IMG/VR virus record: IMGVR_UViG_3300044643_002008
Location: 13,201-77,200 of that record
Direction: 5' to 3' (one strand)
DNA from: a virus
Length of the DNA stretch: 64,000 nucleotides
Under the pieces are notes generated by a model. The model made no database searches and was not told where the DNA came from. It was given only the letters and a program-made list of their open reading frames with translations. The position numbers were made by a program, and so were the translations under genes. The first letter of the stretch is position 1; every line of letters begins with the position of its first letter. Shown here piece after piece: positions 1 through 64,000 of the stretch.

Positions 1-274
1 CTCCACCCCCTCCTCCGCCAAGTATTACTACTTCTATTTCATCTATTCCCTGATGAATCACAAATGAAGTGGTAGAGGTAAATTCATGTATTCGATATCC
101 GTTATAGTCGGTAACAGTTCCGCCACTAGCAGATATTCTGCTAAATGGAAATCCGTCGTTTAGCCACTGGCCAACGTATGGCTTATTTAAAATAGTTTTT
201 TTGGAACCCAGCCAAACACCTGGTAAGGACACTTGCCTAGAGGGGTTGTTTCTTTGATTCCATCTAAGGACCAT
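1..274 (-). CDS. Gly-rich virion/tail-fibre-associated protein, truncated at window edge
   Basis: Not in the ORF track. Manual translation from ATG at 274: MVLRWNQ...SASGGTVTDYNGYRIHEFTSTTSF...IEVVILGGGGGG, open to position 1. The GG-x6-YRIHxFT and VxxGGGGGG motifs are typical of phage Gly-rich domains. Confidence 0.7.
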   Translation of the reverse strand, partial: MVLRWNQRNNPSRQVSLPGVWLGSKKTILNKPYVGQWLNDGFPFSRISASGGTVTDYNGYRIHEFTSTTSFVIHQGIDEIEVVILGGGGGG

Positions 275-275
275 C

Positions 276-632
276 TCAGCTCCGAATTGCGTTTACATAC
301 CCAGTAAGAAGGATTACGTTCGCTGCACTGGCAAAAGCTCTTACAACATGTCCGCCATTCAGCAAAAGTCCAGGGATGACTAAAATAAGGCCGGACTCTG
401 GCTGAACCGACAGTTCAATATTTCCGTCAGCAGCAGTCGGTGTCCCCCATTCGATTGTTAATTTTGATGCGGTTGAAGATGTGTTGTTTGCGTATAGCCA
501 AATTTCATCAAAATTGGTTGAACCAGAAACAGCAGTATGGACCATCACTGATGACATAGTGCTTGTTCCGGTCACCTTTTCTGCAAGGCCGTTTACACTG
601 CCACTAAGAATTTGTTTTGAATAAGTAGCCAT
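276..632 (-). CDS. hypothetical beta-rich virion protein
   Basis: 118-aa ORF tightly packed with its neighbours; beta-strand-like pattern. Confidence 0.6.
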   Translation of the reverse strand: MATYSKQILSGSVNGLAEKVTGTSTMSSVMVHTAVSGSTNFDEIWLYANNTSSTASKLTIEWGTPTAADGNIELSVQPESGLILVIPGLLLNGGHVVRAFASAANVILLTGYVNAIRS

Positions 633-636
633 CTAC

Positions 637-1704
637 CTATTCTACTTCCTTGAGCTCATACCAGCCTTTACCCCAAAGACTCTGTAGGCGAGTGAAGTAC
701 TTCTCGTACATGAGACCCACCGCGTCTAATCCGTACCTATCTTTTGAGTATTTACTAATTAGCGCCCTATCCAAAGACTTGACATTTTCTGCCGCGTCTA
801 CAAACTCTTGCAACGTATGGCATCTATAACCGGTAACCCCGTCAATCACTGTCTCAGTAAAAGCTCCCCAGTCTGTGGAAATAACCGGAGACCCGCAGGC
901 CATTGCCTCGATAGCTACTGTGCCAAACGGCTCTACATAAATAGTCGGGGTAAAGGTGGCAATTGCCCCACCCATGAGCTTTGCCCGCTCTTCTGTCCCA
1001 ACTACCCCTACGTACTCCCCGTAGGAGGGCGGAGTACCCTGTCCAGCGACTACCAGACGCTTTCCTAGGGCCTTACAGACGTCTACGGCTATCTGATAGC
1101 CCTTCCGCTCTATAAGTCGTCCTATGTACAGGTAGTAGTCCTCTGGCTCCTCCTGGAAAGGAAAGTCGTCAACATCTATGTAGCTCGGGATTACGGTGTC
1201 GTAGAACTTGCCGTCGAGGGCGTGAGGGTCGGTCACCTTGGAGCCATAGCAGGAGTGCATCCAGGCATAGGACTCGAAAACCTTGTACTGAGCAAACGAG
1301 CCTCCGTAGCCAATCCCGAACTCAACGCTGAGCTCCTGCGGAAAAGCATCTGCAATTGGTTTTGAGGCATAGCCGGCGATAAGGCAGATAAAATCCTTGT
1401 GCTCTAAACGTTCCTGGATTCCCTTAATAACATTGTCATTGAATTTAACCCAGTGAGGGAGACTCCAATTAAACGACGCGGCGGAGTAGTGATTGCCCCC
1501 TACTGCTGCTAGACGCTCTTCCTCTGTAATGCACTGAACATGTTCGTCACAGGGAGCTTCGTTGAATTCGCCTCCATACAGAAAAACTGTATGACCGAGG
1601 TTTTTCATCATTATGCAGAACTTGCGGACCTTTTCCGTATAAGCACAGGCTGTGAAGTCTTCGGTCGTGTTTGTGTGAGGTAGTGAAACCACATGAAATC
1701 TCAT
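637..1704 (-). CDS. glycosyltransferase family 4 (GT-B fold)
   Basis: YIGRLIERKG and EPFGTVAIEAMACGSPVISTDWGAFTE (E-x7-E) GT4 motifs. Confidence 0.92.
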   Translation of the reverse strand: MRFHVVSLPHTNTTEDFTACAYTEKVRKFCIMMKNLGHTVFLYGGEFNEAPCDEHVQCITEEERLAAVGGNHYSAASFNWSLPHWVKFNDNVIKGIQERLEHKDFICLIAGYASKPIADAFPQELSVEFGIGYGGSFAQYKVFESYAWMHSCYGSKVTDPHALDGKFYDTVIPSYIDVDDFPFQEEPEDYYLYIGRLIERKGYQIAVDVCKALGKRLVVAGQGTPPSYGEYVGVVGTEERAKLMGGAIATFTPTIYVEPFGTVAIEAMACGSPVISTDWGAFTETVIDGVTGYRCHTLQEFVDAAENVKSLDRALISKYSKDRYGLDAVGLMYEKYFTRLQSLWGKGWYELKEVE

Positions 1705-2363
1705 GACTGGATGTTATCCTGGGCGACGCTTCCTACAGAGCCAATACGAGAATCTATTCTGTCGCTACTGCCAGGGTAGATGTTTCTCAACTTCTCACCG
1801 TCTGCCGTCGTTATAGCACCGCCATGAATTACTTTGCCAGGGCTAAATCCGTAACAAGCGTTAATCACGTCGCACACGCCAAACATTGCAATCGATAATC
1901 TTTTGCGACGCCACTTTTCAGCCGTAGTTATTTGCTGAATCATTGGGTCGCCTGCGCGCCAGTTAATCATTGAGGCCCATGTAGACATGTATTCTTTTTC
2001 AAGAACGCGAGAAGCCTCAGCGCCTTCTAGTACTGTTCCCCACGGATATCTGCCATCTGCAAAACCAAGCAATATAAAATGTGCTGGCTGAATATGTCTG
2101 CCATCAAGAAGAACAAACCACATTTTGGTCATTTCTTCTTCAGGGCCAAACACTTCCTCTCGGTAGTAATTCGCTATGAGGCGGCCATCTTCGTCAACTT
2201 CTCCCCAGCCCCAAAGGGTTTTTTTGCCAGGAAGTTCCTCGTCTGCGGTGTACCACCTCTTCGGTGGAAGCTCACCGTCAGTTGAAAGCCAACGGATATC
2301 GAGGAAACGGTCGTTAAGTTTTTTGCCTGTATCAACGGCATATGTAGAAGGTAGGTTTGCCAT
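1701..2363 (-). CDS. hypothetical protein with possible C-terminal GNAT-like domain
   Basis: IQQITTAEKWRRKRLSIAM resembles a degenerate GNAT motif A, followed by HGGAITTADG. Confidence 0.45.
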   Translation of the reverse strand: MANLPSTYAVDTGKKLNDRFLDIRWLSTDGELPPKRWYTADEELPGKKTLWGWGEVDEDGRLIANYYREEVFGPEEEMTKMWFVLLDGRHIQPAHFILLGFADGRYPWGTVLEGAEASRVLEKEYMSTWASMINWRAGDPMIQQITTAEKWRRKRLSIAMFGVCDVINACYGFSPGKVIHGGAITTADGEKLRNIYPGSSDRIDSRIGSVGSVAQDNIQS

Positions 2364-2375
2364 ACGGCAAGACTA

Positions 2376-3062
2376 TCAGTCGTCGGCGAACCAAGGCTCC
2401 CAAGGCTTAGCCGAGTCAACTTCAATGCTGTGAATACCAGTGTAGGCAACCGAGATTGTGACCTTTGCGTCGTCTTCGTAGCCAGTCCAATCACCCTCAG
2501 AGTTGTAAACCCACAACTGAAGGAATTCGTCGGTATTCATGATTGCCACATTTGCAAGGTAGGTCTGTGCGTCAAACTCTTCTTCGCTCCAACTGGTGTT
2601 GATTGCGCGAGCCTTGTCAATGAGTGGCTTAGCGGTGCTGCGAAGGCTTAATTCATTTCCGAAATACCCTGAACTTGTGGAGAACGCACCAAATCTGCCT
2701 TCAGCATCGTCTGGGTTTCCAAGCCACATTGTTGGCTTAAGAAGGTCGCTTGGCCCATCAGAGTAACCAACATCCTCAAAGCCATACATGTAATCGCTTG
2801 GGTTGTCGGTGTTGTCGTGTTGAGTCTTGGAGTTCTTTGTCTTGCTTGCTGCAAGCACCAAAGTTCTTTCAGTCGTCAAAAGGTCCACAGTTTCCCCGTC
2901 GCCCTGCCAAAGACCTGATGTATTACCAAACATCTGCTGTGTAGTAAACCAAATGGACTCAATCTTGACTGGGAATGGAAAAGACACATTCAGGAAAGAA
3001 GGGTTATTGATTTTTACGGTCCAGTCGTAATTGACAATCGATAATGGGATAATTCCAGACAT
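2376..3062 (-). CDS. hypothetical protein
   Basis: 228-aa ORF with an AGGAG RBS upstream. Confidence 0.7.
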   Translation of the reverse strand: MSGIIPLSIVNYDWTVKINNPSFLNVSFPFPVKIESIWFTTQQMFGNTSGLWQGDGETVDLLTTERTLVLAASKTKNSKTQHDNTDNPSDYMYGFEDVGYSDGPSDLLKPTMWLGNPDDAEGRFGAFSTSSGYFGNELSLRSTAKPLIDKARAINTSWSEEEFDAQTYLANVAIMNTDEFLQLWVYNSEGDWTGYEDDAKVTISVAYTGIHSIEVDSAKPWEPWFADD

Positions 3063-3137
3063 TTGCTCTCCTATTGATTAATAGCTGGAGTAATTATGAC
3101 ATATTTTTGCCTGCTTCTAGGAAGAAACTAAGGGCTG

Positions 3138-3419
3138 TCAACCCCACCAGAAATGTTTCAATATGGAAAGACTGGCCAAGATGACCCATGCCACATTAAA
3201 TAAGATGATTGTTGGCAGCGTCTTGCGAGTCGATGTCCAGATGAGTGCCACGCTTGAAATAATGGCAAAGATGTACAGCCACCAAAACTGTTTGCCAAGA
3301 AGAAGGCCGGGGAAGATGATGGCAATCTTGGTTGCAAACCCCCAAGCCTCGACCGTATTGACGCGGTTCCAGTAGCTCTTTGAGCTCATCGTTTTTACAG
3401 CATTAAGAATCTTGTTCAT
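3138..3419 (-). CDS. small membrane protein
   Basis: About 3 hydrophobic segments. Confidence 0.65.
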   Translation of the reverse strand: MNKILNAVKTMSSKSYWNRVNTVEAWGFATKIAIIFPGLLLGKQFWWLYIFAIISSVALIWTSTRKTLPTIILFNVAWVILASLSILKHFWWG

Positions 3420-3597
3420 CTTTTATCCTTTTCCGCTCAAGCTGGTCAAGGTGCCAAAGAAGAACCATGGACTTTCCGCCAAGAAAATGAACTTTCCACA
3501 AGAACTCTTTCCAGCCCTCTTCCGTGTTGGGGAAGTACTTGTTGTCGGTTCTGTACCTATAGTTGTCTGCCTGGAAGGTGTAAGTGTCCTCAGTCAC
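3403..3597 (-). CDS. hypothetical protein (GTG start at 3597 preferred)
   Basis: Fills the gap between neighbours with short overlaps at both ends. Confidence 0.5.
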   Translation of the reverse strand: MTEDTYTFQADNYRYRTDNKYFPNTEEGWKEFLWKVHFLGGKSMVLLWHLDQLERKRIKDEQDS

Positions 3598-4375
3598 GGT
3601 TAAACCATCCCTTTTTCTTCTCAAGAGAGGAGTCGACAAACTTTGAGGCCTTTCGGTACGCAACACCAGACCCACCGTTTGATGGAACGGTTCCGCCAGT
3701 CATATACATATTCGTAGAAGCATATTTAAAGAACGACTCGTCGACATATTCTATTTTACGTATGTCGTTTTTTCTCTGCACCGGGATTAGATGCACCAGG
3801 GGAGTGCCTTGCTTAATCACGAATTCAGAATCGGTTTTCACATTTAGCACAACGTTCGCCACCTGATAGAAGTCCGTATTTACTATCGAGGGGAGAACCG
3901 AGTAGTTTTCGTTTTCTTCGTAAAATGTGGGGATGAACAGACACGACCATCCTGGGGCGGTTTGTATTCTCCATGGCGTCAAAAGTTTTGGATAGGACAT
4001 CTTCTCTATTTTTCTAGATTCCGTCATTGGGCATGAGCCTGTTTGAGCAAAGTGAAAACCGGAAGCCATAGGGTGCTCAATACTCGGGTTGAACTCGTCG
4101 GCTGAAATTTCCCACACTCCGGCATTTACATTCGGCCTAAATCTGAAGGTTGTCCAAGCCCGAATTGTTACGCCAAATTCTAAAAAATCAGATATTCCGG
4201 AACACGAACGAATAGAACCTGGTCCTTTGTGAATTCTTCTAAACCAACCAGGAAGGCTTGTTTTAGAATTTATATAAGGAGCATCGTTGTAAAACCTATT
4301 GTCTACCGTTGTGATTCTAAGATGTCCAGGTTTAACTTTTTTAAGCTTGTTAATATTAAAACCTTTAATTTTCAT
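3590..4375 (-). CDS. DUF6065-like / dUTPase-like beta-fold protein
   Basis: PWRIQTAPGWSCLF...IVNTD...IKQGTPLVHLIP; this type of protein is commonly seen beside phage 2OG oxygenases. Confidence 0.55.
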   Translation of the reverse strand: MKIKGFNINKLKKVKPGHLRITTVDNRFYNDAPYINSKTSLPGWFRRIHKGPGSIRSCSGISDFLEFGVTIRAWTTFRFRPNVNAGVWEISADEFNPSIEHPMASGFHFAQTGSCPMTESRKIEKMSYPKLLTPWRIQTAPGWSCLFIPTFYEENENYSVLPSIVNTDFYQVANVVLNVKTDSEFVIKQGTPLVHLIPVQRKNDIRKIEYVDESFFKYASTNMYMTGGTVPSNGGSGVAYRKASKFVDSSLEKKKGWFNRD

Positions 4376-5846
4376 TAACTGTCTCCATTAGGGCCTGTTT
4401 GTGGTCAACAAGCTCTCGTGAATAGCGTGAAGTCCTGGCGTTATCAGACTTTTTTTCAACGACGCTGCGTATGTTAAACCTATCCATAGCTAGCGAGCTG
4501 GGGTAAGAATTTATCAATCCCTGCCCTTGGGCAACGTGAACAAAATGTCTGGTCAAAAACATAAGATTATTACTGTATGGGATGTCTAAATGACCTGGAG
4601 CTTTTTCTGACCATAGGTCGATAATGCTTTGCAACGAATCAGATACTGGAGCGGAAGCGGTGTCTTTCCAGAAATCTGTGTCCGTCCTGTCTGACATATA
4701 GTGAAGTCGAATCATGTCTCTTATGTTGAGCATCATTGACTCCATCTTGTTGTTGTAGCTGGCTACTAGTTTGTTTGCGCCTGGCACGAAAGACGAAGAG
4801 TACTGAGCTATATGCATGGCCTGGATTATCGTGCTACCAATGCTCGTAGCTTCTAGTGGTTCAACAAACGATGAAGCAAGACCGACACATACGCAGTTTG
4901 CTTTCCACTGCTCGGAGTAGTAACCAGGGTCAAACCTGAATGAACGCGCTGGCTCTATGTGGTATCCAGAAATTTTTCTAGCTTCTTCAACTGCTTGGTC
5001 ATCAGACAGGTGAGCGGAAGAATATACGTATCCATTTCCTCTGCGGCTTTGGGTTGGAATTTCCCACATCCATCCAGACGACGCTGCTCTTGCTCGTGTG
5101 TAGGGCCTGATTTTTCCATTAGGGTCTGCTTCTGTAGGAAATGCAATAGCCGAGTCAACAATTAGCTCATCAGAAAAAGACTTCCAGCTTTTGTTGTCAA
5201 GCATGCCCATGAGTTCTCGCTTGAATCCTGTCGCATCTATCCACATATCGGCGGCGAGTGTCATCCCAGAAACTAGAGTTGCTGACTCTATGTTGCCGTT
5301 GGTGTCTAGGTTTAGTGACCCTATTTCATCATCGACAAACTTAATCATTCTCTTAAAGCAAATACCTGTCAAGAAATCGTTAAGCATGAACGTATCAAAG
5401 TGATACTGGTTCGTGTTGTTGTGTAGGTGTTCTTTAATTATTTTGTCCTGAACCAAGCCTATAGAGCCGGTTTGGGTTGTAAGCATTTTTTCGTTTTCCA
5501 TAAAGCTTAAGTACTCGCCAATAAGTCCCCAGGCTTCAATTTCTTCTATTCCCGCAACACTGTGGAAATAGTCGGGAATTTTGTCTGTCCAGTTTTCAAA
5601 ACGTATTCCGTACTTGTGTGTTGCGCCGGTGTTCTTTATTAGCTCATCGACACCAATGTCGCAGCGTTCCATAAACATTTTCCAGTGCTCTGTACTGCCT
5701 TCGCCTACGCCAACAATGCCAATCTTGCTAGAGGAGATATTTGTTATCTCGGCATTCGGAAAAGATTGTCTTAAAACTATGGATGTAATAAGTCCGGCTG
5801 TACCGGAACCAACAACACAAAAACTTATCTGATTAGGATGTTGCAT
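4365..5846 (-). CDS. flavin-dependent tryptophan-halogenase-family enzyme
   Basis: GSGTAG FAD motif; IVGVGEGS; ATHKYGIRFENW (catalytic Lys position); WMWEIP; FVEPLEATSI. Start taken at MQHPNQ (5846). Confidence 0.9.
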   Translation of the reverse strand: MQHPNQISFCVVGSGTAGLITSIVLRQSFPNAEITNISSSKIGIVGVGEGSTEHWKMFMERCDIGVDELIKNTGATHKYGIRFENWTDKIPDYFHSVAGIEEIEAWGLIGEYLSFMENEKMLTTQTGSIGLVQDKIIKEHLHNNTNQYHFDTFMLNDFLTGICFKRMIKFVDDEIGSLNLDTNGNIESATLVSGMTLAADMWIDATGFKRELMGMLDNKSWKSFSDELIVDSAIAFPTEADPNGKIRPYTRARAASSGWMWEIPTQSRRGNGYVYSSAHLSDDQAVEEARKISGYHIEPARSFRFDPGYYSEQWKANCVCVGLASSFVEPLEATSIGSTIIQAMHIAQYSSSFVPGANKLVASYNNKMESMMLNIRDMIRLHYMSDRTDTDFWKDTASAPVSDSLQSIIDLWSEKAPGHLDIPYSNNLMFLTRHFVHVAQGQGLINSYPSSLAMDRFNIRSVVEKKSDNARTSRYSRELVDHKQALMETVNEN

Positions 5847-6960
5847 CAAAAAACCTCGCTGCTTTAAAACCGTTACGTACGGTCTCTGTCTGATGACTAA
5901 AGCGGACAATCCCTAGGCTTTTGTATTTTCCCTGTGAGAAGCACGAATCGTATATATCTTGAGTTGTAACTTCATTTAATGGGGTTGTCGGTATTATTTC
6001 GTTTACGTAAATAGCAATGTTGTTTTGATTTATTTGTTTTTCTTCTGTTTTTAGGTCTTGCTCTATCTCTGGGTGAGCAGGATGTTGAGCTTCCAAAGAA
6101 GATAAAGTGTTGTAGAAAAGCTGTTTCTTTAGGTGGTTTTTTATAGATAAAGGTAAATTTCCTGTTTCAACAAAACCGTGGCGAGGGTTTCCATACCCCC
6201 TCATAAATCTTTCTGTTGGCATTATGACTTCTGATTCTTTTAGTTCTTGAATCATTTCTTCAGTGATACCTAGAGCCTCAATAAATAGATGAGCTTTTTC
6301 TGCGTAGTATTCTGAGGTTAATTCTGCTAAATATAGGTCTCGCCACTCGCACAACTGCCGCAGTATTCCAGAAAGAGTTTTTGCAGCCAAAGTTACACAA
6401 GGCCAGTTCCTCCAGGACATGTCGATTCCGTGTATGTGCTGCGAAGTTATGTGAGATACACCGTTTATGTTTATCATTGGAAGAAGAGAGAGACGTGAAA
6501 GCAGGGAGTAATCCATGGGTGTTGGTTTTATTCCATCAGTAACATCATGCATCCGCGGACCATACATGTTCCTGTCGCATCTTTCGCCTACAGGAACGGG
6601 CCATTTTGTATTTGGCCTATCTACCATTTCTACGGAATTTAAAAAACCCAAAAATTCATGAGCTCTAAGTGGTCTATTTTCCCAAAAATCATAGTTTTCT
6701 TCATATGAAGGTAAGTGAAGAACGTATTCCTCACCAGTGTCAAGAACAGCGGTCAGTCCCCATGTACTGGTTTGCTCTAAGTACATTTTTTCAATTCTTA
6801 TTATTGTTCCGGCAGAATGGGCAAACGCTTCAAAGTCTTGTCTTTCCCCAAATCCTTCGGGGTGTTCGTATTTAATTGTCAAGCTCGAGCATGGGCCAAC
6901 AAGGGCAAAACACCCATTAGGTGCAACTGTGAGTTCGGAAATGGGTCTTACTGAAACCAT
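5833..6960 (-). CDS. hypothetical protein in the modification cluster
   Basis: 375-aa ORF overlapping both neighbours (translational coupling). Confidence 0.7.
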   Translation of the reverse strand: MVSVRPISELTVAPNGCFALVGPCSSLTIKYEHPEGFGERQDFEAFAHSAGTIIRIEKMYLEQTSTWGLTAVLDTGEEYVLHLPSYEENYDFWENRPLRAHEFLGFLNSVEMVDRPNTKWPVPVGERCDRNMYGPRMHDVTDGIKPTPMDYSLLSRLSLLPMININGVSHITSQHIHGIDMSWRNWPCVTLAAKTLSGILRQLCEWRDLYLAELTSEYYAEKAHLFIEALGITEEMIQELKESEVIMPTERFMRGYGNPRHGFVETGNLPLSIKNHLKKQLFYNTLSSLEAQHPAHPEIEQDLKTEEKQINQNNIAIYVNEIIPTTPLNEVTTQDIYDSCFSQGKYKSLGIVRFSHQTETVRNGFKAARFFDATS

Positions 6961-7514
6961 GTCACAAGACTACACTTTGTTCCGGACGTTACTGGGTGAG
7001 CTATATGGACATACGGAAAATTAGACGGAAAAATAACAACGTCGCCAACCTCTGGCTTTATCTTTACTCCAAAAAATGGGAACTCTAATTCTCCGCCAGA
7101 TTTAGGCTCTTCCAAAAAAGCAACAAGGCTAACTATTCTGCTGTTTGCAGGAGAATGGTCGTAATGGGAGTGATATTCCCCTCCTCCCGAGTACTTAAGA
7201 AGTCTCCACCCTTCGTATCCTGAAGTAACAACTAAGTGCTCTTTCCTGTAATCCGGCAGTATTTCATCAATAATGAGACTGGAAATCTTCTGAAATTTCT
7301 GTGCGGCAGGGGAGTCAGAAGACAAAAGTCCACTTATGTTTGCTTCAGAAGAAGTCCTGTAGCTATTTATAAATCCGTTACCAACCAGAGAGTTGGTCCA
7401 CTGAATTTCTGACCACTGATTGTTGATTTCTGAATTGACGTCATTCATGAATGCGGCAGCGTCTATGGCTTTTTTGTACACATTTATGCATACTGCTGGT
7501 TGCAGAATTTCCAT
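6948..7514 (-). CDS. 2OG-Fe(II) oxygenase (prolyl-hydroxylase-like)
   Basis: LKY...HYD...GGELEF...FPSNFPYVHIAHPVTSGTK (HxD...H...K). Confidence 0.9.
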   Translation of the reverse strand: MEILQPAVCINVYKKAIDAAAFMNDVNSEINNQWSEIQWTNSLVGNGFINSYRTSSEANISGLLSSDSPAAQKFQKISSLIIDEILPDYRKEHLVVTSGYEGWRLLKYSGGGEYHSHYDHSPANSRIVSLVAFLEEPKSGGELEFPFFGVKIKPEVGDVVIFPSNFPYVHIAHPVTSGTKCSLVTWFQ

Positions 7515-7520
7515 TGTTTT

Positions 7521-7910
7521 TTACTTTTCGTGAATGCTGTTAGAAAAATATTCTTTTTCGTTAACGTAAACATAAAACCGTTTTTCTAAACAGTCTTTGT
7601 GTCTAATTCTGAATTTTACAATATGTTTTTCTTGTATTTTTGGATAGAAAATTTCGTCATCAATCTTTAAAAAACAGCTAGTGGACATATCTGTAAATTC
7701 ATCGTGGATATCTAGCGACCAGATTCTTCCGGAAACATAGTCTTCAGAGTATGAAATATCCCTAACCCTGGGCTTTGAAACTATTTGTATTTCAGTTGCC
7801 GCTTCTTCTACTCTAGTTTCGAGAGAAAAAGTTCTTGCCAGAATAATTGCTTCTTCAGGAATCAATTCATCTATGACAAGATTTTTAGGGATAGAAATAT
7901 ACCTGTCCAT
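7521..7910 (-). CDS. hypothetical protein
   Basis: 129-aa ORF, coupled to neighbours. Confidence 0.6.
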   Translation of the reverse strand: MDRYISIPKNLVIDELIPEEAIILARTFSLETRVEEAATEIQIVSKPRVRDISYSEDYVSGRIWSLDIHDEFTDMSTSCFLKIDDEIFYPKIQEKHIVKFRIRHKDCLEKRFYVYVNEKEYFSNSIHEK

Positions 7911-8143
7911 TATTCCATTTCTGCTTTTTTGGCTTTCAATGATTCAATGAGGTTGATGTAGTGTCTGACTCTTCCGGTCGGAGTCTCCATGTCAAGCGGT
8001 TCACCCCATGTTGTTTCATCAAACTCGTCTGGGTCAACGCCTATCTGCATCAAAATAGAGTACAAACCTATTTGTGAATTGCTTATTTCAATATTGAGCA
8101 ATCTTATTTTGTCTGCAGTGCTTATTCCGTCAAATATTCCCAT
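7910..8143 (-). CDS. small hypothetical protein (possible fibre chaperone)
   Basis: 77 aa, AGGAG RBS, directly after the Gly/His-rich gene. Confidence 0.55.
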   Translation of the reverse strand: MGIFDGISTADKIRLLNIEISNSQIGLYSILMQIGVDPDEFDETTWGEPLDMETPTGRVRHYINLIESLKAKKAEME

Positions 8144-8152
8144 ATTTTTCTC

Positions 8153-9502
8153 CTATTGGTTAAGTATTATGTATGTTGAGCCATTAGATGCAGAAAAAGT
8201 ATCCGCTTCCGCGGTCGTTCCTGCGCGAACATCATAGTTTAACCCACTTGGGGTCTGTTCTGTAATTATGATGATTGCGCCTCCGCCACCTGCGCCGCCC
8301 CTTTTGCCAGTGCCTCCGGTAGCCGCAGGAGAGCCTGTGCCGCCTGCTCCACCCGCTCCTCCAGCACCACCAGCATAATGGGGGCCGGGAGTACAGCAAG
8401 GAGCATGGATAGTCGCTGAATGGTTGTGCGAAGTGTGGGGAGCATGAATTACGGCCGAGTGGTTATGAGTGTGCTGATGGTGAAAAGCTGGAACATGTTT
8501 GTTTCCAGGGTCATGGGCGTGTCCGCCGTGTGTGTGCGGTTCGTGAATAGTCGCAGAGTGATTATGTGATGTGTGGGGCGCGTGAATCACAGCCGAGTGG
8601 TGATGATGGTCCGTATACCCAGGGGCAGCAGCTCCGGTCGAGCCGGTCGAGCCGTTTGGTCCAGCTGGGGACGTGGTTCCAACCGAGCCAGTAGCGCCGA
8701 CCATACCAATAGACATAATCGTCCCTGTGCCAACAATATGCTTTGCGATTATTCCTACGGTTCCTCCGCCTGCGCCTCCCGCACCTCCAGCGCCTCCAGT
8801 TGCAGCAATTGGTGTGGTTGGAGCGGAGCCAGCACTTCCAGTATTACCCGTAGCGCCACGTCCTCCTGGAGTGCCAACGGATGTTGCGTTAGGAGGCCAT
8901 GCTCCGTTGCTTCCAGCAGAACCTGCGCTTCCTGCTTTGCCGGGCCACGTGCTCGTAAATCCTGGTGAGTCAGGGCCGTTTGTATACGAAGTAACTGCAG
9001 TTCCCGTAGAGCCCGTAGTCCCAGCAGAACCTCCGGCAATCATCACTGGAGTTATGTGTCCAAATGTTGCATCGAACGAAACACCTGTTAGGGACTCAAC
9101 TCTTCTGACCAAAAACTCTGGCAAAACCGTAATACCAGGACTTGTTGCTCCCCCGCCCTGTCCGCCTAGACGGTAGGCAATAGCTGAAGACATATTTCCA
9201 GCCAGCGTTCCAGTCGAAGACGCGGAGACATGAGAAGACATCGTTCCGTTAGTGGAGCCAGGAGTGTTTCCGGTAACGGCTCCGATTCCAACAACTCCGT
9301 TTATTGTCGCTGTGTCTTTAACAAAAATACGAAAACCGTTAGTCAGCAAGACGTTGCCAAGTGGGACATTTAGATTGTTGTAATACCTATCGGACGTAAG
9401 GGTGACTGTTCCGCTAATCGTGACGTCTCCATGCATTCCTGTTCCGTAGATAGCATCATTTCCAATACGGGATGCACTCGGTTCAATTCTTGAAACAGGC
9501 AT
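8153..9502 (-). CDS. Gly-rich putative adhesin with His-rich insert
   Basis: Poly-Gly tracts (GGAGGAGGAGGG) flank a 77-aa segment with 25 His; N-terminal domain paralogous to 9504..10268. Confidence 0.7.
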   Translation of the reverse strand: MPVSRIEPSASRIGNDAIYGTGMHGDVTISGTVTLTSDRYYNNLNVPLGNVLLTNGFRIFVKDTATINGVVGIGAVTGNTPGSTNGTMSSHVSASSTGTLAGNMSSAIAYRLGGQGGGATSPGITVLPEFLVRRVESLTGVSFDATFGHITPVMIAGGSAGTTGSTGTAVTSYTNGPDSPGFTSTWPGKAGSAGSAGSNGAWPPNATSVGTPGGRGATGNTGSAGSAPTTPIAATGGAGGAGGAGGGTVGIIAKHIVGTGTIMSIGMVGATGSVGTTSPAGPNGSTGSTGAAAPGYTDHHHHSAVIHAPHTSHNHSATIHEPHTHGGHAHDPGNKHVPAFHHQHTHNHSAVIHAPHTSHNHSATIHAPCCTPGPHYAGGAGGAGGAGGTGSPAATGGTGKRGGAGGGGAIIIITEQTPSGLNYDVRAGTTAEADTFSASNGSTYIILNQ

Positions 9503-9503
9503 A

Positions 9504-10268
9504 TCACACTCTCTGCATGTAGTAGTGGGTACCCGGGTTTTGGCCAGATACGTCCACAGAGATTCCTGCAGGAAGAGCGGCTGAGGATGAAATTACGAGA
9601 ACAACCCCGCCGCCTGCTGGTGCTATTGCAGGAGCTTTGATGTATGCGGTTCCAGATGCTGGTCCAGCAATGTAGCGAGCAGCGACTATAACTACTCCAC
9701 CGCCAACTTGGCCAACTCCACCTGCGCCTCCACGAAGAAACGTCGGTCCACCTGACGCGGTAATTGAATATCCGGTTATCGCTTGATGTGGAATTTGGAA
9801 ATACTCAGCTCCGCCCAACGCTGCTAGAGGAGCAGTTGCTGCATAGCCAGTTGCAGAACCACCAAGCGAGTGAGACACTACGCTAGTTAGTCCGCCACCC
9901 TGAGCTATTGAGCCTGCTGTTGAATATCCAGTATTAAACCCAATTGTTGAGTCCGTACCCATGAATCTCAAAGTTCCTTTAACAAAGATTCGATACCCAT
10001 TGGGCGCAAGACGACAGCTTGTGTTTATCGTTAAATCATTAAAGTTCATGTCGCGCGTCATGGAGTAAACGCTTGCAGATGGAGCCATGCCCAAAATAGT
10101 GGTGGTTCCGTCCAGTACTGCATTGCCGTCAGCGCCAGTTCCATAAACGGCATCAGCGCCTTCGTTGTAATAGGAGACCCAAACAACCCCATCCCACTGC
10201 CAGCTCTTAGAGCCAACAGTAAAGATTTGGTTTACATATGGAGAAGAAGGAAAAGTAATCGCCGTCAT
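9504..10268 (-). CDS. Gly-rich virion protein, paralog of the adjacent adhesin
   Basis: MTAITFPSSP...WQWDGVVW N-terminal module; shared DAxYGTG...NG[YF]RIFVK. Confidence 0.7.
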   Translation of the reverse strand: MTAITFPSSPYVNQIFTVGSKSWQWDGVVWVSYYNEGADAVYGTGADGNAVLDGTTTILGMAPSASVYSMTRDMNFNDLTINTSCRLAPNGYRIFVKGTLRFMGTDSTIGFNTGYSTAGSIAQGGGLTSVVSHSLGGSATGYAATAPLAALGGAEYFQIPHQAITGYSITASGGPTFLRGGAGGVGQVGGGVVIVAARYIAGPASGTAYIKAPAIAPAGGGVVLVISSSAALPAGISVDVSGQNPGTHYYMQRV

Positions 10269-10498
10269 TAAGAACCACCAATAATTGCGTTTATTTCTTC
10301 TTCTGTTAGACCCAGTGCGCTTAGTTTTTCTGAAGCAGACTCTCTTGCTTGTAAGCGTGATTGAGCCCGTTCTTCAATAGATTCATCACGATTTTCAAGT
10401 AACGCAGAAATTTCTTCTGCTGTTAATTCCCGTGTAATTGTTTCTCCCGTAATCGCATCATGAAATGAGCCATAGTATTTTTCTTGTTCATTGCTCAT
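10268..10498 (-). CDS. small tail-fibre-associated protein
   Basis: GETITRELTAEE...KLSALGLTEEEI pattern, typical of small genes after fibre genes. Confidence 0.6.
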   Translation of the reverse strand: MSNEQEKYYGSFHDAITGETITRELTAEEISALLENRDESIEERAQSRLQARESASEKLSALGLTEEEINAIIGGS

Positions 10499-10503
10499 TT
10501 TTA

Positions 10504-16401
<5,898 letters not shown>

Positions 16402-16414
16402 TCAGGGCTAGGCA

Positions 16415-16603
16415 TTAAGCCTTCTTGCCAAATGCTGTGTCTTTAGGATTCAAGTAGCGAAGGACAACTGGAAGAGCTGCTGCCCAAAGAGCGTTTGCTG
16501 CCAGCTTAATATCACCTGTAGCTGCATAGGTAGCAACTGCAGCGCCAAGAACGCTTCTTCCGTAAGATGCCAATAGTGCTTTTTGTTCTGCTGTAATTTT
16601 CAT
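16415..16603 (-). CDS. putative holin (r1t-like)
   Basis: 62 aa, two hydrophobic helices, C-terminal LRYLNPKDTAFGK. Confidence 0.6.
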   Translation of the reverse strand: MKITAEQKALLASYGRSVLGAAVATYAATGDIKLAANALWAAALPVVLRYLNPKDTAFGKKA

Positions 16604-16610
16604 GTTATTC

Positions 16611-17900
16611 CTATCCTGTTACGACGATGTGGAAATCGCCAGCGGTGATTGTTCCGTTCATCGTCACTGTGACCGCGTCTACACTGGTGCGAACAACGTC
16701 GCAGATAATTGTTTCATAGGTCGAGACTTGGTAAACCTGAACAATTACGTTTCTTGTATTGAGGTTGTGCGTAACAGTTGTAGTAGAAACGCCATCCGAA
16801 GAAGCTGAGCAAGCCTGGTTAACGACTCTTGCAAGAACTGCAGTAGAGGTTGTTTGGCCGGATGTTGGCGTAAAACCAAGGGCTGTACGAGCGTCTGCGG
16901 CTGTTGAGGAGCCAGTACCACCGTCTGCAACAGCAACGTCTGTGCCGTTCCATGTACCGGTGGTGATTGTTCCAAGGGTTGTAATGCTTGATTGACCAGC
17001 ATACGTAGAGGCAATGTCCACGCTGTTTGCATTAGCGGTAATTCGGTCAGCTGTTCCGACAACATTGATTGTGTTTCCGTCTTTTGTAAGACCGTCACCA
17101 GCAGTAATTTGACCAGCACCAGAGAACTGAGCAAAGGTGAGTGCAGTTGTACCTAGCGTAATGGTGTCGTTGGTTGTAAGAACCCAGCCAGAATCAGCGT
17201 TTACGGTACCTTCTGCAACGAAAGTAAACATTCCAGCAGTAACTTCTGCGGAAGAGTCAGCGTCTGCTGCACGAGTCCACGGCGCGTCATCCACAACAAT
17301 ATAAATACCGTTATTCTGAGGATTACCTACTTGGTTTTTAACAAGAATGCGGTCACCTGCAACAACTTGCACACCGTCAACAGTTACTTCACCGACAGCA
17401 TAAGACCCAATAAGCATCATTTCGTTAGTCGTGGCTGCACGAACTGATGCTTTAACATCAAGACCTGCACGGGCAGCGTCTACATAGCCCTTGGTAGCGG
17501 CATGGGCATCGTCGGTAGGGGTAGCAACCTTGATGTTTCCGCTGCTATCTCTTTGTACGAGCGTTGAAACAGTTGCATTGGACGTTGCACCGTTAAGCAA
17601 TGCCCAGAATGTTGAAGAAAGAAGACCAGCAGAGTCAACATCTGCAAGATTCAGGGTAATAGTCACAGTTCCATTTGTGGAAGGGGTGATAGTAATTGCG
17701 TCAGTATGGTCACCGGTCTTGGTGATGGAACTGATTGCATTTACCCAGGCCGTACCGTTAAATAGGCGAACAACACCATTGTCGCTGTTGTAGTACATCC
17801 GACCCGCAAAACCAGCTGGGTCTGTGCCTAAAACCTCAAAGCGACCACTTAAAATTTGATTTTGATTTAGGTCAAGATTTGTTAGAAATTTAGTTGCCAT
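16611..17900 (-). CDS. tail fibre / virion structural protein
   Basis: AATKGYVD...GDRILVKNQ...NGIYIV...WTRAADAD; VAVADGGTG; VTHNLNT...VQVY. Confidence 0.75.
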   Translation of the reverse strand: MATKFLTNLDLNQNQILSGRFEVLGTDPAGFAGRMYYNSDNGVVRLFNGTAWVNAISSITKTGDHTDAITITPSTNGTVTITLNLADVDSAGLLSSTFWALLNGATSNATVSTLVQRDSSGNIKVATPTDDAHAATKGYVDAARAGLDVKASVRAATTNEMMLIGSYAVGEVTVDGVQVVAGDRILVKNQVGNPQNNGIYIVVDDAPWTRAADADSSAEVTAGMFTFVAEGTVNADSGWVLTTNDTITLGTTALTFAQFSGAGQITAGDGLTKDGNTINVVGTADRITANANSVDIASTYAGQSSITTLGTITTGTWNGTDVAVADGGTGSSTAADARTALGFTPTSGQTTSTAVLARVVNQACSASSDGVSTTTVTHNLNTRNVIVQVYQVSTYETIICDVVRTSVDAVTVTMNGTITAGDFHIVVTG

Positions 17901-17911
17901 TTTGCCTCAAT

Positions 17912-18223
17912 CTAGGTCAGGTATGCGTATCCGGAGAACGCCGCAGTAAATGTGACAGTTATTTGCGTCGTACTGTCATATTTTACCTCACCAATTACCG
18001 CCGTACCTGCAGAATCAACAACAGTTACGGATGGGAACCCGCCAAGGGTGTGTTCGATAACCCATTCACTGGAGACTATTGGTTTCGCATATACAAATCT
18101 GCGAGTGTTTCCGCCACCCCCTCCAGAGCGTACGACGACAAGATTAGGGGCCTGCTCGTTTACGATGACCTGGTTGGGTGTGTCCTGGTAGACGTTGACG
18201 TTATTGGGGACGTTATTGCTCAC
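17912..18223 (-). CDS. small virion structural protein
   Basis: WVIEHTLGGFPSVTVVD...ITVTFTAAFSGYAYL motif. Confidence 0.65.
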   Translation of the reverse strand: MSNNVPNNVNVYQDTPNQVIVNEQAPNLVVVRSGGGGGNTRRFVYAKPIVSSEWVIEHTLGGFPSVTVVDSAGTAVIGEVKYDSTTQITVTFTAAFSGYAYLT

Positions 18224-18585
18224 CGTGTTACCTCGTAAGAGAGTATAAATTCGCCCTGGACAAGCCTTGAGACGTCTAAGGAGCCATTTATTAACTCGAT
18301 GTCATAAACACCACTGTTTGTTATTGACGAGGTCTGAGCTGCGGTCATCTGCACGGTTACTGCGCCATTTTCCTCGTCGATGTCTATTCCGCCATTTTCT
18401 GTAGTTAGGGTAATCATTGCCGAGGAGGACTCGATTGTGCGCCTAACTTGCATTCTGGCCTTATATCCACTCAGGTCCCAGGGGTGGTAAATCGTAGGGT
18501 CAGTTTCGTCCGGGTACTGAAGCTCAAATCTTCGGGAGTATGTGGTTCCCTGCTCGCAGACCATGTTGTAATTTCCAGCAAGCAT
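18220..18585 (-). CDS. BppU/LtfC-like fibre connector
   Basis: QGTTY...DLSGYKARMQVR...GVYDIEL...RLVQG. Confidence 0.65.
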   Translation of the reverse strand: MLAGNYNMVCEQGTTYSRRFELQYPDETDPTIYHPWDLSGYKARMQVRRTIESSSAMITLTTENGGIDIDEENGAVTVQMTAAQTSSITNSGVYDIELINGSLDVSRLVQGEFILSYEVTR

Positions 18586-18636
18586 TTGCCCACCTCCTAA
18601 CTAATAAATTGTAGACCAATACTTGCTTTTCTAGAC

Positions 18637-18855
18637 TTATTCGTCTTCGTCTTCTGATGCAATCATGTCTATTGCGTATTCGAGCATCCCGTGAGCTAGC
18701 CAGGGAGACATGGTGTCGCTCACAAAAAGATTTAGCTGTGAACCTTTTTCGTCAGCAACTTCCGCGACTATTACGAAATTGACTATCAGTTTTTCGGGCA
18801 TTGACTTGTGAACTAATTCCCGAAATATTTCATTCATCTCTTCGTTGTTTGCCAT
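18637..18855 (-). CDS. hypothetical protein
   Basis: 72 aa; PWLAHGML motif recalls small actinophage proteins. Confidence 0.55.
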   Translation of the reverse strand: MANNEEMNEIFRELVHKSMPEKLIVNFVIVAEVADEKGSQLNLFVSDTMSPWLAHGMLEYAIDMIASEDEDE

Positions 18856-18923
18856 AGTGTTTTCCAGTCTTGCAAAAGTTGGTTATTTTACGACCAACGA
18901 TGACATGAATAAATTTGTCTAGA

Positions 18924-20969
18924 TTAATATGAGTAGCTGCCTCGAGTGTCTGTTTTTGTCCATGTTTTTTTCTTCATCTTTATTATCATTCTTACGCGTA
19001 TTCTCTGGTCAGGGTTGGTTGACCATGTTCCAATTGAGCCATCGCCTCTAACTCGTATTCTTCCGCCTCCGCCGTTGTCGTAGCCTAAAGTAAATCCTGC
19101 GGACTCTTCTCTTACCACATCTTTACCGGCCTGATTAAATGGGGCTTGAAGGGCATTGTATGTATCTGCCTGCCCTGATGAAGGAAAACTTGTTGCGGCT
19201 CCAGACCAATCAACGCGGAAATATCTTGAATCTGTACATAGGGTAAGACTGGCAATAACAACGTAGGCTGTCACCACAACGTCGGTGACCTTATATGTTT
19301 CTTCTCCTTCGACCATTGGGGAGATAGTTAGATTTCGCGTTCTATATCCAGGCACAGAAAATACAGAGGAAACTTGCGTAAAGGTGTTTCCAGTTACCGT
19401 GAATTCTCCGGTTTGTTTGTCGTCAACGTTTGTTTCTGCACCCCAGTCGTAAGACAAAGAACCTGTCTGAACAGTAACCGTTGCTGTCGTAGACCTGGTT
19501 GTTGAACTACTGTTGGCTGTGCTGTTTGTTCCGCCATATATGTCAGTTGATTTTGCATATATGTAATAGTTTGTGCTTGATGCAAGGCTTCCAAACGTTC
19601 CGGTCAAAGCAGTTGTTCCCCATCCAGTGCCTTTTAATACCTCGGTAGTCCCTACTTGCGCTCCGTCCGAAGAACGAATGCAGTAAATATTTACTTTTTC
19701 GACTTCATCCGTCAGATAGCTAGAAGGAGAAGCAAAAGAGTAAGACAAAGACCTGACGACAGTAGTGTTTACACCAGGGTCGGCAGGGGTATTTGCTGTA
19801 ACAGTCGGGGCAGCCAATACTGGTGGCGTCCTATCGCCACCTGTGGTTATCTCTTGCCTTAACGAGTATTCGCTATACAAAGACGCGGTATTAAGTGTTC
19901 TGGCTCGAACGTAGTACTTCGTACCTGGATTTCGGCCCACATCAAAAGAACCGTTTGCCGTAAATGCAGATTGTGTATCTGTTACGTCAATAGCCTGTTC
20001 GCCAACATATACATCGTTTTCATTGTATAAATACCCATAAACATGAGTTATCGTCGTAAGTCCAGCGGGAACGCTAACCGTGTAGTTGATTCTTCTGTTG
20101 TGAAGAGTTAGGTCTGTTGAGCTAACAGCGGAAACAGATGGGGTCACCGGAGTTCTGCTAACAGTAAAAGTTGAAGAAGTCGCCGTAGTAGCCGGTCCAG
20201 TGTTACCGATAGCGTCTACGACTGAATCTTGGGGTATAGACAAAGTCAATGTTCCGTTGGTTGTTGAGCCCAAAGACGTTTCTGTCAAAACTATCGTGTA
20301 AAGACTTCCGGAACCGGAAAAAGAGCTTATTTGCCATCCTGTGGATGTTCCGCCAATAGTAAATTCTGATTGAATCAGGCCTGTTATTGACTCCGAAAAC
20401 CTCAGAGAAAAAGTAACAGTACGAGAAGCGCTTGCCGACGCGGAAGCAAACTCAGATACAGCAGGCCGAGTTACGTCTATGGAAAAAGACTCAGAAGCAG
20501 TAACCGAGCCAGCCCATGCATTGATTTCAGATTCATCAGTTATTCCGGATGGGTCAACCGAAAGAGTGACCGTTCCTGACGTTTGTGTTCCAGACTTACT
20601 TATCTCCACTACATACGAAGTATCGTCAGATGTTGTTATTGATTCTATTTCCCAAGCGTTTCCAGGATTTGATGAAATCGTAATCATGTCATCGTCCCAC
20701 CCGGTTACAGGCTCACTAAACTCAAGAATGTAAGACGCGGTTGTTTTTGATGAGCCATATGTCTGGCCAGAAACGGTGTCAGTAAGCGCAAACCGCAAAA
20801 TCGTAGGAGCTATTGTGTCGTATGCATAGACGCGCTTCCATGCCCCACCTTGATACAGGTAGGCTTGGTTTACCCTTTTCCAGGCGCTGCTTTTATATAC
20901 AAAAGCCTGCTCTATTACTTTCCAGCTAGAGCCAATTCGTAAATAGGAAGGTTGCTCAGGGTAGGCCAT
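18924..20969 (-). CDS. Ig-like/FN3-like domain tail protein
   Basis: Two FSEPVTG/FSESITG Big-like repeats; YYVRART and YYIYAKS FN3-like strands; Ser/Thr-rich. Confidence 0.7.
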   Translation of the reverse strand: MAYPEQPSYLRIGSSWKVIEQAFVYKSSAWKRVNQAYLYQGGAWKRVYAYDTIAPTILRFALTDTVSGQTYGSSKTTASYILEFSEPVTGWDDDMITISSNPGNAWEIESITTSDDTSYVVEISKSGTQTSGTVTLSVDPSGITDESEINAWAGSVTASESFSIDVTRPAVSEFASASASASRTVTFSLRFSESITGLIQSEFTIGGTSTGWQISSFSGSGSLYTIVLTETSLGSTTNGTLTLSIPQDSVVDAIGNTGPATTATSSTFTVSRTPVTPSVSAVSSTDLTLHNRRINYTVSVPAGLTTITHVYGYLYNENDVYVGEQAIDVTDTQSAFTANGSFDVGRNPGTKYYVRARTLNTASLYSEYSLRQEITTGGDRTPPVLAAPTVTANTPADPGVNTTVVRSLSYSFASPSSYLTDEVEKVNIYCIRSSDGAQVGTTEVLKGTGWGTTALTGTFGSLASSTNYYIYAKSTDIYGGTNSTANSSSTTRSTTATVTVQTGSLSYDWGAETNVDDKQTGEFTVTGNTFTQVSSVFSVPGYRTRNLTISPMVEGEETYKVTDVVVTAYVVIASLTLCTDSRYFRVDWSGAATSFPSSGQADTYNALQAPFNQAGKDVVREESAGFTLGYDNGGGGRIRVRGDGSIGTWSTNPDQRIRVRMIIKMKKKTWTKTDTRGSYSY

Positions 20970-20976
20970 TTTGCGC

Positions 20977-21399
20977 CTACGCTAAATACCGAAGGTAAAT
21001 GTCGCCTTCGTTGGCTGTTCCGCTTGGCGCTGCTGTTCCATACGTTATTGCGCCACCGCCGGTTCCTGTTCCGTTGTAGTAAACGCCTGGCCCACCTGTT
21101 ACTGCGGTATCAACTCTTGTCTTGGCTATTTCGTTAATTTTTACCCAGCTGCCTGCAGTGAATACTCCACCAGAAGTGACCGAGCCGTCATAGAACCACA
21201 GAACGTCAGTTGCCGTATTGAAGAAAAAAGCTCCAACGTATTCAACAGCTCCAGTCGGAGGGTTGCCAGTTCCAACAAGAAATTTTGCAGCCGTGGCGTC
21301 TAGCCTTGCGTGGGTACTGTCAAACTGGAGTCGCGTAAGTTCGTCATCGTCTGTGCTCCATCTTGTAAGCAAAAATCTCGGTGTTTCTGTTATAGCCAT
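20977..21399 (-). CDS. minor tail protein
   Basis: TPRFLL N-terminus and GTAAPSG...GDIYL C-terminal motif. Confidence 0.6.
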   Translation of the reverse strand: MAITETPRFLLTRWSTDDDELTRLQFDSTHARLDATAAKFLVGTGNPPTGAVEYVGAFFFNTATDVLWFYDGSVTSGGVFTAGSWVKINEIAKTRVDTAVTGGPGVYYNGTGTGGGAITYGTAAPSGTANEGDIYLRYLA

Positions 21400-21400
21400 T

Positions 21401-22816
21401 TTATAAGTCCGCCAAAATTACGTGTTTAACCTCTATGCCTATTGGCTTAGATATTTCTATGGCGGCCCTGACTGATTCGCTCGTCCCTCCGACGCCCGTA
21501 GCATCAAGGGTATCGCCAAGATAAGTATACAATGTGACCGAGAATCGGTTAGCACCAGTTGGATTTTTGTCAATCCAGGCGACTTTGTTGTGTTCTAAGA
21601 AAAATTTAACTGTTTCAACTATGGCTTGTTCTGTCCCTGCACGAAACCCCACGAAGCCTGTAGTAAGCGTAAACCTCAGGTATGCAATTAACTGTGAAAA
21701 GCTAGGAGAGTACGTGTGCAGTTCTTCCCAGCTAACTATGATGTCGTCGTCCAGGGGGTCTTCAACAAGCTCTTCAATGGCAGTCCAAGTTGACGGAACA
21801 CCAGACCAGGCCGTAGAAGTAGGTCTTACCAGTTCCTTTTTTGAGCTAACGAATTGAGACAACCACATCAGATTATTAAGTGGGGCAACAGTAGGGTCGG
21901 TAAGAATGCTTTTTTGTGTGTCATCGTCGTCTGAGTATCCACCGGCAATATCTATGTATGACCATTTTTCAGCGAACTTGTCGACCAGGTCTGAGCCGTG
22001 AGTCAGAACGTCAACGAGTCTTGCAAGGGGCCTATTGAGGGTTGCGTCAAGAGAGTCATTTTCTGTAATGACATCAGGAAGCGAACGATACGTCAGTTCT
22101 ACGCCAGGAATATTGTTTCTATATCCAAATCTTGGAGTTAAAGAGGGATATGTAATATATGTGGAAGCATTTTCTGGAGATATTCCGTCAGTTTTATATA
22201 TGACTTCTATAAATACACCAATTTTTCTTGACAAAGTAACTTCAGGAAGTCTGTGCCATTCAGTCCTAACGACTTTCCATTTATTCTCTGTAAGAAAACC
22301 TTTTCCATCAATTTCATAAGGACTCTTATCAAAACTAAAGCTTGAAAATGTTCCTTGTATTTCGTGGTTGTCTACAAATGTTTTAAGGTCTATTTCTTCC
22401 GGAAGATGGTCCCAGCTGCCAAAATCTCCATTATGAGGAAAATCTGTAGTCCAGTTTGAATACCAGGATTCATTTGCTCCGGTCGTGTTGTGGTACTCGT
22501 CAGAAGCGGTGTTATATATAAAAACATTTACAGTTGCCGCATCGTTTATTTGCGCAAAAAATGTAAAACCTACTTGGTTGCCATCAAGAGTAGAATCATA
22601 GGAAATGGAGTTTGTCCCCATCCAAACCCTAGGCTCATAGCTTGAAGAGTAAGCGTATGACGGCCTAAGTCTTACAGTTCTGGGACCCCTTGTAAACAGG
22701 GTCAAATCAGAATCACCAAGGTCATGGGGTTCCGTGTCAGGGTTATCCCAGCCAATAAGATTGTCGCCATTAACTCTTAAGTTTTTTGAGCTAAGCGGAA
22801 GTAAATCAGGAACCAT
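21401..22816 (-). CDS. baseplate wedge protein (P2 gpI-like C-terminal part)
   Basis: Follows baseplate J; DPTVAP...LMWLSQF, RAGTEQAI, KPIG motifs. Confidence 0.65.
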   Translation of the reverse strand: MVPDLLPLSSKNLRVNGDNLIGWDNPDTEPHDLGDSDLTLFTRGPRTVRLRPSYAYSSSYEPRVWMGTNSISYDSTLDGNQVGFTFFAQINDAATVNVFIYNTASDEYHNTTGANESWYSNWTTDFPHNGDFGSWDHLPEEIDLKTFVDNHEIQGTFSSFSFDKSPYEIDGKGFLTENKWKVVRTEWHRLPEVTLSRKIGVFIEVIYKTDGISPENASTYITYPSLTPRFGYRNNIPGVELTYRSLPDVITENDSLDATLNRPLARLVDVLTHGSDLVDKFAEKWSYIDIAGGYSDDDDTQKSILTDPTVAPLNNLMWLSQFVSSKKELVRPTSTAWSGVPSTWTAIEELVEDPLDDDIIVSWEELHTYSPSFSQLIAYLRFTLTTGFVGFRAGTEQAIVETVKFFLEHNKVAWIDKNPTGANRFSVTLYTYLGDTLDATGVGGTSESVRAAIEISKPIGIEVKHVILADL

Positions 22817-24410
22817 AAACTGTAACCACTGATTTTACTTTAGGCATCGTTCCGGCATACGTGAACTGTATGAACTGAGGGTTTGACGGCGTTCCGGTGT
22901 CAAGAGTGGCCATACGCTGATTGTTTACATAAGAGCTTCCAGTCGTTGTACTCATATCGCCAGTTCCGTATGTTGGCAAATACATGACGCAGGAAACAAC
23001 TCTCTTAACTCCTGCAATTTCAGAAGCTTTGACTATAAATTCATTTCTGTAAACATATTCTGTCCATGATTCATAAAATTCAGGACTAAAATATGAATCT
23101 AAATAGTCTTGTACTTCGGCCGCAACGCTTGAGCCAACAGAGCCGTTCAATACTTCAATTTCAACTTCTACATAAATATCTACAGGCATTGCTGTATGAA
23201 TGAATGCATCTATGCCAACTGGTGTTCTTTCAGAGATATCTTCATATATTGAGTTTTTTTCCGCAAATGAAACTGGCATTCCGTCTACGCCCCATAAAAA
23301 AATTACGTACATTCCTCTTGCGTCTGGCGTTCTTAATGCCGGAGAAGTGGCAAGCGTTGAAAACTGAAGTCCACTAACGAGCTGAACCATTGATGGTCCA
23401 AAAGCTGCAGTAGTTTCAGTTACTGCAGGTATTCCATTAATTGTTACAACCTGCGTAGATAGGTTTATAGAGATTGTTTGTCCTCCGGCTGTTGAAACTA
23501 ATCCTGAGGGGCAAAGCTCTTTTGTTACTGACGCATCTCCCATCATCTCTTGAGTGGTTAGCCAGAGTGATTGTCCGCTTAACGTGAGTCCAAGACCGGT
23601 GTTAAAATCAAACATTTGACCATCTTCATCCGAGCAGTCAATCACAACGTTTATGTTTGTTCCGCTTACCGTTGCCTGAGTTGTAGTCGTTGACACAGGG
23701 GAAGTAGATGAGCCATAAGAAAGGTCGTAAACCTTGCATCTAGAAACTGACGGGTACGCGGTCAAAATATAGGACTCAATTTGTGTTGCTGTGCAGAGCG
23801 AGTTAGATAAAGAGTCAAGGTATGTTACACCGCGCCTTATGAATTCTTCATCTGTTTCTGGCGAGTTTACTGCCAGAGGACCCGATGATGTTGTGCACGA
23901 AATTAGCTCAGAAGACGGCTGTGTGATTGTAAGTTGCGTTCCTACTGGTATTGCTGGAAGTGGCCCTAAAACTATTGATTCAAGTGTTACAGGTACAGAG
24001 TATGAACCGGGAGCTGCTGATACAGTTTCACGCACGAAAAAAGCATACTGAACCGTGTTACCGTCTTGTTCTGTTAAGTATGCAACCGTTGTCCCTTGTT
24101 CGACAGTTCCACCTGACGAAAGAACAATGAAGTTTGCATTAAGGCCTGATACGCCAGCTTCTCTTCTTTCAAGACCTAAAAGTCTTAAAACACCCTCTAT
24201 TGTTCCGTTTGGAATTCTGTTTGCTGCTGCTATGTAAAGGGAGTTCATTAAAGCAAAAGCCTGCATTAAGGCGTCTTCGACCGAGCCTGGTCGCGGTTCA
24301 AACTCCGGAAGGGCTGTCCGTGCATAGTCTACTGCCGCTGCATATAATTCTGGAGGCTGAAGGTCGTTAACTGTCAGGTTTATGTATTCTGAAAAATCTG
24401 GTGATGCCAT
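22806..24410 (-). CDS. baseplate J-like protein
   Basis: PEFEPRPGSVE, ETDEEFIRR and IAGVKRV motifs. Confidence 0.8.
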   Translation of the reverse strand: MASPDFSEYINLTVNDLQPPELYAAAVDYARTALPEFEPRPGSVEDALMQAFALMNSLYIAAANRIPNGTIEGVLRLLGLERREAGVSGLNANFIVLSSGGTVEQGTTVAYLTEQDGNTVQYAFFVRETVSAAPGSYSVPVTLESIVLGPLPAIPVGTQLTITQPSSELISCTTSSGPLAVNSPETDEEFIRRGVTYLDSLSNSLCTATQIESYILTAYPSVSRCKVYDLSYGSSTSPVSTTTTQATVSGTNINVVIDCSDEDGQMFDFNTGLGLTLSGQSLWLTTQEMMGDASVTKELCPSGLVSTAGGQTISINLSTQVVTINGIPAVTETTAAFGPSMVQLVSGLQFSTLATSPALRTPDARGMYVIFLWGVDGMPVSFAEKNSIYEDISERTPVGIDAFIHTAMPVDIYVEVEIEVLNGSVGSSVAAEVQDYLDSYFSPEFYESWTEYVYRNEFIVKASEIAGVKRVVSCVMYLPTYGTGDMSTTTGSSYVNNQRMATLDTGTPSNPQFIQFTYAGTMPKVKSVVTVYGS

Positions 24411-24416
24411 GGCTTC

Positions 24417-24710
24417 CTAGTATGTATAAGACAATTCTATTGAAAAGTCTTCGGTTTCTGGGCTTGAAAAAATATTTACGTCACTGACGAATATTTCTGG
24501 AAAATAAAAGCTCAAAGTTTGTTTTATTCCAAAAACTGTAGGTTTTTCAAAAGTCATATTTCTCATTCCAAAGTCAACAGCAAGAGCCATTTCTCCAGGA
24601 GAAATTTGAAAAGCAAGCGAAATTAATTGATTGTAATACGCGTCAGTTTCTTCGGCATGCGAAACAATATGACCGTCTTTAAAACGTACAGGAAATGCCA
24701 GAGTATCCAT
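24417..24710 (-). CDS. gp25-like baseplate / sheath initiator
   Basis: LAFPVRF...PGEM...DFG...FPEI; lies before baseplate J. Confidence 0.7.
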   Translation of the reverse strand: MDTLAFPVRFKDGHIVSHAEETDAYYNQLISLAFQISPGEMALAVDFGMRNMTFEKPTVFGIKQTLSFYFPEIFVSDVNIFSSPETEDFSIELSYTY

Positions 24711-25030
24711 TACCCAAACACCTGACTTTCTACGATTGTACTAACAGAAGTATTAGGTAAAGTCTTTTTAGCCAAAACAACTATATGGTCATATCTTCCA
24801 TCTATGTATGAACACAAAACATTCTCTCCAACTACTGGGAATTGACAGTAAACGTCGCATGGCCCAAATTCAGAGACAGCGTTGAGCTTTGGTATTTTTA
24901 ATATTACCTGAGAGCCAACCACGCGAGTAACAGTGCCAACATACACTGATTCTGGATTGGACATCTTTGAAGAACCCTTTGTAGGGTTTGTGTACTCTGT
25001 TGTTCCCATTGAGGCGTTAAATATTGACAT
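24710..25030 (-). CDS. baseplate spike N-terminal OB-fold-like protein
   Basis: YVGTVTRV...PVVGENVLCSYIDG. Confidence 0.6.
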   Translation of the reverse strand: MSIFNASMGTTEYTNPTKGSSKMSNPESVYVGTVTRVVGSQVILKIPKLNAVSEFGPCDVYCQFPVVGENVLCSYIDGRYDHIVVLAKKTLPNTSVSTIVESQVFG

Positions 25031-25035
25031 AATAC

Positions 25036-26697
25036 CTACGGCGTATCTGTTTGTGTTGCTGGTTTTTCTGGTGTTCTAAACGAAATCTGTACCGGCTCAT
25101 TGGTGCCTTCAGAAAAGGACACTTCAGTTACTAAGTACCCTCCCTGGAACAAACTTGGCTTTGGACCAATAATAACAGTGTATCCAGGTCTGATTATGCA
25201 CCCATTTGGCTTAAAGACCTGTATTGAGCCGTCACCCTCGAGGGGGTCGTTTTCAGACTGCCTTACGGTCGGGTATTGGGCTACCTGAAATTTCTGCGCA
25301 TCATTGGGAAGGGTTTTACCAGGGTCAAAATACAAGCGAGAATATTTTTTTACCGGAAGGTTCTGAACATTCGATACATAGTATTTTTCTTGCTGAGCAC
25401 TCAAAGCAACTGAATAGGCATCAGCGTCTTTTGTGCTAGAAAATTTTCCTAAGTGTTGACCCGTTTTTTTATAGTGCCTTATTGCCTCACTATCGCTTAC
25501 GATTGCACCGCTGCCATTCTGTTGCTTAATTACTGTAGGTATTACGACTACCAACCTGCCTTCAGTGATACTGATTGAGCGAACTGTGCTTATTGAGCCA
25601 TCGTTGTTTTTAACAATAGGCCTGTTGCTCAAATCAATATTTCCTTTAACTACAAGACCTTTCGCTGATGCTAGCTGGGTAGTTTTCATAGCTTTTGAGT
25701 CTGTCCCAAATTTCCACATAAGCCATTTTTGTGAACCATAAACCATTGTTCCGTCCATGACATAGAGAACAAACTCGTCAGCATTTGCTGCAGACTGAAG
25801 AACAGACCAAACACTCTCGTCTTTATTATTTCCACTTCCCTTATTTATTGTCTGTGTTTTTCCGTTTTTTTGCGCAATAAAATTGAGGCCGTATTTTTTT
25901 GCAGCATTAAATGCGTACTCATATGCAGAGCTTCCAGACAAGTTTTCTGGTTTTTTGTCGCGTTTCATTTTCTGTACAGCAGCATTCCATGCCGTGACTG
26001 TGACCTGGGGAGAACCGGCAGGCCCTTGGCCAACCTCGACCACTCCAATTTCGTACATTTCACCTCTGTACATAATCTGGCGGCGATTCATAAAAAAGTT
26101 TTTTTCCATCATTTCGTAGTCTTTGTCTATGACGGTAAATTGAATTTGATTAGCTGCCTCTATTGAATAGCTAACTTCAAAAGATGTTATATATGGCCCG
26201 AATGCCCTTGTTTCGGAAGACCCAGCTCTTGCCTTGAGCGAGGCGTCAAAATAAGAGTCAACGTACGTTTTGTATTTTTTTGCGTTTTGCTCATTGTTAA
26301 ATTTTCCAAGATGCTTAGAATCGCGTTTATATTTTTTTACAGCGTCTTCCTGAGAAATTTTTTTAGCTACTTTTTTGTCTGTCGTAATTACAGAAGGAAG
26401 CACGACCCATAGATTTTGGTCTTTAACTATGTAGCACGAAGCTGAAGTCAACCCCTTATTGTAATTGTAAGAAATCGCAAGAGAACTAAGTACTTCTGTT
26501 GAGTCGACAGTTGGTTTTACGTTTCCAGAATTAAAAACATCCGGTAATGCGTATAGTCGTATTATTGAGCCAAAACCATACTGGTTAAAAGCTTCGTTTT
26601 TTCTTAAAGTTTCCGTATCGTAAATACTCGAATCCCCTTGAGCAAAAGAAAGCTCAAAGTCAAGAAAAAAATCATCAATAGAAACAGAATACGCCAT
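25036..26697 (-). CDS. baseplate hub (gp27/gpD-like) with two inserted HLGKF domains
   Basis: ESVWSVLQ...FVLYVMDGTMVYG; IRPGYTV...YLVTEVSF; position in the baseplate cluster. Confidence 0.65.
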   Translation of the reverse strand: MAYSVSIDDFFLDFELSFAQGDSSIYDTETLRKNEAFNQYGFGSIIRLYALPDVFNSGNVKPTVDSTEVLSSLAISYNYNKGLTSASCYIVKDQNLWVVLPSVITTDKKVAKKISQEDAVKKYKRDSKHLGKFNNEQNAKKYKTYVDSYFDASLKARAGSSETRAFGPYITSFEVSYSIEAANQIQFTVIDKDYEMMEKNFFMNRRQIMYRGEMYEIGVVEVGQGPAGSPQVTVTAWNAAVQKMKRDKKPENLSGSSAYEYAFNAAKKYGLNFIAQKNGKTQTINKGSGNNKDESVWSVLQSAANADEFVLYVMDGTMVYGSQKWLMWKFGTDSKAMKTTQLASAKGLVVKGNIDLSNRPIVKNNDGSISTVRSISITEGRLVVVIPTVIKQQNGSGAIVSDSEAIRHYKKTGQHLGKFSSTKDADAYSVALSAQQEKYYVSNVQNLPVKKYSRLYFDPGKTLPNDAQKFQVAQYPTVRQSENDPLEGDGSIQVFKPNGCIIRPGYTVIIGPKPSLFQGGYLVTEVSFSEGTNEPVQISFRTPEKPATQTDTP

Positions 26698-26700
26698 TTT

Positions 26701-27747
26701 TTAATCAACAACCTCAAAATCGGCTTCCCTGCCAGGATATCGATTTAACAGGGCCCTCTCTCTGGCATCTGTATTGTTTATAGACCTCTCATATCTGGCT
26801 TTAGCATCGGTCATGGTTGGAGTGATTTTACTAGCTCCTTGAAGTTTTATTGTGCCCTCGTTGCCATATAAAGTTTTGTACGGAAAAGTGCTTGTTCTCG
26901 AGTAGAGAACCCATTGATTTTTGCCTTTTACTTTAATCCAAGAATTTTTATAAACTTCCGTGCTGCTGGGCTCTGTAGTCCTAAGCCATCTATACGCAGT
27001 GATTGTTTGCGCTTCGAAGGCTGCCGCCCTTTCTCGTGCTTCACGCTCAGATTTTTCAGCAGGGGTCTCCGAGCTTCCGTCAGCTCCCCCGGTTCCAGTT
27101 CCGCTTCCGCCTCCCCTGTTTCTGCTAGACGTAGGTGTGTAGTTAAGTTTTGGAAACTTTGCAAATTTATTTTCTGTTGGCTGATACTCAAGAAGACCCA
27201 TAGAACACTGAGCAGCAACTATTTTTCCGTTTGTATTTACTCTGCTTGTTTTTACAGCGAACTCAGCTATGTACCAAAATCCATTTGTTAAAAACGTGTC
27301 AAAGTTTTCAAAATAAACAGGCTCTCCGGTGTTTGCAAACCACTCAAGAGTTACGAGCTGTTGTTCGACGTTTGTACTTAAACCATCAAACTGCTCTGCA
27401 ACAAGAAATTCAAATACCGCTTTGTAATTTTTGCTGCCTCTTATATCGATGAGCGGTGCAAGCAAAGGGCGAGGTATTTCTTGAATATCAAGACCCATGC
27501 CTTCATATGCTATTTGTGTTGGCGGAAATGTAAATTCATAAAAATTAGCAGTGTTTACTTTTTGAATCATTTTTCTTGTTGCAGCTGTTTGTCCTACAGA
27601 AATGTTTGCAGTTACATAATCATAAGGACTTGGGTTTGCTAAAGTCGGAACTCTTGTTCTAATAATTACTCTTGAGGTGCTAGGGGTTGTTTTCCTAGTG
27701 ATACTCGTTATTGATTCCGGTGTATATCTTCCGTTTACTAGTGCCAT
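26701..27747 (-). CDS. tail tube initiator-like protein
   Basis: FTFPPTQI...EIPRP...WYIAEF...LLEY; lies directly after the tape measure gene. Confidence 0.55.
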   Translation of the reverse strand: MALVNGRYTPESITSITRKTTPSTSRVIIRTRVPTLANPSPYDYVTANISVGQTAATRKMIQKVNTANFYEFTFPPTQIAYEGMGLDIQEIPRPLLAPLIDIRGSKNYKAVFEFLVAEQFDGLSTNVEQQLVTLEWFANTGEPVYFENFDTFLTNGFWYIAEFAVKTSRVNTNGKIVAAQCSMGLLEYQPTENKFAKFPKLNYTPTSSRNRGGGSGTGTGGADGSSETPAEKSEREARERAAAFEAQTITAYRWLRTTEPSSTEVYKNSWIKVKGKNQWVLYSRTSTFPYKTLYGNEGTIKLQGASKITPTMTDAKARYERSINNTDARERALLNRYPGREADFEVVD

Positions 27748-30700
27748 TATCTTCTCTCCCTCCAGTTTCTTTGAGCTTTTGATATCTCGTTCATAACGAC
27801 TCTTGCTATTTCTTGCTCGCTTTGGCCTTCTGATGCGTACACGTTTATTGTTACAGCTCCGCCGCTTGGTTGCTGATTAGCAGTCGGTGCAACTTGGCCT
27901 ATTCTAGAAGTTCCAGAGTCTCCGACTGGCGAAGAAGGAGGCACAACATGTAGATGCCTTGAACCGCCCCCACCGTGAAATTCTGCAAAACCTCCGGCTT
28001 TATTGATTGTTGTTGCATATTGACCCAAGTTCTGGCCAGTTAAGTCATACGCATTTCCTGTTACGTGGTCAGAGCTAGGCGAGCCAAGTCCGTAGTTTCT
28101 CCATGCTGAAGTAACCGTGCGTTTGCCAGTCATTGTTGAATCAAAATAATTGTGTCGTGACATAGTACGACCAAGACGAGAAGACACGGTATCCCCAACA
28201 GCCGAAGCACGAGGAGAGGACGTGTCCTTCGGGTCCCACCATGTTGGTTTTTCGTTCCACCATTTTGGAGCCTGGTCAAAACCGGTGCCAATCGCGGCAA
28301 CAATGTCTGTCTTAAGCTTTTCCTGCTGTGTTGTTAGCTGGTCGGTAATTGTCCCCGCTGTGCTTTCTTTCAAACCACCAAGGGCAGAAATATCAACACC
28401 CATTCCAATAAGGTTTGCTGAAATTTCTTGCGAGTTACTGCCAAGGCCACTTCCGCTTTGCAAAAATGCTTCAATCTTTCTTGCATTTGCCTGGACAGCT
28501 GGGTCTGTCGATTTATACATTGTCTCAAGCTGGGACTGTATTCCGGCAAAACCTTCTGCACCTTTAGTAAACTCAAATCCACCCTGGTTCATTAACTGTG
28601 TCAGGGCTTGTGTTCTGTTTTGAGCAAGATTTGATGCCTGTGCATTAATTAGCTGGTCGTATTGAGGACCAGCATTTGCAATAAAATCTGCACGACCAAC
28701 GTTAGCTAAGTGTCCACCGGCTTGAAACTGAGTACCTCCTTCGCCATACATCCCCTGCAAGGTATACATCTGCGATAAAGGGTCTTCAGGGTTTGTGTTG
28801 GCCAGGTATTCAGAAGTTTTTTGAAGAAGCCCAATGTAGTCGTCTCTTGAGCCAGTACCAGCAGATGCAATACCTTGACCGGCTGCATTCATTGCGCTAG
28901 TTAGTTTTTCCGTTTCAAACATATCATCGAAAACACGGTTAGCCCTAAGAAGGGCGTCTGTTCCAGAGGCTGCCAGACCCTCCACCGTAAGGTCCATTTG
29001 CTGACCAAGTCCGCTAATAGCATCTGTCAATTTAAGCGTTGGCTCATAAAGGTTTACACCCATGCTTTGAGCTAGCTCCATTATCTCTTTTCTAGATTTG
29101 CCAGTAGAACCTTGTAGGCCATTCATCAGATTCTCAAAAGAACCAGACAGAGACTTTGTAACAACATCGGTATCTGTAGCGATTGTTTGAAGTTCGTCGC
29201 CAAATGTCCCCTTGTGCTGTCTTGCTCTCTGTGCCTGGGTGTTTGTAATTGTTCCTTTTCTCTCCAGGTCGGTTATGTAGGAATCTTGCTCTGATGCAGA
29301 CATGGATTTAAATCTTGACGCCCTGGTAAGCATTGCTCCAGCAACGCCTTTTGCTCCAGTTGTATCTCCAGTAATAAACTTAGATACAACGTCACCAAGG
29401 CTTTTGGCAGAAACTGATTTTGCTGCTTCTTTTGCAACATTTTTTTCAGCTTTTTTACCGCCAAAGAATCCAACGATTCCGCCAACAACCGTTCCAACGA
29501 GAGCTCCAACAGCGGTTCCGATTACTGGGACAAACGAGCCAACAGCAGCACCAAGGGCAGCACCAGAGGCCATACCTGTCAACGCTCCACCGCCTGCAGT
29601 TCTTGCTCCTGTACCTTTTGCAAGGTTTACAAGAGTTCCTGCACCCATCGCTCCAAGACCGAGCATTGGGTTTACAGCCATCAGGCCTGCACCCATATTT
29701 ATGGCTCCGGCGTTTTCCTTCATGAAAGAAGGGGCCATGCCCGAGTTGGTGAGAGCTGAAATAGCCATACCACCAACCATGCCCCCCATTCCAAATCCAC
29801 CTTTAAACCCTGCTTTTGCTCTTGCTATTTTTGCTTTTCTGCCGGTTAATTGGTTTGGGTTTGCTACATATCCACCCTTTGTTACATACGAACCAAGATT
29901 TTGGTCATATACGGCTCCAGGAGTTCCGGCCGCAACCCTATTTACCTTTTGGTCGTCGTATATGTTTTGATTGTGGAAATCCCACTCTGCTTTTGCTATT
30001 CTTCGAGATTCCGATGGGTTGAACTGTGAGCCAACGAAACTTGCAGCGCTCAGGAGCTTCGAGTTTCTTCCGCCGCGGAAAATTCTTCCGCCTAGCCGCC
30101 CTCCGCTTATTCTTGTTCTAGTGGCATCAACGTTTCTTCTTCCCGCAGATATTGGGTTTCCATTAGCGTCCAGCATTGCTTGCCCGGTAGTGGGGTCAAA
30201 ATCGTAAAGACCTTGCCCTGCATACATCGGTAGCCCCATCATCGACATGGCGGCATTACCCATGTGCTGATACTTGTTTTGAGCTTTGCCGCCGCCCATT
30301 CTGGCAGCTCTTTGAGCGCTTCTTCTTCCCTTAAAGGCGCCGTATCCTGCAATACCCATAAGCATTTCGCCACCAAAAGGTATTCTCGCAATTAGCTCAA
30401 CAACTTTTGTTACAGCGCTAATAATTTTGCTTACAACGTCAAGTATTTGATTTATCGTAGGAAGCGCGGCAACAAATGCTTCTTTAAACTTTTGAGCGAA
30501 AAGCATGAGCTGGTCGACGACCTTGCCCAAACCTTCACCAAAACCTATAAAGTCATCTTTATTTTCGACAGCAAGTTGAGCAAAAGCTTTTACGTTTTCG
30601 CCAATACCTTTAAACAATTCCTTAAGAGGTATTCCAAACATATCAATAACAATTGACCCACCTTCTCTTAGTTCGTTAAGGGTGTCTTTTGTTGACTGAA

Positions 30701-31940
30701 ATATACTTTTAAACTGGAGCCACCAGCCCTTTATCTGTCCAAGCATTCCTTCTGACTGAGGCAAATACTTGTCAAAAAGCTTTACGGTAAAGTCTGTAAT
30801 TTTCTCAACCGCCTTAACGATTGTCGGAAGGAAACTGCCCTCTCCAAACTTTGTTATTCCGGGGGCTATTCTTTGTATGCCGTTTCTTACAATGTTGAAT
30901 ATTTCAGCTAATGCTTTTTTTGCTGGCGCTAGGAGTGGTGTTCCGATATCCCCAAACAGGCCTACGAGAAGTGTCTTGTACTTCTTGAACAGCCCAACAA
31001 GTGTTCCTTCAACTGCGTCTGCAGCACCAGTAACACCTCCAGCTTTTGACATGTCGCCAGAAAGTATCGAGCTGAAGATTTCGTTTACTCCGCCACCGCT
31101 CTTCTTGATTTTCTTAAAAGCTTTTTCAAATTCTGGCCCGATAGCCTTAGCTGCTGCACTTACTTTGGCGGTAACTTTTCCTTCTTTTTGAAGAAGGCCT
31201 ACAAACTCACCTATTCCTGCAAGGTTTTTACCGGGGTCGCCACCTATTGCTGCAAAGTCTCTCAGGGCTCTAATTACCTGCTGTGACTTGCCGGTAAACT
31301 GACTGTTTTTACTTACTGCAGCAAACGCGGCATTGAGGTTTTCTACACCAAATACGGCAAGTTCAGTGTCGTTTGTAAGGTTTCTTAGTTGCGCCATGCT
31401 GTGGTTCATTGCGGAACCAAATAAGGGTGTTGCTTTTTGAGTGTGAGCAAACTGAGCTGCCGTATACTCTCTCTGCGCTGCTGCGGCTATAGCGAGGGCA
31501 GCTCCGACGGCAGCAGCGGCAGCAGCAACTCCACCCATCGACCATTTATATGCCTTCATTATTGCATTGCCAATAGTAAAAGCAGCATTGACTAGCATTA
31601 GTGAGCCAGCGGTTACGGCAAACTCTATGCCAAGACCGATAACCGCAAACATCAATACTCTTGCGACTTTGGCAAATTGTGAAAAGCCCCTAGTCCCTTT
31701 GCTCATGTACTGCTGAAGAACTTGCTGTTTTTGACCCAGGTTCGTTGTTGCTGCTGCGTTTTGTCTTAGCTGTTTAGTGGATGCAGACATTGAGCCACTA
31801 AGTTGTGTAAAGCCTTTTGACGTCCTGTTGACTCTTTTTTCCAGAGCCTTGGACTGAGCGCCAAGTGTCGCCATCTTTGCAGACAGCTTTTCAAAGCCCT
31901 GTCCGGCAACCCTGACAACTACGTTTTCAACTTCTGCCAT
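27747..31940 (-). CDS. tape measure protein with C-terminal M15-type peptidase domain
   Basis: 1397 aa, Ala/Gly-rich, hydrophobic segments; VTSAWR...SDHVTGNAYD...HLHV. Confidence 0.88.
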   Translation of the reverse strand: MAEVENVVVRVAGQGFEKLSAKMATLGAQSKALEKRVNRTSKGFTQLSGSMSASTKQLRQNAAATTNLGQKQQVLQQYMSKGTRGFSQFAKVARVLMFAVIGLGIEFAVTAGSLMLVNAAFTIGNAIMKAYKWSMGGVAAAAAAVGAALAIAAAAQREYTAAQFAHTQKATPLFGSAMNHSMAQLRNLTNDTELAVFGVENLNAAFAAVSKNSQFTGKSQQVIRALRDFAAIGGDPGKNLAGIGEFVGLLQKEGKVTAKVSAAAKAIGPEFEKAFKKIKKSGGGVNEIFSSILSGDMSKAGGVTGAADAVEGTLVGLFKKYKTLLVGLFGDIGTPLLAPAKKALAEIFNIVRNGIQRIAPGITKFGEGSFLPTIVKAVEKITDFTVKLFDKYLPQSEGMLGQIKGWWLQFKSIFQSTKDTLNELREGGSIVIDMFGIPLKELFKGIGENVKAFAQLAVENKDDFIGFGEGLGKVVDQLMLFAQKFKEAFVAALPTINQILDVVSKIISAVTKVVELIARIPFGGEMLMGIAGYGAFKGRRSAQRAARMGGGKAQNKYQHMGNAAMSMMGLPMYAGQGLYDFDPTTGQAMLDANGNPISAGRRNVDATRTRISGGRLGGRIFRGGRNSKLLSAASFVGSQFNPSESRRIAKAEWDFHNQNIYDDQKVNRVAAGTPGAVYDQNLGSYVTKGGYVANPNQLTGRKAKIARAKAGFKGGFGMGGMVGGMAISALTNSGMAPSFMKENAGAINMGAGLMAVNPMLGLGAMGAGTLVNLAKGTGARTAGGGALTGMASGAALGAAVGSFVPVIGTAVGALVGTVVGGIVGFFGGKKAEKNVAKEAAKSVSAKSLGDVVSKFITGDTTGAKGVAGAMLTRASRFKSMSASEQDSYITDLERKGTITNTQAQRARQHKGTFGDELQTIATDTDVVTKSLSGSFENLMNGLQGSTGKSRKEIMELAQSMGVNLYEPTLKLTDAISGLGQQMDLTVEGLAASGTDALLRANRVFDDMFETEKLTSAMNAAGQGIASAGTGSRDDYIGLLQKTSEYLANTNPEDPLSQMYTLQGMYGEGGTQFQAGGHLANVGRADFIANAGPQYDQLINAQASNLAQNRTQALTQLMNQGGFEFTKGAEGFAGIQSQLETMYKSTDPAVQANARKIEAFLQSGSGLGSNSQEISANLIGMGVDISALGGLKESTAGTITDQLTTQQEKLKTDIVAAIGTGFDQAPKWWNEKPTWWDPKDTSSPRASAVGDTVSSRLGRTMSRHNYFDSTMTGKRTVTSAWRNYGLGSPSSDHVTGNAYDLTGQNLGQYATTINKAGGFAEFHGGGGSRHLHVVPPSSPVGDSGTSRIGQVAPTANQQPSGGAVTINVYASEGQSEQEIARVVMNEISKAQRNWRERR

Positions 31941-31955
31941 ACGACATCCTATTTA

Positions 31956-32635
31956 CTAAGTCGCAGCATTCTGCTCTTCGTTGTCGGCCTCAATAACTTT
32001 AGCACATGCGTGCCTAATTAGCCATTCTTCTTCAGAACAACGCAGTATTTCTACGGGGTCAGTGCCAAAGGCTTTTCCCATTCTCGCCGCGGAAATAATC
32101 CGCGAGTCCTTAACTAATTCGTCAAGGACTATTTCGTAGGGTTTTCCTTTTCCGCCTCAATCGTGTCCCCATATCCAGCCGAGTCAATAATCGCAAGAGC
32201 GGCAGACTCGAGGTGTGGGTCGAGACCAAAGAATGTCTGAACGCAGTCAGGAATGGCTCGAGTTGCGCCCGTCATTGAAAGTACAGATGGTGAGGCAAAG
32301 CCAAGAGGCTTACCAGATTCGAAAACTTCCTGATTATTAAAATAGATGCCACGAGTGGTTTGTCCAATAACGGTACAGGCAAACTTGACCGCATCAAGAC
32401 CGTTCTTTGACTCTGAACCACAGCTTCGCTGCCATGCGCGGAGTTGGTTTTGGGAGATGTTTGGGCTAACAAGAAGCTTTACACCTGGGCGTTCAGGAAC
32501 ATCAATAAAGATTTCCGGACGAGATACCTTTTTAGATATAACGTCTTTTAGTTGGTCAAGAATGGTTTCCTCACTAGCGTCAAGGACACTTGTTGAGTTT
32601 TCTTCTTCTGGGATGAAATACAGTTCGTCTGTCAT
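31956..32635 (-). CDS. tail assembly chaperone, -1 frameshifted long form
   Basis: Slippery-like GGAAAAG/GGAAAAC at 32141-32153; the -1 frame stays open (PYEIVLDELVKDSRIISAARMGKAFGTDP...NAAT*) to TAG at 31956. Confidence 0.75.
32129..32635 (-). CDS. tail assembly chaperone, short form
   Basis: Between tube and tape measure; ends ENPTK*. Confidence 0.75.
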   Translation of the reverse strand: MTDELYFIPEEENSTSVLDASEETILDQLKDVISKKVSRPEIFIDVPERPGVKLLVSPNISQNQLRAWQRSCGSESKNGLDAVKFACTVIGQTTRGIYFNNQEVFESGKPLGFASPSVLSMTGATRAIPDCVQTFFGLDPHLESAALAIIDSAGYGDTIEAEKENPTK

Positions 32636-32682
32636 GGAGTGAACACTATCACGACATATCTGCTATGCAGTGAACGTATTAA

Positions 32683-33168
32683 CTATCGACCAGGAGTTGC
32701 GGTGCTTCCCTGAGAAGGTACACCGGATATTGCAAACGTAAGTGCGTACGTTGCTGGGGCACCTGAAGAAGAGTCACCTTCTGGCTCGGTTACACCAACA
32801 AGCAAAGCCTTTGAATAAATGCGCTCGGACTGGAAGTTAGCTATGTCGCAATCAGCATCGTAGATTTTGATTGTGTAGTAGGCACGGCCTACAACTTGAC
32901 GAGCCTCGTGCAGCTTCACTCTCTCAGCGTCTGAGTAGTGCTTCGTAACGGTGATGTCGCCAACTTCTGCTGGGGCACAAAGCGTTTCAGGGAAAGCCTG
33001 TCCGCCAAGGTAGATTTTTTCTACCGACGCGGTTATTTCTCCACCTGAAACCTGGGCAAAGAAGAGTCCAGCTTCAGTGTTGCTACCAATAGCTGGTCCT
33101 GCTGTACCAGCACTGGAGTCTGGCGTTATTTCGGCCAATACCTGGCGCTGTGAAATTCTTTTTGTCAT
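32683..33168 (-). CDS. tail tube protein
   Basis: Follows sheath; FAQVSGGE...GDITVTK...PEGDSSS. Confidence 0.8.
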   Translation of the reverse strand: MTKRISQRQVLAEITPDSSAGTAGPAIGSNTEAGLFFAQVSGGEITASVEKIYLGGQAFPETLCAPAEVGDITVTKHYSDAERVKLHEARQVVGRAYYTIKIYDADCDIANFQSERIYSKALLVGVTEPEGDSSSGAPATYALTFAISGVPSQGSTATPGR

Positions 33169-33180
33169 TTTTTACCTCAA

Positions 33181-34644
33181 TTAAACGAGCGAAGATGTAA
33201 GTGATGATTTTGTGACTTCGACCTCAATCTTGTCACCTATTCCAGTAACGCGTGCTCCGACTTTTGCAACAATCTTGCCTTCTGCAAGCTGTGTAACTGG
33301 GTTGAGTGCGTCTGAAACAACTACGGAATATCCTGCATCTATCTGATTTCCGTTTACATCAAAAGCTGGGAAAAGTCCGCCAGCTTTTGCGATGGGGTCA
33401 AGAATCCCCGTCAGAGTCGAGGCAACGCGAGCGAAAATTGTTCTACGGCCATCGATTGGCTGGAAGAGGAGGGTTTCAAGGTCTCGTTCTGCCAGGTAGA
33501 CGATGTAGTTAAGAACTTCTTGCCCGGTGATGAAGCGGAAGTTATCGACGTCTGTCGACATTGAACGAGCACCGTAGATACGAAGGCTTCCTTGCACGAT
33601 GCGGATGGCGTTTACGTTTCCTAGGTCAACCGTGTCTGTGTCTTCTTTTGATACGACGGTCTCAAGACCGACTACGTAAGAAGCTGCGCCTGCTTCGCCG
33701 GCATATGGGTACCAGACTCCACGAGAGTTTTGAGTTGCCGCTCTGCGACCAGCTACGAATCCTTCTGGTGGAATCGTCATGGTGAGTGCGCCGTTTGGCA
33801 CCTTAACCCAGGGCCAGTAGATGGCGAGGTGCTCTGAGTTTTCATCGCCTCGGTATCCAGAAGCAGATGTAACTGCGTTTGCTGCGCTGCTTCCGGCTGG
33901 AACGCTTGAGAGCGCAATTCTATGGTTGGTGTTTGCGTTTGCAACGAGAGCGTCAACCGTGACCGTGTCATAGTACCCAGGAGCCATCAGTGAACCAGGT
34001 CCAAGGTCGTATGTGAAGTATCCAAGTGCCGCAACTACGTTTGCTGCCGCAACTGTGGCTCCATCGTCTCCGGAGCTAAAGTTTTTACCATCAATAGCTA
34101 CAGGAATTGTTGTTCCAGTAGAAGCGGCTGTTACATAAAGTCCAGCAACTGGGCTGTTGTTGATTTCGTTAATAAAATCAGCTTTGGTTGCGGAGGTGTA
34201 TGTTCCAGAAGTGTAAACCTCTTCGCCGTCCAAAAGAATGACTACCTTAAAGGTTGTGAGTGAAGGGTTTGTTACAGTTGCTTCAAGAACACCATCATGA
34301 GCCCATTCACCAGTGCCTGCTGCTGTAAGTGTTATTGCAGTTGTTGGCTCAGTAGCGTTGTTTAAAAGAACACACGTTGCTGGTTCGGAACCGGTACCGA
34401 CAGCGCGAGATACGTAAATACGCGCTCCGCCTTCTTCAAAGAATGTCTTCACAGTCTGGTGAACGTATCCAGCAGAGGTGTAACCACCATAAAGTGCCTC
34501 ATACTGAGCAAAGCTAGAAATCAAGGTCGCAGAACCAGATGGGCCGCGACTTGTGACACCAGCAACAAAAGCAGTAGCTGTTGGAATGACTTGAACCGCT
34601 GTTGGCCCTGTTCTTACTGCTGTTGTAACGACTACACCTGGCAT
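33181..34644 (-). CDS. contractile tail sheath protein
   Basis: MPGVVV start with GGAGG RBS; FFEEGG, YWPWV, PPEGFVAG, VNAIR...IYGARSM. Confidence 0.93.
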   Translation of the reverse strand: MPGVVVTTAVRTGPTAVQVIPTATAFVAGVTSRGPSGSATLISSFAQYEALYGGYTSAGYVHQTVKTFFEEGGARIYVSRAVGTGSEPATCVLLNNATEPTTAITLTAAGTGEWAHDGVLEATVTNPSLTTFKVVILLDGEEVYTSGTYTSATKADFINEINNSPVAGLYVTAASTGTTIPVAIDGKNFSSGDDGATVAAANVVAALGYFTYDLGPGSLMAPGYYDTVTVDALVANANTNHRIALSSVPAGSSAANAVTSASGYRGDENSEHLAIYWPWVKVPNGALTMTIPPEGFVAGRRAATQNSRGVWYPYAGEAGAASYVVGLETVVSKEDTDTVDLGNVNAIRIVQGSLRIYGARSMSTDVDNFRFITGQEVLNYIVYLAERDLETLLFQPIDGRRTIFARVASTLTGILDPIAKAGGLFPAFDVNGNQIDAGYSVVVSDALNPVTQLAEGKIVAKVGARVTGIGDKIEVEVTKSSLTSSLV

Positions 34645-34697
34645 ACTGTTCCTCCGTCCCAAATGGAACTATTAAAATAAAACCTAACTGATTATAG

Positions 34698-35063
34698 TTA
34701 GATGTCTGTTGTTTCTATTGCAACTACTGAATCTTCTTGTTTTGTTTCTTCTGTAGCTACGGCTTCTATCAATTCTGATTCAGCAGTTTCGGCTGCTGTT
34801 TCTGCCTTTTTGTATTTTTTTCCACTTTTTGCATCGTTTTGTGCAACTTCTTTTTCAGAAGAGGAAAAATCATAAACAGCAAGAAATCCATTTCTGGCAG
34901 CTATTTCAATGTGCATGTTTTCGATAGCGATAACTGCCTCGCCTGGTCCGATGTAATCCCCTGTGAAGTTGACTTGAATCGGTCTGTCTGTCTCATTGAC
35001 ATACTGCGTCATTCCATTGCATCCGGATGGAATTGAAGTTTGCGGTGTTTTAAAAATTTTCAT
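34698..35063 (-). CDS. hypothetical protein
   Basis: 121 aa between tail completion and sheath genes. Confidence 0.55.
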   Translation of the reverse strand: MKIFKTPQTSIPSGCNGMTQYVNETDRPIQVNFTGDYIGPGEAVIAIENMHIEIAARNGFLAVYDFSSSEKEVAQNDAKSGKKYKKAETAAETAESELIEAVATEETKQEDSVVAIETTDI

Positions 35064-35068
35064 AACTT

Positions 35069-35659
35069 TTAGGCCTCTAGCTGATTTATCGTCATTGCTG
35101 TAAAGTCTATTTCATCAAGCATTCCGTATGGTTCGCGCGTGATTACTTCTTCTAGCTCTATATCATAACCTAAATAAGCACCAGCCATTACACGGTCACC
35201 CTTTAATAGCGTTAATTCAGAAAACTCTTCTGTTAATGTTTCCTCTAGTATTTTTGCGCTTCTTGTTGTGTACGCCCTTGACAAACATGGGTGGTCAAGA
35301 AGGGCGGACCTCACAACCGTTGTTAGCTGGTCTCTCATCAGCGTTGCGGCCTCTGAGCCCTCTGTTCTAACCCAGACGTACGTACGCATTCCGTAAATGA
35401 CCGTGTACATCGGGTCGTTGTTTCCGACGTAGTTCTCTCGCTCAAATCTCTTTGTGGATATAGCGACAGTAATGATTGTTGGCCATTCATCAAGAGCTAG
35501 TGGCTCGTACGTTATGTACTTTTCCGGGGAAGGAAGCGCCGTTGAGTCAAGATTCCATGAGTTTCTGTATCTGATGATTCTTTGCGGAATATCTTTCTCC
35601 AGGTACCCGTTGACATATTGCTTAGCAAACTGAGCGCCAAACATTGTTTCTAGCGTCAT
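35069..35659 (-). CDS. putative tail terminator / completion protein
   Basis: Position in neck cluster; start at MTLETMFG, overlapping the upstream stop. Confidence 0.55.
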   Translation of the reverse strand: MTLETMFGAQFAKQYVNGYLEKDIPQRIIRYRNSWNLDSTALPSPEKYITYEPLALDEWPTIITVAISTKRFERENYVGNNDPMYTVIYGMRTYVWVRTEGSEAATLMRDQLTTVVRSALLDHPCLSRAYTTRSAKILEETLTEEFSELTLLKGDRVMAGAYLGYDIELEEVITREPYGMLDEIDFTAMTINQLEA

Positions 35660-36120
35660 GTGACTTCTCCCTGCACAACCCAAGAGGCGTAAGATGAGCC
35701 AACCCATTCAGCAAACTTCCTAGGAACAAACACTATTTGACGCTTTGGCATCTTTTCTGTCCCCATCTGATGAAACTTTGCGTAAGAAACTGTAGTCCCA
35801 AATTCAAACTCGGTATTGGACATGCGGAGGGCGGTGTTGGAGAGGTTTGCAAGGCTTGAAAACAGCCGACCAGTTCTAACCATTGGCGGAGCGCCAGGGA
35901 ACGCAACTGCCTTCCATGAGCCATATTGGGCATCAAGTGGAGCCCATCCGCCCGCTAGAAGCCCATTAGATGCAAAGTTTGCAGCGTTTGACATTTCCAG
36001 ACGCGTCTTAGCCTCTGGAAGCAATGGAAGCATCGTCAGGGCCCGTGAGGACATCTTGAAAAGCTTTTTGTCAAGGTTCCCAATGTCTATGCTGACAGAC
36101 AGTTTTACCTTGTCGCTCAT
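35656..36120 (-). CDS. virion morphogenesis protein (Mu gpG / P2 gpS-like)
   Basis: WAPL...MVRTGRLFSSL...GTTVSYAKFHQMGTEKMPKR. Confidence 0.85.
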   Translation of the reverse strand: MSDKVKLSVSIDIGNLDKKLFKMSSRALTMLPLLPEAKTRLEMSNAANFASNGLLAGGWAPLDAQYGSWKAVAFPGAPPMVRTGRLFSSLANLSNTALRMSNTEFEFGTTVSYAKFHQMGTEKMPKRQIVFVPRKFAEWVGSSYASWVVQGEVT

Positions 36121-36740
36121 GCGATACGACGCCTTCTCCATCGCTTGATGGCCATAAGCTCCTTTTCAAGAAACCCAGTCTCCATTGGGGCAACGCCGCG
36201 TGGATTAAGGTCCTTTACGCCTACAACGTCGTCATGCATGTTCTGCATTTCTCTTGTAGCTGCGCGAAGAATCATGAGTTTAAATACGTGGATTTGGTCT
36301 CCGTCTAGACCTGCTGTGTAGGTGACAGTTACTTCGTCATTAGGCATGGCCCGGTACATGTCAATTCCATAACGGTGAACTATGTAGTCTCTTTCGAACA
36401 TCTGAACAACAGCATCACCCTCTGGGGTTCTCAGGGAAACCTCAGAAACGGAGATTATTGGAGTGTTACGAAGATAAACAGTAGCTGGCGTCAGCATGTA
36501 GGGAAGCGTTGTTCCGGTTGTGTCTAGCGTGTAGTCATAGAAGAATGAGGCTTGAGGGACTGACCGGAATTCGCCGGCGATTATGTGAACTTCTTCAAAT
36601 TCGTCAACCTCTATAGGTCTACGCAAATAGCCCTCTAGTTCACTTTGAAGCCCAAGCAGGACCATCTCTGCGGCATCTCTTTGTCTGTTTGTTAAAGAGA
36701 TGTCCATATATGTAATTAGGTCACTTATGGACACAAGCAT
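36117..36740 (-). CDS. head-tail adaptor (gp6-like)
   Basis: LVSISDL...EGYLRR...VTVTYTAG; ends WRRRRIA. Confidence 0.75.
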   Translation of the reverse strand: MLVSISDLITYMDISLTNRQRDAAEMVLLGLQSELEGYLRRPIEVDEFEEVHIIAGEFRSVPQASFFYDYTLDTTGTTLPYMLTPATVYLRNTPIISVSEVSLRTPEGDAVVQMFERDYIVHRYGIDMYRAMPNDEVTVTYTAGLDGDQIHVFKLMILRAATREMQNMHDDVVGVKDLNPRGVAPMETGFLEKELMAIKRWRRRRIA

Positions 36741-36755
36741 TATTGCCTCTTATCT

Positions 36756-36956
36756 CTATCTTCGTCCCAGGGCGATGTCTCGACCCTCTGAAGCCAGCGC
36801 ACGGCCCTGCCCGGCACTTGTACGCACGCGATTGCCTCTTCCGTACTGGAGGCGGTCTGCAAGTCTATTCAGGGTATACGAAACAGCACGACGCCACCAT
36901 GGTGGTCTTTGCTCGCCGGTAAGTTCTTCGTCGTCTACATCGTTGGGGGGTGGCAC
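36756..36956 (-). CDS. small basic hypothetical protein
   Basis: GGAGG RBS upstream of GTG; Arg-rich. Confidence 0.55.
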   Translation of the reverse strand: MPPPNDVDDEELTGEQRPPWWRRAVSYTLNRLADRLQYGRGNRVRTSAGQGRALASEGRDIALGRR

Positions 36957-37014
36957 TAGAAACCTCCGTAAAAGCCATTTGTTTCTAGGTTACCACTTTA
37001 AAAAGCCACGAAAG

Positions 37015-37563
37015 TTATCTATCGGGATTCGGCGGTTTCTCTATCTCGGCCATTTCTTCAGCTGAGCCTTTTGGTGCCTCGATAGGAACCCAAGCCCTGG
37101 AGTAGGTGTGTTCAGATATTTTGCGCTGCTTTATCACGGAGCTGTCCATCATTAATCCAATTTCAGCGTAGCTCATGTTAAATATTTCTTTTAGCTCGTC
37201 GATGTTGTATTTACCCGAATGGAACACATCCCGAACTATGACGGACATGTATTTTGCAACAATCTGTCCTCGACCCCTATTGAGCGAGATGTGCATAACC
37301 ATTGCGTCTATCGCGTCAACGTCCTGAAAGATGACTGGAATTTCCTTCTTGTCCCTCTTCATTATTCGCTTGTCGGACTGGGCGCAAACCCATCGGTGAA
37401 AACCGTCGATGATAAATCCTGTGGACTTCTGGACAATTATCGGTGAAACCCACCCGTAATCATGAAGAGAGTCGGCTAATACCTGGAGGTCTGGCTTTAG
37501 TACGTGAGTAGCTCGCCATGGCGCAGGCTTTATGGAGTCGAACTTTACGTTAGAGATTTGCAT
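37015..37563 (-). CDS. ParB/Srx-like protein (IbrB-like)
   Basis: GWVSPIIV...IIDGFHRW...LNRGRG. Confidence 0.85.
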   Translation of the reverse strand: MQISNVKFDSIKPAPWRATHVLKPDLQVLADSLHDYGWVSPIIVQKSTGFIIDGFHRWVCAQSDKRIMKRDKKEIPVIFQDVDAIDAMVMHISLNRGRGQIVAKYMSVIVRDVFHSGKYNIDELKEIFNMSYAEIGLMMDSSVIKQRKISEHTYSRAWVPIEAPKGSAEEMAEIEKPPNPDR

Positions 37564-38689
37564 TTATTTCCTCTGCCTCTATGGCTTCTTGAACGGTATA
37601 CGCTCTGGTTCCTGGCCCAATTGGGTTTACTGAAGTTGCGCTTATCTCATTCATAAGCAAATTTCTAATAAGCCAATGAAGTGGATATGCCCTAGGGTCT
37701 TTGGCGTGTTTTTTCCTAAACTCAGACGCATAGGACATAGCTCGCTTTTTTAATCCGGGCGTTAAAACGTTTTCTTCAATGCATCGTTTAACCCCATCCC
37801 ATCCGTCTGAGGAGTATCGCATGATGACTGCCTCAATATTGAATTCTGGCCACCAGCGGCGCTGGGCGTCTATCTGAGGGAAACAGGTTACAAGCCGGTC
37901 GTAGAATTCTGGCTCAGTAACAACTACGTCTCCTATTCGGCGTATGGCGACAGAGTGAAGAGGAATACCAACCCGGGCATTGCTTCCAGTTAACGCGGCA
38001 TAGTCGTAGTACTCGCAGTAGTTTGCACCATGCTCTTCTGCCACATACTTGAAGACGTCGTCCGCTGTCCAGTCATAAATAACCTTTGCAAAACGCAGGG
38101 GTATGTTTTTACGCATTTTATATGGCGTAACAATGTAATTCTCGTGCAGCTTTTGAACGCAAGAGCGATATCTAATCATTGACTCGTTTGCCCTGACGCC
38201 AGTCAAAAAGGCAACTTTGCCCTTCTTTCCCTGCATGGTGTAGTAGTCGATTGACTCTGGAATTTTCTTGTCAGGGTCGAGACCAAAGTGCTCTGCGGTT
38301 ATTGCCCACTCAGGTATGTCTCTAACAAGCCTGCCTTGCTTCTTTCGCATTCCAGACCACAGTAGACAGTACTCTCGCCTGCCAAGAACCCATACCTCTT
38401 GGCCAACAGGAAGGCAGTACCACTCCATGTCAACCCAGTCATAGTTTCTAACTTCTTCCATGAACTTAACAACAGAAGGGCTGACCATTTCTTCGTCGCG
38501 GAAAATTACCTTCACAGGCCCAAGTCCGCGTTCTTCGTGTATTTCTTTGGCAAGATACAAAACTGCAGTGCTGTCTTTTCCACCGGAAAACTGAACACAC
38601 ACTGTGTCAAAAGTGTCGTAAACGTGCCGAACTCGTTCCCTGGCAGCGTCTACGCACGAGATGTCCAAATAAAGTTTTTGTCTAGACAT
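37550..38689 (-). CDS. PAPS-reductase-family PP-loop protein (IbrA-like)
   Basis: FSGGKDS, FRDEE, WYCLP, GVRANESMIR, IYDWTADDV. Confidence 0.88.
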   Translation of the reverse strand: MSRQKLYLDISCVDAARERVRHVYDTFDTVCVQFSGGKDSTAVLYLAKEIHEERGLGPVKVIFRDEEMVSPSVVKFMEEVRNYDWVDMEWYCLPVGQEVWVLGRREYCLLWSGMRKKQGRLVRDIPEWAITAEHFGLDPDKKIPESIDYYTMQGKKGKVAFLTGVRANESMIRYRSCVQKLHENYIVTPYKMRKNIPLRFAKVIYDWTADDVFKYVAEEHGANYCEYYDYAALTGSNARVGIPLHSVAIRRIGDVVVTEPEFYDRLVTCFPQIDAQRRWWPEFNIEAVIMRYSSDGWDGVKRCIEENVLTPGLKKRAMSYASEFRKKHAKDPRAYPLHWLIRNLLMNEISATSVNPIGPGTRAYTVQEAIEAEEINANL

Positions 38690-38942
38690 TTTCTTCTTCT
38701 AGTTGTAATTGTTCTGTTTTAATCATCGACTTAATAATCCTATGAAGGTCCATGAGTGCAAGCGTTGGGCCTGTAAATAGTGCGGTTTCAATATCTACGA
38801 AAGACCGAAAACTACATGAAGCAGTCCATGCTGAAGGGTCTTTCATGTTTAATGAAAACATAACCCCATTAAGCGAGAACCATCTCGCATAAGAAATTAT
38901 GTCCGAAGGCTCAGCAAGAGGGTTAGTAGTCGGCGTGAGCAT
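38682..38942 (-). CDS. hypothetical protein
   Basis: Fills the gap; start uncertain. Confidence 0.4.
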   Translation of the reverse strand: MLTPTTNPLAEPSDIISYARWFSLNGVMFSLNMKDPSAWTASCSFRSFVDIETALFTGPTLALMDLHRIIKSMIKTEQLQLEEENV

Positions 38943-39723
38943 CTATAAACTCCATCAATCGTTGTGCTGTTGTGTCGCCTTCATATACAGGTGAGGACTT
39001 TAAGAACCTAATGAACTCATACCATTGGCGCTGTTGTTCGGCGTCGTCAAAAACTAGAGTGTACTGAACAACCGCTTTCGCAGCCCTGGACAGACCCACA
39101 GCCGAGCTACCCAAAGAAACGGCATCTTCAATGTTGACGTTGTCTGTAGCCGTCAGTCTGGCTTCTCCAGATTCGTCAAATTTTGCTGTCACCTTCTCTG
39201 AAGAAGGGCGTTCTTCAAGCTTGTTTGGCATGGGCATAACCATTTCTGGCGCTATGTACCCAGTGCCGATGTCTGTATCCATTTTGGATGCGTAAGACGA
39301 AGTTTCGTCTAGTGCCGCCATCTCAAACTCATCCCAGCCGAGACCATCGAGAAGTTCAAAATACTCAGGTCGTATGTCGTCAAGAAGGTTAAAAAGTTCC
39401 GACTGCTCTGTATGTCCGAGCTCCATCGTTCGGTTGTCAGCGAGCGCAAATGCTATGGCTCTAGAATCGTCTACCGACATTTTTACAGCGGCAATATGTG
39501 TCCAGCCAAGCTTTTTTGCCGCCTGAAGCTGATGGTTTCCAGCAATTACAGTGGAAGTTCCATCTTCGTTTGGTCTAACCACTATTGGCTTGACTTGCCC
39601 AAACTCGGCATAGGACGAAGCGATGGCGTCAACATCACCACGACGGGGATTGTTTTCTAGCTGAACAAGAGTATCGACATCCATGAGAAGACTATTTAGT
39701 TCTTCGTTTACGTTGTGTTTCAT
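38923..39723 (-). CDS. ParB N-terminal-like domain protein
   Basis: NPRRGD...FGQVKPIVV...IAGNH...ALADNRT. Confidence 0.85.
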   Translation of the reverse strand: MKHNVNEELNSLLMDVDTLVQLENNPRRGDVDAIASSYAEFGQVKPIVVRPNEDGTSTVIAGNHQLQAAKKLGWTHIAAVKMSVDDSRAIAFALADNRTMELGHTEQSELFNLLDDIRPEYFELLDGLGWDEFEMAALDETSSYASKMDTDIGTGYIAPEMVMPMPNKLEERPSSEKVTAKFDESGEARLTATDNVNIEDAVSLGSSAVGLSRAAKAVVQYTLVFDDAEQQRQWYEFIRFLKSSPVYEGDTTAQRLMEFIDAHADY

Positions 39724-40067
39724 TACATCACCTGTGCCCTGACGTTTGCATTAAGTGTTCGAAGCGCATCAATGCTCGTGCGCAGTGAAGTCAGCTTCTC
39801 GCGCTTGGATTTTACTAGAGCCTCAGCAATTTTGTAGTCAAGCATTTCGTCACCAAGCTTGTAGTCCGACCAAGCTTCTCGCTCCTTAATCGAGCCCTTA
39901 GCGGAGAGGTATTCCTTTGCCCAGCTTGACTTATAGAAGGCTTCCTTCTTTGCCGAGTCTTGAGCAATCGTTTCAAAAGCTTCTGTTTCCTCTTCAAGCA
40001 TTCCCATTAAGCGAAGCAGCTCTTCTTCTATTTCTACTTGAGAGATTGGCTTATTGCGGTAGTTCAT
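39723..40067 (-). CDS. coiled-coil hypothetical protein
   Basis: Helical 114-aa ORF. Confidence 0.6.
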   Translation of the reverse strand: MNYRNKPISQVEIEEELLRLMGMLEEETEAFETIAQDSAKKEAFYKSSWAKEYLSAKGSIKEREAWSDYKLGDEMLDYKIAEALVKSKREKLTSLRTSIDALRTLNANVRAQVM

Positions 40068-40602
40068 TTATTCCTTCTAGCGGAGACCAGTCAATTGTTT
40101 GCAACGTTGACATGTTTACTTCTGGCCAAGTGTACTGACTTAACCCAAGATGCGCTAGACCCATTTGCTCCAAAATCCAGGCATCACACATGTCATCAGA
40201 ACCAGAACCGGCAAAGACAATTCCGGTCTTGGCAGAGATTGCGGACATAACGTCGTTCTTTGAGGAGTTGCCTTTCCCTGTAGCAAATTTTGCGCGACAA
40301 GTAGGCGGAACATCAACATATTTTATGTCGTTTTCCCATAGCTTCATCCTTACACACCCTCCAAGCTCTCCGATGCTGTGTGCACGAGAGACACGGGAAG
40401 CAAATGCGTAGCTTTCAATTATCGCACAGCTAATTTTTCTTTCTAGACACAAATCTAGAATAGTTGTAGAAATAAACGAAAGTCTTTCTGCTTCTTTAGA
40501 TTTTGTAGATATTACAAAAGTTTCGCCACCAATAGACACACCGGTAGAGGTGAGTGATAAATCGAGGCCGACCAAACTTTTTAATGACACGCCAGGAACC
40601 AT
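40051..40602 (-). CDS. RuvC-like Holliday junction resolvase
   Basis: GLDLSLTSTG, IIESY, KFATGKGNSSK, DDMCDA. Confidence 0.88.
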   Translation of the reverse strand: MVPGVSLKSLVGLDLSLTSTGVSIGGETFVISTKSKEAERLSFISTTILDLCLERKISCAIIESYAFASRVSRAHSIGELGGCVRMKLWENDIKYVDVPPTCRAKFATGKGNSSKNDVMSAISAKTGIVFAGSGSDDMCDAWILEQMGLAHLGLSQYTWPEVNMSTLQTIDWSPLEGINELPQ

Positions 40603-40696
40603 ACTATACATGGATGTAAAAATATCGTTAACAGCTACACGGATATAGATGATTATGATATATGATTTAATCGCAACCCTCAATCAAGGAGACACA

Positions 40697-41044
40697 ATGT
40701 CAACAGCAGTACTTGCACCCACAGTGGTAACACTTACAATCCCTGGAACGCTTGCAACAACTAGTCTTGTTTCTGTAGCTCTTCCATTTAATGGCAAAAT
40801 CACTGGCGCATACGTCGCTGTGACTGGAGCACCAGCAGGTTCTGCCCTCACCGCAGACCTTAAGGTTGGCTCTGACGTCGCAGCAGCCTTCTCAATCGCA
40901 GCAGGCGGTTTTGCAGACGCAGGAACGCTTACAGCAGTCAACTGCGACTTCGTCGCCGGCGACCTTATTCACCTCGACGTGTCGGCAGTTGGCTCTGGCA
41001 CTGCAGGCTCAAACATGACAGTGGCATTCACTGTTGTTCAATAG
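40697..41044 (+). CDS. stand-alone beta-sandwich protein (possible virion decoration), inverted relative to neighbours
   Basis: AAGGAG RBS, ATG at 40697, own terminator; PFNGKI...APAGS...FVAGDLIHLDVSAVGSGTAG. Confidence 0.75.
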   Translation: MSTAVLAPTVVTLTIPGTLATTSLVSVALPFNGKITGAYVAVTGAPAGSALTADLKVGSDVAAAFSIAAGGFADAGTLTAVNCDFVAGDLIHLDVSAVGSGTAGSNMTVAFTVVQ

Positions 41045-41060
41045 TCAAAACACAATTTAG

Positions 41061-41090
41061 AAAGAGCGCTCCTTCGGGGGCGCTTTTTTT
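41061..41090 (+). terminator. Rho-independent terminator, possibly bidirectional
   Basis: aaagagcgctcc-ttcg-ggggcgc-ttttttt, between convergent genes. Confidence 0.85.
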
Positions 41091-41094
41091 ATTT

Positions 41095-41397
41095 CTACTC
41101 GTCGTATGCGTGTTTTGCTAAACCGAGGTCAAACGCTAGTTGTGGGTAGTTGCCGATACGGGAATGGCAAGGTCTACATACGCACATCAAGTTTTCTTCA
41201 TCCAATATGGAGCCACCCTGAGAGCGTCTAACTATTTCGTGAACGTCAACCGACCGGTTTCTTTGGTACGTGACAAGACCGTCATTTTCCGCAAATACAG
41301 GACACGCCTCGCACATTGGTCGCTCTTCAAGCATCTTTTCCACAAGAGGCCGACGAAGTCTATATTCAGCTTCTTTTTTCTTTGACCTATGACGCAT
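41095..41397 (-). CDS. HNH endonuclease-like protein
   Basis: CEAC...DVHE...RSQGG...NLMCVCRPCH. Confidence 0.8.
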   Translation of the reverse strand: MRHRSKKKEAEYRLRRPLVEKMLEERPMCEACPVFAENDGLVTYQRNRSVDVHEIVRRSQGGSILDEENLMCVCRPCHSRIGNYPQLAFDLGLAKHAYDE

Positions 41398-41905
41398 ATG
41401 CGTTGTTCTCGGGTTTTTTGCTATTCCCAATAGCGTCAAATTCCCAGGAGTTGTTAACCGCTGCCCAAAGTGCTTTATCTATGTCTGTTGGCTCAAGGTC
41501 AAACCTATCCATCAGTTCGCGATGTTTTAAGATGGCAGCCTTTAAGAACTCGGCATACCCATCGGAACTGCTTTCGCCTGATTCAATCATCATCGTCACT
41601 TCATCAAGACGTTTTTCAACATGAAACTTAAAGCGACGTATCTTTGACTTCTTGGCCGCGTAGTGCTCAATTGACTGAGAAAGAAGAAATACGCCGTCTT
41701 TGCCCATATTGGTGTACCTAGAAGCGTCGGAGCTTTCATCATTCTCAATTAGAACAATTTGCTCCTCAAGGTTAGAAACCAGGGCGATTAAGCCTCGTTG
41801 CCACCTGTTGAGATTTGACTCCATACAGAGATATTCGCGCTGCGCCAGGGATGCATTGTTTTTAACATCCTCCGCTATAAGTCGTGCAAATGCATCGTCG
41901 TTCAC
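41387..41905 (-). CDS. hypothetical helical protein
   Basis: 172 aa; AILKHR...EPTDIDKALW. Confidence 0.65.
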   Translation of the reverse strand: MNDDAFARLIAEDVKNNASLAQREYLCMESNLNRWQRGLIALVSNLEEQIVLIENDESSDASRYTNMGKDGVFLLSQSIEHYAAKKSKIRRFKFHVEKRLDEVTMMIESGESSSDGYAEFLKAAILKHRELMDRFDLEPTDIDKALWAAVNNSWEFDAIGNSKKPENNAYAS

Positions 41906-42708
41906 TTTTTACCGTTCCATTGAGGGCATATTGTGTTCTTGAATGTACACCAGTCGCACAGCCGATGAGGGATAGCCTCCCATTCGCCAGAATCGCATCG
42001 CTCAACAACGCCATCCCATACCTTGCGAACACGCTCGACTGTATTTGTTAAGTGTTCCGCCGTTGGCTTCATTGTCATTATTTTGTTGTCTTTTAAGTAA
42101 ATGAGTTGAAGCTCGTCGACCGGTTTGTCAACATCGTTGCTTAGCACCAGAGCATAAATAAGCAACTGCATAAACTTGTCGCCGGCGTATCGAGGGTTTG
42201 GCGATTTTCCGGTCTTGTAGTCGCTGATGACTAGGCCAGAAGGAGATTCTGACCACCTATCGATAAAGCCCTTTATCTGGACTCCATCAATCTGACCATT
42301 TAGCTCTGTTTCAATTCCAGCAGGAACAATCTCCAGAGGGTTCTCTACAAGAAAAACATTTTCAATACAAAACCATGATTTCCAACGAAAGTTGTTTATC
42401 TCTTTGTCTAAAGAATGTTTACCTGTTTTGACCTGAACTGACTTAACAAGTATTGGCTCAACTCGCTCCCGCCAATTACTGTTTTCCCAAACTTCCGCAC
42501 TAATGTTTTTTACGGAAAAAATAGTCCTATCTTCTGGCTCCAAAGCATAGAAGTTTTCAAGAACCTCATGAACGAAGTTTCCCATCAGGGTTGCCTCCGT
42601 TGGCGGCTCTGGCATCTTGTCAATACGTGTGTACTTGTATTTAAGAGGGCATTGCTCAAACGTGGAAATAGACGAAGGAGATAAATATGGAGGAAGAAGG
42701 TCAGTCAT
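41902..42708 (-). CDS. PD-(D/E)XK RecB/Cas4-like exonuclease
   Basis: LSPSS...QCP, GNFVHEVLE, GFIDR, DYKTG, Q...Y, CDWC...C. Confidence 0.9.
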   Translation of the reverse strand: MTDLLPPYLSPSSISTFEQCPLKYKYTRIDKMPEPPTEATLMGNFVHEVLENFYALEPEDRTIFSVKNISAEVWENSNWRERVEPILVKSVQVKTGKHSLDKEINNFRWKSWFCIENVFLVENPLEIVPAGIETELNGQIDGVQIKGFIDRWSESPSGLVISDYKTGKSPNPRYAGDKFMQLLIYALVLSNDVDKPVDELQLIYLKDNKIMTMKPTAEHLTNTVERVRKVWDGVVERCDSGEWEAIPHRLCDWCTFKNTICPQWNGKK

Positions 42709-43360
42709 TTTCGCCGGTTTCAAAAGTGAGGAAGAGAGCCTTCTCCATTAACGCTTCAAGGTCTGGCTCTGTTGCGGTCACCTTTGTTGGCTTTGGTCGT
42801 CCGCCTGCGTATTCGGCCCAAAACGCATTCAGTTCTTTCTTCTGCGAATCATTGAGTGCTTTGGATACGGACACAAAATCATCCCAAAGCTCTGCAACCA
42901 CTGGGTCGATTGACTGAATGATTTGTTGCTCGCGTTCGGCGGCTACTTCTTCAAGCATTGCCTCTTCTGAGCGTGCAAGGTAAAGGCCAACGCCAATAGT
43001 TTGAGCGGCTTTCTTTAGTGCGTCAGATACTGCGCCCTTCATCTCGTCACCAAGGTCAACAATTTCTCCAGCCTTTGTGCGCTTGATTTTTTGACCACCG
43101 AACCCGTCGCGAGAGATGGGAAAAACAGCATCAGGGCAATACCACGTCATTCGCACGTGAGCGACGATGTAATCAGGGTCAAGTGCGTCGCGACCGCAAG
43201 AGATGATTTCAAAAGACCACTTGTCTACGCCAACAACCTTGTTCAGTCGAGTAATTACCTCGCTAACAGGAATGTACGTAAGGGAGGTTCCGCCCTTTTT
43301 GAGCTGACGCTCCATTTCGCGTGGAAATGGTTCACTGAGCATTGAATAGATATCGGACAT
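42701..43360 (-). CDS. Rad52/Rad22-family single-strand annealing protein (Sak-like)
   Basis: LTYI...VITRLNKVVG...W...KGAVSDALKKAAQTIGVGLYL. Confidence 0.88.
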   Translation of the reverse strand: MSDIYSMLSEPFPREMERQLKKGGTSLTYIPVSEVITRLNKVVGVDKWSFEIISCGRDALDPDYIVAHVRMTWYCPDAVFPISRDGFGGQKIKRTKAGEIVDLGDEMKGAVSDALKKAAQTIGVGLYLARSEEAMLEEVAAEREQQIIQSIDPVVAELWDDFVSVSKALNDSQKKELNAFWAEYAGGRPKPTKVTATEPDLEALMEKALFLTFETGEND

Positions 43361-43876
43361 TTATTTCACCTTTGGTTTACGGACGATAATGCTCGTCTTT
43401 GGTTCTAACACTTCACAGTAATTATCAGCATTTACGCCAATAGTAAAGAGCTCTTTTACTCGCCAGTAAGATGGCTGTACAAAACGAAGAACTTCACTTA
43501 TTAGTTCTTCTGTCGATTTTTGTGATTCGCCTGTTTCCATGTCAATGTTTGTCATAATTAAACGCCTGGCTATTTCTCCAGCGAGCTCGTTGTGTTTCCA
43601 CGCGCGCCTATCGCTAGCAACTTTTTTCTCAATGCGAATACCGTCACCAAGGTCTACCTCAGGAATATCGGCCATCTCCCTATCAAGCATGGCCGCGACC
43701 GTGTCGTACATTGCCCCAATGCTTGCTTTGGCTGTGTACATCGTGAAAAGCATTTGTGCCACTTCTCGATAATCTGGCGATTCAGAAGAAACTGCAGCAG
43801 AGATTGCCGAGTCAAGTTCAAGAATTGCATGGTCAAGAGCAGAGACCTTAGAGGCCACATCGCTAGAAAATGACAT
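43361..43876 (-). CDS. hypothetical protein in the recombination module
   Basis: RRAWKH...WRVKEL...G...DNYCE. Confidence 0.65.
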   Translation of the reverse strand: MSFSSDVASKVSALDHAILELDSAISAAVSSESPDYREVAQMLFTMYTAKASIGAMYDTVAAMLDREMADIPEVDLGDGIRIEKKVASDRRAWKHNELAGEIARRLIMTNIDMETGESQKSTEELISEVLRFVQPSYWRVKELFTIGVNADNYCEVLEPKTSIIVRKPKVK

Positions 43877-43910
43877 TTTTTCCTTAATAGATAGATATTG
43901 CTAGTAGTTG

Positions 43911-45215
43911 TTAAACGAGGATAGCAACAGGGCGGCGATATGGCAAGCCCAATCCAGCTAAAAATGTAAAAGCTCCGACTGCGGAGTCGACCTGGTCGTC
44001 ATGGTTGCACGCTTCAGGAAATGATGAAAGTTCGTCTAACCAGTCGCTCAGCCATGAATTACGCACTATTCGTACGTTTCCATTTGCAACTGCTGCTGCG
44101 AAAGGACGAGCGCGAGTAATTTTGTCTCCAGTGGCCCTAATCCCACCAAAGTCATACCCGGCGAGGATGTATCTGGCGTACTGGTCAACCAGGGCTTTTC
44201 CGGATGAACCCGGTTCCTGCTCCATTCGAATCTGAACAGCTACGCCATCTTCGTTTGCGGTCTGGGCGATTAACTGCTCAACCTTGTCGCCCTTGACTCT
44301 GGCCCGCTTTACGTCGAGAATATAGGCAACCCCCTGGTCAAAAAGCATTAATGTACCAACGGTCCAGTCAGGGTCTGGATTTGAGTGGTTTGGCTCAGTG
44401 GCAGCCAAGTCCCAAAATCTGACCACTCTTGCCTGTGGTGTGACAATTGGCACTTCGTGGGGGTCAATAATAACAAAGGAAGTTCTGTCAAACAACGAAC
44501 CCAGGGTCGTAGCCCACCAGTCGCCCTCTTCAAGGCGACGACGCTCAATCGGGTCAAGGGAAGCCAGAGCCTGGCGGTATGAGTCGGCGTCGATTCCGGG
44601 GTTGTCTGTAAGGAGGGAGGGTACAAATATTCGGTTTGTAGTCTCGCCTTCCACGATAAACCTCTGTCTTACCCAGTTTGGCGCAGGGTTAGACGCGGCT
44701 CTCATTCGCAGAGGAACCTTGGCTAGCTCACCACTATTAGGGCGACGAAGACGAGAGAAAAGGTATCTGTAGTCAGATTCCCGGATTTCCGTAACTTCGT
44801 CCATGCCAATGAACTGGAATTCCGAACCCTTGTAGCGAAGGTAGTCATTTGTGTTGTTCAGGTATCCAAACGAGATTCTTGCCCCAGAAGGGAATGTAGC
44901 CACATAGCTATTAGCGTTCCAGTGGACATCGTCATAGTTTGCCATCCATGACCTAAAACGGTCCATGAGAGCTCCAGGAAGCGAAAGGTCAGCGAAGGTT
45001 CGACGGAAAAGAATTGCCGAGTACCCAGGAACGTCAACATACTGCAAGGCCGACATTAGAAGCGCAGAGCTCTTTCCTCCACCAGCAGCACCACCAAAAA
45101 GGGCCTCAAGAGTGTTTGTTCTCAAAAACACTTTCTGAGTGATTGATGGCTTTTCGGCACAGTATTCGGATATTTTGGGCTCCAAATATTCCAGTACTTT
45201 GTTCCAGTCGGTCAT
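43911..45215 (-). CDS. terL: terminase large subunit
   Basis: GGAAGGGKS Walker A, FIGMDE Walker B, ASNP, WDLAAT, EQEPGSSGK, FP...HDDQVD nuclease motifs. Confidence 0.95.
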   Translation of the reverse strand: MTDWNKVLEYLEPKISEYCAEKPSITQKVFLRTNTLEALFGGAAGGGKSSALLMSALQYVDVPGYSAILFRRTFADLSLPGALMDRFRSWMANYDDVHWNANSYVATFPSGARISFGYLNNTNDYLRYKGSEFQFIGMDEVTEIRESDYRYLFSRLRRPNSGELAKVPLRMRAASNPAPNWVRQRFIVEGETTNRIFVPSLLTDNPGIDADSYRQALASLDPIERRRLEEGDWWATTLGSLFDRTSFVIIDPHEVPIVTPQARVVRFWDLAATEPNHSNPDPDWTVGTLMLFDQGVAYILDVKRARVKGDKVEQLIAQTANEDGVAVQIRMEQEPGSSGKALVDQYARYILAGYDFGGIRATGDKITRARPFAAAVANGNVRIVRNSWLSDWLDELSSFPEACNHDDQVDSAVGAFTFLAGLGLPYRRPVAILV

Positions 45216-45282
45216 TGCTTGCCCTTCGAGGTGTATAGGTATAGATTAGTATGCAACAAGAGAGATTGAGGAGCAGTACCTA

Positions 45283-45498
45283 GTGTCCAGTGTAAAACAG
45301 TCGTACGTGTCAAGAAAAATTGAGCCGCTAATTAAAAAAATTAAAAAAGGCTTATCTAGACGGGCAACCGCCAATCTAATGATGGTTTCGTTTATACTGT
45401 TTACTGCTATTGGATGTTTTTTGGTGTACGTGCCCGCTGGCTTCATATGTGCCGGCATATCTTGTGGTTTGTTCGGTTTTCTTCTAGGACAGGAATAA
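45283..45498 (+). CDS. small membrane protein preceding the portal
   Basis: Two hydrophobic helices; common position in HK97-type head modules. Confidence 0.6.
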   Translation: MSSVKQSYVSRKIEPLIKKIKKGLSRRATANLMMVSFILFTAIGCFLVYVPAGFICAGISCGLFGFLLGQE

Positions 45499-45508
45499 AT
45501 ACTAAATC

Positions 45509-47743
45509 ATGGCCTGGAATATTGGTAATAAAGACCTCGGCGGATTCGAGAAAAAGGCTGGAAACATTGGTCCAGGCGCTCCCGTCGCATATAACCCATC
45601 AATGGCTGGTCGGCCATACAAAGACTCGTGGGATATTGAGCGCGCTTACAGAGAAGGCGTTCAGAAGGTCACATGGGTAAACCGCTGTATTGACGCGATT
45701 GCTGGCAACCAGGCGAGATTGCCAATGATTATCAGAAAAGACAATTCACCAGATGGTGAAATCGTTCGCAAGAAGAACCCGATTCTTGACATTCTTAACT
45801 CGACGGCAAACCAGGGAGAAAACTCCTTTATCTTTAGATATAGGCTTTCTTCACAGCTTTTGATGTCTAGCCGTGGTGCCTTTATCGAGAAAGTTCGTGG
45901 CAGAAATGGAGAGGTAGTAGCTCTTCACCTTCTCCCACCACAACACACCTCTCCAATACCAGACCCTAAGCGCTTTGTTTCCGGATTTGAAGTGGACATG
46001 CGAAATGGTACGAAAATAATCCTTCGTCCTGAAGATGTAATTTGGGTTCGTCGTCCGCACCCCTTGGACCCATATCTGTCAATGACGCCAATGGAAGCGG
46101 CTGGTATCGCAATTGAAATTGAAAACCTTGCAAAAATTTATAACCGTAACTTCCTTCTGAATGACGGTCGCCCAGGCGGCTTGATTGTTGTTCGTGGAGA
46201 AATTGACGACGACGACAAGGACGAGCTTAGAAGTAGATTCCGCGGCAACCTTTCAAAGACAGGTGCCGTAACGGTTCTTTCCTCTGACGAGGGTGTTGAC
46301 TTCGTTGATACCGGAGCCTCACCACGAGATGCCGCGTATATACAGATGCGTCAAATCACTAAGGAAGAAATTCTCTCCGCCTTCGGTGTACCTGAATCGG
46401 TTATCGGAAACGCTGCAGGACGCACATTCTCAAATGCCGGCGAAGAAATCCGTGTTTTCTGGGTCGAGACAATGATGCCCCACTTGATGCAGATGGCCAG
46501 AGCTCTCGACGCTCTTGACCCCGAGTACTACATCGACTTTGATACCTCGCAGGTTCCCGTTCTTGTTCTGTACAAGCAGGAGCGTGAACGCTATTTGCTC
46601 GACGAGCTTCAGGCTGGATTAATTAGCCCAAATGAATACCGTGCCGGAACAGGCAAAAAAGAAATTGATTCAGACTTGATGAACGCAATGCTCGCCAACC
46701 CGAACTTGACGCCAATTGGCTACACGGACAAACCGTTTGACTCAACACAGCAACAGCAACTTGACATGATGGGTGCTCAGCAGGGTGCTCCTGGAGCTCC
46801 TCAGATGCCAGGAATGCCGCCAATGCCCGGTGCGGTGCTTGGGCAGGAATCAGGAATGATTGGGGCACCAGAGGCTCCCCAAGAGGGAATGACGGCAGCT
46901 TTAGCTCAAGAGGCACAAGTAATCCCAACAGAGGTTGGACCGGTTCAAGGATTGTCAGAGAACTTAAACGAACTTCGCTTTAAGTCCATGAACGCGGCAA
47001 TCGATGAGTGGGACACAAAAGCTGAGCAGGATTCCGATAGATGGGTCGAAATTATGGATAGAAGCCTTGAGCGCCTATTCGACCGACAGAACCGCGTAGT
47101 CATCGAGAAGGCAAATGGAGCCAAGGCCAAGAAAAGCCTTGAGTCGGGCAAACTTGAGGGAAGCGCAATATTTGATACCGACGTTTGGAATAAGCAGTTG
47201 CAGGAAGACTTGCGACCTGTAATCAAAGCGATTATCGAAGATTCCGCTCGTCTTGCTTCTCAAAAAACCGGAATGCCTGTAGAAATAGACGAAGAAGAGC
47301 TTAATGAATACATTGAGCAACAGCTAAATAGGGCCCAGCAGGTCAACAATACGACAAAAGAAGAAATTCTTGCCGCGATATTGATAGCCCAGTCATTGCA
47401 AGATGATGAAGATAGGTCGGGAATGCTTAAGGCTGCTCTTGCGGCAATATTCCTTAATCTCCTTACGAAACGCCGTCGTCTTATAGCTGAGCACGAGTCG
47501 CAATCTGCCTACAATGCCGGAACATACTTTGCTAGCCGTCTTCTTGGCTCCCCAACAAAGACATGGGTTACCAGAAAAGATGCAAAAGTTAGAGCTGAGC
47601 ACCTGTTAATGCAGGGCAAGACAGTTGATGTTGGTCAGTCTTTTGATGTCGATGGCGTCAAGATGCGATTCCCTGGAGACCCTTCTGCTCCAGTGCATTT
47701 AACAATCAACTGTAGATGCCGCCTCAAGTTTGACACACTTTAA
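45509..47743 (+). CDS. HK97-family portal protein fused to a MuF (Mu gpF-like) domain
   Basis: CIDAIA...FLLNDGRPGG...EILSAFGVP...SPNEYR portal motifs; C-terminal KTW...VRAEH...FPGDP...INCRC. Confidence 0.92.
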   Translation: MAWNIGNKDLGGFEKKAGNIGPGAPVAYNPSMAGRPYKDSWDIERAYREGVQKVTWVNRCIDAIAGNQARLPMIIRKDNSPDGEIVRKKNPILDILNSTANQGENSFIFRYRLSSQLLMSSRGAFIEKVRGRNGEVVALHLLPPQHTSPIPDPKRFVSGFEVDMRNGTKIILRPEDVIWVRRPHPLDPYLSMTPMEAAGIAIEIENLAKIYNRNFLLNDGRPGGLIVVRGEIDDDDKDELRSRFRGNLSKTGAVTVLSSDEGVDFVDTGASPRDAAYIQMRQITKEEILSAFGVPESVIGNAAGRTFSNAGEEIRVFWVETMMPHLMQMARALDALDPEYYIDFDTSQVPVLVLYKQERERYLLDELQAGLISPNEYRAGTGKKEIDSDLMNAMLANPNLTPIGYTDKPFDSTQQQQLDMMGAQQGAPGAPQMPGMPPMPGAVLGQESGMIGAPEAPQEGMTAALAQEAQVIPTEVGPVQGLSENLNELRFKSMNAAIDEWDTKAEQDSDRWVEIMDRSLERLFDRQNRVVIEKANGAKAKKSLESGKLEGSAIFDTDVWNKQLQEDLRPVIKAIIEDSARLASQKTGMPVEIDEEELNEYIEQQLNRAQQVNNTTKEEILAAILIAQSLQDDEDRSGMLKAALAAIFLNLLTKRRRLIAEHESQSAYNAGTYFASRLLGSPTKTWVTRKDAKVRAEHLLMQGKTVDVGQSFDVDGVKMRFPGDPSAPVHLTINCRCRLKFDTL

Positions 47744-47771
47744 GTAAACTCGCGGACTTTACTTAAAGTGT
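47735..47771. repeat. perfect 14-bp inverted repeat with 9-nt spacer
   Basis: acactttaagtaaa-ctcgcggac-tttacttaaagtgt. Confidence 0.85.
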
Positions 47772-47826
47772 TCCGCTAGACGACTGTTTAATTGTTTATT
47801 ATTGAACCTGTCGAAAGGTTTGCTAT

Positions 47827-50556
47827 ATGCCATCATCTTTTACAGATATGAATACGACAGAAGAAAAAGCTACAGAATACAAGGCCATTCCTGGTCAGTT
47901 CAATGTTGATGAAGCTCTTGGCATTGTTGAATGTTTCGTCGCCGGCATAGGAAACAAGGACTCCGTTGGAGATGTTTGCCTTCCTGGTGCTTTCTCTGGA
48001 AGCCTTAAGCGTCGTAAGCCACGTGTTGTATGGGGACACAACTGGAATGAGCCAATTGGCAAAGTTCTAGACATCTACGAAGTTGGTCCCAACGACCCAC
48101 GTCTACCCATGAAGATGAGACGTGCCGGTATAGGTGGTCTGTATGCTCGCGTTCAGTTCAACCTAAAATCCGAAAGAGGCAAGGAAGCATTTAATAGCGT
48201 TGTTTTCTTTGGAGAAGAGCAAGAGTGGTCAATTGGCTACAAGACTTTGGACGCTGTTTTTGACCCATCGCAACAGGCAAACATGCTTAAAGAAGTCGAG
48301 CTATACGAAGTATCTCCTGTTTTGCACGGTGCAAACCAGCTAACAGGAACGATATCCATCAAAGCTGACCAGCCATTAAAAGACCCAAAGGGTGGATTAA
48401 CCGCCGCTGGACGTAGGCACTTTAAGAATACTGAAGGCGCAGACCTCAAGCCCGGAGTTAAGGGCCCAGCAGACACCCCAGAGAAGATGCGCCGCAAAGG
48501 CTCATTCCTCACTCGCTTTTACACAAACCCTTCAGGTCCTCTTGTTGATGAAGATGGAGAGCCAACACGCCTAGCGCTTGCTGCAGTTGCATGGGGAGAG
48601 CCAGCACCAAAGAACCGTCAGGACGCGGCAGAACTCGCTGCAAAGGGCAGAAGAATGCTCGACAGATACGGTAAGTCTAAGACTAAGGCCGACCCAGCGC
48701 AGGGTGGCCAAAAGTGCCCAACTGCAACAAAAGAAGTTTCCGTCAATATAAAAAATAGACAGAAGGCAATCGATAGCGCCGGATATGGCCCACTTAACCC
48801 AAAGGAAGCAAACTCAGAGTTTTGGGACAAAAAGGCATCTCGATGGGATGTAACTGCCCAAGAAGCAAAAAAGCAGAAGTGCGGAAATTGCGCTGTGTTT
48901 ATAAAGACCTCAGCTATGGAAAAGTGCATTCAGAGCGGCCTTGCTGCCGGTGGAGAGCTTGGCGACAGCGCTTGGGACGTTATTGCTGCAGCAGACCTTG
49001 GTTACTGCGAAGCATTTGACTTCAAGTGTGCCGCGTCTCGTACTTGCGATGCATGGGTTGTTGGTGGACCGATTACTGACGAATCTTCGAACAGTCAAGA
49101 AGTTGCAGAAAAGAGTGCAATATATAAGTCGCCCGAGTACATGTCAAACACTTCAGTTGGACGTATGGCCGAACTCGCAAAAGCCTTGTCGGAAAGATTT
49201 AGCTCGCCAGTAAAAATCAGAACAGCAGACAGAGACATGGTTGTTTTCGACATCAGCAATGGTGGACAGTCAACAACAATGAGAATCACCTACTACTTTG
49301 ATGGCGAAGAATTTATGTTCGGTGAGCCACATCAGGTTCGTGCTGAAACCGTATATCTCCCGGTAAATACTCCTTCCGGAATAATGCCAGGACACGCTTT
49401 TCCAGATATGGAGGATGATGATGATTCAGGGGAATACGCTCATGGGGCTCGTGAAATGATTAGAAACGTATCTCAAAAGCCTCACGACGATTGTGGGTGT
49501 GGATGCTCTGGTGCGGGAACGTGTGGAGTTCCTGAGCCTTCTATTAGCTGGAGCAAGTTCAAGGAAAGAACCCCTGGGGCCCACCTTTTCGTAAGAGCAC
49601 TAGGTCAGGAAAAGTCAGACGCGCTAGAGCTAGTAAAGACAGTGTGCGATTATCACGGAATTGAAATGAAAGAACTGGAAGACGGAGTAGCTGTTCCGTT
49701 TATCGACTCTTTGTCTGATGACGGATATGAAGCCGTAATGACAGTCGCATCGAATATGTCAGAAGGATTTGACGCAAAGAGTGTTGGTGGGAAACTCCGC
49801 CGAGTAGGAAGAATGGCAAACAACTTTGACCGTTTCGACCCTAACGCTATTGACGCCGATGGTGACTCACAAGTTCAAGAAGGAACACGCTTCCAGCGCC
49901 CTGCGGCTCCTAGAAACATGCCAAAGGTTAAGCCAATCCAGGTTCCCCGCAGAGAAGATGTGCCACTAAAGCCTTCTGTTCCATCAACCCCAACACCAAC
50001 CCCCACAAGAGTTCCCGAAAAGCCAAGAGTTCCACAAAGAGCTGGGCGCTTGTCTGGCTCTATGAGCCTTGGTGATAATAGTCTTAGCTGGAGAAGCAGA
50101 GATTTCAAGAATCCAGGACCATCTAAGCTCGGTGAGGAAATGGACAAAATCATTGAAACCGTAGACGGTGATTCTGCATGGGACGCATGGGATGAGCTCG
50201 ATAACAAGCTCGGAGGAATGCTTGATGATATGTCACTTGGCGACCTAGAAGACGCTTTGGATGAAATGAAAGCAAAATTCCGCCAATGGGGAATTGGCAT
50301 GCAGAACGAATACAACGACGCACTAGCTGACAGGTTGATGTGGGGAGACGAAGAAGGAGTTATTAAACACCTGATGCGTTGGCAAGACATGACAAAACGG
50401 CAAGCACAAAAAGAAGCTCCGAGACTAATTGATGAATATGAAGCTGCAAGCCAAAAAGAACAAGCTTTTGAACAGGTTATCGATGCTTTGAAGTCGCGAA
50501 TTAAAGACATAGAAAAAGCAGAGGACGCATTAAGCGAGGATGATTTTTATGATTAG
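47827..50556 (+). CDS. HK97-family prohead protease with long multi-domain C-terminal extension
   Basis: DSVGD...GAF...WGHNW...PIG, WSIGY, LYEVSPVLHGAN in the first ~180 aa; ~730-aa extension. Confidence 0.92.
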   Translation: MPSSFTDMNTTEEKATEYKAIPGQFNVDEALGIVECFVAGIGNKDSVGDVCLPGAFSGSLKRRKPRVVWGHNWNEPIGKVLDIYEVGPNDPRLPMKMRRAGIGGLYARVQFNLKSERGKEAFNSVVFFGEEQEWSIGYKTLDAVFDPSQQANMLKEVELYEVSPVLHGANQLTGTISIKADQPLKDPKGGLTAAGRRHFKNTEGADLKPGVKGPADTPEKMRRKGSFLTRFYTNPSGPLVDEDGEPTRLALAAVAWGEPAPKNRQDAAELAAKGRRMLDRYGKSKTKADPAQGGQKCPTATKEVSVNIKNRQKAIDSAGYGPLNPKEANSEFWDKKASRWDVTAQEAKKQKCGNCAVFIKTSAMEKCIQSGLAAGGELGDSAWDVIAAADLGYCEAFDFKCAASRTCDAWVVGGPITDESSNSQEVAEKSAIYKSPEYMSNTSVGRMAELAKALSERFSSPVKIRTADRDMVVFDISNGGQSTTMRITYYFDGEEFMFGEPHQVRAETVYLPVNTPSGIMPGHAFPDMEDDDDSGEYAHGAREMIRNVSQKPHDDCGCGCSGAGTCGVPEPSISWSKFKERTPGAHLFVRALGQEKSDALELVKTVCDYHGIEMKELEDGVAVPFIDSLSDDGYEAVMTVASNMSEGFDAKSVGGKLRRVGRMANNFDRFDPNAIDADGDSQVQEGTRFQRPAAPRNMPKVKPIQVPRREDVPLKPSVPSTPTPTPTRVPEKPRVPQRAGRLSGSMSLGDNSLSWRSRDFKNPGPSKLGEEMDKIIETVDGDSAWDAWDELDNKLGGMLDDMSLGDLEDALDEMKAKFRQWGIGMQNEYNDALADRLMWGDEEGVIKHLMRWQDMTKRQAQKEAPRLIDEYEAASQKEQAFEQVIDALKSRIKDIEKAEDALSEDDFYD

Positions 50557-50890
50557 GTCATTTATTTCAGTAAATAAAGAAATTGATATAGATGTAAAGT
50601 CTGGCGAGTTTGTAATTAATTCAGGATTTGAAAAAATTGTACGACTTTTTGTCGAACCTGAAATAATTGATAACCAAGGTTCGGTGACTTCAGGTCAAAT
50701 ATCCATAAAGACAGCAATGCCATACATAGACGATGTTGTAGACACAATCTCTTCTGTGATGGAGTATCACGGCGTTGAGGGGTACCTTGACGGAAACACT
50801 ATTGTTATTGAAGATGCTGAATACCTAGCTGAAGACACAATCGACGCTTTGGAGACGGCAGTCAAGGGGTTGAACACCTATTTAAAATGA
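50540..50890 (+). CDS. hypothetical acidic protein
   Basis: Coupled ORF; its YHGVE segment resembles YHGIE in the protease extension. Confidence 0.6.
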   Translation: MIFMIRSFISVNKEIDIDVKSGEFVINSGFEKIVRLFVEPEIIDNQGSVTSGQISIKTAMPYIDDVVDTISSVMEYHGVEGYLDGNTIVIEDAEYLAEDTIDALETAVKGLNTYLK

Positions 50891-51126
50891 CACCGGCCGG
50901 TCAGCCATCTGGTCGGCCATCATCAAAGCCTGTTAATGGCGCATCACAGGGTAATAACTACACCCAGGGACGCTCTCCAATAGGTTATGCTACTTCAAGG
51001 CAATTAGCGAATATTCAACATAAGTATCAGTGCATAGTAACGGGCGAAAAACGCCTAGAACCGTGCGCCGGATGCACAAACACAAAAGGTTGTCTCACAA
51101 GGACACTCCAACACAAGGAGCCATAA
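50887..51126 (+). CDS. small 4-Cys protein
   Basis: ATGA and TAATG overlaps with neighbours; C-x8-CxxC-x5-C. Confidence 0.55.
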   Translation: MTPAGQPSGRPSSKPVNGASQGNNYTQGRSPIGYATSRQLANIQHKYQCIVTGEKRLEPCAGCTNTKGCLTRTLQHKEP

Positions 51127-52577
51127 TGCAAGAAAAAGCTATCGTAAAACTTGACGCTGACGGAAATGTAACGCAGTGCGCAAAAGGCGCAGGCGCGTCT
51201 GAATGCGGCTATCAACCGGGCGCAAAGGCATGTGGCAAGTGCGGAGCCATGGCTGTTATGTCCAAGGGTGACATGATGGATGAAGAAGAAGATGACGACG
51301 ACATGATGGACGAAGAAATGCCCATGATGAAGAAGAAAAAGAAGCCAATGATGGCCATGGACGATGACGACATGATGGACGAAGACGAAGAAGAAATGAA
51401 AATGTACGGCGAGTCCGAATTCATGCCTGGTATGAAGCCAAAAAAGAAAATGGGAATGGCTATGCCAGAGATGGACGAAGAAGAAATACCCATGAAGAAG
51501 GGTCGCAAGATGTCAATGGGCGTAGACGGCAAAGAGCCTATGTTCCCCATGAAGAAAAAGAAGCCAATGATGGCCATGGACGAAGAAAAAATGATGGACG
51601 AAGAGGAAGAGGAAGGCGTAGGTGCGCTTCGCAAGAAAATGCGTATGAACCGTCTCAACTCCATGGGCTTCAAGTCAGCCGACCTCGAAACAGACGAATT
51701 GTTTATGTGCCAGTTTGAGCGCAAGGTCTACCCAATGGGTGAGTCCGTGTGCGACAGCTGCCCAGGTGGATGTATGCCAGAAGGCAAGATGCCAGGAATT
51801 CTTGAAATCGAAGGAATCGCTGAGGACATGTTCTCAGGCAAGGTTCTTGACTCTGGATACTCAGACGACGCAGACCTTTTCATCGTTGACGTGGAGCGCA
51901 AAGATGGCAAGCCTATTGAGATTTTCTTTGATGGCGAAACAGCAGAAGTTATGGGTTGGCACATGCTTAACGCAGACGTTCTCAATGTTAAGTCAGGCCT
52001 GCAAAACCAGAGCTTGATTAGCTTCTCTGAAGCCGCAGAAATTGCAACCAAGAGCATCTTTGGTGATGTCGTTGCTGTTGAGCCAGACGTGTTTGAAGGC
52101 TTTGACGCATACGCGGTAGAAGTAGAGGGACTTGATGGCAAGTCTTATGACGTTTTTGTCTCTCTTGATGGTGAGCTTTTGGGTTACGACGAGTACACCC
52201 TTGATGAGGCCGAGTCAATTGAGGCAGAAGCAGCAGAGATTGCGCTTAAGCGCGCCTACACAGAAGAGTCACGCGAACAGATGGCAAAAGCTGGAAACGC
52301 TTTGCCTGACGGTTCTTTCCCAATCAAGGACGAGTCAGACTTGCGTAATGCAATTCAGGCTTACGGTCGTGCAAAGGACAAGGATGCAGCCAAGGCTCAC
52401 ATCATGAAGCGTGCACTTGACCTCGGACTAGAAGAGTTGATTCCAATGAATTGGGTTCCAGAATCCGACAAGAACAAAGCAAAGATGGAAGGCAAGTCAG
52501 AAGAAGAATCATTCTTGAATGACCTGCTTGAATTTGAAATGCTCGCAGCAGAGCAGGGAATTGAAGGAGAAAAATAA
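51126..52577 (+). CDS. Met/Lys/Asp/Glu-rich head-region protein with Cys motifs, two PepSY-like domains and a DUF6582-like domain
   Basis: AAGGAG RBS and ATG at 51126; SFSEAAEIA...GDVVAVE...YAVEV...DG...V...DGELL; ALPDGSFPI...DLRNAI...GRA. Confidence 0.7.
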   Translation: MQEKAIVKLDADGNVTQCAKGAGASECGYQPGAKACGKCGAMAVMSKGDMMDEEEDDDDMMDEEMPMMKKKKKPMMAMDDDDMMDEDEEEMKMYGESEFMPGMKPKKKMGMAMPEMDEEEIPMKKGRKMSMGVDGKEPMFPMKKKKPMMAMDEEKMMDEEEEEGVGALRKKMRMNRLNSMGFKSADLETDELFMCQFERKVYPMGESVCDSCPGGCMPEGKMPGILEIEGIAEDMFSGKVLDSGYSDDADLFIVDVERKDGKPIEIFFDGETAEVMGWHMLNADVLNVKSGLQNQSLISFSEAAEIATKSIFGDVVAVEPDVFEGFDAYAVEVEGLDGKSYDVFVSLDGELLGYDEYTLDEAESIEAEAAEIALKRAYTEESREQMAKAGNALPDGSFPIKDESDLRNAIQAYGRAKDKDAAKAHIMKRALDLGLEELIPMNWVPESDKNKAKMEGKSEEESFLNDLLEFEMLAAEQGIEGEK

Positions 52578-52885
52578 TGCAACACAAAAATGCAGCCCCA
52601 GCAGGTGTTTTTCAGCAGTCCAATAAAGCGGATTTTGCTGTTGAAAACAAAGAGGAAGTTTCGACTCCTTCTGGCATTGGTTCCGAACTGAGTGAATCAG
52701 TAAAGCCTCAGAAACCAAAAGCCAAGAAGGCAAAGGAAGAAGAGACTACTGAAGCTCCAGTAGTTGAAGTGGCTCCAGCAGCTGAAGAAGCTTCGGTAGC
52801 TCCAGTAGCTGAAGAAGCTGTTGTGGTTGAGGTCGTTCCCGAAGAACAGCCGTCGACCGAAGAAGAATCAACAGATTCAAAATAG
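52577..52885 (+). CDS. acidic low-complexity protein
   Basis: AAGGAG RBS; Glu/Ala/Val/Pro-rich. Confidence 0.65.
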   Translation: MQHKNAAPAGVFQQSNKADFAVENKEEVSTPSGIGSELSESVKPQKPKAKKAKEEETTEAPVVEVAPAAEEASVAPVAEEAVVVEVVPEEQPSTEEESTDSK

Positions 52886-52951
52886 CCTAAGTAGCACCCC
52901 GGTGCACTCCGGGCAAATAGAATTGAATGTACATAGTCGTTCATAAATGGA

Positions 52952-55900
52952 GTGCCGATGGCTGAACCGCGTAAAAAACACAGTGATATAGAGCGAAAGC
53001 TTATAAATACTGTCTTTTCTGACGACTTCGAACTAAGAGGATTTGGTGCCGGACATCTCTACAAGGCAGAAAAAAATACTTCTGAAGACGACAAAGAAGT
53101 AAAAAAGAAAATCTCCAAACCAGCAAAAACGCCTTTCAAGCAATGGGCAAGAGACTGGCAAGAAGGCGACGCTTTGCCCTTCATGCCGCCCGGTAAAATT
53201 CTTCAGCTTGACTCGCTTGGAACAAAGCCAAATAAAAAACCATTATTTCGGGATGCGGACCCTACCCGCAAAAGAAGCCTTAATGAAATAGGCCTAATGT
53301 CAAGCAAGTCGGTTCTTGGCAGAACTATTAACAACATGCCAGGAGCAATGCAAATCATTGCGATGGTGGCAAAGCGTAGAGGCATCCCAGTAGATGACCA
53401 GGGCAAGCTCAGATGTCCTGCAGGAACACCGGCAGCAAACCAATTTACAGACCTTCAGATGTCGAACTGTATGGTTCCATCTGCCGCAACAGCCGCTAGA
53501 GAAGCAGCAGGTGCCGTCAGAGGCGCTGTAGGCGGTTCAAGCCCTGCGGGTAGTGCGATTGTTGGCTCTGTAAGTATTGGCGGCAGAGTGGTAGACGCTG
53601 ATGGAGACAGCGTTTACGGAGCCCTAGAAGCTGCTCAAAGATTTTTGATTTTTAAAAAAAGACGCGCAGCAAGAGAAAAACTTGTATCTCAGCTTTTTGG
53701 AAACTTTAGGTCTAATGCTGGTGCAAAAAAGGCACTTCTTCGAGCTTTCCCCAAGATGGATAAAGAGAGTTTAGACAAGTTTTTAAATGACTTTAATGGT
53801 CTTAGCGGGCAAGACCTGGCTGACTACCTCGACATGCGTGAAGCGTTTATTGGTTCCCTTCTCTATGAAGCTTCAAAAAATAGAGAAGCTGCAGAAACTG
53901 CTGAAATAGTTTGGGAGTTTGGCGAAGAACTTTTATCTGAAGGAGAGGGTTTTCAGGTTCAAATAGAGACTGGAGAGGACTCTCAGCCATTTGTTCTTTT
54001 TAGATACAGCCCAATAGGTCTAGTCAACGTAAAAAACAACATACAAGAAAACCATTTAGCAAACGGCACAAGCAACGACCCAGACAACCCACAAAATGCA
54101 TCTGACTTTGGTTCATATGTTGGCACTCACGAATTTTTTCACTTAGCCGATTTTCATGAAACATTTAAAAAGCTTGGTCTCGACATAAACGACACAAATT
54201 ATAACTCTGCAATTGAAAAAATTGACAACATAATAAACGGAGATGTTAATGGGGCTTTAAGCCAGGGTCTAATAACTCCAGAACAACACGCTCTATGGAA
54301 CTTGCATGAAAAATTAAAGTCCGACATTGCGTCTGGCGTAAGCAACGAAGATGCACTAGATAGTTTTTACGAAGAAATAGCTAAGTTTTTTACAGAAGGA
54401 ACAGGCCTGTATACGCCTGAAGTTGCTGCAATTATGAAAGATGTTGTTGGCTCAAAATACGGACATCAAAGCAACATAGAAAACAAGGCAGAGCTCGGTG
54501 CTGCTGCCTCTTATTTTCCAGAACTACTTCAGCAAAGAATAGACGAAATAAACGAAGACAGAATAATAAACGGCATACCCCCCATACCTGACCTTGACGA
54601 ATTAATGAAGGACATGTTTGGCGGTGATGTAATAACACCCCCATCGCAAAATACGCAGATACAGAGACCAGGGGTGGCAAGGAGAACCGTTCGAGCTGCC
54701 CGGGCACTCAAGAATCCTGATGGTCAAGATTCAGACACCGAAGATGTATCAGACATAGACGATGCTGCAGTACTTGACTATTTAATAGACACTGCAGGAA
54801 ATATAAAAAAGTCAAATTTAAGACGACAGAAAAACATAAGAAAAATGTCGCTCGACCTTTTGTTTGATGCATACACAGAAGATGAAATAAAAAACATACT
54901 TGCATCTATCCCTGTTAGTCAGCGTGGCAACAATAGATACATCACGAGTCTTTTGAAGGTACCAGAACGCTTTTCAGGCTCCAGAACACCTTCGGGTTCT
55001 AGAAGTCCCCGAGAGCTTGATTGGCTCGACCTTTTAGCTAGGGCCGACAACGAGGGCTGGATTGATTTTACAACCATCTCCGACATGTACACGCTCCGTG
55101 GTGGCGGAAGCCCAATGGACACTGCAAAGGCAAACGTTCGGGCGCTAAGACGTTCGGTGCAACAAAGACGCGAAGACCGCGAGCAAAGAGCTACCACAAA
55201 AGCTCAAACGAGAAAACTTACGGGCAGCATGGGTAACCCACGCCTTTCTAAAGTTTCTGGCTCAATGGCTTGGGTCAGAAGAAACGGTGTTAGATGGTGG
55301 GAAGACGAACCAAAAAACAATCCAAAGCCAGACAGCCGTGTTTCTGCGAGCATAAAACCACTAAAAGACGGAAAAATTTCAATTAATTGGGGTGACGAAT
55401 CTTGGGAATTTGATTCTTCTAAAGACGTAGATAAACAGTGGAAAGAACAAGTTTTAAAAGACTGGGCAAAGTTTGATGGCAACTTCTCAATGCGTTACGT
55501 CTCTTCAATGCTTATGGGAATGGATGTTCCAGATTCGAGCGGATATAACGAAGAAAAAGACGATGGAAGCAATTCAATTCACGACGCTCTTGTTTCTGGA
55601 AAAATAAAAGGACTTGACGACAAGCAGAAAGCTGAAGTCAAAAAAGCCGTTGAACAGGCTGTAATAGCTCTTCTTTCTATAGAAAAAGACGACAACGTAA
55701 AGGACTATGACGCCTACCGAGGCCTTAGTGGCGTCAATGAGAATGCATCAATCCTGAAAGCTAAAGTCGGTGACGAAATAGAGATGCCTTTGTCTGCATT
55801 TACCCCATCAAAAAACTGGGCGTCTGAAATGGCCGAGTTTAACGACGAAGGTGAGGGTGTACTTATCCATCTTCTTCCAGGGGCGCATTCGACAGCAGCT

Positions 55901-57808
55901 GATGAAAAAGTTGATAAAGACAGCGATGAATACTGGGCTAATGCTTTTGAAGTTGTTTCATCAGGAAGATTTGAGGTTGTAAAAGTTGACTCTCCAGACA
56001 ATGAACCGACGGTCGTAACGCTTCGTCAAACAGCAGTATTTGACCCAAAGACATCACAGTTTAAGGCTCCCTCCAGAAAGCTTTCCGGAAGCATGAGTTC
56101 TGGAGAAAAAAAGGAAGCTGTTCAACGAACTAATGCAAGCATGGAAGAGAGGGCAAAAGAAATTGGGCTTGACCTCAAAGAAAAACCTTCACAGGAAAGA
56201 GTCGACAAAGAAATAGATAGACAGCTTGCAAATCTTGAATACTACAAAGAAGAAGCTGCCAAAGAAATAAAACTCCCAGATAGAACAATAGAATTTATAA
56301 AAGCCCAAGTTGAAGCAGGGCAGTTCTTAACTAGCTCAGAAAGCGATTCGTACGGCAGGGTTAACGATGCTCTTCAAAGCATATTGATGGGCGCTGCACA
56401 GGACCCATCGCTTGGTCTAACTAGAGATGGTGGCGTTCCCATGAATCTCCGGCTAGAGATAACAAAACAGATGCACTTAGCGCGAGGCGACTCTGAAGCA
56501 GCTAAAAAGGTTGATGATTTTAGAGAGTATCTAAGAACAGCATCACCGCAGCAGCTCAAAGAAGACCTCGCAAATGCAGGCTCATCATATGGTCGTTCAA
56601 TAGACAGACATGTGGTTGTTCAAACAAGAAGTATGAAACCTTTTGCCAAAGGCGCCCACTCAATCCTGACACATCATGACCTAGAAGAAAAAGAAAAACT
56701 CGGCATTCAGTCAATGAACTGGATGGGTGATTCGATAACTAGTTCCGCCAGAATGAAAACAGAAGCAAATCTTCTTAATATCCCAATGGAAGATACTGCT
56801 GATATCAGGGCATTGCGTCCAAGTTCTGGCTACATTGTTCCAAGCAAGCTAACAAAAGCAAGAGTCGACCGCTTTAAAAAAATATACGGCGACGACGTGA
56901 AGGTAATGCATGAATTACCAGTTGGAGCACCCGTATCGGCAGTGGCAGGAAAAGTTGTAAAGAACTATGGCGGCTCGTCTTTTATATTAAGACCAGAAGT
57001 TGCGGAACGGACAAGAGTGTACAACGGAGACACGGTCGACGTTATGGGGAATGAGCCCCCTCCTATAAATCTTGCCGATATGGACCAGGAAGGAATATTC
57101 CTATCTAGCGCCCTGGGTCTTCTTTATGACTATAAATCAGGAGAAACAGAGGTAACCCCAGCCAGTGCTTTTGAATCAACAGTAGATGATGGGAGCGGAA
57201 GAAGAGCATATAAAGAAGCTCTTGTTCTGGGAAGGTTTAAGCCAGAAGAAATTGAAGCAATAGCTGCACCTGTTGCTGACTTTAGAAAAGGTGTTGGCGA
57301 AGGCTCTGTGCGTGGGATGAATTTAGACTTTGATGCAAATTTAAGTCTCATCATTGACTTTGCTCAATCTCGGGACGAAATGCTTGAACAGTATGGGATA
57401 GAGCTAATCCCGTTGTTGAACTTCGGTCAACTAAGTACAGAAAATGTTGAACTATTCAATCCGTCAATGTCTAAAGGTTTTTTTGAACAACTAACTGAAA
57501 AACGAGAAGATAAACCAGACATCAATGACTACGTAACAAGCCCAGAAACAACGCCATATGAAGTGTGGTTAAAACTACAACTCGACACCCTAAAGGGAGG
57601 CAATAGCCCGTTTATGGAGTACAGAGGTGAAGACGGAAAAGAAGATGAACTTGAGAGAGTTTCCTCTAGAAGAAATAAGCAAAAAGAAAACGCTACTAGC
57701 GGACAAAAAGAACAACAAGAAGAAGAGATTGCAAGAGAAAAAGTTCGCACAGAAATTGCTGAGGCCGGAAGACTTGCTCAAGAGCAAGCTCAGGAAACCG
57801 AAGACTAA
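52952..57808 (+). CDS. 1618-aa polyvalent protein: zincin peptidase, ART-like domain and DUF3626-like domain
   Basis: HEFFH...SKY...NIENKAE; YRG...SAFT...FEVV; RPSSGY...YG...LRPEVAERT...GDT...YKEALVLG. Confidence 0.72.
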   Translation: MPMAEPRKKHSDIERKLINTVFSDDFELRGFGAGHLYKAEKNTSEDDKEVKKKISKPAKTPFKQWARDWQEGDALPFMPPGKILQLDSLGTKPNKKPLFRDADPTRKRSLNEIGLMSSKSVLGRTINNMPGAMQIIAMVAKRRGIPVDDQGKLRCPAGTPAANQFTDLQMSNCMVPSAATAAREAAGAVRGAVGGSSPAGSAIVGSVSIGGRVVDADGDSVYGALEAAQRFLIFKKRRAAREKLVSQLFGNFRSNAGAKKALLRAFPKMDKESLDKFLNDFNGLSGQDLADYLDMREAFIGSLLYEASKNREAAETAEIVWEFGEELLSEGEGFQVQIETGEDSQPFVLFRYSPIGLVNVKNNIQENHLANGTSNDPDNPQNASDFGSYVGTHEFFHLADFHETFKKLGLDINDTNYNSAIEKIDNIINGDVNGALSQGLITPEQHALWNLHEKLKSDIASGVSNEDALDSFYEEIAKFFTEGTGLYTPEVAAIMKDVVGSKYGHQSNIENKAELGAAASYFPELLQQRIDEINEDRIINGIPPIPDLDELMKDMFGGDVITPPSQNTQIQRPGVARRTVRAARALKNPDGQDSDTEDVSDIDDAAVLDYLIDTAGNIKKSNLRRQKNIRKMSLDLLFDAYTEDEIKNILASIPVSQRGNNRYITSLLKVPERFSGSRTPSGSRSPRELDWLDLLARADNEGWIDFTTISDMYTLRGGGSPMDTAKANVRALRRSVQQRREDREQRATTKAQTRKLTGSMGNPRLSKVSGSMAWVRRNGVRWWEDEPKNNPKPDSRVSASIKPLKDGKISINWGDESWEFDSSKDVDKQWKEQVLKDWAKFDGNFSMRYVSSMLMGMDVPDSSGYNEEKDDGSNSIHDALVSGKIKGLDDKQKAEVKKAVEQAVIALLSIEKDDNVKDYDAYRGLSGVNENASILKAKVGDEIEMPLSAFTPSKNWASEMAEFNDEGEGVLIHLLPGAHSTAADEKVDKDSDEYWANAFEVVSSGRFEVVKVDSPDNEPTVVTLRQTAVFDPKTSQFKAPSRKLSGSMSSGEKKEAVQRTNASMEERAKEIGLDLKEKPSQERVDKEIDRQLANLEYYKEEAAKEIKLPDRTIEFIKAQVEAGQFLTSSESDSYGRVNDALQSILMGAAQDPSLGLTRDGGVPMNLRLEITKQMHLARGDSEAAKKVDDFREYLRTASPQQLKEDLANAGSSYGRSIDRHVVVQTRSMKPFAKGAHSILTHHDLEEKEKLGIQSMNWMGDSITSSARMKTEANLLNIPMEDTADIRALRPSSGYIVPSKLTKARVDRFKKIYGDDVKVMHELPVGAPVSAVAGKVVKNYGGSSFILRPEVAERTRVYNGDTVDVMGNEPPPINLADMDQEGIFLSSALGLLYDYKSGETEVTPASAFESTVDDGSGRRAYKEALVLGRFKPEEIEAIAAPVADFRKGVGEGSVRGMNLDFDANLSLIIDFAQSRDEMLEQYGIELIPLLNFGQLSTENVELFNPSMSKGFFEQLTEKREDKPDINDYVTSPETTPYEVWLKLQLDTLKGGNSPFMEYRGEDGKEDELERVSSRRNKQKENATSGQKEQQEEEIAREKVRTEIAEAGRLAQEQAQETED

Positions 57809-57846
57809 ATGTTAGTCTATATAAAAAGAAGATTAGACAGTTTAAA

Positions 57847-59898
57847 ATGAAGTACAGATTTGGTTCAAATATTTTAAAACAGCACAAAACTGAGACAAAA
57901 GCCTTGATGCAACAAGCTCGTTTTGACCCAAACGCAGAAGACGGCGATGGTGACGGATTCGTTCAAGAAGGAACAAGATTTAGAAGACCGGCTCCAAGGA
58001 GGGCTGTTTCTCGAGTAACCGGAAAAATAAAAGGAAGAATCTCTGGAAGCACTGGTAAATATGGAATTGCATCCAACAAAAATGTAAAAACATTTAATGG
58101 CATGGACCATCAGCATGTCCTTGAAGCTGTTGGTTCAATTATTGATTCTGTCGAAAAAAAATACGGAAAGATAACTACGGTAAAGGAAGCTGTAGATGCG
58201 TTAAAAACAGTGTTCGGAAAAGTTCAGATATTTCATATGGGCCCCAACACCGGCAGGGATGGGAAGTCGTCCCTAACCGACAGCCTCACTCAGTCTGAAT
58301 CGGCCGTCATCGCAGCGCTGCTGTTTGCCTTTAATGGCATGCCAGAGCTCAAGAAAAGAAGGCTCGTTCTTTCTCACGAGATAAGCGACGGAGCATTTTC
58401 AGGGAACGGTTCTACCGGAGTTCTTCGTAAGACAAACGCAAAAGGCGGACCTGATTTTCCAGAGTTTGGAGTTAGGGTAAACATTCCGTTTAACGAAAAT
58501 CTTGCATCAGAAATACTTGACGAAAACAATACGACCAACATAGACGGTGTTTCAAACCAGCTAACAAAAGCACTTCTTGTGCACGCTCAGTCACTCCCTC
58601 CCGGTGGAGAAAAAGACGCATATGAAAGAGCCGCGTTTGTTTCTAGCTTTATGGGTGTGACTGTGCACGAAGCAATACACGCTTTGGATTTGCCGAGAAA
58701 CGGAGACAGGCTTAATGAAGAATTGCTTAAGAGAAACCCAAACTTAACAACAGAAGAGCAAATGGAGCGAGCAAGACTTCTTGAGTCAAACAGTGAAGAA
58801 TTTTTTATAAAAAATTATTTGATTTCAAAATCTCTTCAAAACATTCAAGCCTCAGAAGCCGGGGTCGCTATTTTGATGTCACAATCCTACGAAGAAGATT
58901 CTGAAGAAGATTTTTTATCTACCGCTGCACTTCAAATATCTCAACTTGAATCAGTAAAACAAGAACTTAATCAACAGATTAAAGAAATACAAGATGCGGC
59001 CAATGACCCTAACGCTTCCTTTTTGGACATATTTACGGCAAGTGCAGTAATTCCAGATATTCAAGAAGCTATTAGCAGAATAGACCTAAGAATAAACAGA
59101 GTTGACAAAATACAAAAAGACTTGACAGAAAAAATAGCCAAAGGCAGACAACAGGATAGCTTGATAGCAAAACTGCGCGACATTGTGTATAGAGACGGTC
59201 TTAACTATCTTTTTGATATAGCTCCGCCAGGTCACCCTGGCCACAATAAAGACGTCGACATGACAGTAGACGCTTTTGGAAACGAAATTCCAACTCTTGA
59301 TATAAATGGAAAAAAAACCAAAGTAAACAATGCGACTTGGGAATTTGCAAAATCAATGCTTTTCGCTTTTAAAAAATCTCCAGATTTCCGCGTTGAAGCT
59401 GAACGTGCCGGATTCTCTTTAGCTGATGTAGAAGACGACCTGGACAATATTTACATATCAAAAGATGCAAATGGTAAAGATTTTTTTGACTTCAATAAAA
59501 TAAAAAGCAACGTGGGTCAAGACACTCTTGACAGCATGATTGAATCTATAGCTCAGCTAAATACCGTAAGCAAAATGTCTTCACACTGGCCCTCAGACAT
59601 TGAGGACAGAGAAAAATGGGAAATAGTTGACTGGATGAAAATGATATCCCAGTATGGCTCTTTGTCTCATTTTAGATACAGAAACGGCACAGACAAGCCT
59701 TCAAAAGATAATATAATATCTGTAGAAGTGACCGCAGAACTTATTACATCTCTCATATTTGGAGCAGGTGCTGCCCGAGTTCCAATGTCTCCACAGGTAC
59801 GGTCGGGTGTAATAAAGATGCTTAATTGGGTATATGCTGGCGACAGTTGGAAATCCATGCTTCCAGAAATTTCATTGAAGGCTTTAGGTATAAAATGA
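57847..59898 (+). CDS. zincin-like metallopeptidase protein with N-terminal DxDGD tag
   Basis: HEAIH at 58666-58680; C-terminal ISQY...EVTAE. Confidence 0.65.
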   Translation: MKYRFGSNILKQHKTETKALMQQARFDPNAEDGDGDGFVQEGTRFRRPAPRRAVSRVTGKIKGRISGSTGKYGIASNKNVKTFNGMDHQHVLEAVGSIIDSVEKKYGKITTVKEAVDALKTVFGKVQIFHMGPNTGRDGKSSLTDSLTQSESAVIAALLFAFNGMPELKKRRLVLSHEISDGAFSGNGSTGVLRKTNAKGGPDFPEFGVRVNIPFNENLASEILDENNTTNIDGVSNQLTKALLVHAQSLPPGGEKDAYERAAFVSSFMGVTVHEAIHALDLPRNGDRLNEELLKRNPNLTTEEQMERARLLESNSEEFFIKNYLISKSLQNIQASEAGVAILMSQSYEEDSEEDFLSTAALQISQLESVKQELNQQIKEIQDAANDPNASFLDIFTASAVIPDIQEAISRIDLRINRVDKIQKDLTEKIAKGRQQDSLIAKLRDIVYRDGLNYLFDIAPPGHPGHNKDVDMTVDAFGNEIPTLDINGKKTKVNNATWEFAKSMLFAFKKSPDFRVEAERAGFSLADVEDDLDNIYISKDANGKDFFDFNKIKSNVGQDTLDSMIESIAQLNTVSKMSSHWPSDIEDREKWEIVDWMKMISQYGSLSHFRYRNGTDKPSKDNIISVEVTAELITSLIFGAGAARVPMSPQVRSGVIKMLNWVYAGDSWKSMLPEISLKALGIK

Positions 59899-60209
59899 GT
59901 GAAAACAACAAATTAGATAATGACGATAAAGTTTTCAGTTTTTCTTTCCAGAAAAAAGCCAATCCCGAAAAAGCCGGCGAAGAACTGGTAAAATCTTCTA
60001 TAGAAATAGGAGATGATGGTTCATCGACCATTATTGACCGTTTTACTAGCATGCCATCCTCACTAGAAGAAGCAGTGAATAGCCCAAAGCTTTTTAAAAA
60101 CGTAAAAGAGTACATATCTGAACTTAGGCGTGTAGCTGGCCTTGATATGGAAATAGAAGAATTCTTAGAACTTAAAAAAGTGGAAAACAGGAAAAAAAAT
60201 GCCAAATGA
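59895..60209 (+). CDS. hypothetical protein
   Basis: ATGA overlap with the upstream stop; MSENNKL... Confidence 0.6.
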   Translation: MSENNKLDNDDKVFSFSFQKKANPEKAGEELVKSSIEIGDDGSSTIIDRFTSMPSSLEEAVNSPKLFKNVKEYISELRRVAGLDMEIEEFLELKKVENRKKNAK

Positions 60210-60843
60210 TGAATCAATAATCCCACGTGGGGCAAGAATTTCTGAAAAAGCGACTCCGATAGACGCAATTCCGCAAGAAAGAATTACCGGCGACCTCCTG
60301 AAAGGCAGAGGGCCACGAAGAGGGAATCTTGAAAGGCTGCTTCGCTACTGGCGTCCAATCATGAGAAAGCCCGGTGGATTCCGCAGATGCCGCGTCATTC
60401 TTGCCGACCATCCGGAGCTTTATCCGTTGAACAATATCTGCGCCTGGCTTCACCACGAGACAACTGGCCTGTGGCCAAACGAGGGATGCCACCACCCTGG
60501 AATGAAAAACTGTAGAAAAAAAATACGAGGCGTTGTTCGTGGCTCGGTGTGGAATGACAACGAATTCGACGACAGAATAAGAAAAATTACATCACGTGCT
60601 GGCGGGAAAAGCCTTAAGTATTCAGGGATTGATGGCGGAGAAGAGCCATTTAGTCCTGTAATAACTAACGAGGACATGGAACACGCTTTTAAAGTTCTTA
60701 GTGATTTTATAGAGATGGAACCAGATTGGGTTTCATATATTAACGACGAATCTAGCTGGGTACACCTTGGAGACGATGACGAAGACGAAGATGTCTACCA
60801 TCAGAGAGTCTCGGCACCTGGATGTACTTGCGGAAAGTGCTGA
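60199..60843 (+). CDS. head-region hypothetical protein
   Basis: GNLERLLRYW...PGGFRRC...CAWLHHETTGLWP resembles a module recalled from actinophage head regions. Confidence 0.65.
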   Translation: MPNDESIIPRGARISEKATPIDAIPQERITGDLLKGRGPRRGNLERLLRYWRPIMRKPGGFRRCRVILADHPELYPLNNICAWLHHETTGLWPNEGCHHPGMKNCRKKIRGVVRGSVWNDNEFDDRIRKITSRAGGKSLKYSGIDGGEEPFSPVITNEDMEHAFKVLSDFIEMEPDWVSYINDESSWVHLGDDDEDEDVYHQRVSAPGCTCGKC

Positions 60844-62890
60844 AGTGGAAAACGCGCAGGAACCTGAGCAAAGAAAGGCATACCGAGTAGTTCGGTACAA
60901 GTCTGCAAGCCTGGCTATTTCTCGCGACCCTATTTTCTATGGACCGTTAGTTGGAACAAACAAGTCAGTTTTGGTCGAATTTAAAGCCAAAGCACAAAGA
61001 CAGGGTGGAAGAAACAGAATAGATTACAAAGCAGGAATAACTGGCTCAGGTAGTCGTTTTCTTCAAGGAGTACAGGGCGTTGTGTCTACTGTTATTCCCG
61101 GAAACCCATCAGCGCTTCGTAGTCCTGTCCGTTCGAGACTTTACGCAGCAGCCACCCCCGGTGGCCCTCCTGGGTTGTCCGGAATTTCTCCGGCGTCAAG
61201 AGATAGAGGCTACAGATGCCCAGAGGGATATCAGTACGGTGGAAGATTTACTGACAGCAGGTTCTCGACTTGTGGACAAAAGCTATTTGAAATAGCGGGT
61301 CGCATAGGAGCTTCTATTGCGCAGATTGCGGAAGCGACACAGAGAGCAGTTGCCGGTCAGACAGTTTCAGGAAGAAACGTAAACTTTGGCGATGCGCCTG
61401 GAGAAGTGATTACCTCTCGCGCTGCCCAAATACCTAGAGTTTCTAATTTTGATTCTAAAAGATATAACGACTCATCTGAAAAAATTGTTTCTGAGATGGT
61501 TTCTTTTGCTGGTCCTGCTACCCGAATGGTAAGACGGGATGGTTTCTCCCTGACGCCGGTGGTTAGTGCCGCGGTCTTGCGTACAGTGCCAGATAACAGA
61601 GACATGGAAAGCGCAAACTACATCGTTTACGCCGACAAACCATCGTCAATCGGAACAAGCGACGAAATAGGTCTTCTTTCCAATACTGGGGTGAGAAAAC
61701 TTACCTATGTTCTTCCTGGTGGTTCTACTATTTCCCTGGAAAAAGCAAGAACACTAACCGTTGGTGAAAGAAGAAAACTCGGCAGAACCATAAGAACGCT
61801 TGAGTCCATAAAGACAGACTCGGACCCCGCAGCAAAGCTAAAGGGTTTGGCCTCCGAAATGGGAAGTGGAATAGCTTATACCGAGTCATTTAAGGTCGAG
61901 AATGCAAACGACCTAGTTGACGCCGTGATTCCAGGAACATCAAATGTCAAGCAAGTCCGACGTTGGTATTACGAAGCGTTTTTGCGTTCCGGTAAGGGCA
62001 AAATGCCCGACCGGGCTGAGGCTTCTTCGCAGTCAACAAATGCAAAAATAATTGGCAAAAAAATTGAAAACCTTCAGAACGCCATAAAGCACTTAAACAG
62101 CAACGGAAATGTCTCGGACATTAGTCCGGCAATTGTTGCGGAAGCAATCAAGAGAAGCCGGATGTATAAAAAGCGAATGCTTAAGAATGGCCTTGTTGCC
62201 TTCGACCGGGCTGATGGTCAAACATTCATAGAGATACCAGCTTCGCAAAACTTTGAGCATATTGGTGCTGCTGTAGCAGCCGATATTCAGTCATACCTTG
62301 GATTACCAACCCCTGACGTTGTTTTCACTGGCTCGGGTACAAGAAGGCCTTATCTTCTCCAGGAGTCGGTAGACGTCCTAAAGCGTGCAAAAGTCAATAG
62401 AGAGCTTAGCTCTGATAAAAATAACAGCGAAGACATGCTTCGCATAGCGGTTAGTGACTTCATTTCTGACACTCGCGACAGGGATATTTCGACGATAACT
62501 GCACTAGAAACGGGCGGCACAGACAGAGCAATATCTTCAATAAATAGAAACTCCGCACTTTCTGGTCTTGGAAGAACTGCCGCGCAGCTTAGAAGACAAC
62601 TGCAAGCAAACTCGTTCTATAGCTCAGAATACCTAAACATGATGAAGTCAAATTTTGCTAAGCGTTCAGAAGCGCAGAGACGTCTTGCTATCAAGCTTTT
62701 TGATGCCATGATTGTTCGCTTGAGAGAGTATGATATTAGTGAAATGAGTTCACGTTTATCTTTAGACGGAGAATTCACGCAGTCAGAAAAAAGCCACATA
62801 AAACTAATCGAGTCGCTAATTGAGTCGAGAATAGAAATGCTTACAAAGACTCGCAAAACATTCCTAGACATAATTGGACTTGAATCATGA
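60767..62890 (+). CDS. head-region protein with RCP tag and degenerate HipA/PI-kinase-like C-terminal domain
   Basis: RCPEGYQYGGRFT; LGLPTPDV...DFISDTRDRD; start uncertain. Confidence 0.6.
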   Translation: METMTKTKMSTIRESRHLDVLAESAEVENAQEPEQRKAYRVVRYKSASLAISRDPIFYGPLVGTNKSVLVEFKAKAQRQGGRNRIDYKAGITGSGSRFLQGVQGVVSTVIPGNPSALRSPVRSRLYAAATPGGPPGLSGISPASRDRGYRCPEGYQYGGRFTDSRFSTCGQKLFEIAGRIGASIAQIAEATQRAVAGQTVSGRNVNFGDAPGEVITSRAAQIPRVSNFDSKRYNDSSEKIVSEMVSFAGPATRMVRRDGFSLTPVVSAAVLRTVPDNRDMESANYIVYADKPSSIGTSDEIGLLSNTGVRKLTYVLPGGSTISLEKARTLTVGERRKLGRTIRTLESIKTDSDPAAKLKGLASEMGSGIAYTESFKVENANDLVDAVIPGTSNVKQVRRWYYEAFLRSGKGKMPDRAEASSQSTNAKIIGKKIENLQNAIKHLNSNGNVSDISPAIVAEAIKRSRMYKKRMLKNGLVAFDRADGQTFIEIPASQNFEHIGAAVAADIQSYLGLPTPDVVFTGSGTRRPYLLQESVDVLKRAKVNRELSSDKNNSEDMLRIAVSDFISDTRDRDISTITALETGGTDRAISSINRNSALSGLGRTAAQLRRQLQANSFYSSEYLNMMKSNFAKRSEAQRRLAIKLFDAMIVRLREYDISEMSSRLSLDGEFTQSEKSHIKLIESLIESRIEMLTKTRKTFLDIIGLES

Positions 62891-64000
62891 GCAAGATTGC
62901 ATACGTTAAAGACGTAACAGATGATTCTATTTTTGCTGTAGTTGTCGAGAAAAACAACACTTTTTTTAGCTTCGGAACTGGTCCAACTGCTTCGGCCTGG
63001 GCAAAACAATCGAACGCAAAAAAGCAGAAATTTCAGGACATTAAAGACAACCTTGATGTCATGCTCTACATTTCTCAGCCTAAAAACGCCTCGTCTGCAG
63101 AAATTGACTCCCTCTCATCTATTCTCGATATTGAGGCAGCTAAGAAAATTATCTCGATAATCGGTGGTGAAGAAAAAGAAGAAGAGATAAAAGTAAAATC
63201 CGAGCAGCCCTATTCGGACGATGCAACACAACGTCACGAACCAGAGGTCGAGGAAGATTACCTTTCTTTGTCTGACCTGCCCATGAGGTATGTCGACGTT
63301 CAGTTCAAAAGAAATGCCATTAACTACAAGACAAAGGCATTTACTCTAGATAGACAAATCTCGTCCCTGAGACTTGAAGCAAAGGGAGCAAGAGCTGTTT
63401 TTGACCCAAGCGCACGTGGCGGTGTTGGAGCATGGAGATGCCCACAGGACACTCCGTATGGAGGCCAGTTCACAAACAAGTTTGGCCGTGGTTGCACCTG
63501 GGGTGTGTCTAGAAGAATAGGTCGAGCGTTTACCGCTTTTGCCGGGAACGACCTTGGCAAAATTAGAAAGATTGGCGAAACCTTAGAAGACTTTGGAGAT
63601 TCTCGTCTTTCTACAGCGGCCGACCGTAGTGGCAGAAGACTTGACAGAAGAGCAAGAGCAGCGTCTCGTCCACCGGCGCGAGAAAGAGTTGCTGAAAGAC
63701 TGGCAACAACTTTAGAAAATGCTGCAGGTGGCGTACGTTCACGCTCGGCAGACAGAACACAGCGTCGTGCTAATAGAAGAACTGGGACCACTCCGGCACC
63801 TAAAACGCCAAAACAGTCTTCCACCCCTGTTGAAGAGTTTCTCCAAGACATTAAAAAAAGAAACTCTAAGCTGTCCTTGGAAGATGCATCTTACATTATT
63901 GACACATCGAACCCAGATTTATGGGGCGTAATCAATAGGAACGATACGCCACCAGGCGGTGACTGGAAAGACATAGTAGAGCTCTTTACTCGCGATAGTA
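62887..64000 (+). CDS. large head-region protein with RCP tag, truncated at window end
   Basis: Not in the ORF track. Manual translation from ATG 62887 (ATGA overlap) stays open to 64000: MSKIAYVKD...FDPSARGGVGAWRCPQDTPYGGQFTNKFGRGC... Confidence 0.8.
   Translation, partial: MSKIAYVKDVTDDSIFAVVVEKNNTFFSFGTGPTASAWAKQSNAKKQKFQDIKDNLDVMLYISQPKNASSAEIDSLSSILDIEAAKKIISIIGGEEKEEEIKVKSEQPYSDDATQRHEPEVEEDYLSLSDLPMRYVDVQFKRNAINYKTKAFTLDRQISSLRLEAKGARAVFDPSARGGVGAWRCPQDTPYGGQFTNKFGRGCTWGVSRRIGRAFTAFAGNDLGKIRKIGETLEDFGDSRLSTAADRSGRRLDRRARAASRPPARERVAERLATTLENAAGGVRSRSADRTQRRANRRTGTTPAPKTPKQSSTPVEEFLQDIKKRNSKLSLEDASYIIDTSNPDLWGVINRNDTPPGGDWKDIVELFTRDS

Follow-up and report, generated by a model that had tools for sequence, protein, structure and literature searches.

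The window analysed here is a 64,000-nt stretch of a 77-kb contig from an uncultured lake phage with, judged by gene content, an HK97-type head module, and its last part holds a run of plus-strand head genes (Table 1). As the sequence-only reading had proposed, a gene for a portal fused to a MuF-like domain is followed by a prohead protease gene, and Pfam and PHROG matches bear this out. Residues 57-379 of the portal protein match Phage_portal (1.2e-53), the protein matches PHROG 2662 portal (1.6e-103) and PHROG 2468 head morphogenesis (2e-30), and the Phage_Mu_F match of residues 654-739 (4e-06, 28 bits) lies just below the Pfam cut-off of 29.6. The closest cultured portals, from actinophages, share 40-44% identity.

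Table 1. Genes, domains and short motifs at the head locus, in window coordinates.
Feature	Position	Strand	Basis
Portal fused to MuF-like head-morphogenesis domain, 744 aa	45509..47743	+	Pfam, PHROG
Prohead protease fusion, 909 aa	47827..50556	+	Pfam, AlphaFold2, relatives
SVGRM, conserved G-R-M site, residues 443-447 of protease fusion	49153..49167	+	alignment
Candidate addressing tag in protease fusion, basic stretch + RFDPNAIDADGDSQVQEGTRFQRPA, residues 655-693	49789..49905	+	tblastn
FDPNAxDxDGD...RPA tag, copy 1	49834-49905	+	pattern, protease fusion
Junction motif RLSGSM, residues 741-746 of protease fusion	50047..50064	+	pattern
116-aa ORF, poorly conserved (4-5 loci)	50540..50890	+	ORF list
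Conserved 515-aa protein	51030..52577	+	synteny
102-aa acidic/Pro-rich ORF, not conserved	52577..52885	+	ORF list
Putative cargo polyprotein, RCP family A, 1618 aa, GTG start 52952	52952..57808	+	motifs, relatives
RCP tag 1, RCPAGTPAANQFTDLQMSNC, residues 154-173 of 1618-aa protein	53411..53470	+	pattern
Zincin metallopeptidase-like domain, residues 211-556	53582..54619	+	alignment, fold
Junction pair KLTGSM (755-760) and KVSGSM (767-772, from 55250), 12 residues apart	55214..55267	+	pattern
ART-like module, residues 773-1042	55268..56077	+	ESM Atlas neighbours
Junction motif KLSGSM, residues 1043-1048 of 1618-aa protein	56078..56095	+	pattern
Module 3, residues 1049-1618 of family A protein	56096..57805	+	tblastn
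Putative 683-aa cargo protein: N-terminal tag, junction motif, zincin-like body	57847..59898	+	motifs
FDPNAxDxDGD...RPA tag, copy 2, FDPNAEDGDGDGFVQEGTRFRRPA, residues 26-49 of 683-aa protein	57922..57993	+	pattern, tblastn
Junction motif RISGST, residues 64-69 of 683-aa protein	58036..58053	+	pattern
214-aa Cys/His-rich protein between RCP families A and B	60199..60843	+	synteny
RCP family B protein, 707 aa, TTG start 60767	60767..62890	+	RCP motif
RCP tag 2, in RCP family B protein	61214-61273	+	pattern
RCP family C protein, first 371 aa	62887..64000	+	RCP motif; sibling contig
RCP tag 3, in RCP family C protein	63436-63495	+	pattern

The protease is a fusion in which Pfam recognises Peptidase_S78 (1.1e-10, residues 34-175) and DUF6321 (1.5e-28, 185-256), followed by a variable disordered linker, a conserved block (about 443-645), a tag, a Pro-rich linker, a junction motif and a variable C-terminal helical module (765-906). 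AlphaFold2 with 39 sequences predicts folded segments at residues 25-165, 217-287, 445-506, 570-645 and 765-906, and pLDDT below 50 at 166-216, 288-444, 507-569 and 646-764. Conservation across 37-83 loci covers residues 1-300 and 417-750, and the sequence beyond 750 is variable. The second folded block opens with SVGRM, at the predicted boundary of disorder (370-444) and a helix (442-458); 39 aligned fusions give the consensus NPxxGRMGxLAxAL, in which G445 is nearly invariant. Some relatives have cargo joined directly to the protease, and the fusion of genome G001 reaches 3190 aa with about eight junction sites.

Large ORFs occupy more than 13 kb 3' of the protease gene, and Pfam finds no capsid gene inside the window. 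The sequence-only reading had noted both correctly for the window, and the capsid gene is missing only because the window ends before it: a sibling contig carries a PF05065 HK97-type capsid gene about 12.4 kb past base 64000 and about 28.6 kb from the protease start. This contig is 99.0-99.8% identical to the window across most of an overlap of about 20 kb, and 93.5% identical across 0.9 kb in the protease gene. The window is best explained as covering the first two-fifths of a cargo island of about 26 kb between the prohead protease and major capsid genes, and the motif grammar described below persists as far as the capsid gene and slightly beyond. At least 220 related IMG/VR contigs have this layout, with protease-to-capsid gaps of 17-45 kb among relatives and a largest single protein of 5345 aa. 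The island products are strings of zincin, ADP-ribosyltransferase-like, NUDIX, zeta-toxin-like and helix-turn-helix-repeat modules, with domain matches to NUDIX (2.4e-17) and Zeta_toxin (4.6e-09) and, in relatives, to RNase_T, PI3_PI4_kinase, 2H and ATLF; this repertoire is typical of polyvalent proteins (compared with PMC5512222).

The 116-aa ORF directly after the protease matches no family in Pfam or PHROG. The 515-aa protein has a Cys-rich start, a Met/Asp/Glu-rich low-complexity region and a folded-looking C-terminal half; it is syntenic 3' of the protease in every relative examined (481-520 aa), is conserved in 21-58 loci, and its family search yielded nothing beyond an insignificant PepSY hint (E 1.5). 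The family A protein (its ESM Atlas record begins at residue 3) comprises an RCP leader with a zincin (1-755), an ART-like module (770-1043) and module 3 (1049-1618). Its N-terminal 250 residues are conserved in up to 42 loci and its C-terminal parts are replaced (lengths 761-2470 aa). The 214-aa protein keeps its size and place in relatives and is conserved in 24-34 loci. The family C protein, cut by the window edge, is 1519 aa long in the sibling contig.

Two zincins had been predicted and both are supported. Among 28 members of family A, the HEFFH (54128-54142) keeps H393 and H397 always or almost always and E394 almost always, and the domain is modelled with pLDDT 70-93. Its top structural match in VIA-align is anthrax lethal factor (1yqy_A, Z 9.2, 217 aligned, rmsd 6.0), followed by a putative metal hydrolase (Z 6.6) and Pro-Pro endopeptidases (Z 6.1, 6.0), and Pfam ATLF is matched in one RCP relative. 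In the 683-aa protein, the HExxH (H274, E275, H278; 58666-58680) is invariant in four homologues. The two ART-like domains of the earlier reading fared unequally. Residues 773-1042 carry YRG, LSAFT and FEVV motifs, and PF03496 ADPrib_exo_Tox occurs in 15 of the 30 nearest ESM Atlas clusters (best score 0.94); the module's own sequence gives no Pfam match. We treat the ADP-ribosyltransferase-like assignment as a supported lead. Module 3, which had been read as ART-like or DUF3626-like, has homologous segments within other proteins in 10 loci, and neither it nor five homologues match Pfam at E<=1; this second ART-like call is unsupported. For the claimed kinase-like domain, PI3_PI4_kinase matches occur in 5 of 24 RCP-bearing relatives, while the nearest Atlas clusters of the family B protein itself (its record begins at residue 27, i.e. 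60845) are unnamed and HipA_2 does not appear before rank 28; its C-terminal part is possibly, and only weakly, kinase-like.

Three short motifs recur across these otherwise different proteins, each far above the expectation from 1000 shuffles. The RCP-x8-FT-x6-C motif occurs three times (0 expected), the FDPNA/DxDxDG tag twice (0.001 expected) and the strict junction motif [KR][LVI][ST]GS[MT] five times in three proteins (0.04 expected); all three motifs had been named in the sequence-only reading. No enrichment is seen for its further K↓[A/S/G] site ([LIVFYM]-E-x-K-[ASG]; 8 observed, 4.6 expected, shuffle 99th percentile 10). In 20 sequences drawn from three paralogous families, the R, C, P, F, T and second C of the RCP motif never vary, and the families resemble one another essentially only there (32-57 columns in hhalign); a profile search retrieves 551 cluster representatives at E<=1e-3, and RCP tag 1 is modelled at pLDDT about 55. 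The second tag, about 40 aa long, is common to the protease fusion, where it is predicted disordered, and four cargo N-termini (683, 1471, 709 and 1171 aa; 45-76% identity by tblastn). All five of these tags are followed by a junction motif 24-73 residues on (33 residues beyond the tag core in the 683-aa protein). This regular succession is limited to the FDPNA-type tag; among the three RCP proteins the 1618-aa one alone contains junction motifs, and the 707- and 1519-aa proteins contain none.

The junction motifs sit at module borders and in linkers. In the protease fusion, pLDDT stays below 50 throughout the segment that holds the tag and RLSGSM, the conserved block stops at RLSGSM in about 10 loci, and the folded C-terminal module begins about 20 residues downstream. 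After a VPQR(A) stretch this phage has GRLSGSM and G001 has SSGPVGRM; the alignment consensus PxVPxxxxGxM agrees with these sites, although a direct column print left them unaligned. Matches of tblastn to relatives start or stop at junction motifs (family A limits 1-760, 1-1046 and 1029/1036-1557/1607), and modules are gained, lost or exchanged exactly there. In relative L006, module 1 stops at the KLTGSM/KVSGSM pair, the ART-like module is absent and a single junction motif links modules 1 and 3. At KLSGSM, the match to L004 runs up to residue 1046, and those to L006 and L074 start at 1036 and 1029; in L004, residues 22-683 of the 683-aa protein are fused behind family A residues 1-1046. Spacing between sites is domain-sized, mostly 126-752 aa, and the flanks are hydrophobic-poor (0.164 vs 0.28).

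The form of the junction peptide in this phage is x-[ILV]-[ST]-G-[SA]-[MI] (LSGSM, ITGSM, ISGAM). One LSGSMS also occurs beyond the head module, in a tape-measure-like protein, at about chance level for the broad pattern. Other lineages have ISGRMG, GPVGxM, LTGAM, VSGKM, R[LF]SSG, RTGRAT or REGRAS, and the sites in the protease fusion agree with those in the downstream cargo of the same genome; the peptide thus changes in step across one genome's sites yet differs by lineage. The basic first residue of the motif is peculiar to this lineage. The scissile bond cannot be placed: the residue preceding the core is basic in no more than about 10 of the 15 sites of this phage and seldom so in G003.

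The junction, RCP and tag motifs of the 77-kb contig all lie in plus-strand head genes, and the strict patterns are absent from all its other six-frame ORFs and from the 18,012 aa of its other proteins. In 81 related loci the motifs match 60, 20 and 13 times on the head strand and never on the opposite one. In the complete 137.8-kb genome G003, all 14 I-S-G-R-M-encoding DNA matches (32,667-60,376) fall within the interval from the protease (26,255) to the capsid gene (about 61,070), and a reversed-pattern control gave 0; the complete 174-kb genome G001 has 13 G-P-[VI]-G-x-M matches, 12 of them in the interval bounded by its capsid gene and protease. Codon use varies among the ISGRM sites of G003, and therefore selection appears to act on the peptide and not on a DNA repeat. 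We consider it about an even chance that these are polyvalent proteins packaged as head cargo, with the tags as their address and cleavage at the junction motifs by the prohead protease. The large proteins might instead be cytoplasmic or externally displayed and merely encoded in a late operon, their motifs being inherited linkers and leaders spread by duplication and shuffling without an addressing or processing role. In favour of this, packaging is predicted from sequence, AlphaFold confidence is low for the RCP and tag regions, and recombinational module shuffling alone could preserve junction sequences. This alternative is nevertheless very unlikely given the differing codons, the concerted change at non-homologous sites within one genome, the confinement between protease and capsid genes, the tag shared with the protease fusion and the cargo-protease fusions of relatives.

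For packaged and processed cargo, the capsid protein offers a comparison. It has an N-terminal coiled-coil delta-like domain and a Phage_capsid match in Pfam, and its delta junction reads K↓[ST][LIV]G-x-[MAL]-F in 58 distinct relatives. The form in this phage, K-S-L-G-Q-M-F, is related in sequence to the cargo junction peptide and resembles the HK97 capsid junction, K↓SLGS. It stays [ST][LIV]G-x-[MAL] even where the cargo motif is REGRAS, and covariation of the two is weak and confounded by descent. A capsid junction that does not track the cargo motif would also fit cutting by the lethal-factor/Pro-Pro-endopeptidase-like zincin of family A or by further zincins among the modules, whether inside the head or once injected, with the prohead protease processing only the capsid protein. 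The conserved HExxH in the 28 aligned family A members, the match to zincin endopeptidase folds, and further HExxH modules in the 683- and 1171-aa proteins agree with this, as does the predicted release of modules through autoproteolysis by embedded peptidases (PMC5512222). We regard it as unlikely: the zincin is equally conserved in a clade poor in junction motifs, junction motifs also stand in the protease fusion itself, at a position just past the conserved core that the lineages share, and the zincins may be mere effectors.

The peptides could also remain uncut and, perhaps together with the tags, serve as docking peptides on the inner face of the HK97-fold shell, pinning giant cargo at many points as in encapsulins. 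Family-1 encapsulins address cargo into such a shell with short Gly-Ser-hydrophobic peptides in flexible linkers (GSLxIGSLK, LTVGSLRR, TVGSLIQ; PMC10960027, PMC8229669), and [ILV]-[ST]-G-S-[MIL], or G-P-V-G-S-[ML] in G001, resembles their [TI]-[VI]-G-S-L and likewise lies in flexible linkers. The mature capsid N-arm opens with a similar peptide, and concerted lineage-specific change is compatible with any single binding partner. We find docking quite unlikely, however, since encapsulin peptides are terminal, usually single and uncleaved, whereas the motifs here are internal, at module borders and up to about eight per protein; the likeness spans only 4-5 residues, and the REGRAS, RTGRAT and R[LF]SSG lineages do not share it.

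The proposed cargo system shares features with several known ones. Like the polyvalent proteins of phages and conjugative elements (Iyer, Burroughs, Anand, de Souza and Aravind 2017, PMC5512222), the island products are huge proteins in which enzymatic and DNA-binding domains of unrelated kinds are strung together (zincin, ART, NUDIX, 2H, kinases); polyvalent genes likewise lie beside portal/MuF in portal-terminase phages, with predicted packaging and delivery with DNA, and both peptidase processing and an analogy to RNA-virus polyproteins were put forward for them. What differs here is the defined lineage-specific junction peptide, the two shared addressing elements, the 17-45-kb island between protease and capsid gene, the cargo-protease fusions, and a zincin whose resemblance to lethal factor and Pro-Pro endopeptidases suggests that it differs from the MPTase described there. 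HK97 protease is reported to be encapsidated via its C-terminal part (Duda, Oh and Hendrix 2013, cited in PMC12749128), and the protease here would similarly require its own address for procapsid entry. The S78 protease, the Phage_capsid protein with its delta-like domain and the K↓S-L-G junction are shared with HK97; in HK97 the portal, protease and capsid genes are adjacent, whereas here 26 kb of putative cargo part protease from capsid, and the protease is extended by DUF6321, another conserved block, the tag and variable cargo. Prohead protease sites of T4 and phiKZ-like phages have glutamate at P1. In T4 (internal proteins, Alt) and the phiKZ-like SPN3US, head-internal or ejection proteins bear N-terminal propeptides able to direct them to the prohead core and are cleaved by the prohead protease; the SPN3US protease consensus occurs at 14 sites in 9 substrates, and cutting at 13 of these 14 sites removes N-terminal propeptides (PMC10052503, PMC5694885). 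A short consensus recurring in many head proteins is common to these phages and ours, where it is predicted as a cleavage site; ours differs in its S78/HK97-type protease, in a G-x-M core instead of P1 glutamate (PMC10052503), and in mostly internal sites between polyprotein modules, recognised from sequence. Among cultured phages, those with the closest portals (40-44% identity) also have giant or toxin-type genes directly 3' of portal/portal-MuF and ahead of the capsid gene, namely Streptomyces phage Gilgamesh gene 48 (4624 aa) and, in Gordonia phage GMA6, an ART gene and a 1009-aa ORF. All three motifs are absent from these large ORFs, which also lack any recurrent junction peptide, and no cultured relatives carrying the motifs were found.

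The sequence-only reading thus survives in its general idea, a code of modular peptides that would mark head-associated cargo enzymes, and not in its K↓[A/S/G] site, basic first residue or missing capsid gene; confinement, linker and module-border sites and the shared tag speak for it, and it is partly supported because several independent in-silico tests able to contradict it did not. Weighing against it are the two RCP proteins that lack a junction motif, a G004-type clade with the island present, few junction motifs and a protease without the tag, and the conserved island zincin as an alternative processing enzyme. The cargo would be recruited into the assembling procapsid by either of two short addressing elements, a basic + DxDxDG tag of about 40 residues or a leader with the invariant R-C-P-x8-F-T-x6-C. 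As the protease fusion also bears the former tag, cargo would share the protease's route into the procapsid. Within it, the modules would be separated at the junction peptides of disordered linkers, most likely by the S78 prohead protease, and the freed modules might then be delivered along with the phage DNA.

The prohead protease and capsid genes of this uncultured lake phage are separated by about 26 kb, and the sequences of the large proteins encoded between them are best read as those of a putative head-cargo system of the polyvalent-protein kind (PMC5512222). The genes from the portal fusion to the end of the window form a single co-directional run, in which the protease fusion matched PF04586 (Peptidase_S78; 1.1e-10, 42.3 bits, cut-off 21 bits) as well as PHROG 80. 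The window ends where the incomplete 77.2-kb contig ends, and a sibling contig, overlapping it by about 20 kb (99.0-99.8% identical over most of this length, 93.5% over 0.9 kb in the protease gene), completes the last, open ORF to 1519 aa. The sequence-only reading had found no capsid gene, but an HK97-type one is present in the sibling contig beyond the window edge, starting about 28.6 kb past the protease start and about 12.4 kb beyond base 64000. Just upstream of it, in the slot where a scaffold gene would be expected, lies a Zeta_toxin-like kinase gene with the Walker A sequence GASASMKST. The cargo grammar fills the gap between protease and capsid and continues just past the capsid gene, where a tagged 1171-aa protein with four junction motifs separating its modules is encoded; the capsid gene is therefore no strict border of the island.

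Features of the head module, its continuation in the sibling contig (L092) and associated side observations
Feature	Location	Strand	Length (aa)	Description
Tape-measure-like ORF	27747-31940	minus	1397	Coiled-coil start, then hydrophobic segments; LSGSMS at 31785-31802 (residues 47-52)
Large terminase	43911-45215	minus		Immediately upstream of gene run
Gene run	45509 to window end	plus		Single co-directional run
Portal + MuF-like fusion		plus	744	Head of gene run
Protease fusion	47827-50556	plus	909	S78 (HK97-type) prohead protease, then DUF6321, at N-terminus
Protease fusion linker	48695-49102	plus		Indel-rich
ORF		plus	116	
ORF	51030-52577	plus	515	
ORF		plus	102	
RCP family A		plus	1618	
ORF		plus	683	
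ORF		plus	127	
Cys/His-rich ORF	60199-60843	plus	214	
RCP family B		plus	707	
RCP family C, start		plus	371 so far	RCP-bearing; open at window end
RCP family C linker	L003:11900-12300			Residues about 640-760 of the 1519-aa protein
Sibling contig, after the 1519-aa protein			1471	Tag; NUDIX (2.4e-17); two strict junction motifs and a looser one after the tag
Sibling contig, next			210	
Sibling contig, next			709	Tag; three junction motifs
Sibling contig, next	L092:9370-10350	minus	326	Zeta_toxin-like P-loop kinase (Pfam, 4.6e-09)
Sibling contig, next			443	HK97-type capsid protein (PF05065, 3.3e-46); about 96-residue coiled-coil-like, delta-like N-terminal part
Sibling contig, after capsid gene			282	
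Sibling contig, next	L092:3132-6647	minus	1171	Tag; about seven sigma-70 region-4-like HTH repeats (HTH_40, 6.8e-19), ART-like part, HExxH module
Streptomyces phage Gilgamesh giant ORF	MN234216.1 31978-45852		4624	Two genes past a related portal-MuF fusion

Three short peptide elements occur in the head module where the sequence-only reading had placed them, far above shuffle expectation (1000 shuffles). The junction motif [KR][LVI][ST]GS[MT] has five sites in three proteins (expected 0.04 in 1000 residue shuffles of the head proteins), the RCP element RCP-x8-FT-x6-C is found in the 1618-, 707- and 371+-aa proteins (expected 0 in 1000 shuffles), and the tag FDPNAxDxDGD...RPA lies at residues 670-693 of the protease fusion and at the N-terminus of the 683-aa protein (expected 0.001). 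The strict patterns of all three had no match in the other six-frame ORFs of the 77-kb contig. With a broad junction pattern, the LSGSMS of the tape-measure-like protein was the only match outside the head module, where about one is expected by chance. A proposed K|[A/S/G] site, searched as [LIVFYM]-E-x-K-[ASG], was not enriched (8 observed vs 4.6 expected), and as a second code it was discarded, showing no enrichment over shuffles in five head modules. The original address-and-cleave interpretation is partly supported in silico. Its motifs are real and belong to a system much larger than the window shows.

Unbiased k-mer enrichment revealed that each lineage possesses its own junction version. 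It reads x-[ILVP]-[ST]-G-[SA]-[MIL] in the window phage, I-S-G-R-M-G in the complete 138-kb relative G003 (ISGRM, 13 observed vs 0.009 expected), G-P-[VI]-G-x-M in the complete 174-kb relative G001, and L-T-G-A-M, V-S-G-K-M, R-[LF]-S-S-G, R-T-G-R-A-T or R-E-G-R-A-S in further lineages; the basic first residue originally ascribed to the motif is not general and is restricted to the lineage of the window phage. Within one genome, the protease fusion and unrelated cargo encoded downstream share one version; behind VPQR(A) in the protease fusion, the window phage has GRLSGSM where G001 has SSGPVGRM. Matches at the DNA level were confined to the island in both complete genomes (14/14 and 12/13 inside), with zero control matches and varied codons. 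Moreover, the motif marks module borders: the 1618-aa protein consists of modules 1 (residues 1-755), 2 (770-1043) and 3 (1049-1618), and where relatives match it, the matches begin or stop at the motif. The orthologue in the related locus L006 lacks module 2 and has one motif joining modules 1 and 3, and in locus L004 a homologue of the 683-aa protein takes the place of module 3. Hydrophobic residues are depleted in the motif flanks, and the stretches that separate sites have the size of domains. In its AlphaFold2 model, the protease fusion has a low-confidence stretch (646-764) that takes in the tag, a Pro-rich linker and RLSGSM, with a confident helical module about 20 residues past RLSGSM; a second conserved G-R-M site, SVGRM (443-447), lies exactly at the start of another folded block. 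Island confinement, versions changing in step, module borders, linker-like flanks and AlphaFold2 context argue that the junction motif is functional. No junction motif was found in the complete 1519-aa RCP family C protein, which has a Pro/Ala/Thr-rich linker of about 120 residues.

Length changes concentrate in the disordered linker of the protease fusion, which is indel-rich where the sibling is 99% identical on either side (909 vs 848 aa). The protease gene contains no slippery A-run. In the 3190-aa protease fusion of G001 (IMGVR_UViG_3300032308_002246, residues about 640-1090) the linkers contain tandem peptide repeats, with VPQR/EPER units and six ERPR[IL]R units.

The tag forms a unit of about 40 residues that runs from a basic stretch through the DxDxDG core to VQExTxFERPA. 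It is common to four cargo N-termini and the interior of the protease fusion (copies of 24-40 aa, 45-76% identical), and in the window phage each copy has a junction motif 24-73 residues behind it. Other lineages carry the variant F-DGDGDG-FRTGxDGRDNxPY, and one clade has no tag. The DxDxDG tag resembles Excalibur/EF-hand-like elements, an identity that was rejected: the tag had no Pfam hit and lies in a region predicted to be disordered. The RCP element spans 20 residues, six of them invariant, within three leader regions that are otherwise hardly related. Homology of the RCP families beyond the motif was not upheld by hhalign, which supports only 32-57 columns (42% probability for B vs C), so that RCP is a short shared element and not a shared domain. 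An RCP profile retrieved 551 cluster representatives, 164 of them at E<=1e-10, with lengths of 144-4629 aa and the motif mostly within the first 40-300 residues. Both elements have low AlphaFold confidence, as expected for peptides that need a partner.

No significant family was assigned by Pfam or PHROGs to the large cargo proteins in the window, even with hits admitted up to E<=5. Enzymatic modules are predicted in several of them. Residues 211-556 of the 1618-aa protein have a confident fold, an HExxH that is invariant or nearly so in 28 homologues, and zincins or metal hydrolases as the top six structural matches in VIA-align (Z 9.2 down to 6.0). The best of these were anthrax lethal factor (Z 9.2) and Pro-Pro endopeptidases, at Z scores only modestly above the usual background, and we classify the modelled domain as zincin metallopeptidase-like, of the lethal factor/Pro-Pro endopeptidase type. 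A Foldseek search of the PDB with the model of residues 1-760 had no match at E<=0.001, and phmmer against PDB sequences gave nothing useful for the 1618- and 683-aa proteins. HExxH is also invariant in the 683-aa protein, so both zincins of the sequence-only reading show a conserved motif, the one in the 1618-aa protein being recovered by fold as well. Its two ART-like domains fared unequally. Residues 773-1042 of the 1618-aa protein have ESM Atlas neighbours carrying PF03496 (ADPrib_exo_Tox; 15/30, best 0.94), and YRG, LSAFT and FEVV, to be compared with the R-S-E catalytic pattern of that family, are visible in the sequence; with no Pfam hit of its own, this region is called ART-like from language-model neighbours only. 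Module 3 found no support as a second ART-like or DUF3626-like domain, as neither it nor five homologues had a Pfam match; a word-indexed homologue search with residues 767-1618 returned one match. Support for a kinase-like call on the 707-aa protein was weak. Across 24 RCP-bearing giants, Pfam identified RNase_T, PI3_PI4_kinase, 2H phosphoesterase, NUDIX and lethal-factor-type zincin domains.

In the proposed mechanism, cargo would enter the procapsid through the DxDxDG tag, which it has in common with the protease, and the RCP leader might offer a second entry route. Cargo that has entered would then be split at the junction motif into its modules. Like its HK97 counterpart, the protease too has to get into the procapsid (Duda et al. 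2013, cited in PMC12749128). Such cutting logic for head proteins was shown by mass spectrometry for T4 and SPN3US (PMC10052503). The capsid proteins of 58 relatives share a maturation junction K|[ST][LIV]G-x-[MAL]-F, and the G-x-M core common to it and the cargo motif points to the S78 protease as the candidate enzyme, although the scissile bond cannot be placed. Across lineages, the capsid junction (G-x-M, G-x-A or G-x-L) does not clearly follow the cargo motif: among the 58 distinct relatives, 30/46 cargo sites have M where the capsid has M, a trend dominated by a few lineages and orthologous sites, and three lineages are discordant. Alternatively, the motif might be cut by the conserved zincin instead of the S78 protease. 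The junction peptides might also be uncleaved docking peptides of the encapsulin type (PMC10960027). Family-1 encapsulin peptides are terminal and of the GSLxIGSLK or LTVGSL type, whereas those found here are internal and multiple and resemble them over 4-5 residues only. In a third rival reading, the large proteins would have no cargo role at all. That junction peptide and tag are true cargo-loading peptides docking on the inner face of the HK97-fold shell, like encapsulin targeting peptides and with or without later cleavage, seems to us improbable.

As proposed, the system would belong with two known kinds, the polyvalent proteins and the head proteins that a protease processes. Those of the first kind (Iyer et al. 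2017) combine unrelated domains in one chain, as do the 1618-aa protein (zincin fold, ART-like module and a further module), the 1471-aa protein of the sibling with NUDIX, and the 1171-aa protein with HTH repeats, ART-like part and HExxH. They are also encoded beside virion genes for portal-terminase packaging, here portal-MuF, S78 protease, large terminase and a downstream capsid gene. Their packaging in the capsid and delivery into the host would be predicted for the proteins here as well. The counterpart of the T4/phiKZ targeting propeptide would be the 24-40-aa tag at four cargo N-termini and in the protease fusion, with a putative targeting role. The counterpart of the T4/phiKZ cleavage consensus would be a recurrent, island-confined motif at module borders, a candidate cleavage site. 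It is unlike the Glu-P1 motifs in T4 and SPN3US (PMC10052503), and the protease is a Peptidase_S78 of the HK97 type, not of the T4 gp21/phiKZ gp175 type. The S78 protease and the Phage_capsid protein with its N-terminal delta-like domain (the latter in the sibling contig, beyond the window) resemble the HK97 head module, but portal, protease and capsid genes are not adjacent here. Unlike MuF polymorphic toxins and MuF-anchored polyvalent proteins, where a variable effector follows MuF in the same chain, the 744-aa fusion ends with its MuF-like part (residues about 497-741) and has no further domain behind it.

Searches of IMG/VR retrieved at least 220 related loci with the protease fusion and 170 with the capsid protein. 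Their shared gene order is portal-MuF, protease fusion (729-3190 aa), a protein of about 500 aa, RCP family A (761-2470 aa), small ORFs, RCP family B, and RCP family C or other giants. Among five relatives, which include two complete genomes with terminal repeats (138 and 174 kb), the capsid gene lies 17-45 kb from the protease start, and single ORFs are up to 5345 aa long. The 515-aa protein that follows the protease is retained in all relatives, with its size and position, and is therefore likely a core head-assembly component. Its sequence combines a long low-complexity region of Met/Asp/Glu/Lys with a Cys-x-x-C pair, two weakly PepSY-like repeats (E 1.5, not significant) and, C-terminally, a DGSFPI...DLRNAI...GRA motif. 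Most relatives also retain the 214-aa Cys/His-rich protein, at the same size and place between families A and B of the RCP proteins; it is possibly a metal-binding partner of these proteins. A sequencing-run look-up listed lake-water metagenomes from several studies as DNA holders and listed no RNA holders. The nearest cultured portals belong to actinophages (40-44% identity), where giant or toxin genes also follow the portal; the portal may thus point to an actinobacterial host. A 54-aa tag-plus-junction peptide had no tblastn match in 50,697 cultured phage records, and neither Streptomyces phage Gilgamesh gene 48, the 4624-aa ORF, nor the head region of Gordonia phage GMA6 contained any of the three motifs, recurrent k-mers or a junction peptide that recurs.

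If this reading holds, the polyvalent-protein literature's prediction that giants are processed into separate active pieces becomes testable, and metagenomic phages could be screened for packaged effectors by a sequence rule, with the RCP profile alone already covering 551 cluster representatives. It would also provide candidates for peptide tags and cleavage sites with which foreign proteins could be loaded into capsids of the HK97 type. Were the docking reading true, it would be a phage-side counterpart of encapsulin cargo loading, with portable peptides by which a phage capsid could be filled with proteins of choice. For the phages themselves, processed head cargo would mean that a common uncultured lake-phage group devotes as much as a quarter of the genome (45 of 174 kb in one that is complete) to enzymes shipped in the head. 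Their organization would be like that of RNA-virus and retrovirus polyproteins, with short-peptide addresses and perhaps cuts at a junction code co-evolving in each lineage, and would offer a natural catalogue of modules for host takeover and counter-defence, their limits already set by the phage itself.

Follow-up and report, generated by a model that had tools for sequence, protein, structure and literature searches.

A two-cysteine loop as a probable label for proteins carried inside the capsids of uncultured HK97-type phages

Phages whose DNA is injected together with enzymes must have some means of loading these enzymes, and to our knowledge few loading signals have been found (T4, P1, HK97 protease, encapsulins), all of them in cultured systems. 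The capsid targeting sequence (CTS) of phage T4 is about 10 residues long, sits at the extreme N-terminus and lacks cysteines; it binds the scaffolding core, and the gp21 protease cuts it off at L/I-x-E. In HK97, the gp4 protease removes the delta domain of gp5 after Lys103, and we know of no substrates of this protease other than the capsid protein and the protease itself. The T4 CTS is common to otherwise diverse host-directed proteins, internal proteins and Alt, that are loaded into the prohead (PMC3012670). A short N-terminal signal, the first 30 residues, brings the 250 kDa anti-defence protein DarB of phage P1 into the capsid and also loads a reporter; loading needs the helpers DarA, Hdf, DdrA/B and Ulx (PMC9024508). 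Polyvalent and MuF-fused phage effectors are giant proteins with several enzyme parts; their genes lie next to those for portal and head, and packaging and injection are predicted for them. The paper describing them has 0 occurrences of 'cysteine', no mention of disulfides and no cysteine motif (Iyer et al. 2017, PMC5512222).

The window analysed here is a 64,000-nucleotide stretch of a 77.2-kb virus contig (positions 13,201 to 77,200 of IMG/VR record IMGVR_UViG_3300044643_002008). Its six-frame translation contains exactly three matches to R-C-P-x8-F-T-x6-C, in three different proteins (Table 1), and neither the window nor the whole contig holds a fourth strict match in any of its six frames. 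A chance origin is excluded by the expectation per window, which is 0.0017 from composition and 0.003 from 300 shuffles. The first-pass annotation had described these peptides as a fixed-spacing tag; they translate as it gave them, all on the plus strand, and the strict-pattern matches bear out the exact C-x17-C spacing in all three proteins. They begin at residues 154, 150 and 184, within the claimed range of about 150-200 residues from the ORF start and away from the extreme N-terminus of the precursor that a T4-type signal occupies. Like the T4 CTS, the loop is a short conserved peptide on diverse proteins in a phage with a prohead protease. In contrast to the CTS, it is bracketed by cysteines, lies 150-250 residues from the N-terminus or deep in polyproteins, and follows a presumed Lys cut site, so that it is probably retained; the protease here is of the HK97-type S78 family. 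It has no sequence similarity to the DarB signal. The impression that the carriers show no similarity elsewhere was nearly right: BLASTP detects only motif-anchored stretches of 40-116 residues (E 4e-5, 0.065 and 0.009), and the three proteins are not full-length paralogs. The sequence following the motif is rich in Ala, Gly and Arg, which could inflate BLAST similarity. A suggested resemblance to RxPxGxxxGGQF peptides of phage head proteins found no support in Pfam, PHROGs or NCBIfam or in tblastn of 50,697 deposited phage genomes, and the motif is not described in the literature or in these family libraries.

Table 1. Head-module genes, carrier proteins, candidate protease sites and loops in the window (a slash marks the predicted cut).
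Feature	Position	Strand	Remarks
Portal protein fused to MuF-like domain	45509..47743	+	PF04860 1.2e-53; phrog_2662 1.6e-103
S78 prohead protease (HK97-type) fused to DUF6321 and long Cys-rich extension	47827..50556	+	PF04586 1.1e-10; PF19846 1.5e-28
P0004, polyvalent-type giant protein, 1618 aa	52952..57808	+	
Candidate protease site SSK/SVLG (K119)	53300..53326	+	35 residues before type A loop; predicted cut
Two-cysteine loop T1, type A	53411..53470	+	residues 154-173 of P0004
P0005, kinase-like, 707 aa	60767..62890	+	
Two candidate Lys sites VEFK/A (K73), IDYK/AG (K88)	60974..61039	+	62-77 residues before type B loop; predicted cuts
Two-cysteine loop T1, type B	61214..61273	+	residues 150-169 of P0005
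P0006, 5' part of giant protein ended by contig end	62887..64000	+	full 1519 aa in near-identical contig L002
Candidate Lys sites INYK/TK/AF (148, 150), LEAK/GARA (166)	63319..63396	+	18-36 residues before type C loop; predicted cuts
Two-cysteine loop T1, type C	63436..63495	+	residues 184-203 of giant protein P0006

None of the three carrier proteins matches Pfam, PHROGs or NCBIfam, searches for Pfam LPD or polyvalent-associated domains in them were negative, and most of each giant protein is unannotated. P0004 contains an HExxH motif (HEFFH, residues 393-397) and, at about residues 790-1040, an ADP-ribosyltransferase-like part that we treat as a lead (Atlas score 0.95, PF03496 clusters) and that parallels T4 Alt; a PDB sequence search with P0004 gave no match. 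Orthologs of P0004 carry other enzymes, such as RNase_T in L005 (1e-9), and a neighbouring protein of 1471 aa has a NUDIX domain (2.4e-17), while carrier C-termini vary between ART-like, RNase_T and kinase-like. The N-terminal 220 or so residues of P0005 are conserved, yet predicted to be disordered. Its residues 220-707 are modelled at pLDDT >85 (AF2, 53-sequence alignment) with a HipA/CtkA/PI3K-like bilobal kinase-like fold; Foldseek against the PDB returns CtkA (3akl_A, E 2.7e-4, prob 1.00, TM to target 0.50), and PI3K and HipA are also among the matches. That P0005 could itself be a capsid protein is ruled out by this fold together with a real HK97 capsid gene downstream. Residues 1 to about 170 of P0006 correspond to a domain found as a separate gene of about 240 aa in most relatives, and in this third family the loop sits exactly at the fusion point of the relatives' stand-alone small gene and the giant protein.

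The carriers are embedded in an HK97-type head module, with a PF04860 portal, a PF04586 protease and a PF05065 capsid protein bearing an N-terminal delta domain. The portal's MuF-like domain (PF04233 4e-6) scores 28 bits, just under Pfam's 29.6-bit cut-off, and the protease reaches 47.9 bits against TIGR01543, under the curated 59-bit cut-off. The loop-protein block is flanked by terminase, portal-MuF, S78 protease and HK97 capsid gene, the last lying past the contig end in the source phage (L084). In five complete relatives, all 12 significant loop matches fall on the strand of the S78 prohead protease and HK97-type capsid genes and lie between the two, which answers the concern that the motif might be scattered without head-gene association. 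The capsid protein has a delta domain of about 100 residues ending E-A-K/S-L-G. As in HK97, an S78-family protease and a delta-domain capsid protein are present, and the cargo headers carry look-alike sites; unlike in HK97, the presumed cutting here extends to those headers. Furthermore, giant proteins in a portal, terminase and head-gene neighbourhood, with a MuF-like domain on the portal, recall the polyvalent systems, whose catalogue does not contain the header module seen here (Iyer et al. 2017). The carrier lineage comprises HK97-type, probably actinobacterial, myophages.

The loop is kept in three orthologous protein families across 79 related viral loci or contigs, which were fetched by homology to P0005 and contain the kinase-like gene by construction. 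In 53 related loci the type A loop reads G-h-x-V-D-x-x-G-K-F-RCPPGTPAANQFTD..GSNC; the 11 residues C151-F161 of type B are invariant in 53 homologs with 33-75% overall identity; and type C is conserved in the seven closest loci, with a one-residue insertion in L006. A library of 1.84 billion proteins holds 519 protein clusters that match the motif (E<=1e-3; lengths 144-4629 aa). The loop consensus is R-C-P-x-G-[TYF]-x-x-[GA]-[GN]-x-F-T-[DN]-x3-[ST]-[TN]-C. Conservation is 98-100% at R, C, P, G5, [GA]9, [GN]10, [DN]14 and C20 and 95% at F12 and T13, and the C-x17-C spacing is kept in 181 of 182 instances. The median position of the loop in 145 database proteins is residue ~199, some lying at 420-700. 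Two or three loops occur in 36 of these 145 top proteins; P0011 has one of each type, every one preceded by a Lys site, and loops recur at the unit boundaries of polyproteins, like unit headers. No true match was obtained by tblastn with P0005 and the motif segments against 50,697 deposited phage records, and no cultured phage with the motif was found among them; Mycobacterium phage rows on the opposite strand (E 6-10) were rejected. Bacterial and archaeal species genomes yield one type B pattern match, on a 6.4-kb contig binned as Bacteroidia, which gives no evidence of a prophage.

All three loops are preceded at 18-80 residues by candidate Lys sites, as the claim of a nearby K/S, K/A or K/G site had it. 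Among the relatives, such sites lie upstream of the loop in 96%, 94% and 80% of instances, against backgrounds of 5%, 15% and 23%, and each loop type holds its own distance range to a Lys site. K73 of P0005 shows at least 90% conservation. With the form E-x-K-[SA]-L-G, the type A site mirrors E-[AI]-K-S-[LI]-G, the junction in the capsid protein, and the type C sites sit where the N-terminal domain of the stand-alone type meets the giant remainder. No covariation of cargo Lys sites with the capsid junction residue was seen, because in two relatives the capsid protein has no Lys at the junction position of the alignment, although their cargo headers retain one; we count this against a loading and processing label.

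The motif cysteines are the only cysteines in the three window proteins (3,844 residues), namely 155 and 173 in P0004 and 151 and 169 in P0005, and the capsid protein has none. This exclusivity, together with invariance of the pair in 304 instances, supports the earlier suggestion that the pair closes the loop, although closure itself is something we infer. Apart from these two Cys, the header has no conserved Cys or His, unlike a zinc ribbon or knuckle with its four Cys/His metal ligands in two knuckles. The isolated 40-residue header gives a compact, moderately confident model with beta bridges (pLDDT 79), for which a structural search found no PDB match. A complex prediction of the P0005 header (residues 60-200, 52-row alignment) with the capsid protein of L084 (9-row alignment) scored 0.00 and is evidence neither way.

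Taken together, the two-cysteine loop probably marks proteins that travel inside the capsid. More specifically, we postulate, with about even confidence, that the motif is the core of an undescribed header module, a label, common to head-packaged proteins, for their loading and processing, closed by a disulfide or a metal. Of the capsid-targeting or docking signal proposed at first, the tight association with head genes stands; packaging, cleavage, loop closure and docking are what we infer, the targeting or docking role from genomic context. The module would begin with a Lys site that looks like the one used in capsid maturation, followed, after 20-80 spacer residues, by the 20-residue loop; it would be placed at the start of proteins, or of units inside giant polyproteins, encoded between the prohead protease and the capsid gene. 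Carrier proteins would be built into the prohead, where the S78 protease would cut at the Lys site and remove the variable leader, in the third protein separating the small N-terminal domain. With the predicted cut sites upstream, the loop would remain in what is now the N-terminal region of the mature cargo, with its two Cys closing it either by a bound metal or, once the virion is released, by a disulfide, and may act as a common handle holding the cargo to a conserved internal head component. Several points count against this proposal. Conditions in the reduced cytoplasm of bacteria, where assembly takes place, are unfavourable to disulfides; a standard zinc site needs more than a pair of cysteines; and the loop has pLDDT <50 in the full-length P0005 model (AF2). 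In addition, the invariant inner residues differ by loop type (PGTPAANQF, EGYQYGGRF, x-x-TP-x-GGQF), contrary to the expectation for a single, simple receptor site used by all.

These type-specific residues suit an intrinsic fold better than one receptor, and the compact header model agrees with the loop being a structural cap or ejection element instead of an address. It would then be a knuckle, locked by redox state or metal, that either stabilises the processed protein at its new N-terminus or leads it through portal and tail at infection, with loading set elsewhere, for example in the variable leaders or the Lys-site region. Retention downstream of the predicted cuts fits such a role, and a sole Cys pair in Cys-depleted proteins is expected of a deliberate lock in an oxygen-exposed particle. 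We nevertheless consider a cap unlikely, since three unrelated proteins would not need the same one unless they met a common partner or channel, and since their leaders share nothing able to serve as an address. The loop could also be an exosite that recruits the S78 enzyme to the nearby Lys site and has no part in holding cargo, which would explain the set distance ranges and the recurrence at polyprotein unit boundaries. This seems improbable to us, as the capsid protein is cut at a similar site yet has neither loop nor cysteine, and other head-module proteins use a different junction peptide without the loop. Docking to, or phosphorylation by, P0005 deserves very little credence: the modelled HipA/PI3K-like fold, a Thr (95%) and a Ser/Thr (91%) that are conserved in the loop's flexible region, and the kinase-like gene in 79 of 79 loci (themselves fetched by P0005 homology) would fit, but the conserved Thr is Ala in the natural variants L029, P0011, P0131 and P0143, and the invariant Cys, Pro and Gly pattern suggests a shape, not a phosphosite. 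A low-complexity coincidence or duplication remnant, for which the Ala/Gly/Arg-rich stretches could speak, is already refuted by the invariance of the motif across hundreds of diverged proteins, with similarity outside the header absent and three matches present where 0.002 would be expected.

The loop is found on hundreds of giant proteins, mostly without annotation, from lake phages that are abundant and uncultured, and offers a sequence handle for finding injected cargo, including ADP-ribosyltransferase-like and kinase-like proteins. Should it be a true loading tag, it would be a new and compact one, perhaps with a redox lock, usable to package foreign proteins into HK97-type shells, and the entry of polyvalent proteins into capsids would become directly testable.

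The same phages carry a second, cysteine-free tag, R-F-D-P-N-A-x-D-G-D-G-D-G-x-V-Q-E-G-T-x-F-E-R-P, followed by [LIV]-[ST]-G-S-M. Homology between the Cys loop and this FDP...DGDGDG...RP tag is not supported by hhalign (probability <5%); only a short A-x-x-F-D-P prefix is common to the second tag and type C (E 0.01). The two may be functionally equivalent: each of the 31 long forms in the family downstream of P0005 has one of the tags at the junction, and none has both. More tentatively, and with some doubt, the loop may represent a new type of portable capsid-loading handle, internal, retained, locked by its Cys pair and served by its own receptor in HK97-type proheads, with which the second tag would be interchangeable; the two tags would then supply a modular grammar by which polyprotein cargo is loaded and cut. 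Among the 31 long forms, seven have the loop and 24 the second tag (22 by pattern, 2 by eye), and the seven loop-bearing forms constitute one clade.

The strict pattern R-C-P-x8-F-T-x6-C, the Cys loop, occurs only three times in all frames of the window and of the whole 77.2-kb contig, of which the window forms the 3' 64 kb; the chance expectation per window is 0.0017 by composition and 0.003 in 300 shuffles. The translated peptides are identical to those written in the first-pass annotation, and their positions agree with its estimate of ~150-200 aa from the ORF start. The carriers are the giant protein P0004 (type A loop), the kinase-like protein P0005 (type B) and a second giant protein, P0006 (type C), which extends to 1519 aa on the near-identical IMG/VR contig of L002. 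Pairwise BLASTP finds only motif-anchored similarity of 40-116 residues (E 4e-5, 0.065 and 0.009), so the three carriers are non-paralogous, and outside the motif region nearly as dissimilar as first described. The motif is absent from the family libraries and the papers searched.

Features of the Cys-loop region, its related loci and the surrounding contig
Feature	Position	Strand	Remarks
WhiB-like gene	G000:C1:4574-4765		PF02467, 2.5e-15; same contig, outside the window
PAPS reductase-like auxiliary metabolic gene	37550-38689	-	phrog_2302, 2.3e-74
Portal + MuF-like domain fusion	45509-47743	+	first in + strand block
HK97-type S78 prohead protease + DUF6321 + long extension	47827-50556	+	next after portal
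Protease Cys cluster	48988-49079		protease residues ~388-418
Second tag + trailing peptide	49831-49905 and 50047-50064	+	C-terminal extension of protease
P0008	51030-52577		between protease and first giant protein
P0004	52952-57808	+	1618 aa, loop at residue 154
P0004 K-[LV]-[ST]-G-S-M peptide	55214-55267		residues 755-772
P0004 K-[LV]-[ST]-G-S-M peptide	56078-56095		residues 1043-1048
Second tag + trailing peptide	57919-57993 and 58036-58053		N-terminus of P0009
P0010	60199-60843		214 aa; phrog_6439 (function unknown), no assigned family
P0005	60767-62890	+	707 aa, loop at residue 150
P0006	62887-end	+	loop at residue 184; ORF truncated by contig end
P0006 conserved N-terminal domain	62887-63396		first ~170 residues
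Second tag	L002:17387-21799, residues 14-60		N-terminus of 1471-aa NUDIX protein
Second tag	L084 3-407	-	N-terminus of gene two genes after capsid gene

Scanning IMG/VR with P0005 retrieved 79 loci by homology to that protein. All 79 hold the type B loop, one of them with F-A for F-T, and C151-F161 is invariant across 53 homologs with an overall identity of 33-75%. At 53 loci the type A loop is carried by giant proteins (1450-2650 aa), which differ in what their C-terminal parts contain (e.g., RNase_T in L005). Type C occurs at the 7 closest loci. Among 1.84 billion proteins, a profile built on the 40-residue header matched 519 cluster representatives at E<=1e-3 (221 at E<=1e-10), with lengths of 144-4629 aa. 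The C-x17-C spacing is kept in 181/182 instances. The logo of 304 instances is richer than the pattern originally proposed: R98 C100 P100 x G99 [TYF] x x [GA]100 [GN]100 x F95 T95 [DN]100 x x x [ST]91 [TN]95 C100. The motif was not found in deposited phages. Among 185,579 species genomes, the type B pattern occurs in one contig only, L089 (JBDNIH010000222.1, 6.4 kb), which lies in a Bacteroidia MAG bin and is probably a mis-binned phage fragment.

A Lys site precedes each loop type, consistent with the K|S/A/G site first noticed. Type A shows E-x-K-[SAG..]-L-G ~37 residues before the loop (96% of instances vs 5% background), type B h-K-[AVSC] at about -80 and -60 (94% vs 15%), and type C Y-K-[AT]-K-A-F together with E-x-K-[GR]-A-R-A (80% vs 23%). 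The type A site resembles the end of the ~100-residue delta domain of the capsid protein, E-[AI]-K|S-[LI]-G, the classic HK97-type junction. Two or three loops, separated by ~100 or ~350 residues, are present in 36 of the 145 best database proteins; P0011 has a loop of each type, every loop with its own Lys site. The header therefore acts as a unit start marker within polyproteins. In three complete relatives (G007, G008 and G009, the records behind L038, L063 and L079), the protease is itself part of a giant polyprotein, its S78 domain lying within open frames of 2954-3988 aa.

The association with head genes supposed at first is borne out in five complete relatives (138-173 kb), where 12/12 significant matches to the profile fall on the coding strand between the genes for protease and capsid. 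The HK97-fold capsid gene (PF05065) is absent from the contig; it is located downstream of the giant genes in the record of L002 and eight relatives, and two genes downstream of the type B protein gene in more distant ones. Terminase large subunit and tail sheath, encoded on the opposite strand, identify a myophage. WhiB is known only from Actinobacteria and their phages, and the WhiB-like gene on the contig points to an actinobacterial host. P0008 combines long Met/Asp/Glu/Lys-rich low-complexity runs with two CxxC-type clusters and may be scaffold-like. The protease polyprotein contains 14 clustered Cys; one cluster has a 78% DNA match to a gene of Actinomycetia phage DSL-LC01 whose annotation reads high potential iron-sulfur protein, and Pfam did not call a HiPIP in the polyprotein.

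In most relatives, the N-terminal domain of P0006 is a separate gene of ~240 aa, which in loci L007-L079 (~11.9-12.7 kb) stands directly 3' of the kinase-like gene. It may act as a cognate partner to the kinase-like protein and, in P0006, is joined to the cargo protein that follows. Where the domain is fused to a giant protein in the P0006 family, the junction always carries one, and only one, of two tags: the Cys loop (7 forms) or a Cys-free second tag (22 by pattern, 2 by eye). Since all 7 forms with the loop belong to one clade, this exclusivity counts as a single event and supports no statistic. The second tag, R-F-D-P-N-A-x-D-x-D-G-D-x-x-V-Q-E-G-T-R-F-x-R-P, contains an EF-hand-like DxDxDG loop and is followed after 13-72 residues by [RK]-[LIV]-[ST]-G-S-[MT]. 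An hhalign comparison did not support homology of the two tags (probability below 5%).

The motif pair constitutes the sole cysteines in the 3,844 residues of P0004, P0005 and the full P0006 homolog. Across 250 motif proteins, 1.1 Cys per 1000 residues occur outside the motif, and 92 have no other Cys. A Cys pair kept in otherwise Cys-free, presumed virion proteins fits closure by a disulfide or a metal. Cysteine is lacking altogether from the capsid protein, from P0009 and from the 1471-aa neighbour; an intermolecular disulfide with the capsid protein is thereby excluded. P0010, whose gene immediately precedes the kinase-like gene in all related loci examined, is a candidate partner of the loop. 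It has 7 Cys and several His, with the core ...F-R-R-C-R...C-A-W-L-H-H-E-T-T-G-L-W-P-N-E-G-C-H-H...

In the full-length model of P0005, residues 1-220, including the loop, have pLDDT <50, and residues 220-707 are confident and match the kinases CtkA, HipA and PI3K. The isolated 40-residue header, modelled from a 56-row alignment that spans the three types, reaches pLDDT 79 with several beta bridges and has no match in the PDB; the model hints that the header might be a small autonomous knuckle. Residues 790-1040 of P0004 are similar to ADP-ribosyltransferase clusters (Atlas 0.95), which we treat as a lead. K-[LV]-[ST]-G-S-M peptides flank both ends of this part, where linkers at domain boundaries or cut sites would be expected.

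We give roughly even chances to the Cys loop being a common loading and processing label of head-packaged proteins, with packaging, cleavage, loop closure and docking all inferred. A mode of working similar to that of the T4 and P1 targeting signals is proposed, although the loop differs from these in position, chemistry and probable retention (PMC3012670, PMC9024508). The inner residues, invariant within each loop type but different between types, argue against one simple receptor site. Alternatively, the loop may be a retained structural or ejection cap, or an exosite for the protease. A kinase substrate motif, the third alternative, is weakened by natural Thr-to-Ala variants. Apart from the head module, the window encodes a PAPS reductase-like auxiliary metabolic gene.
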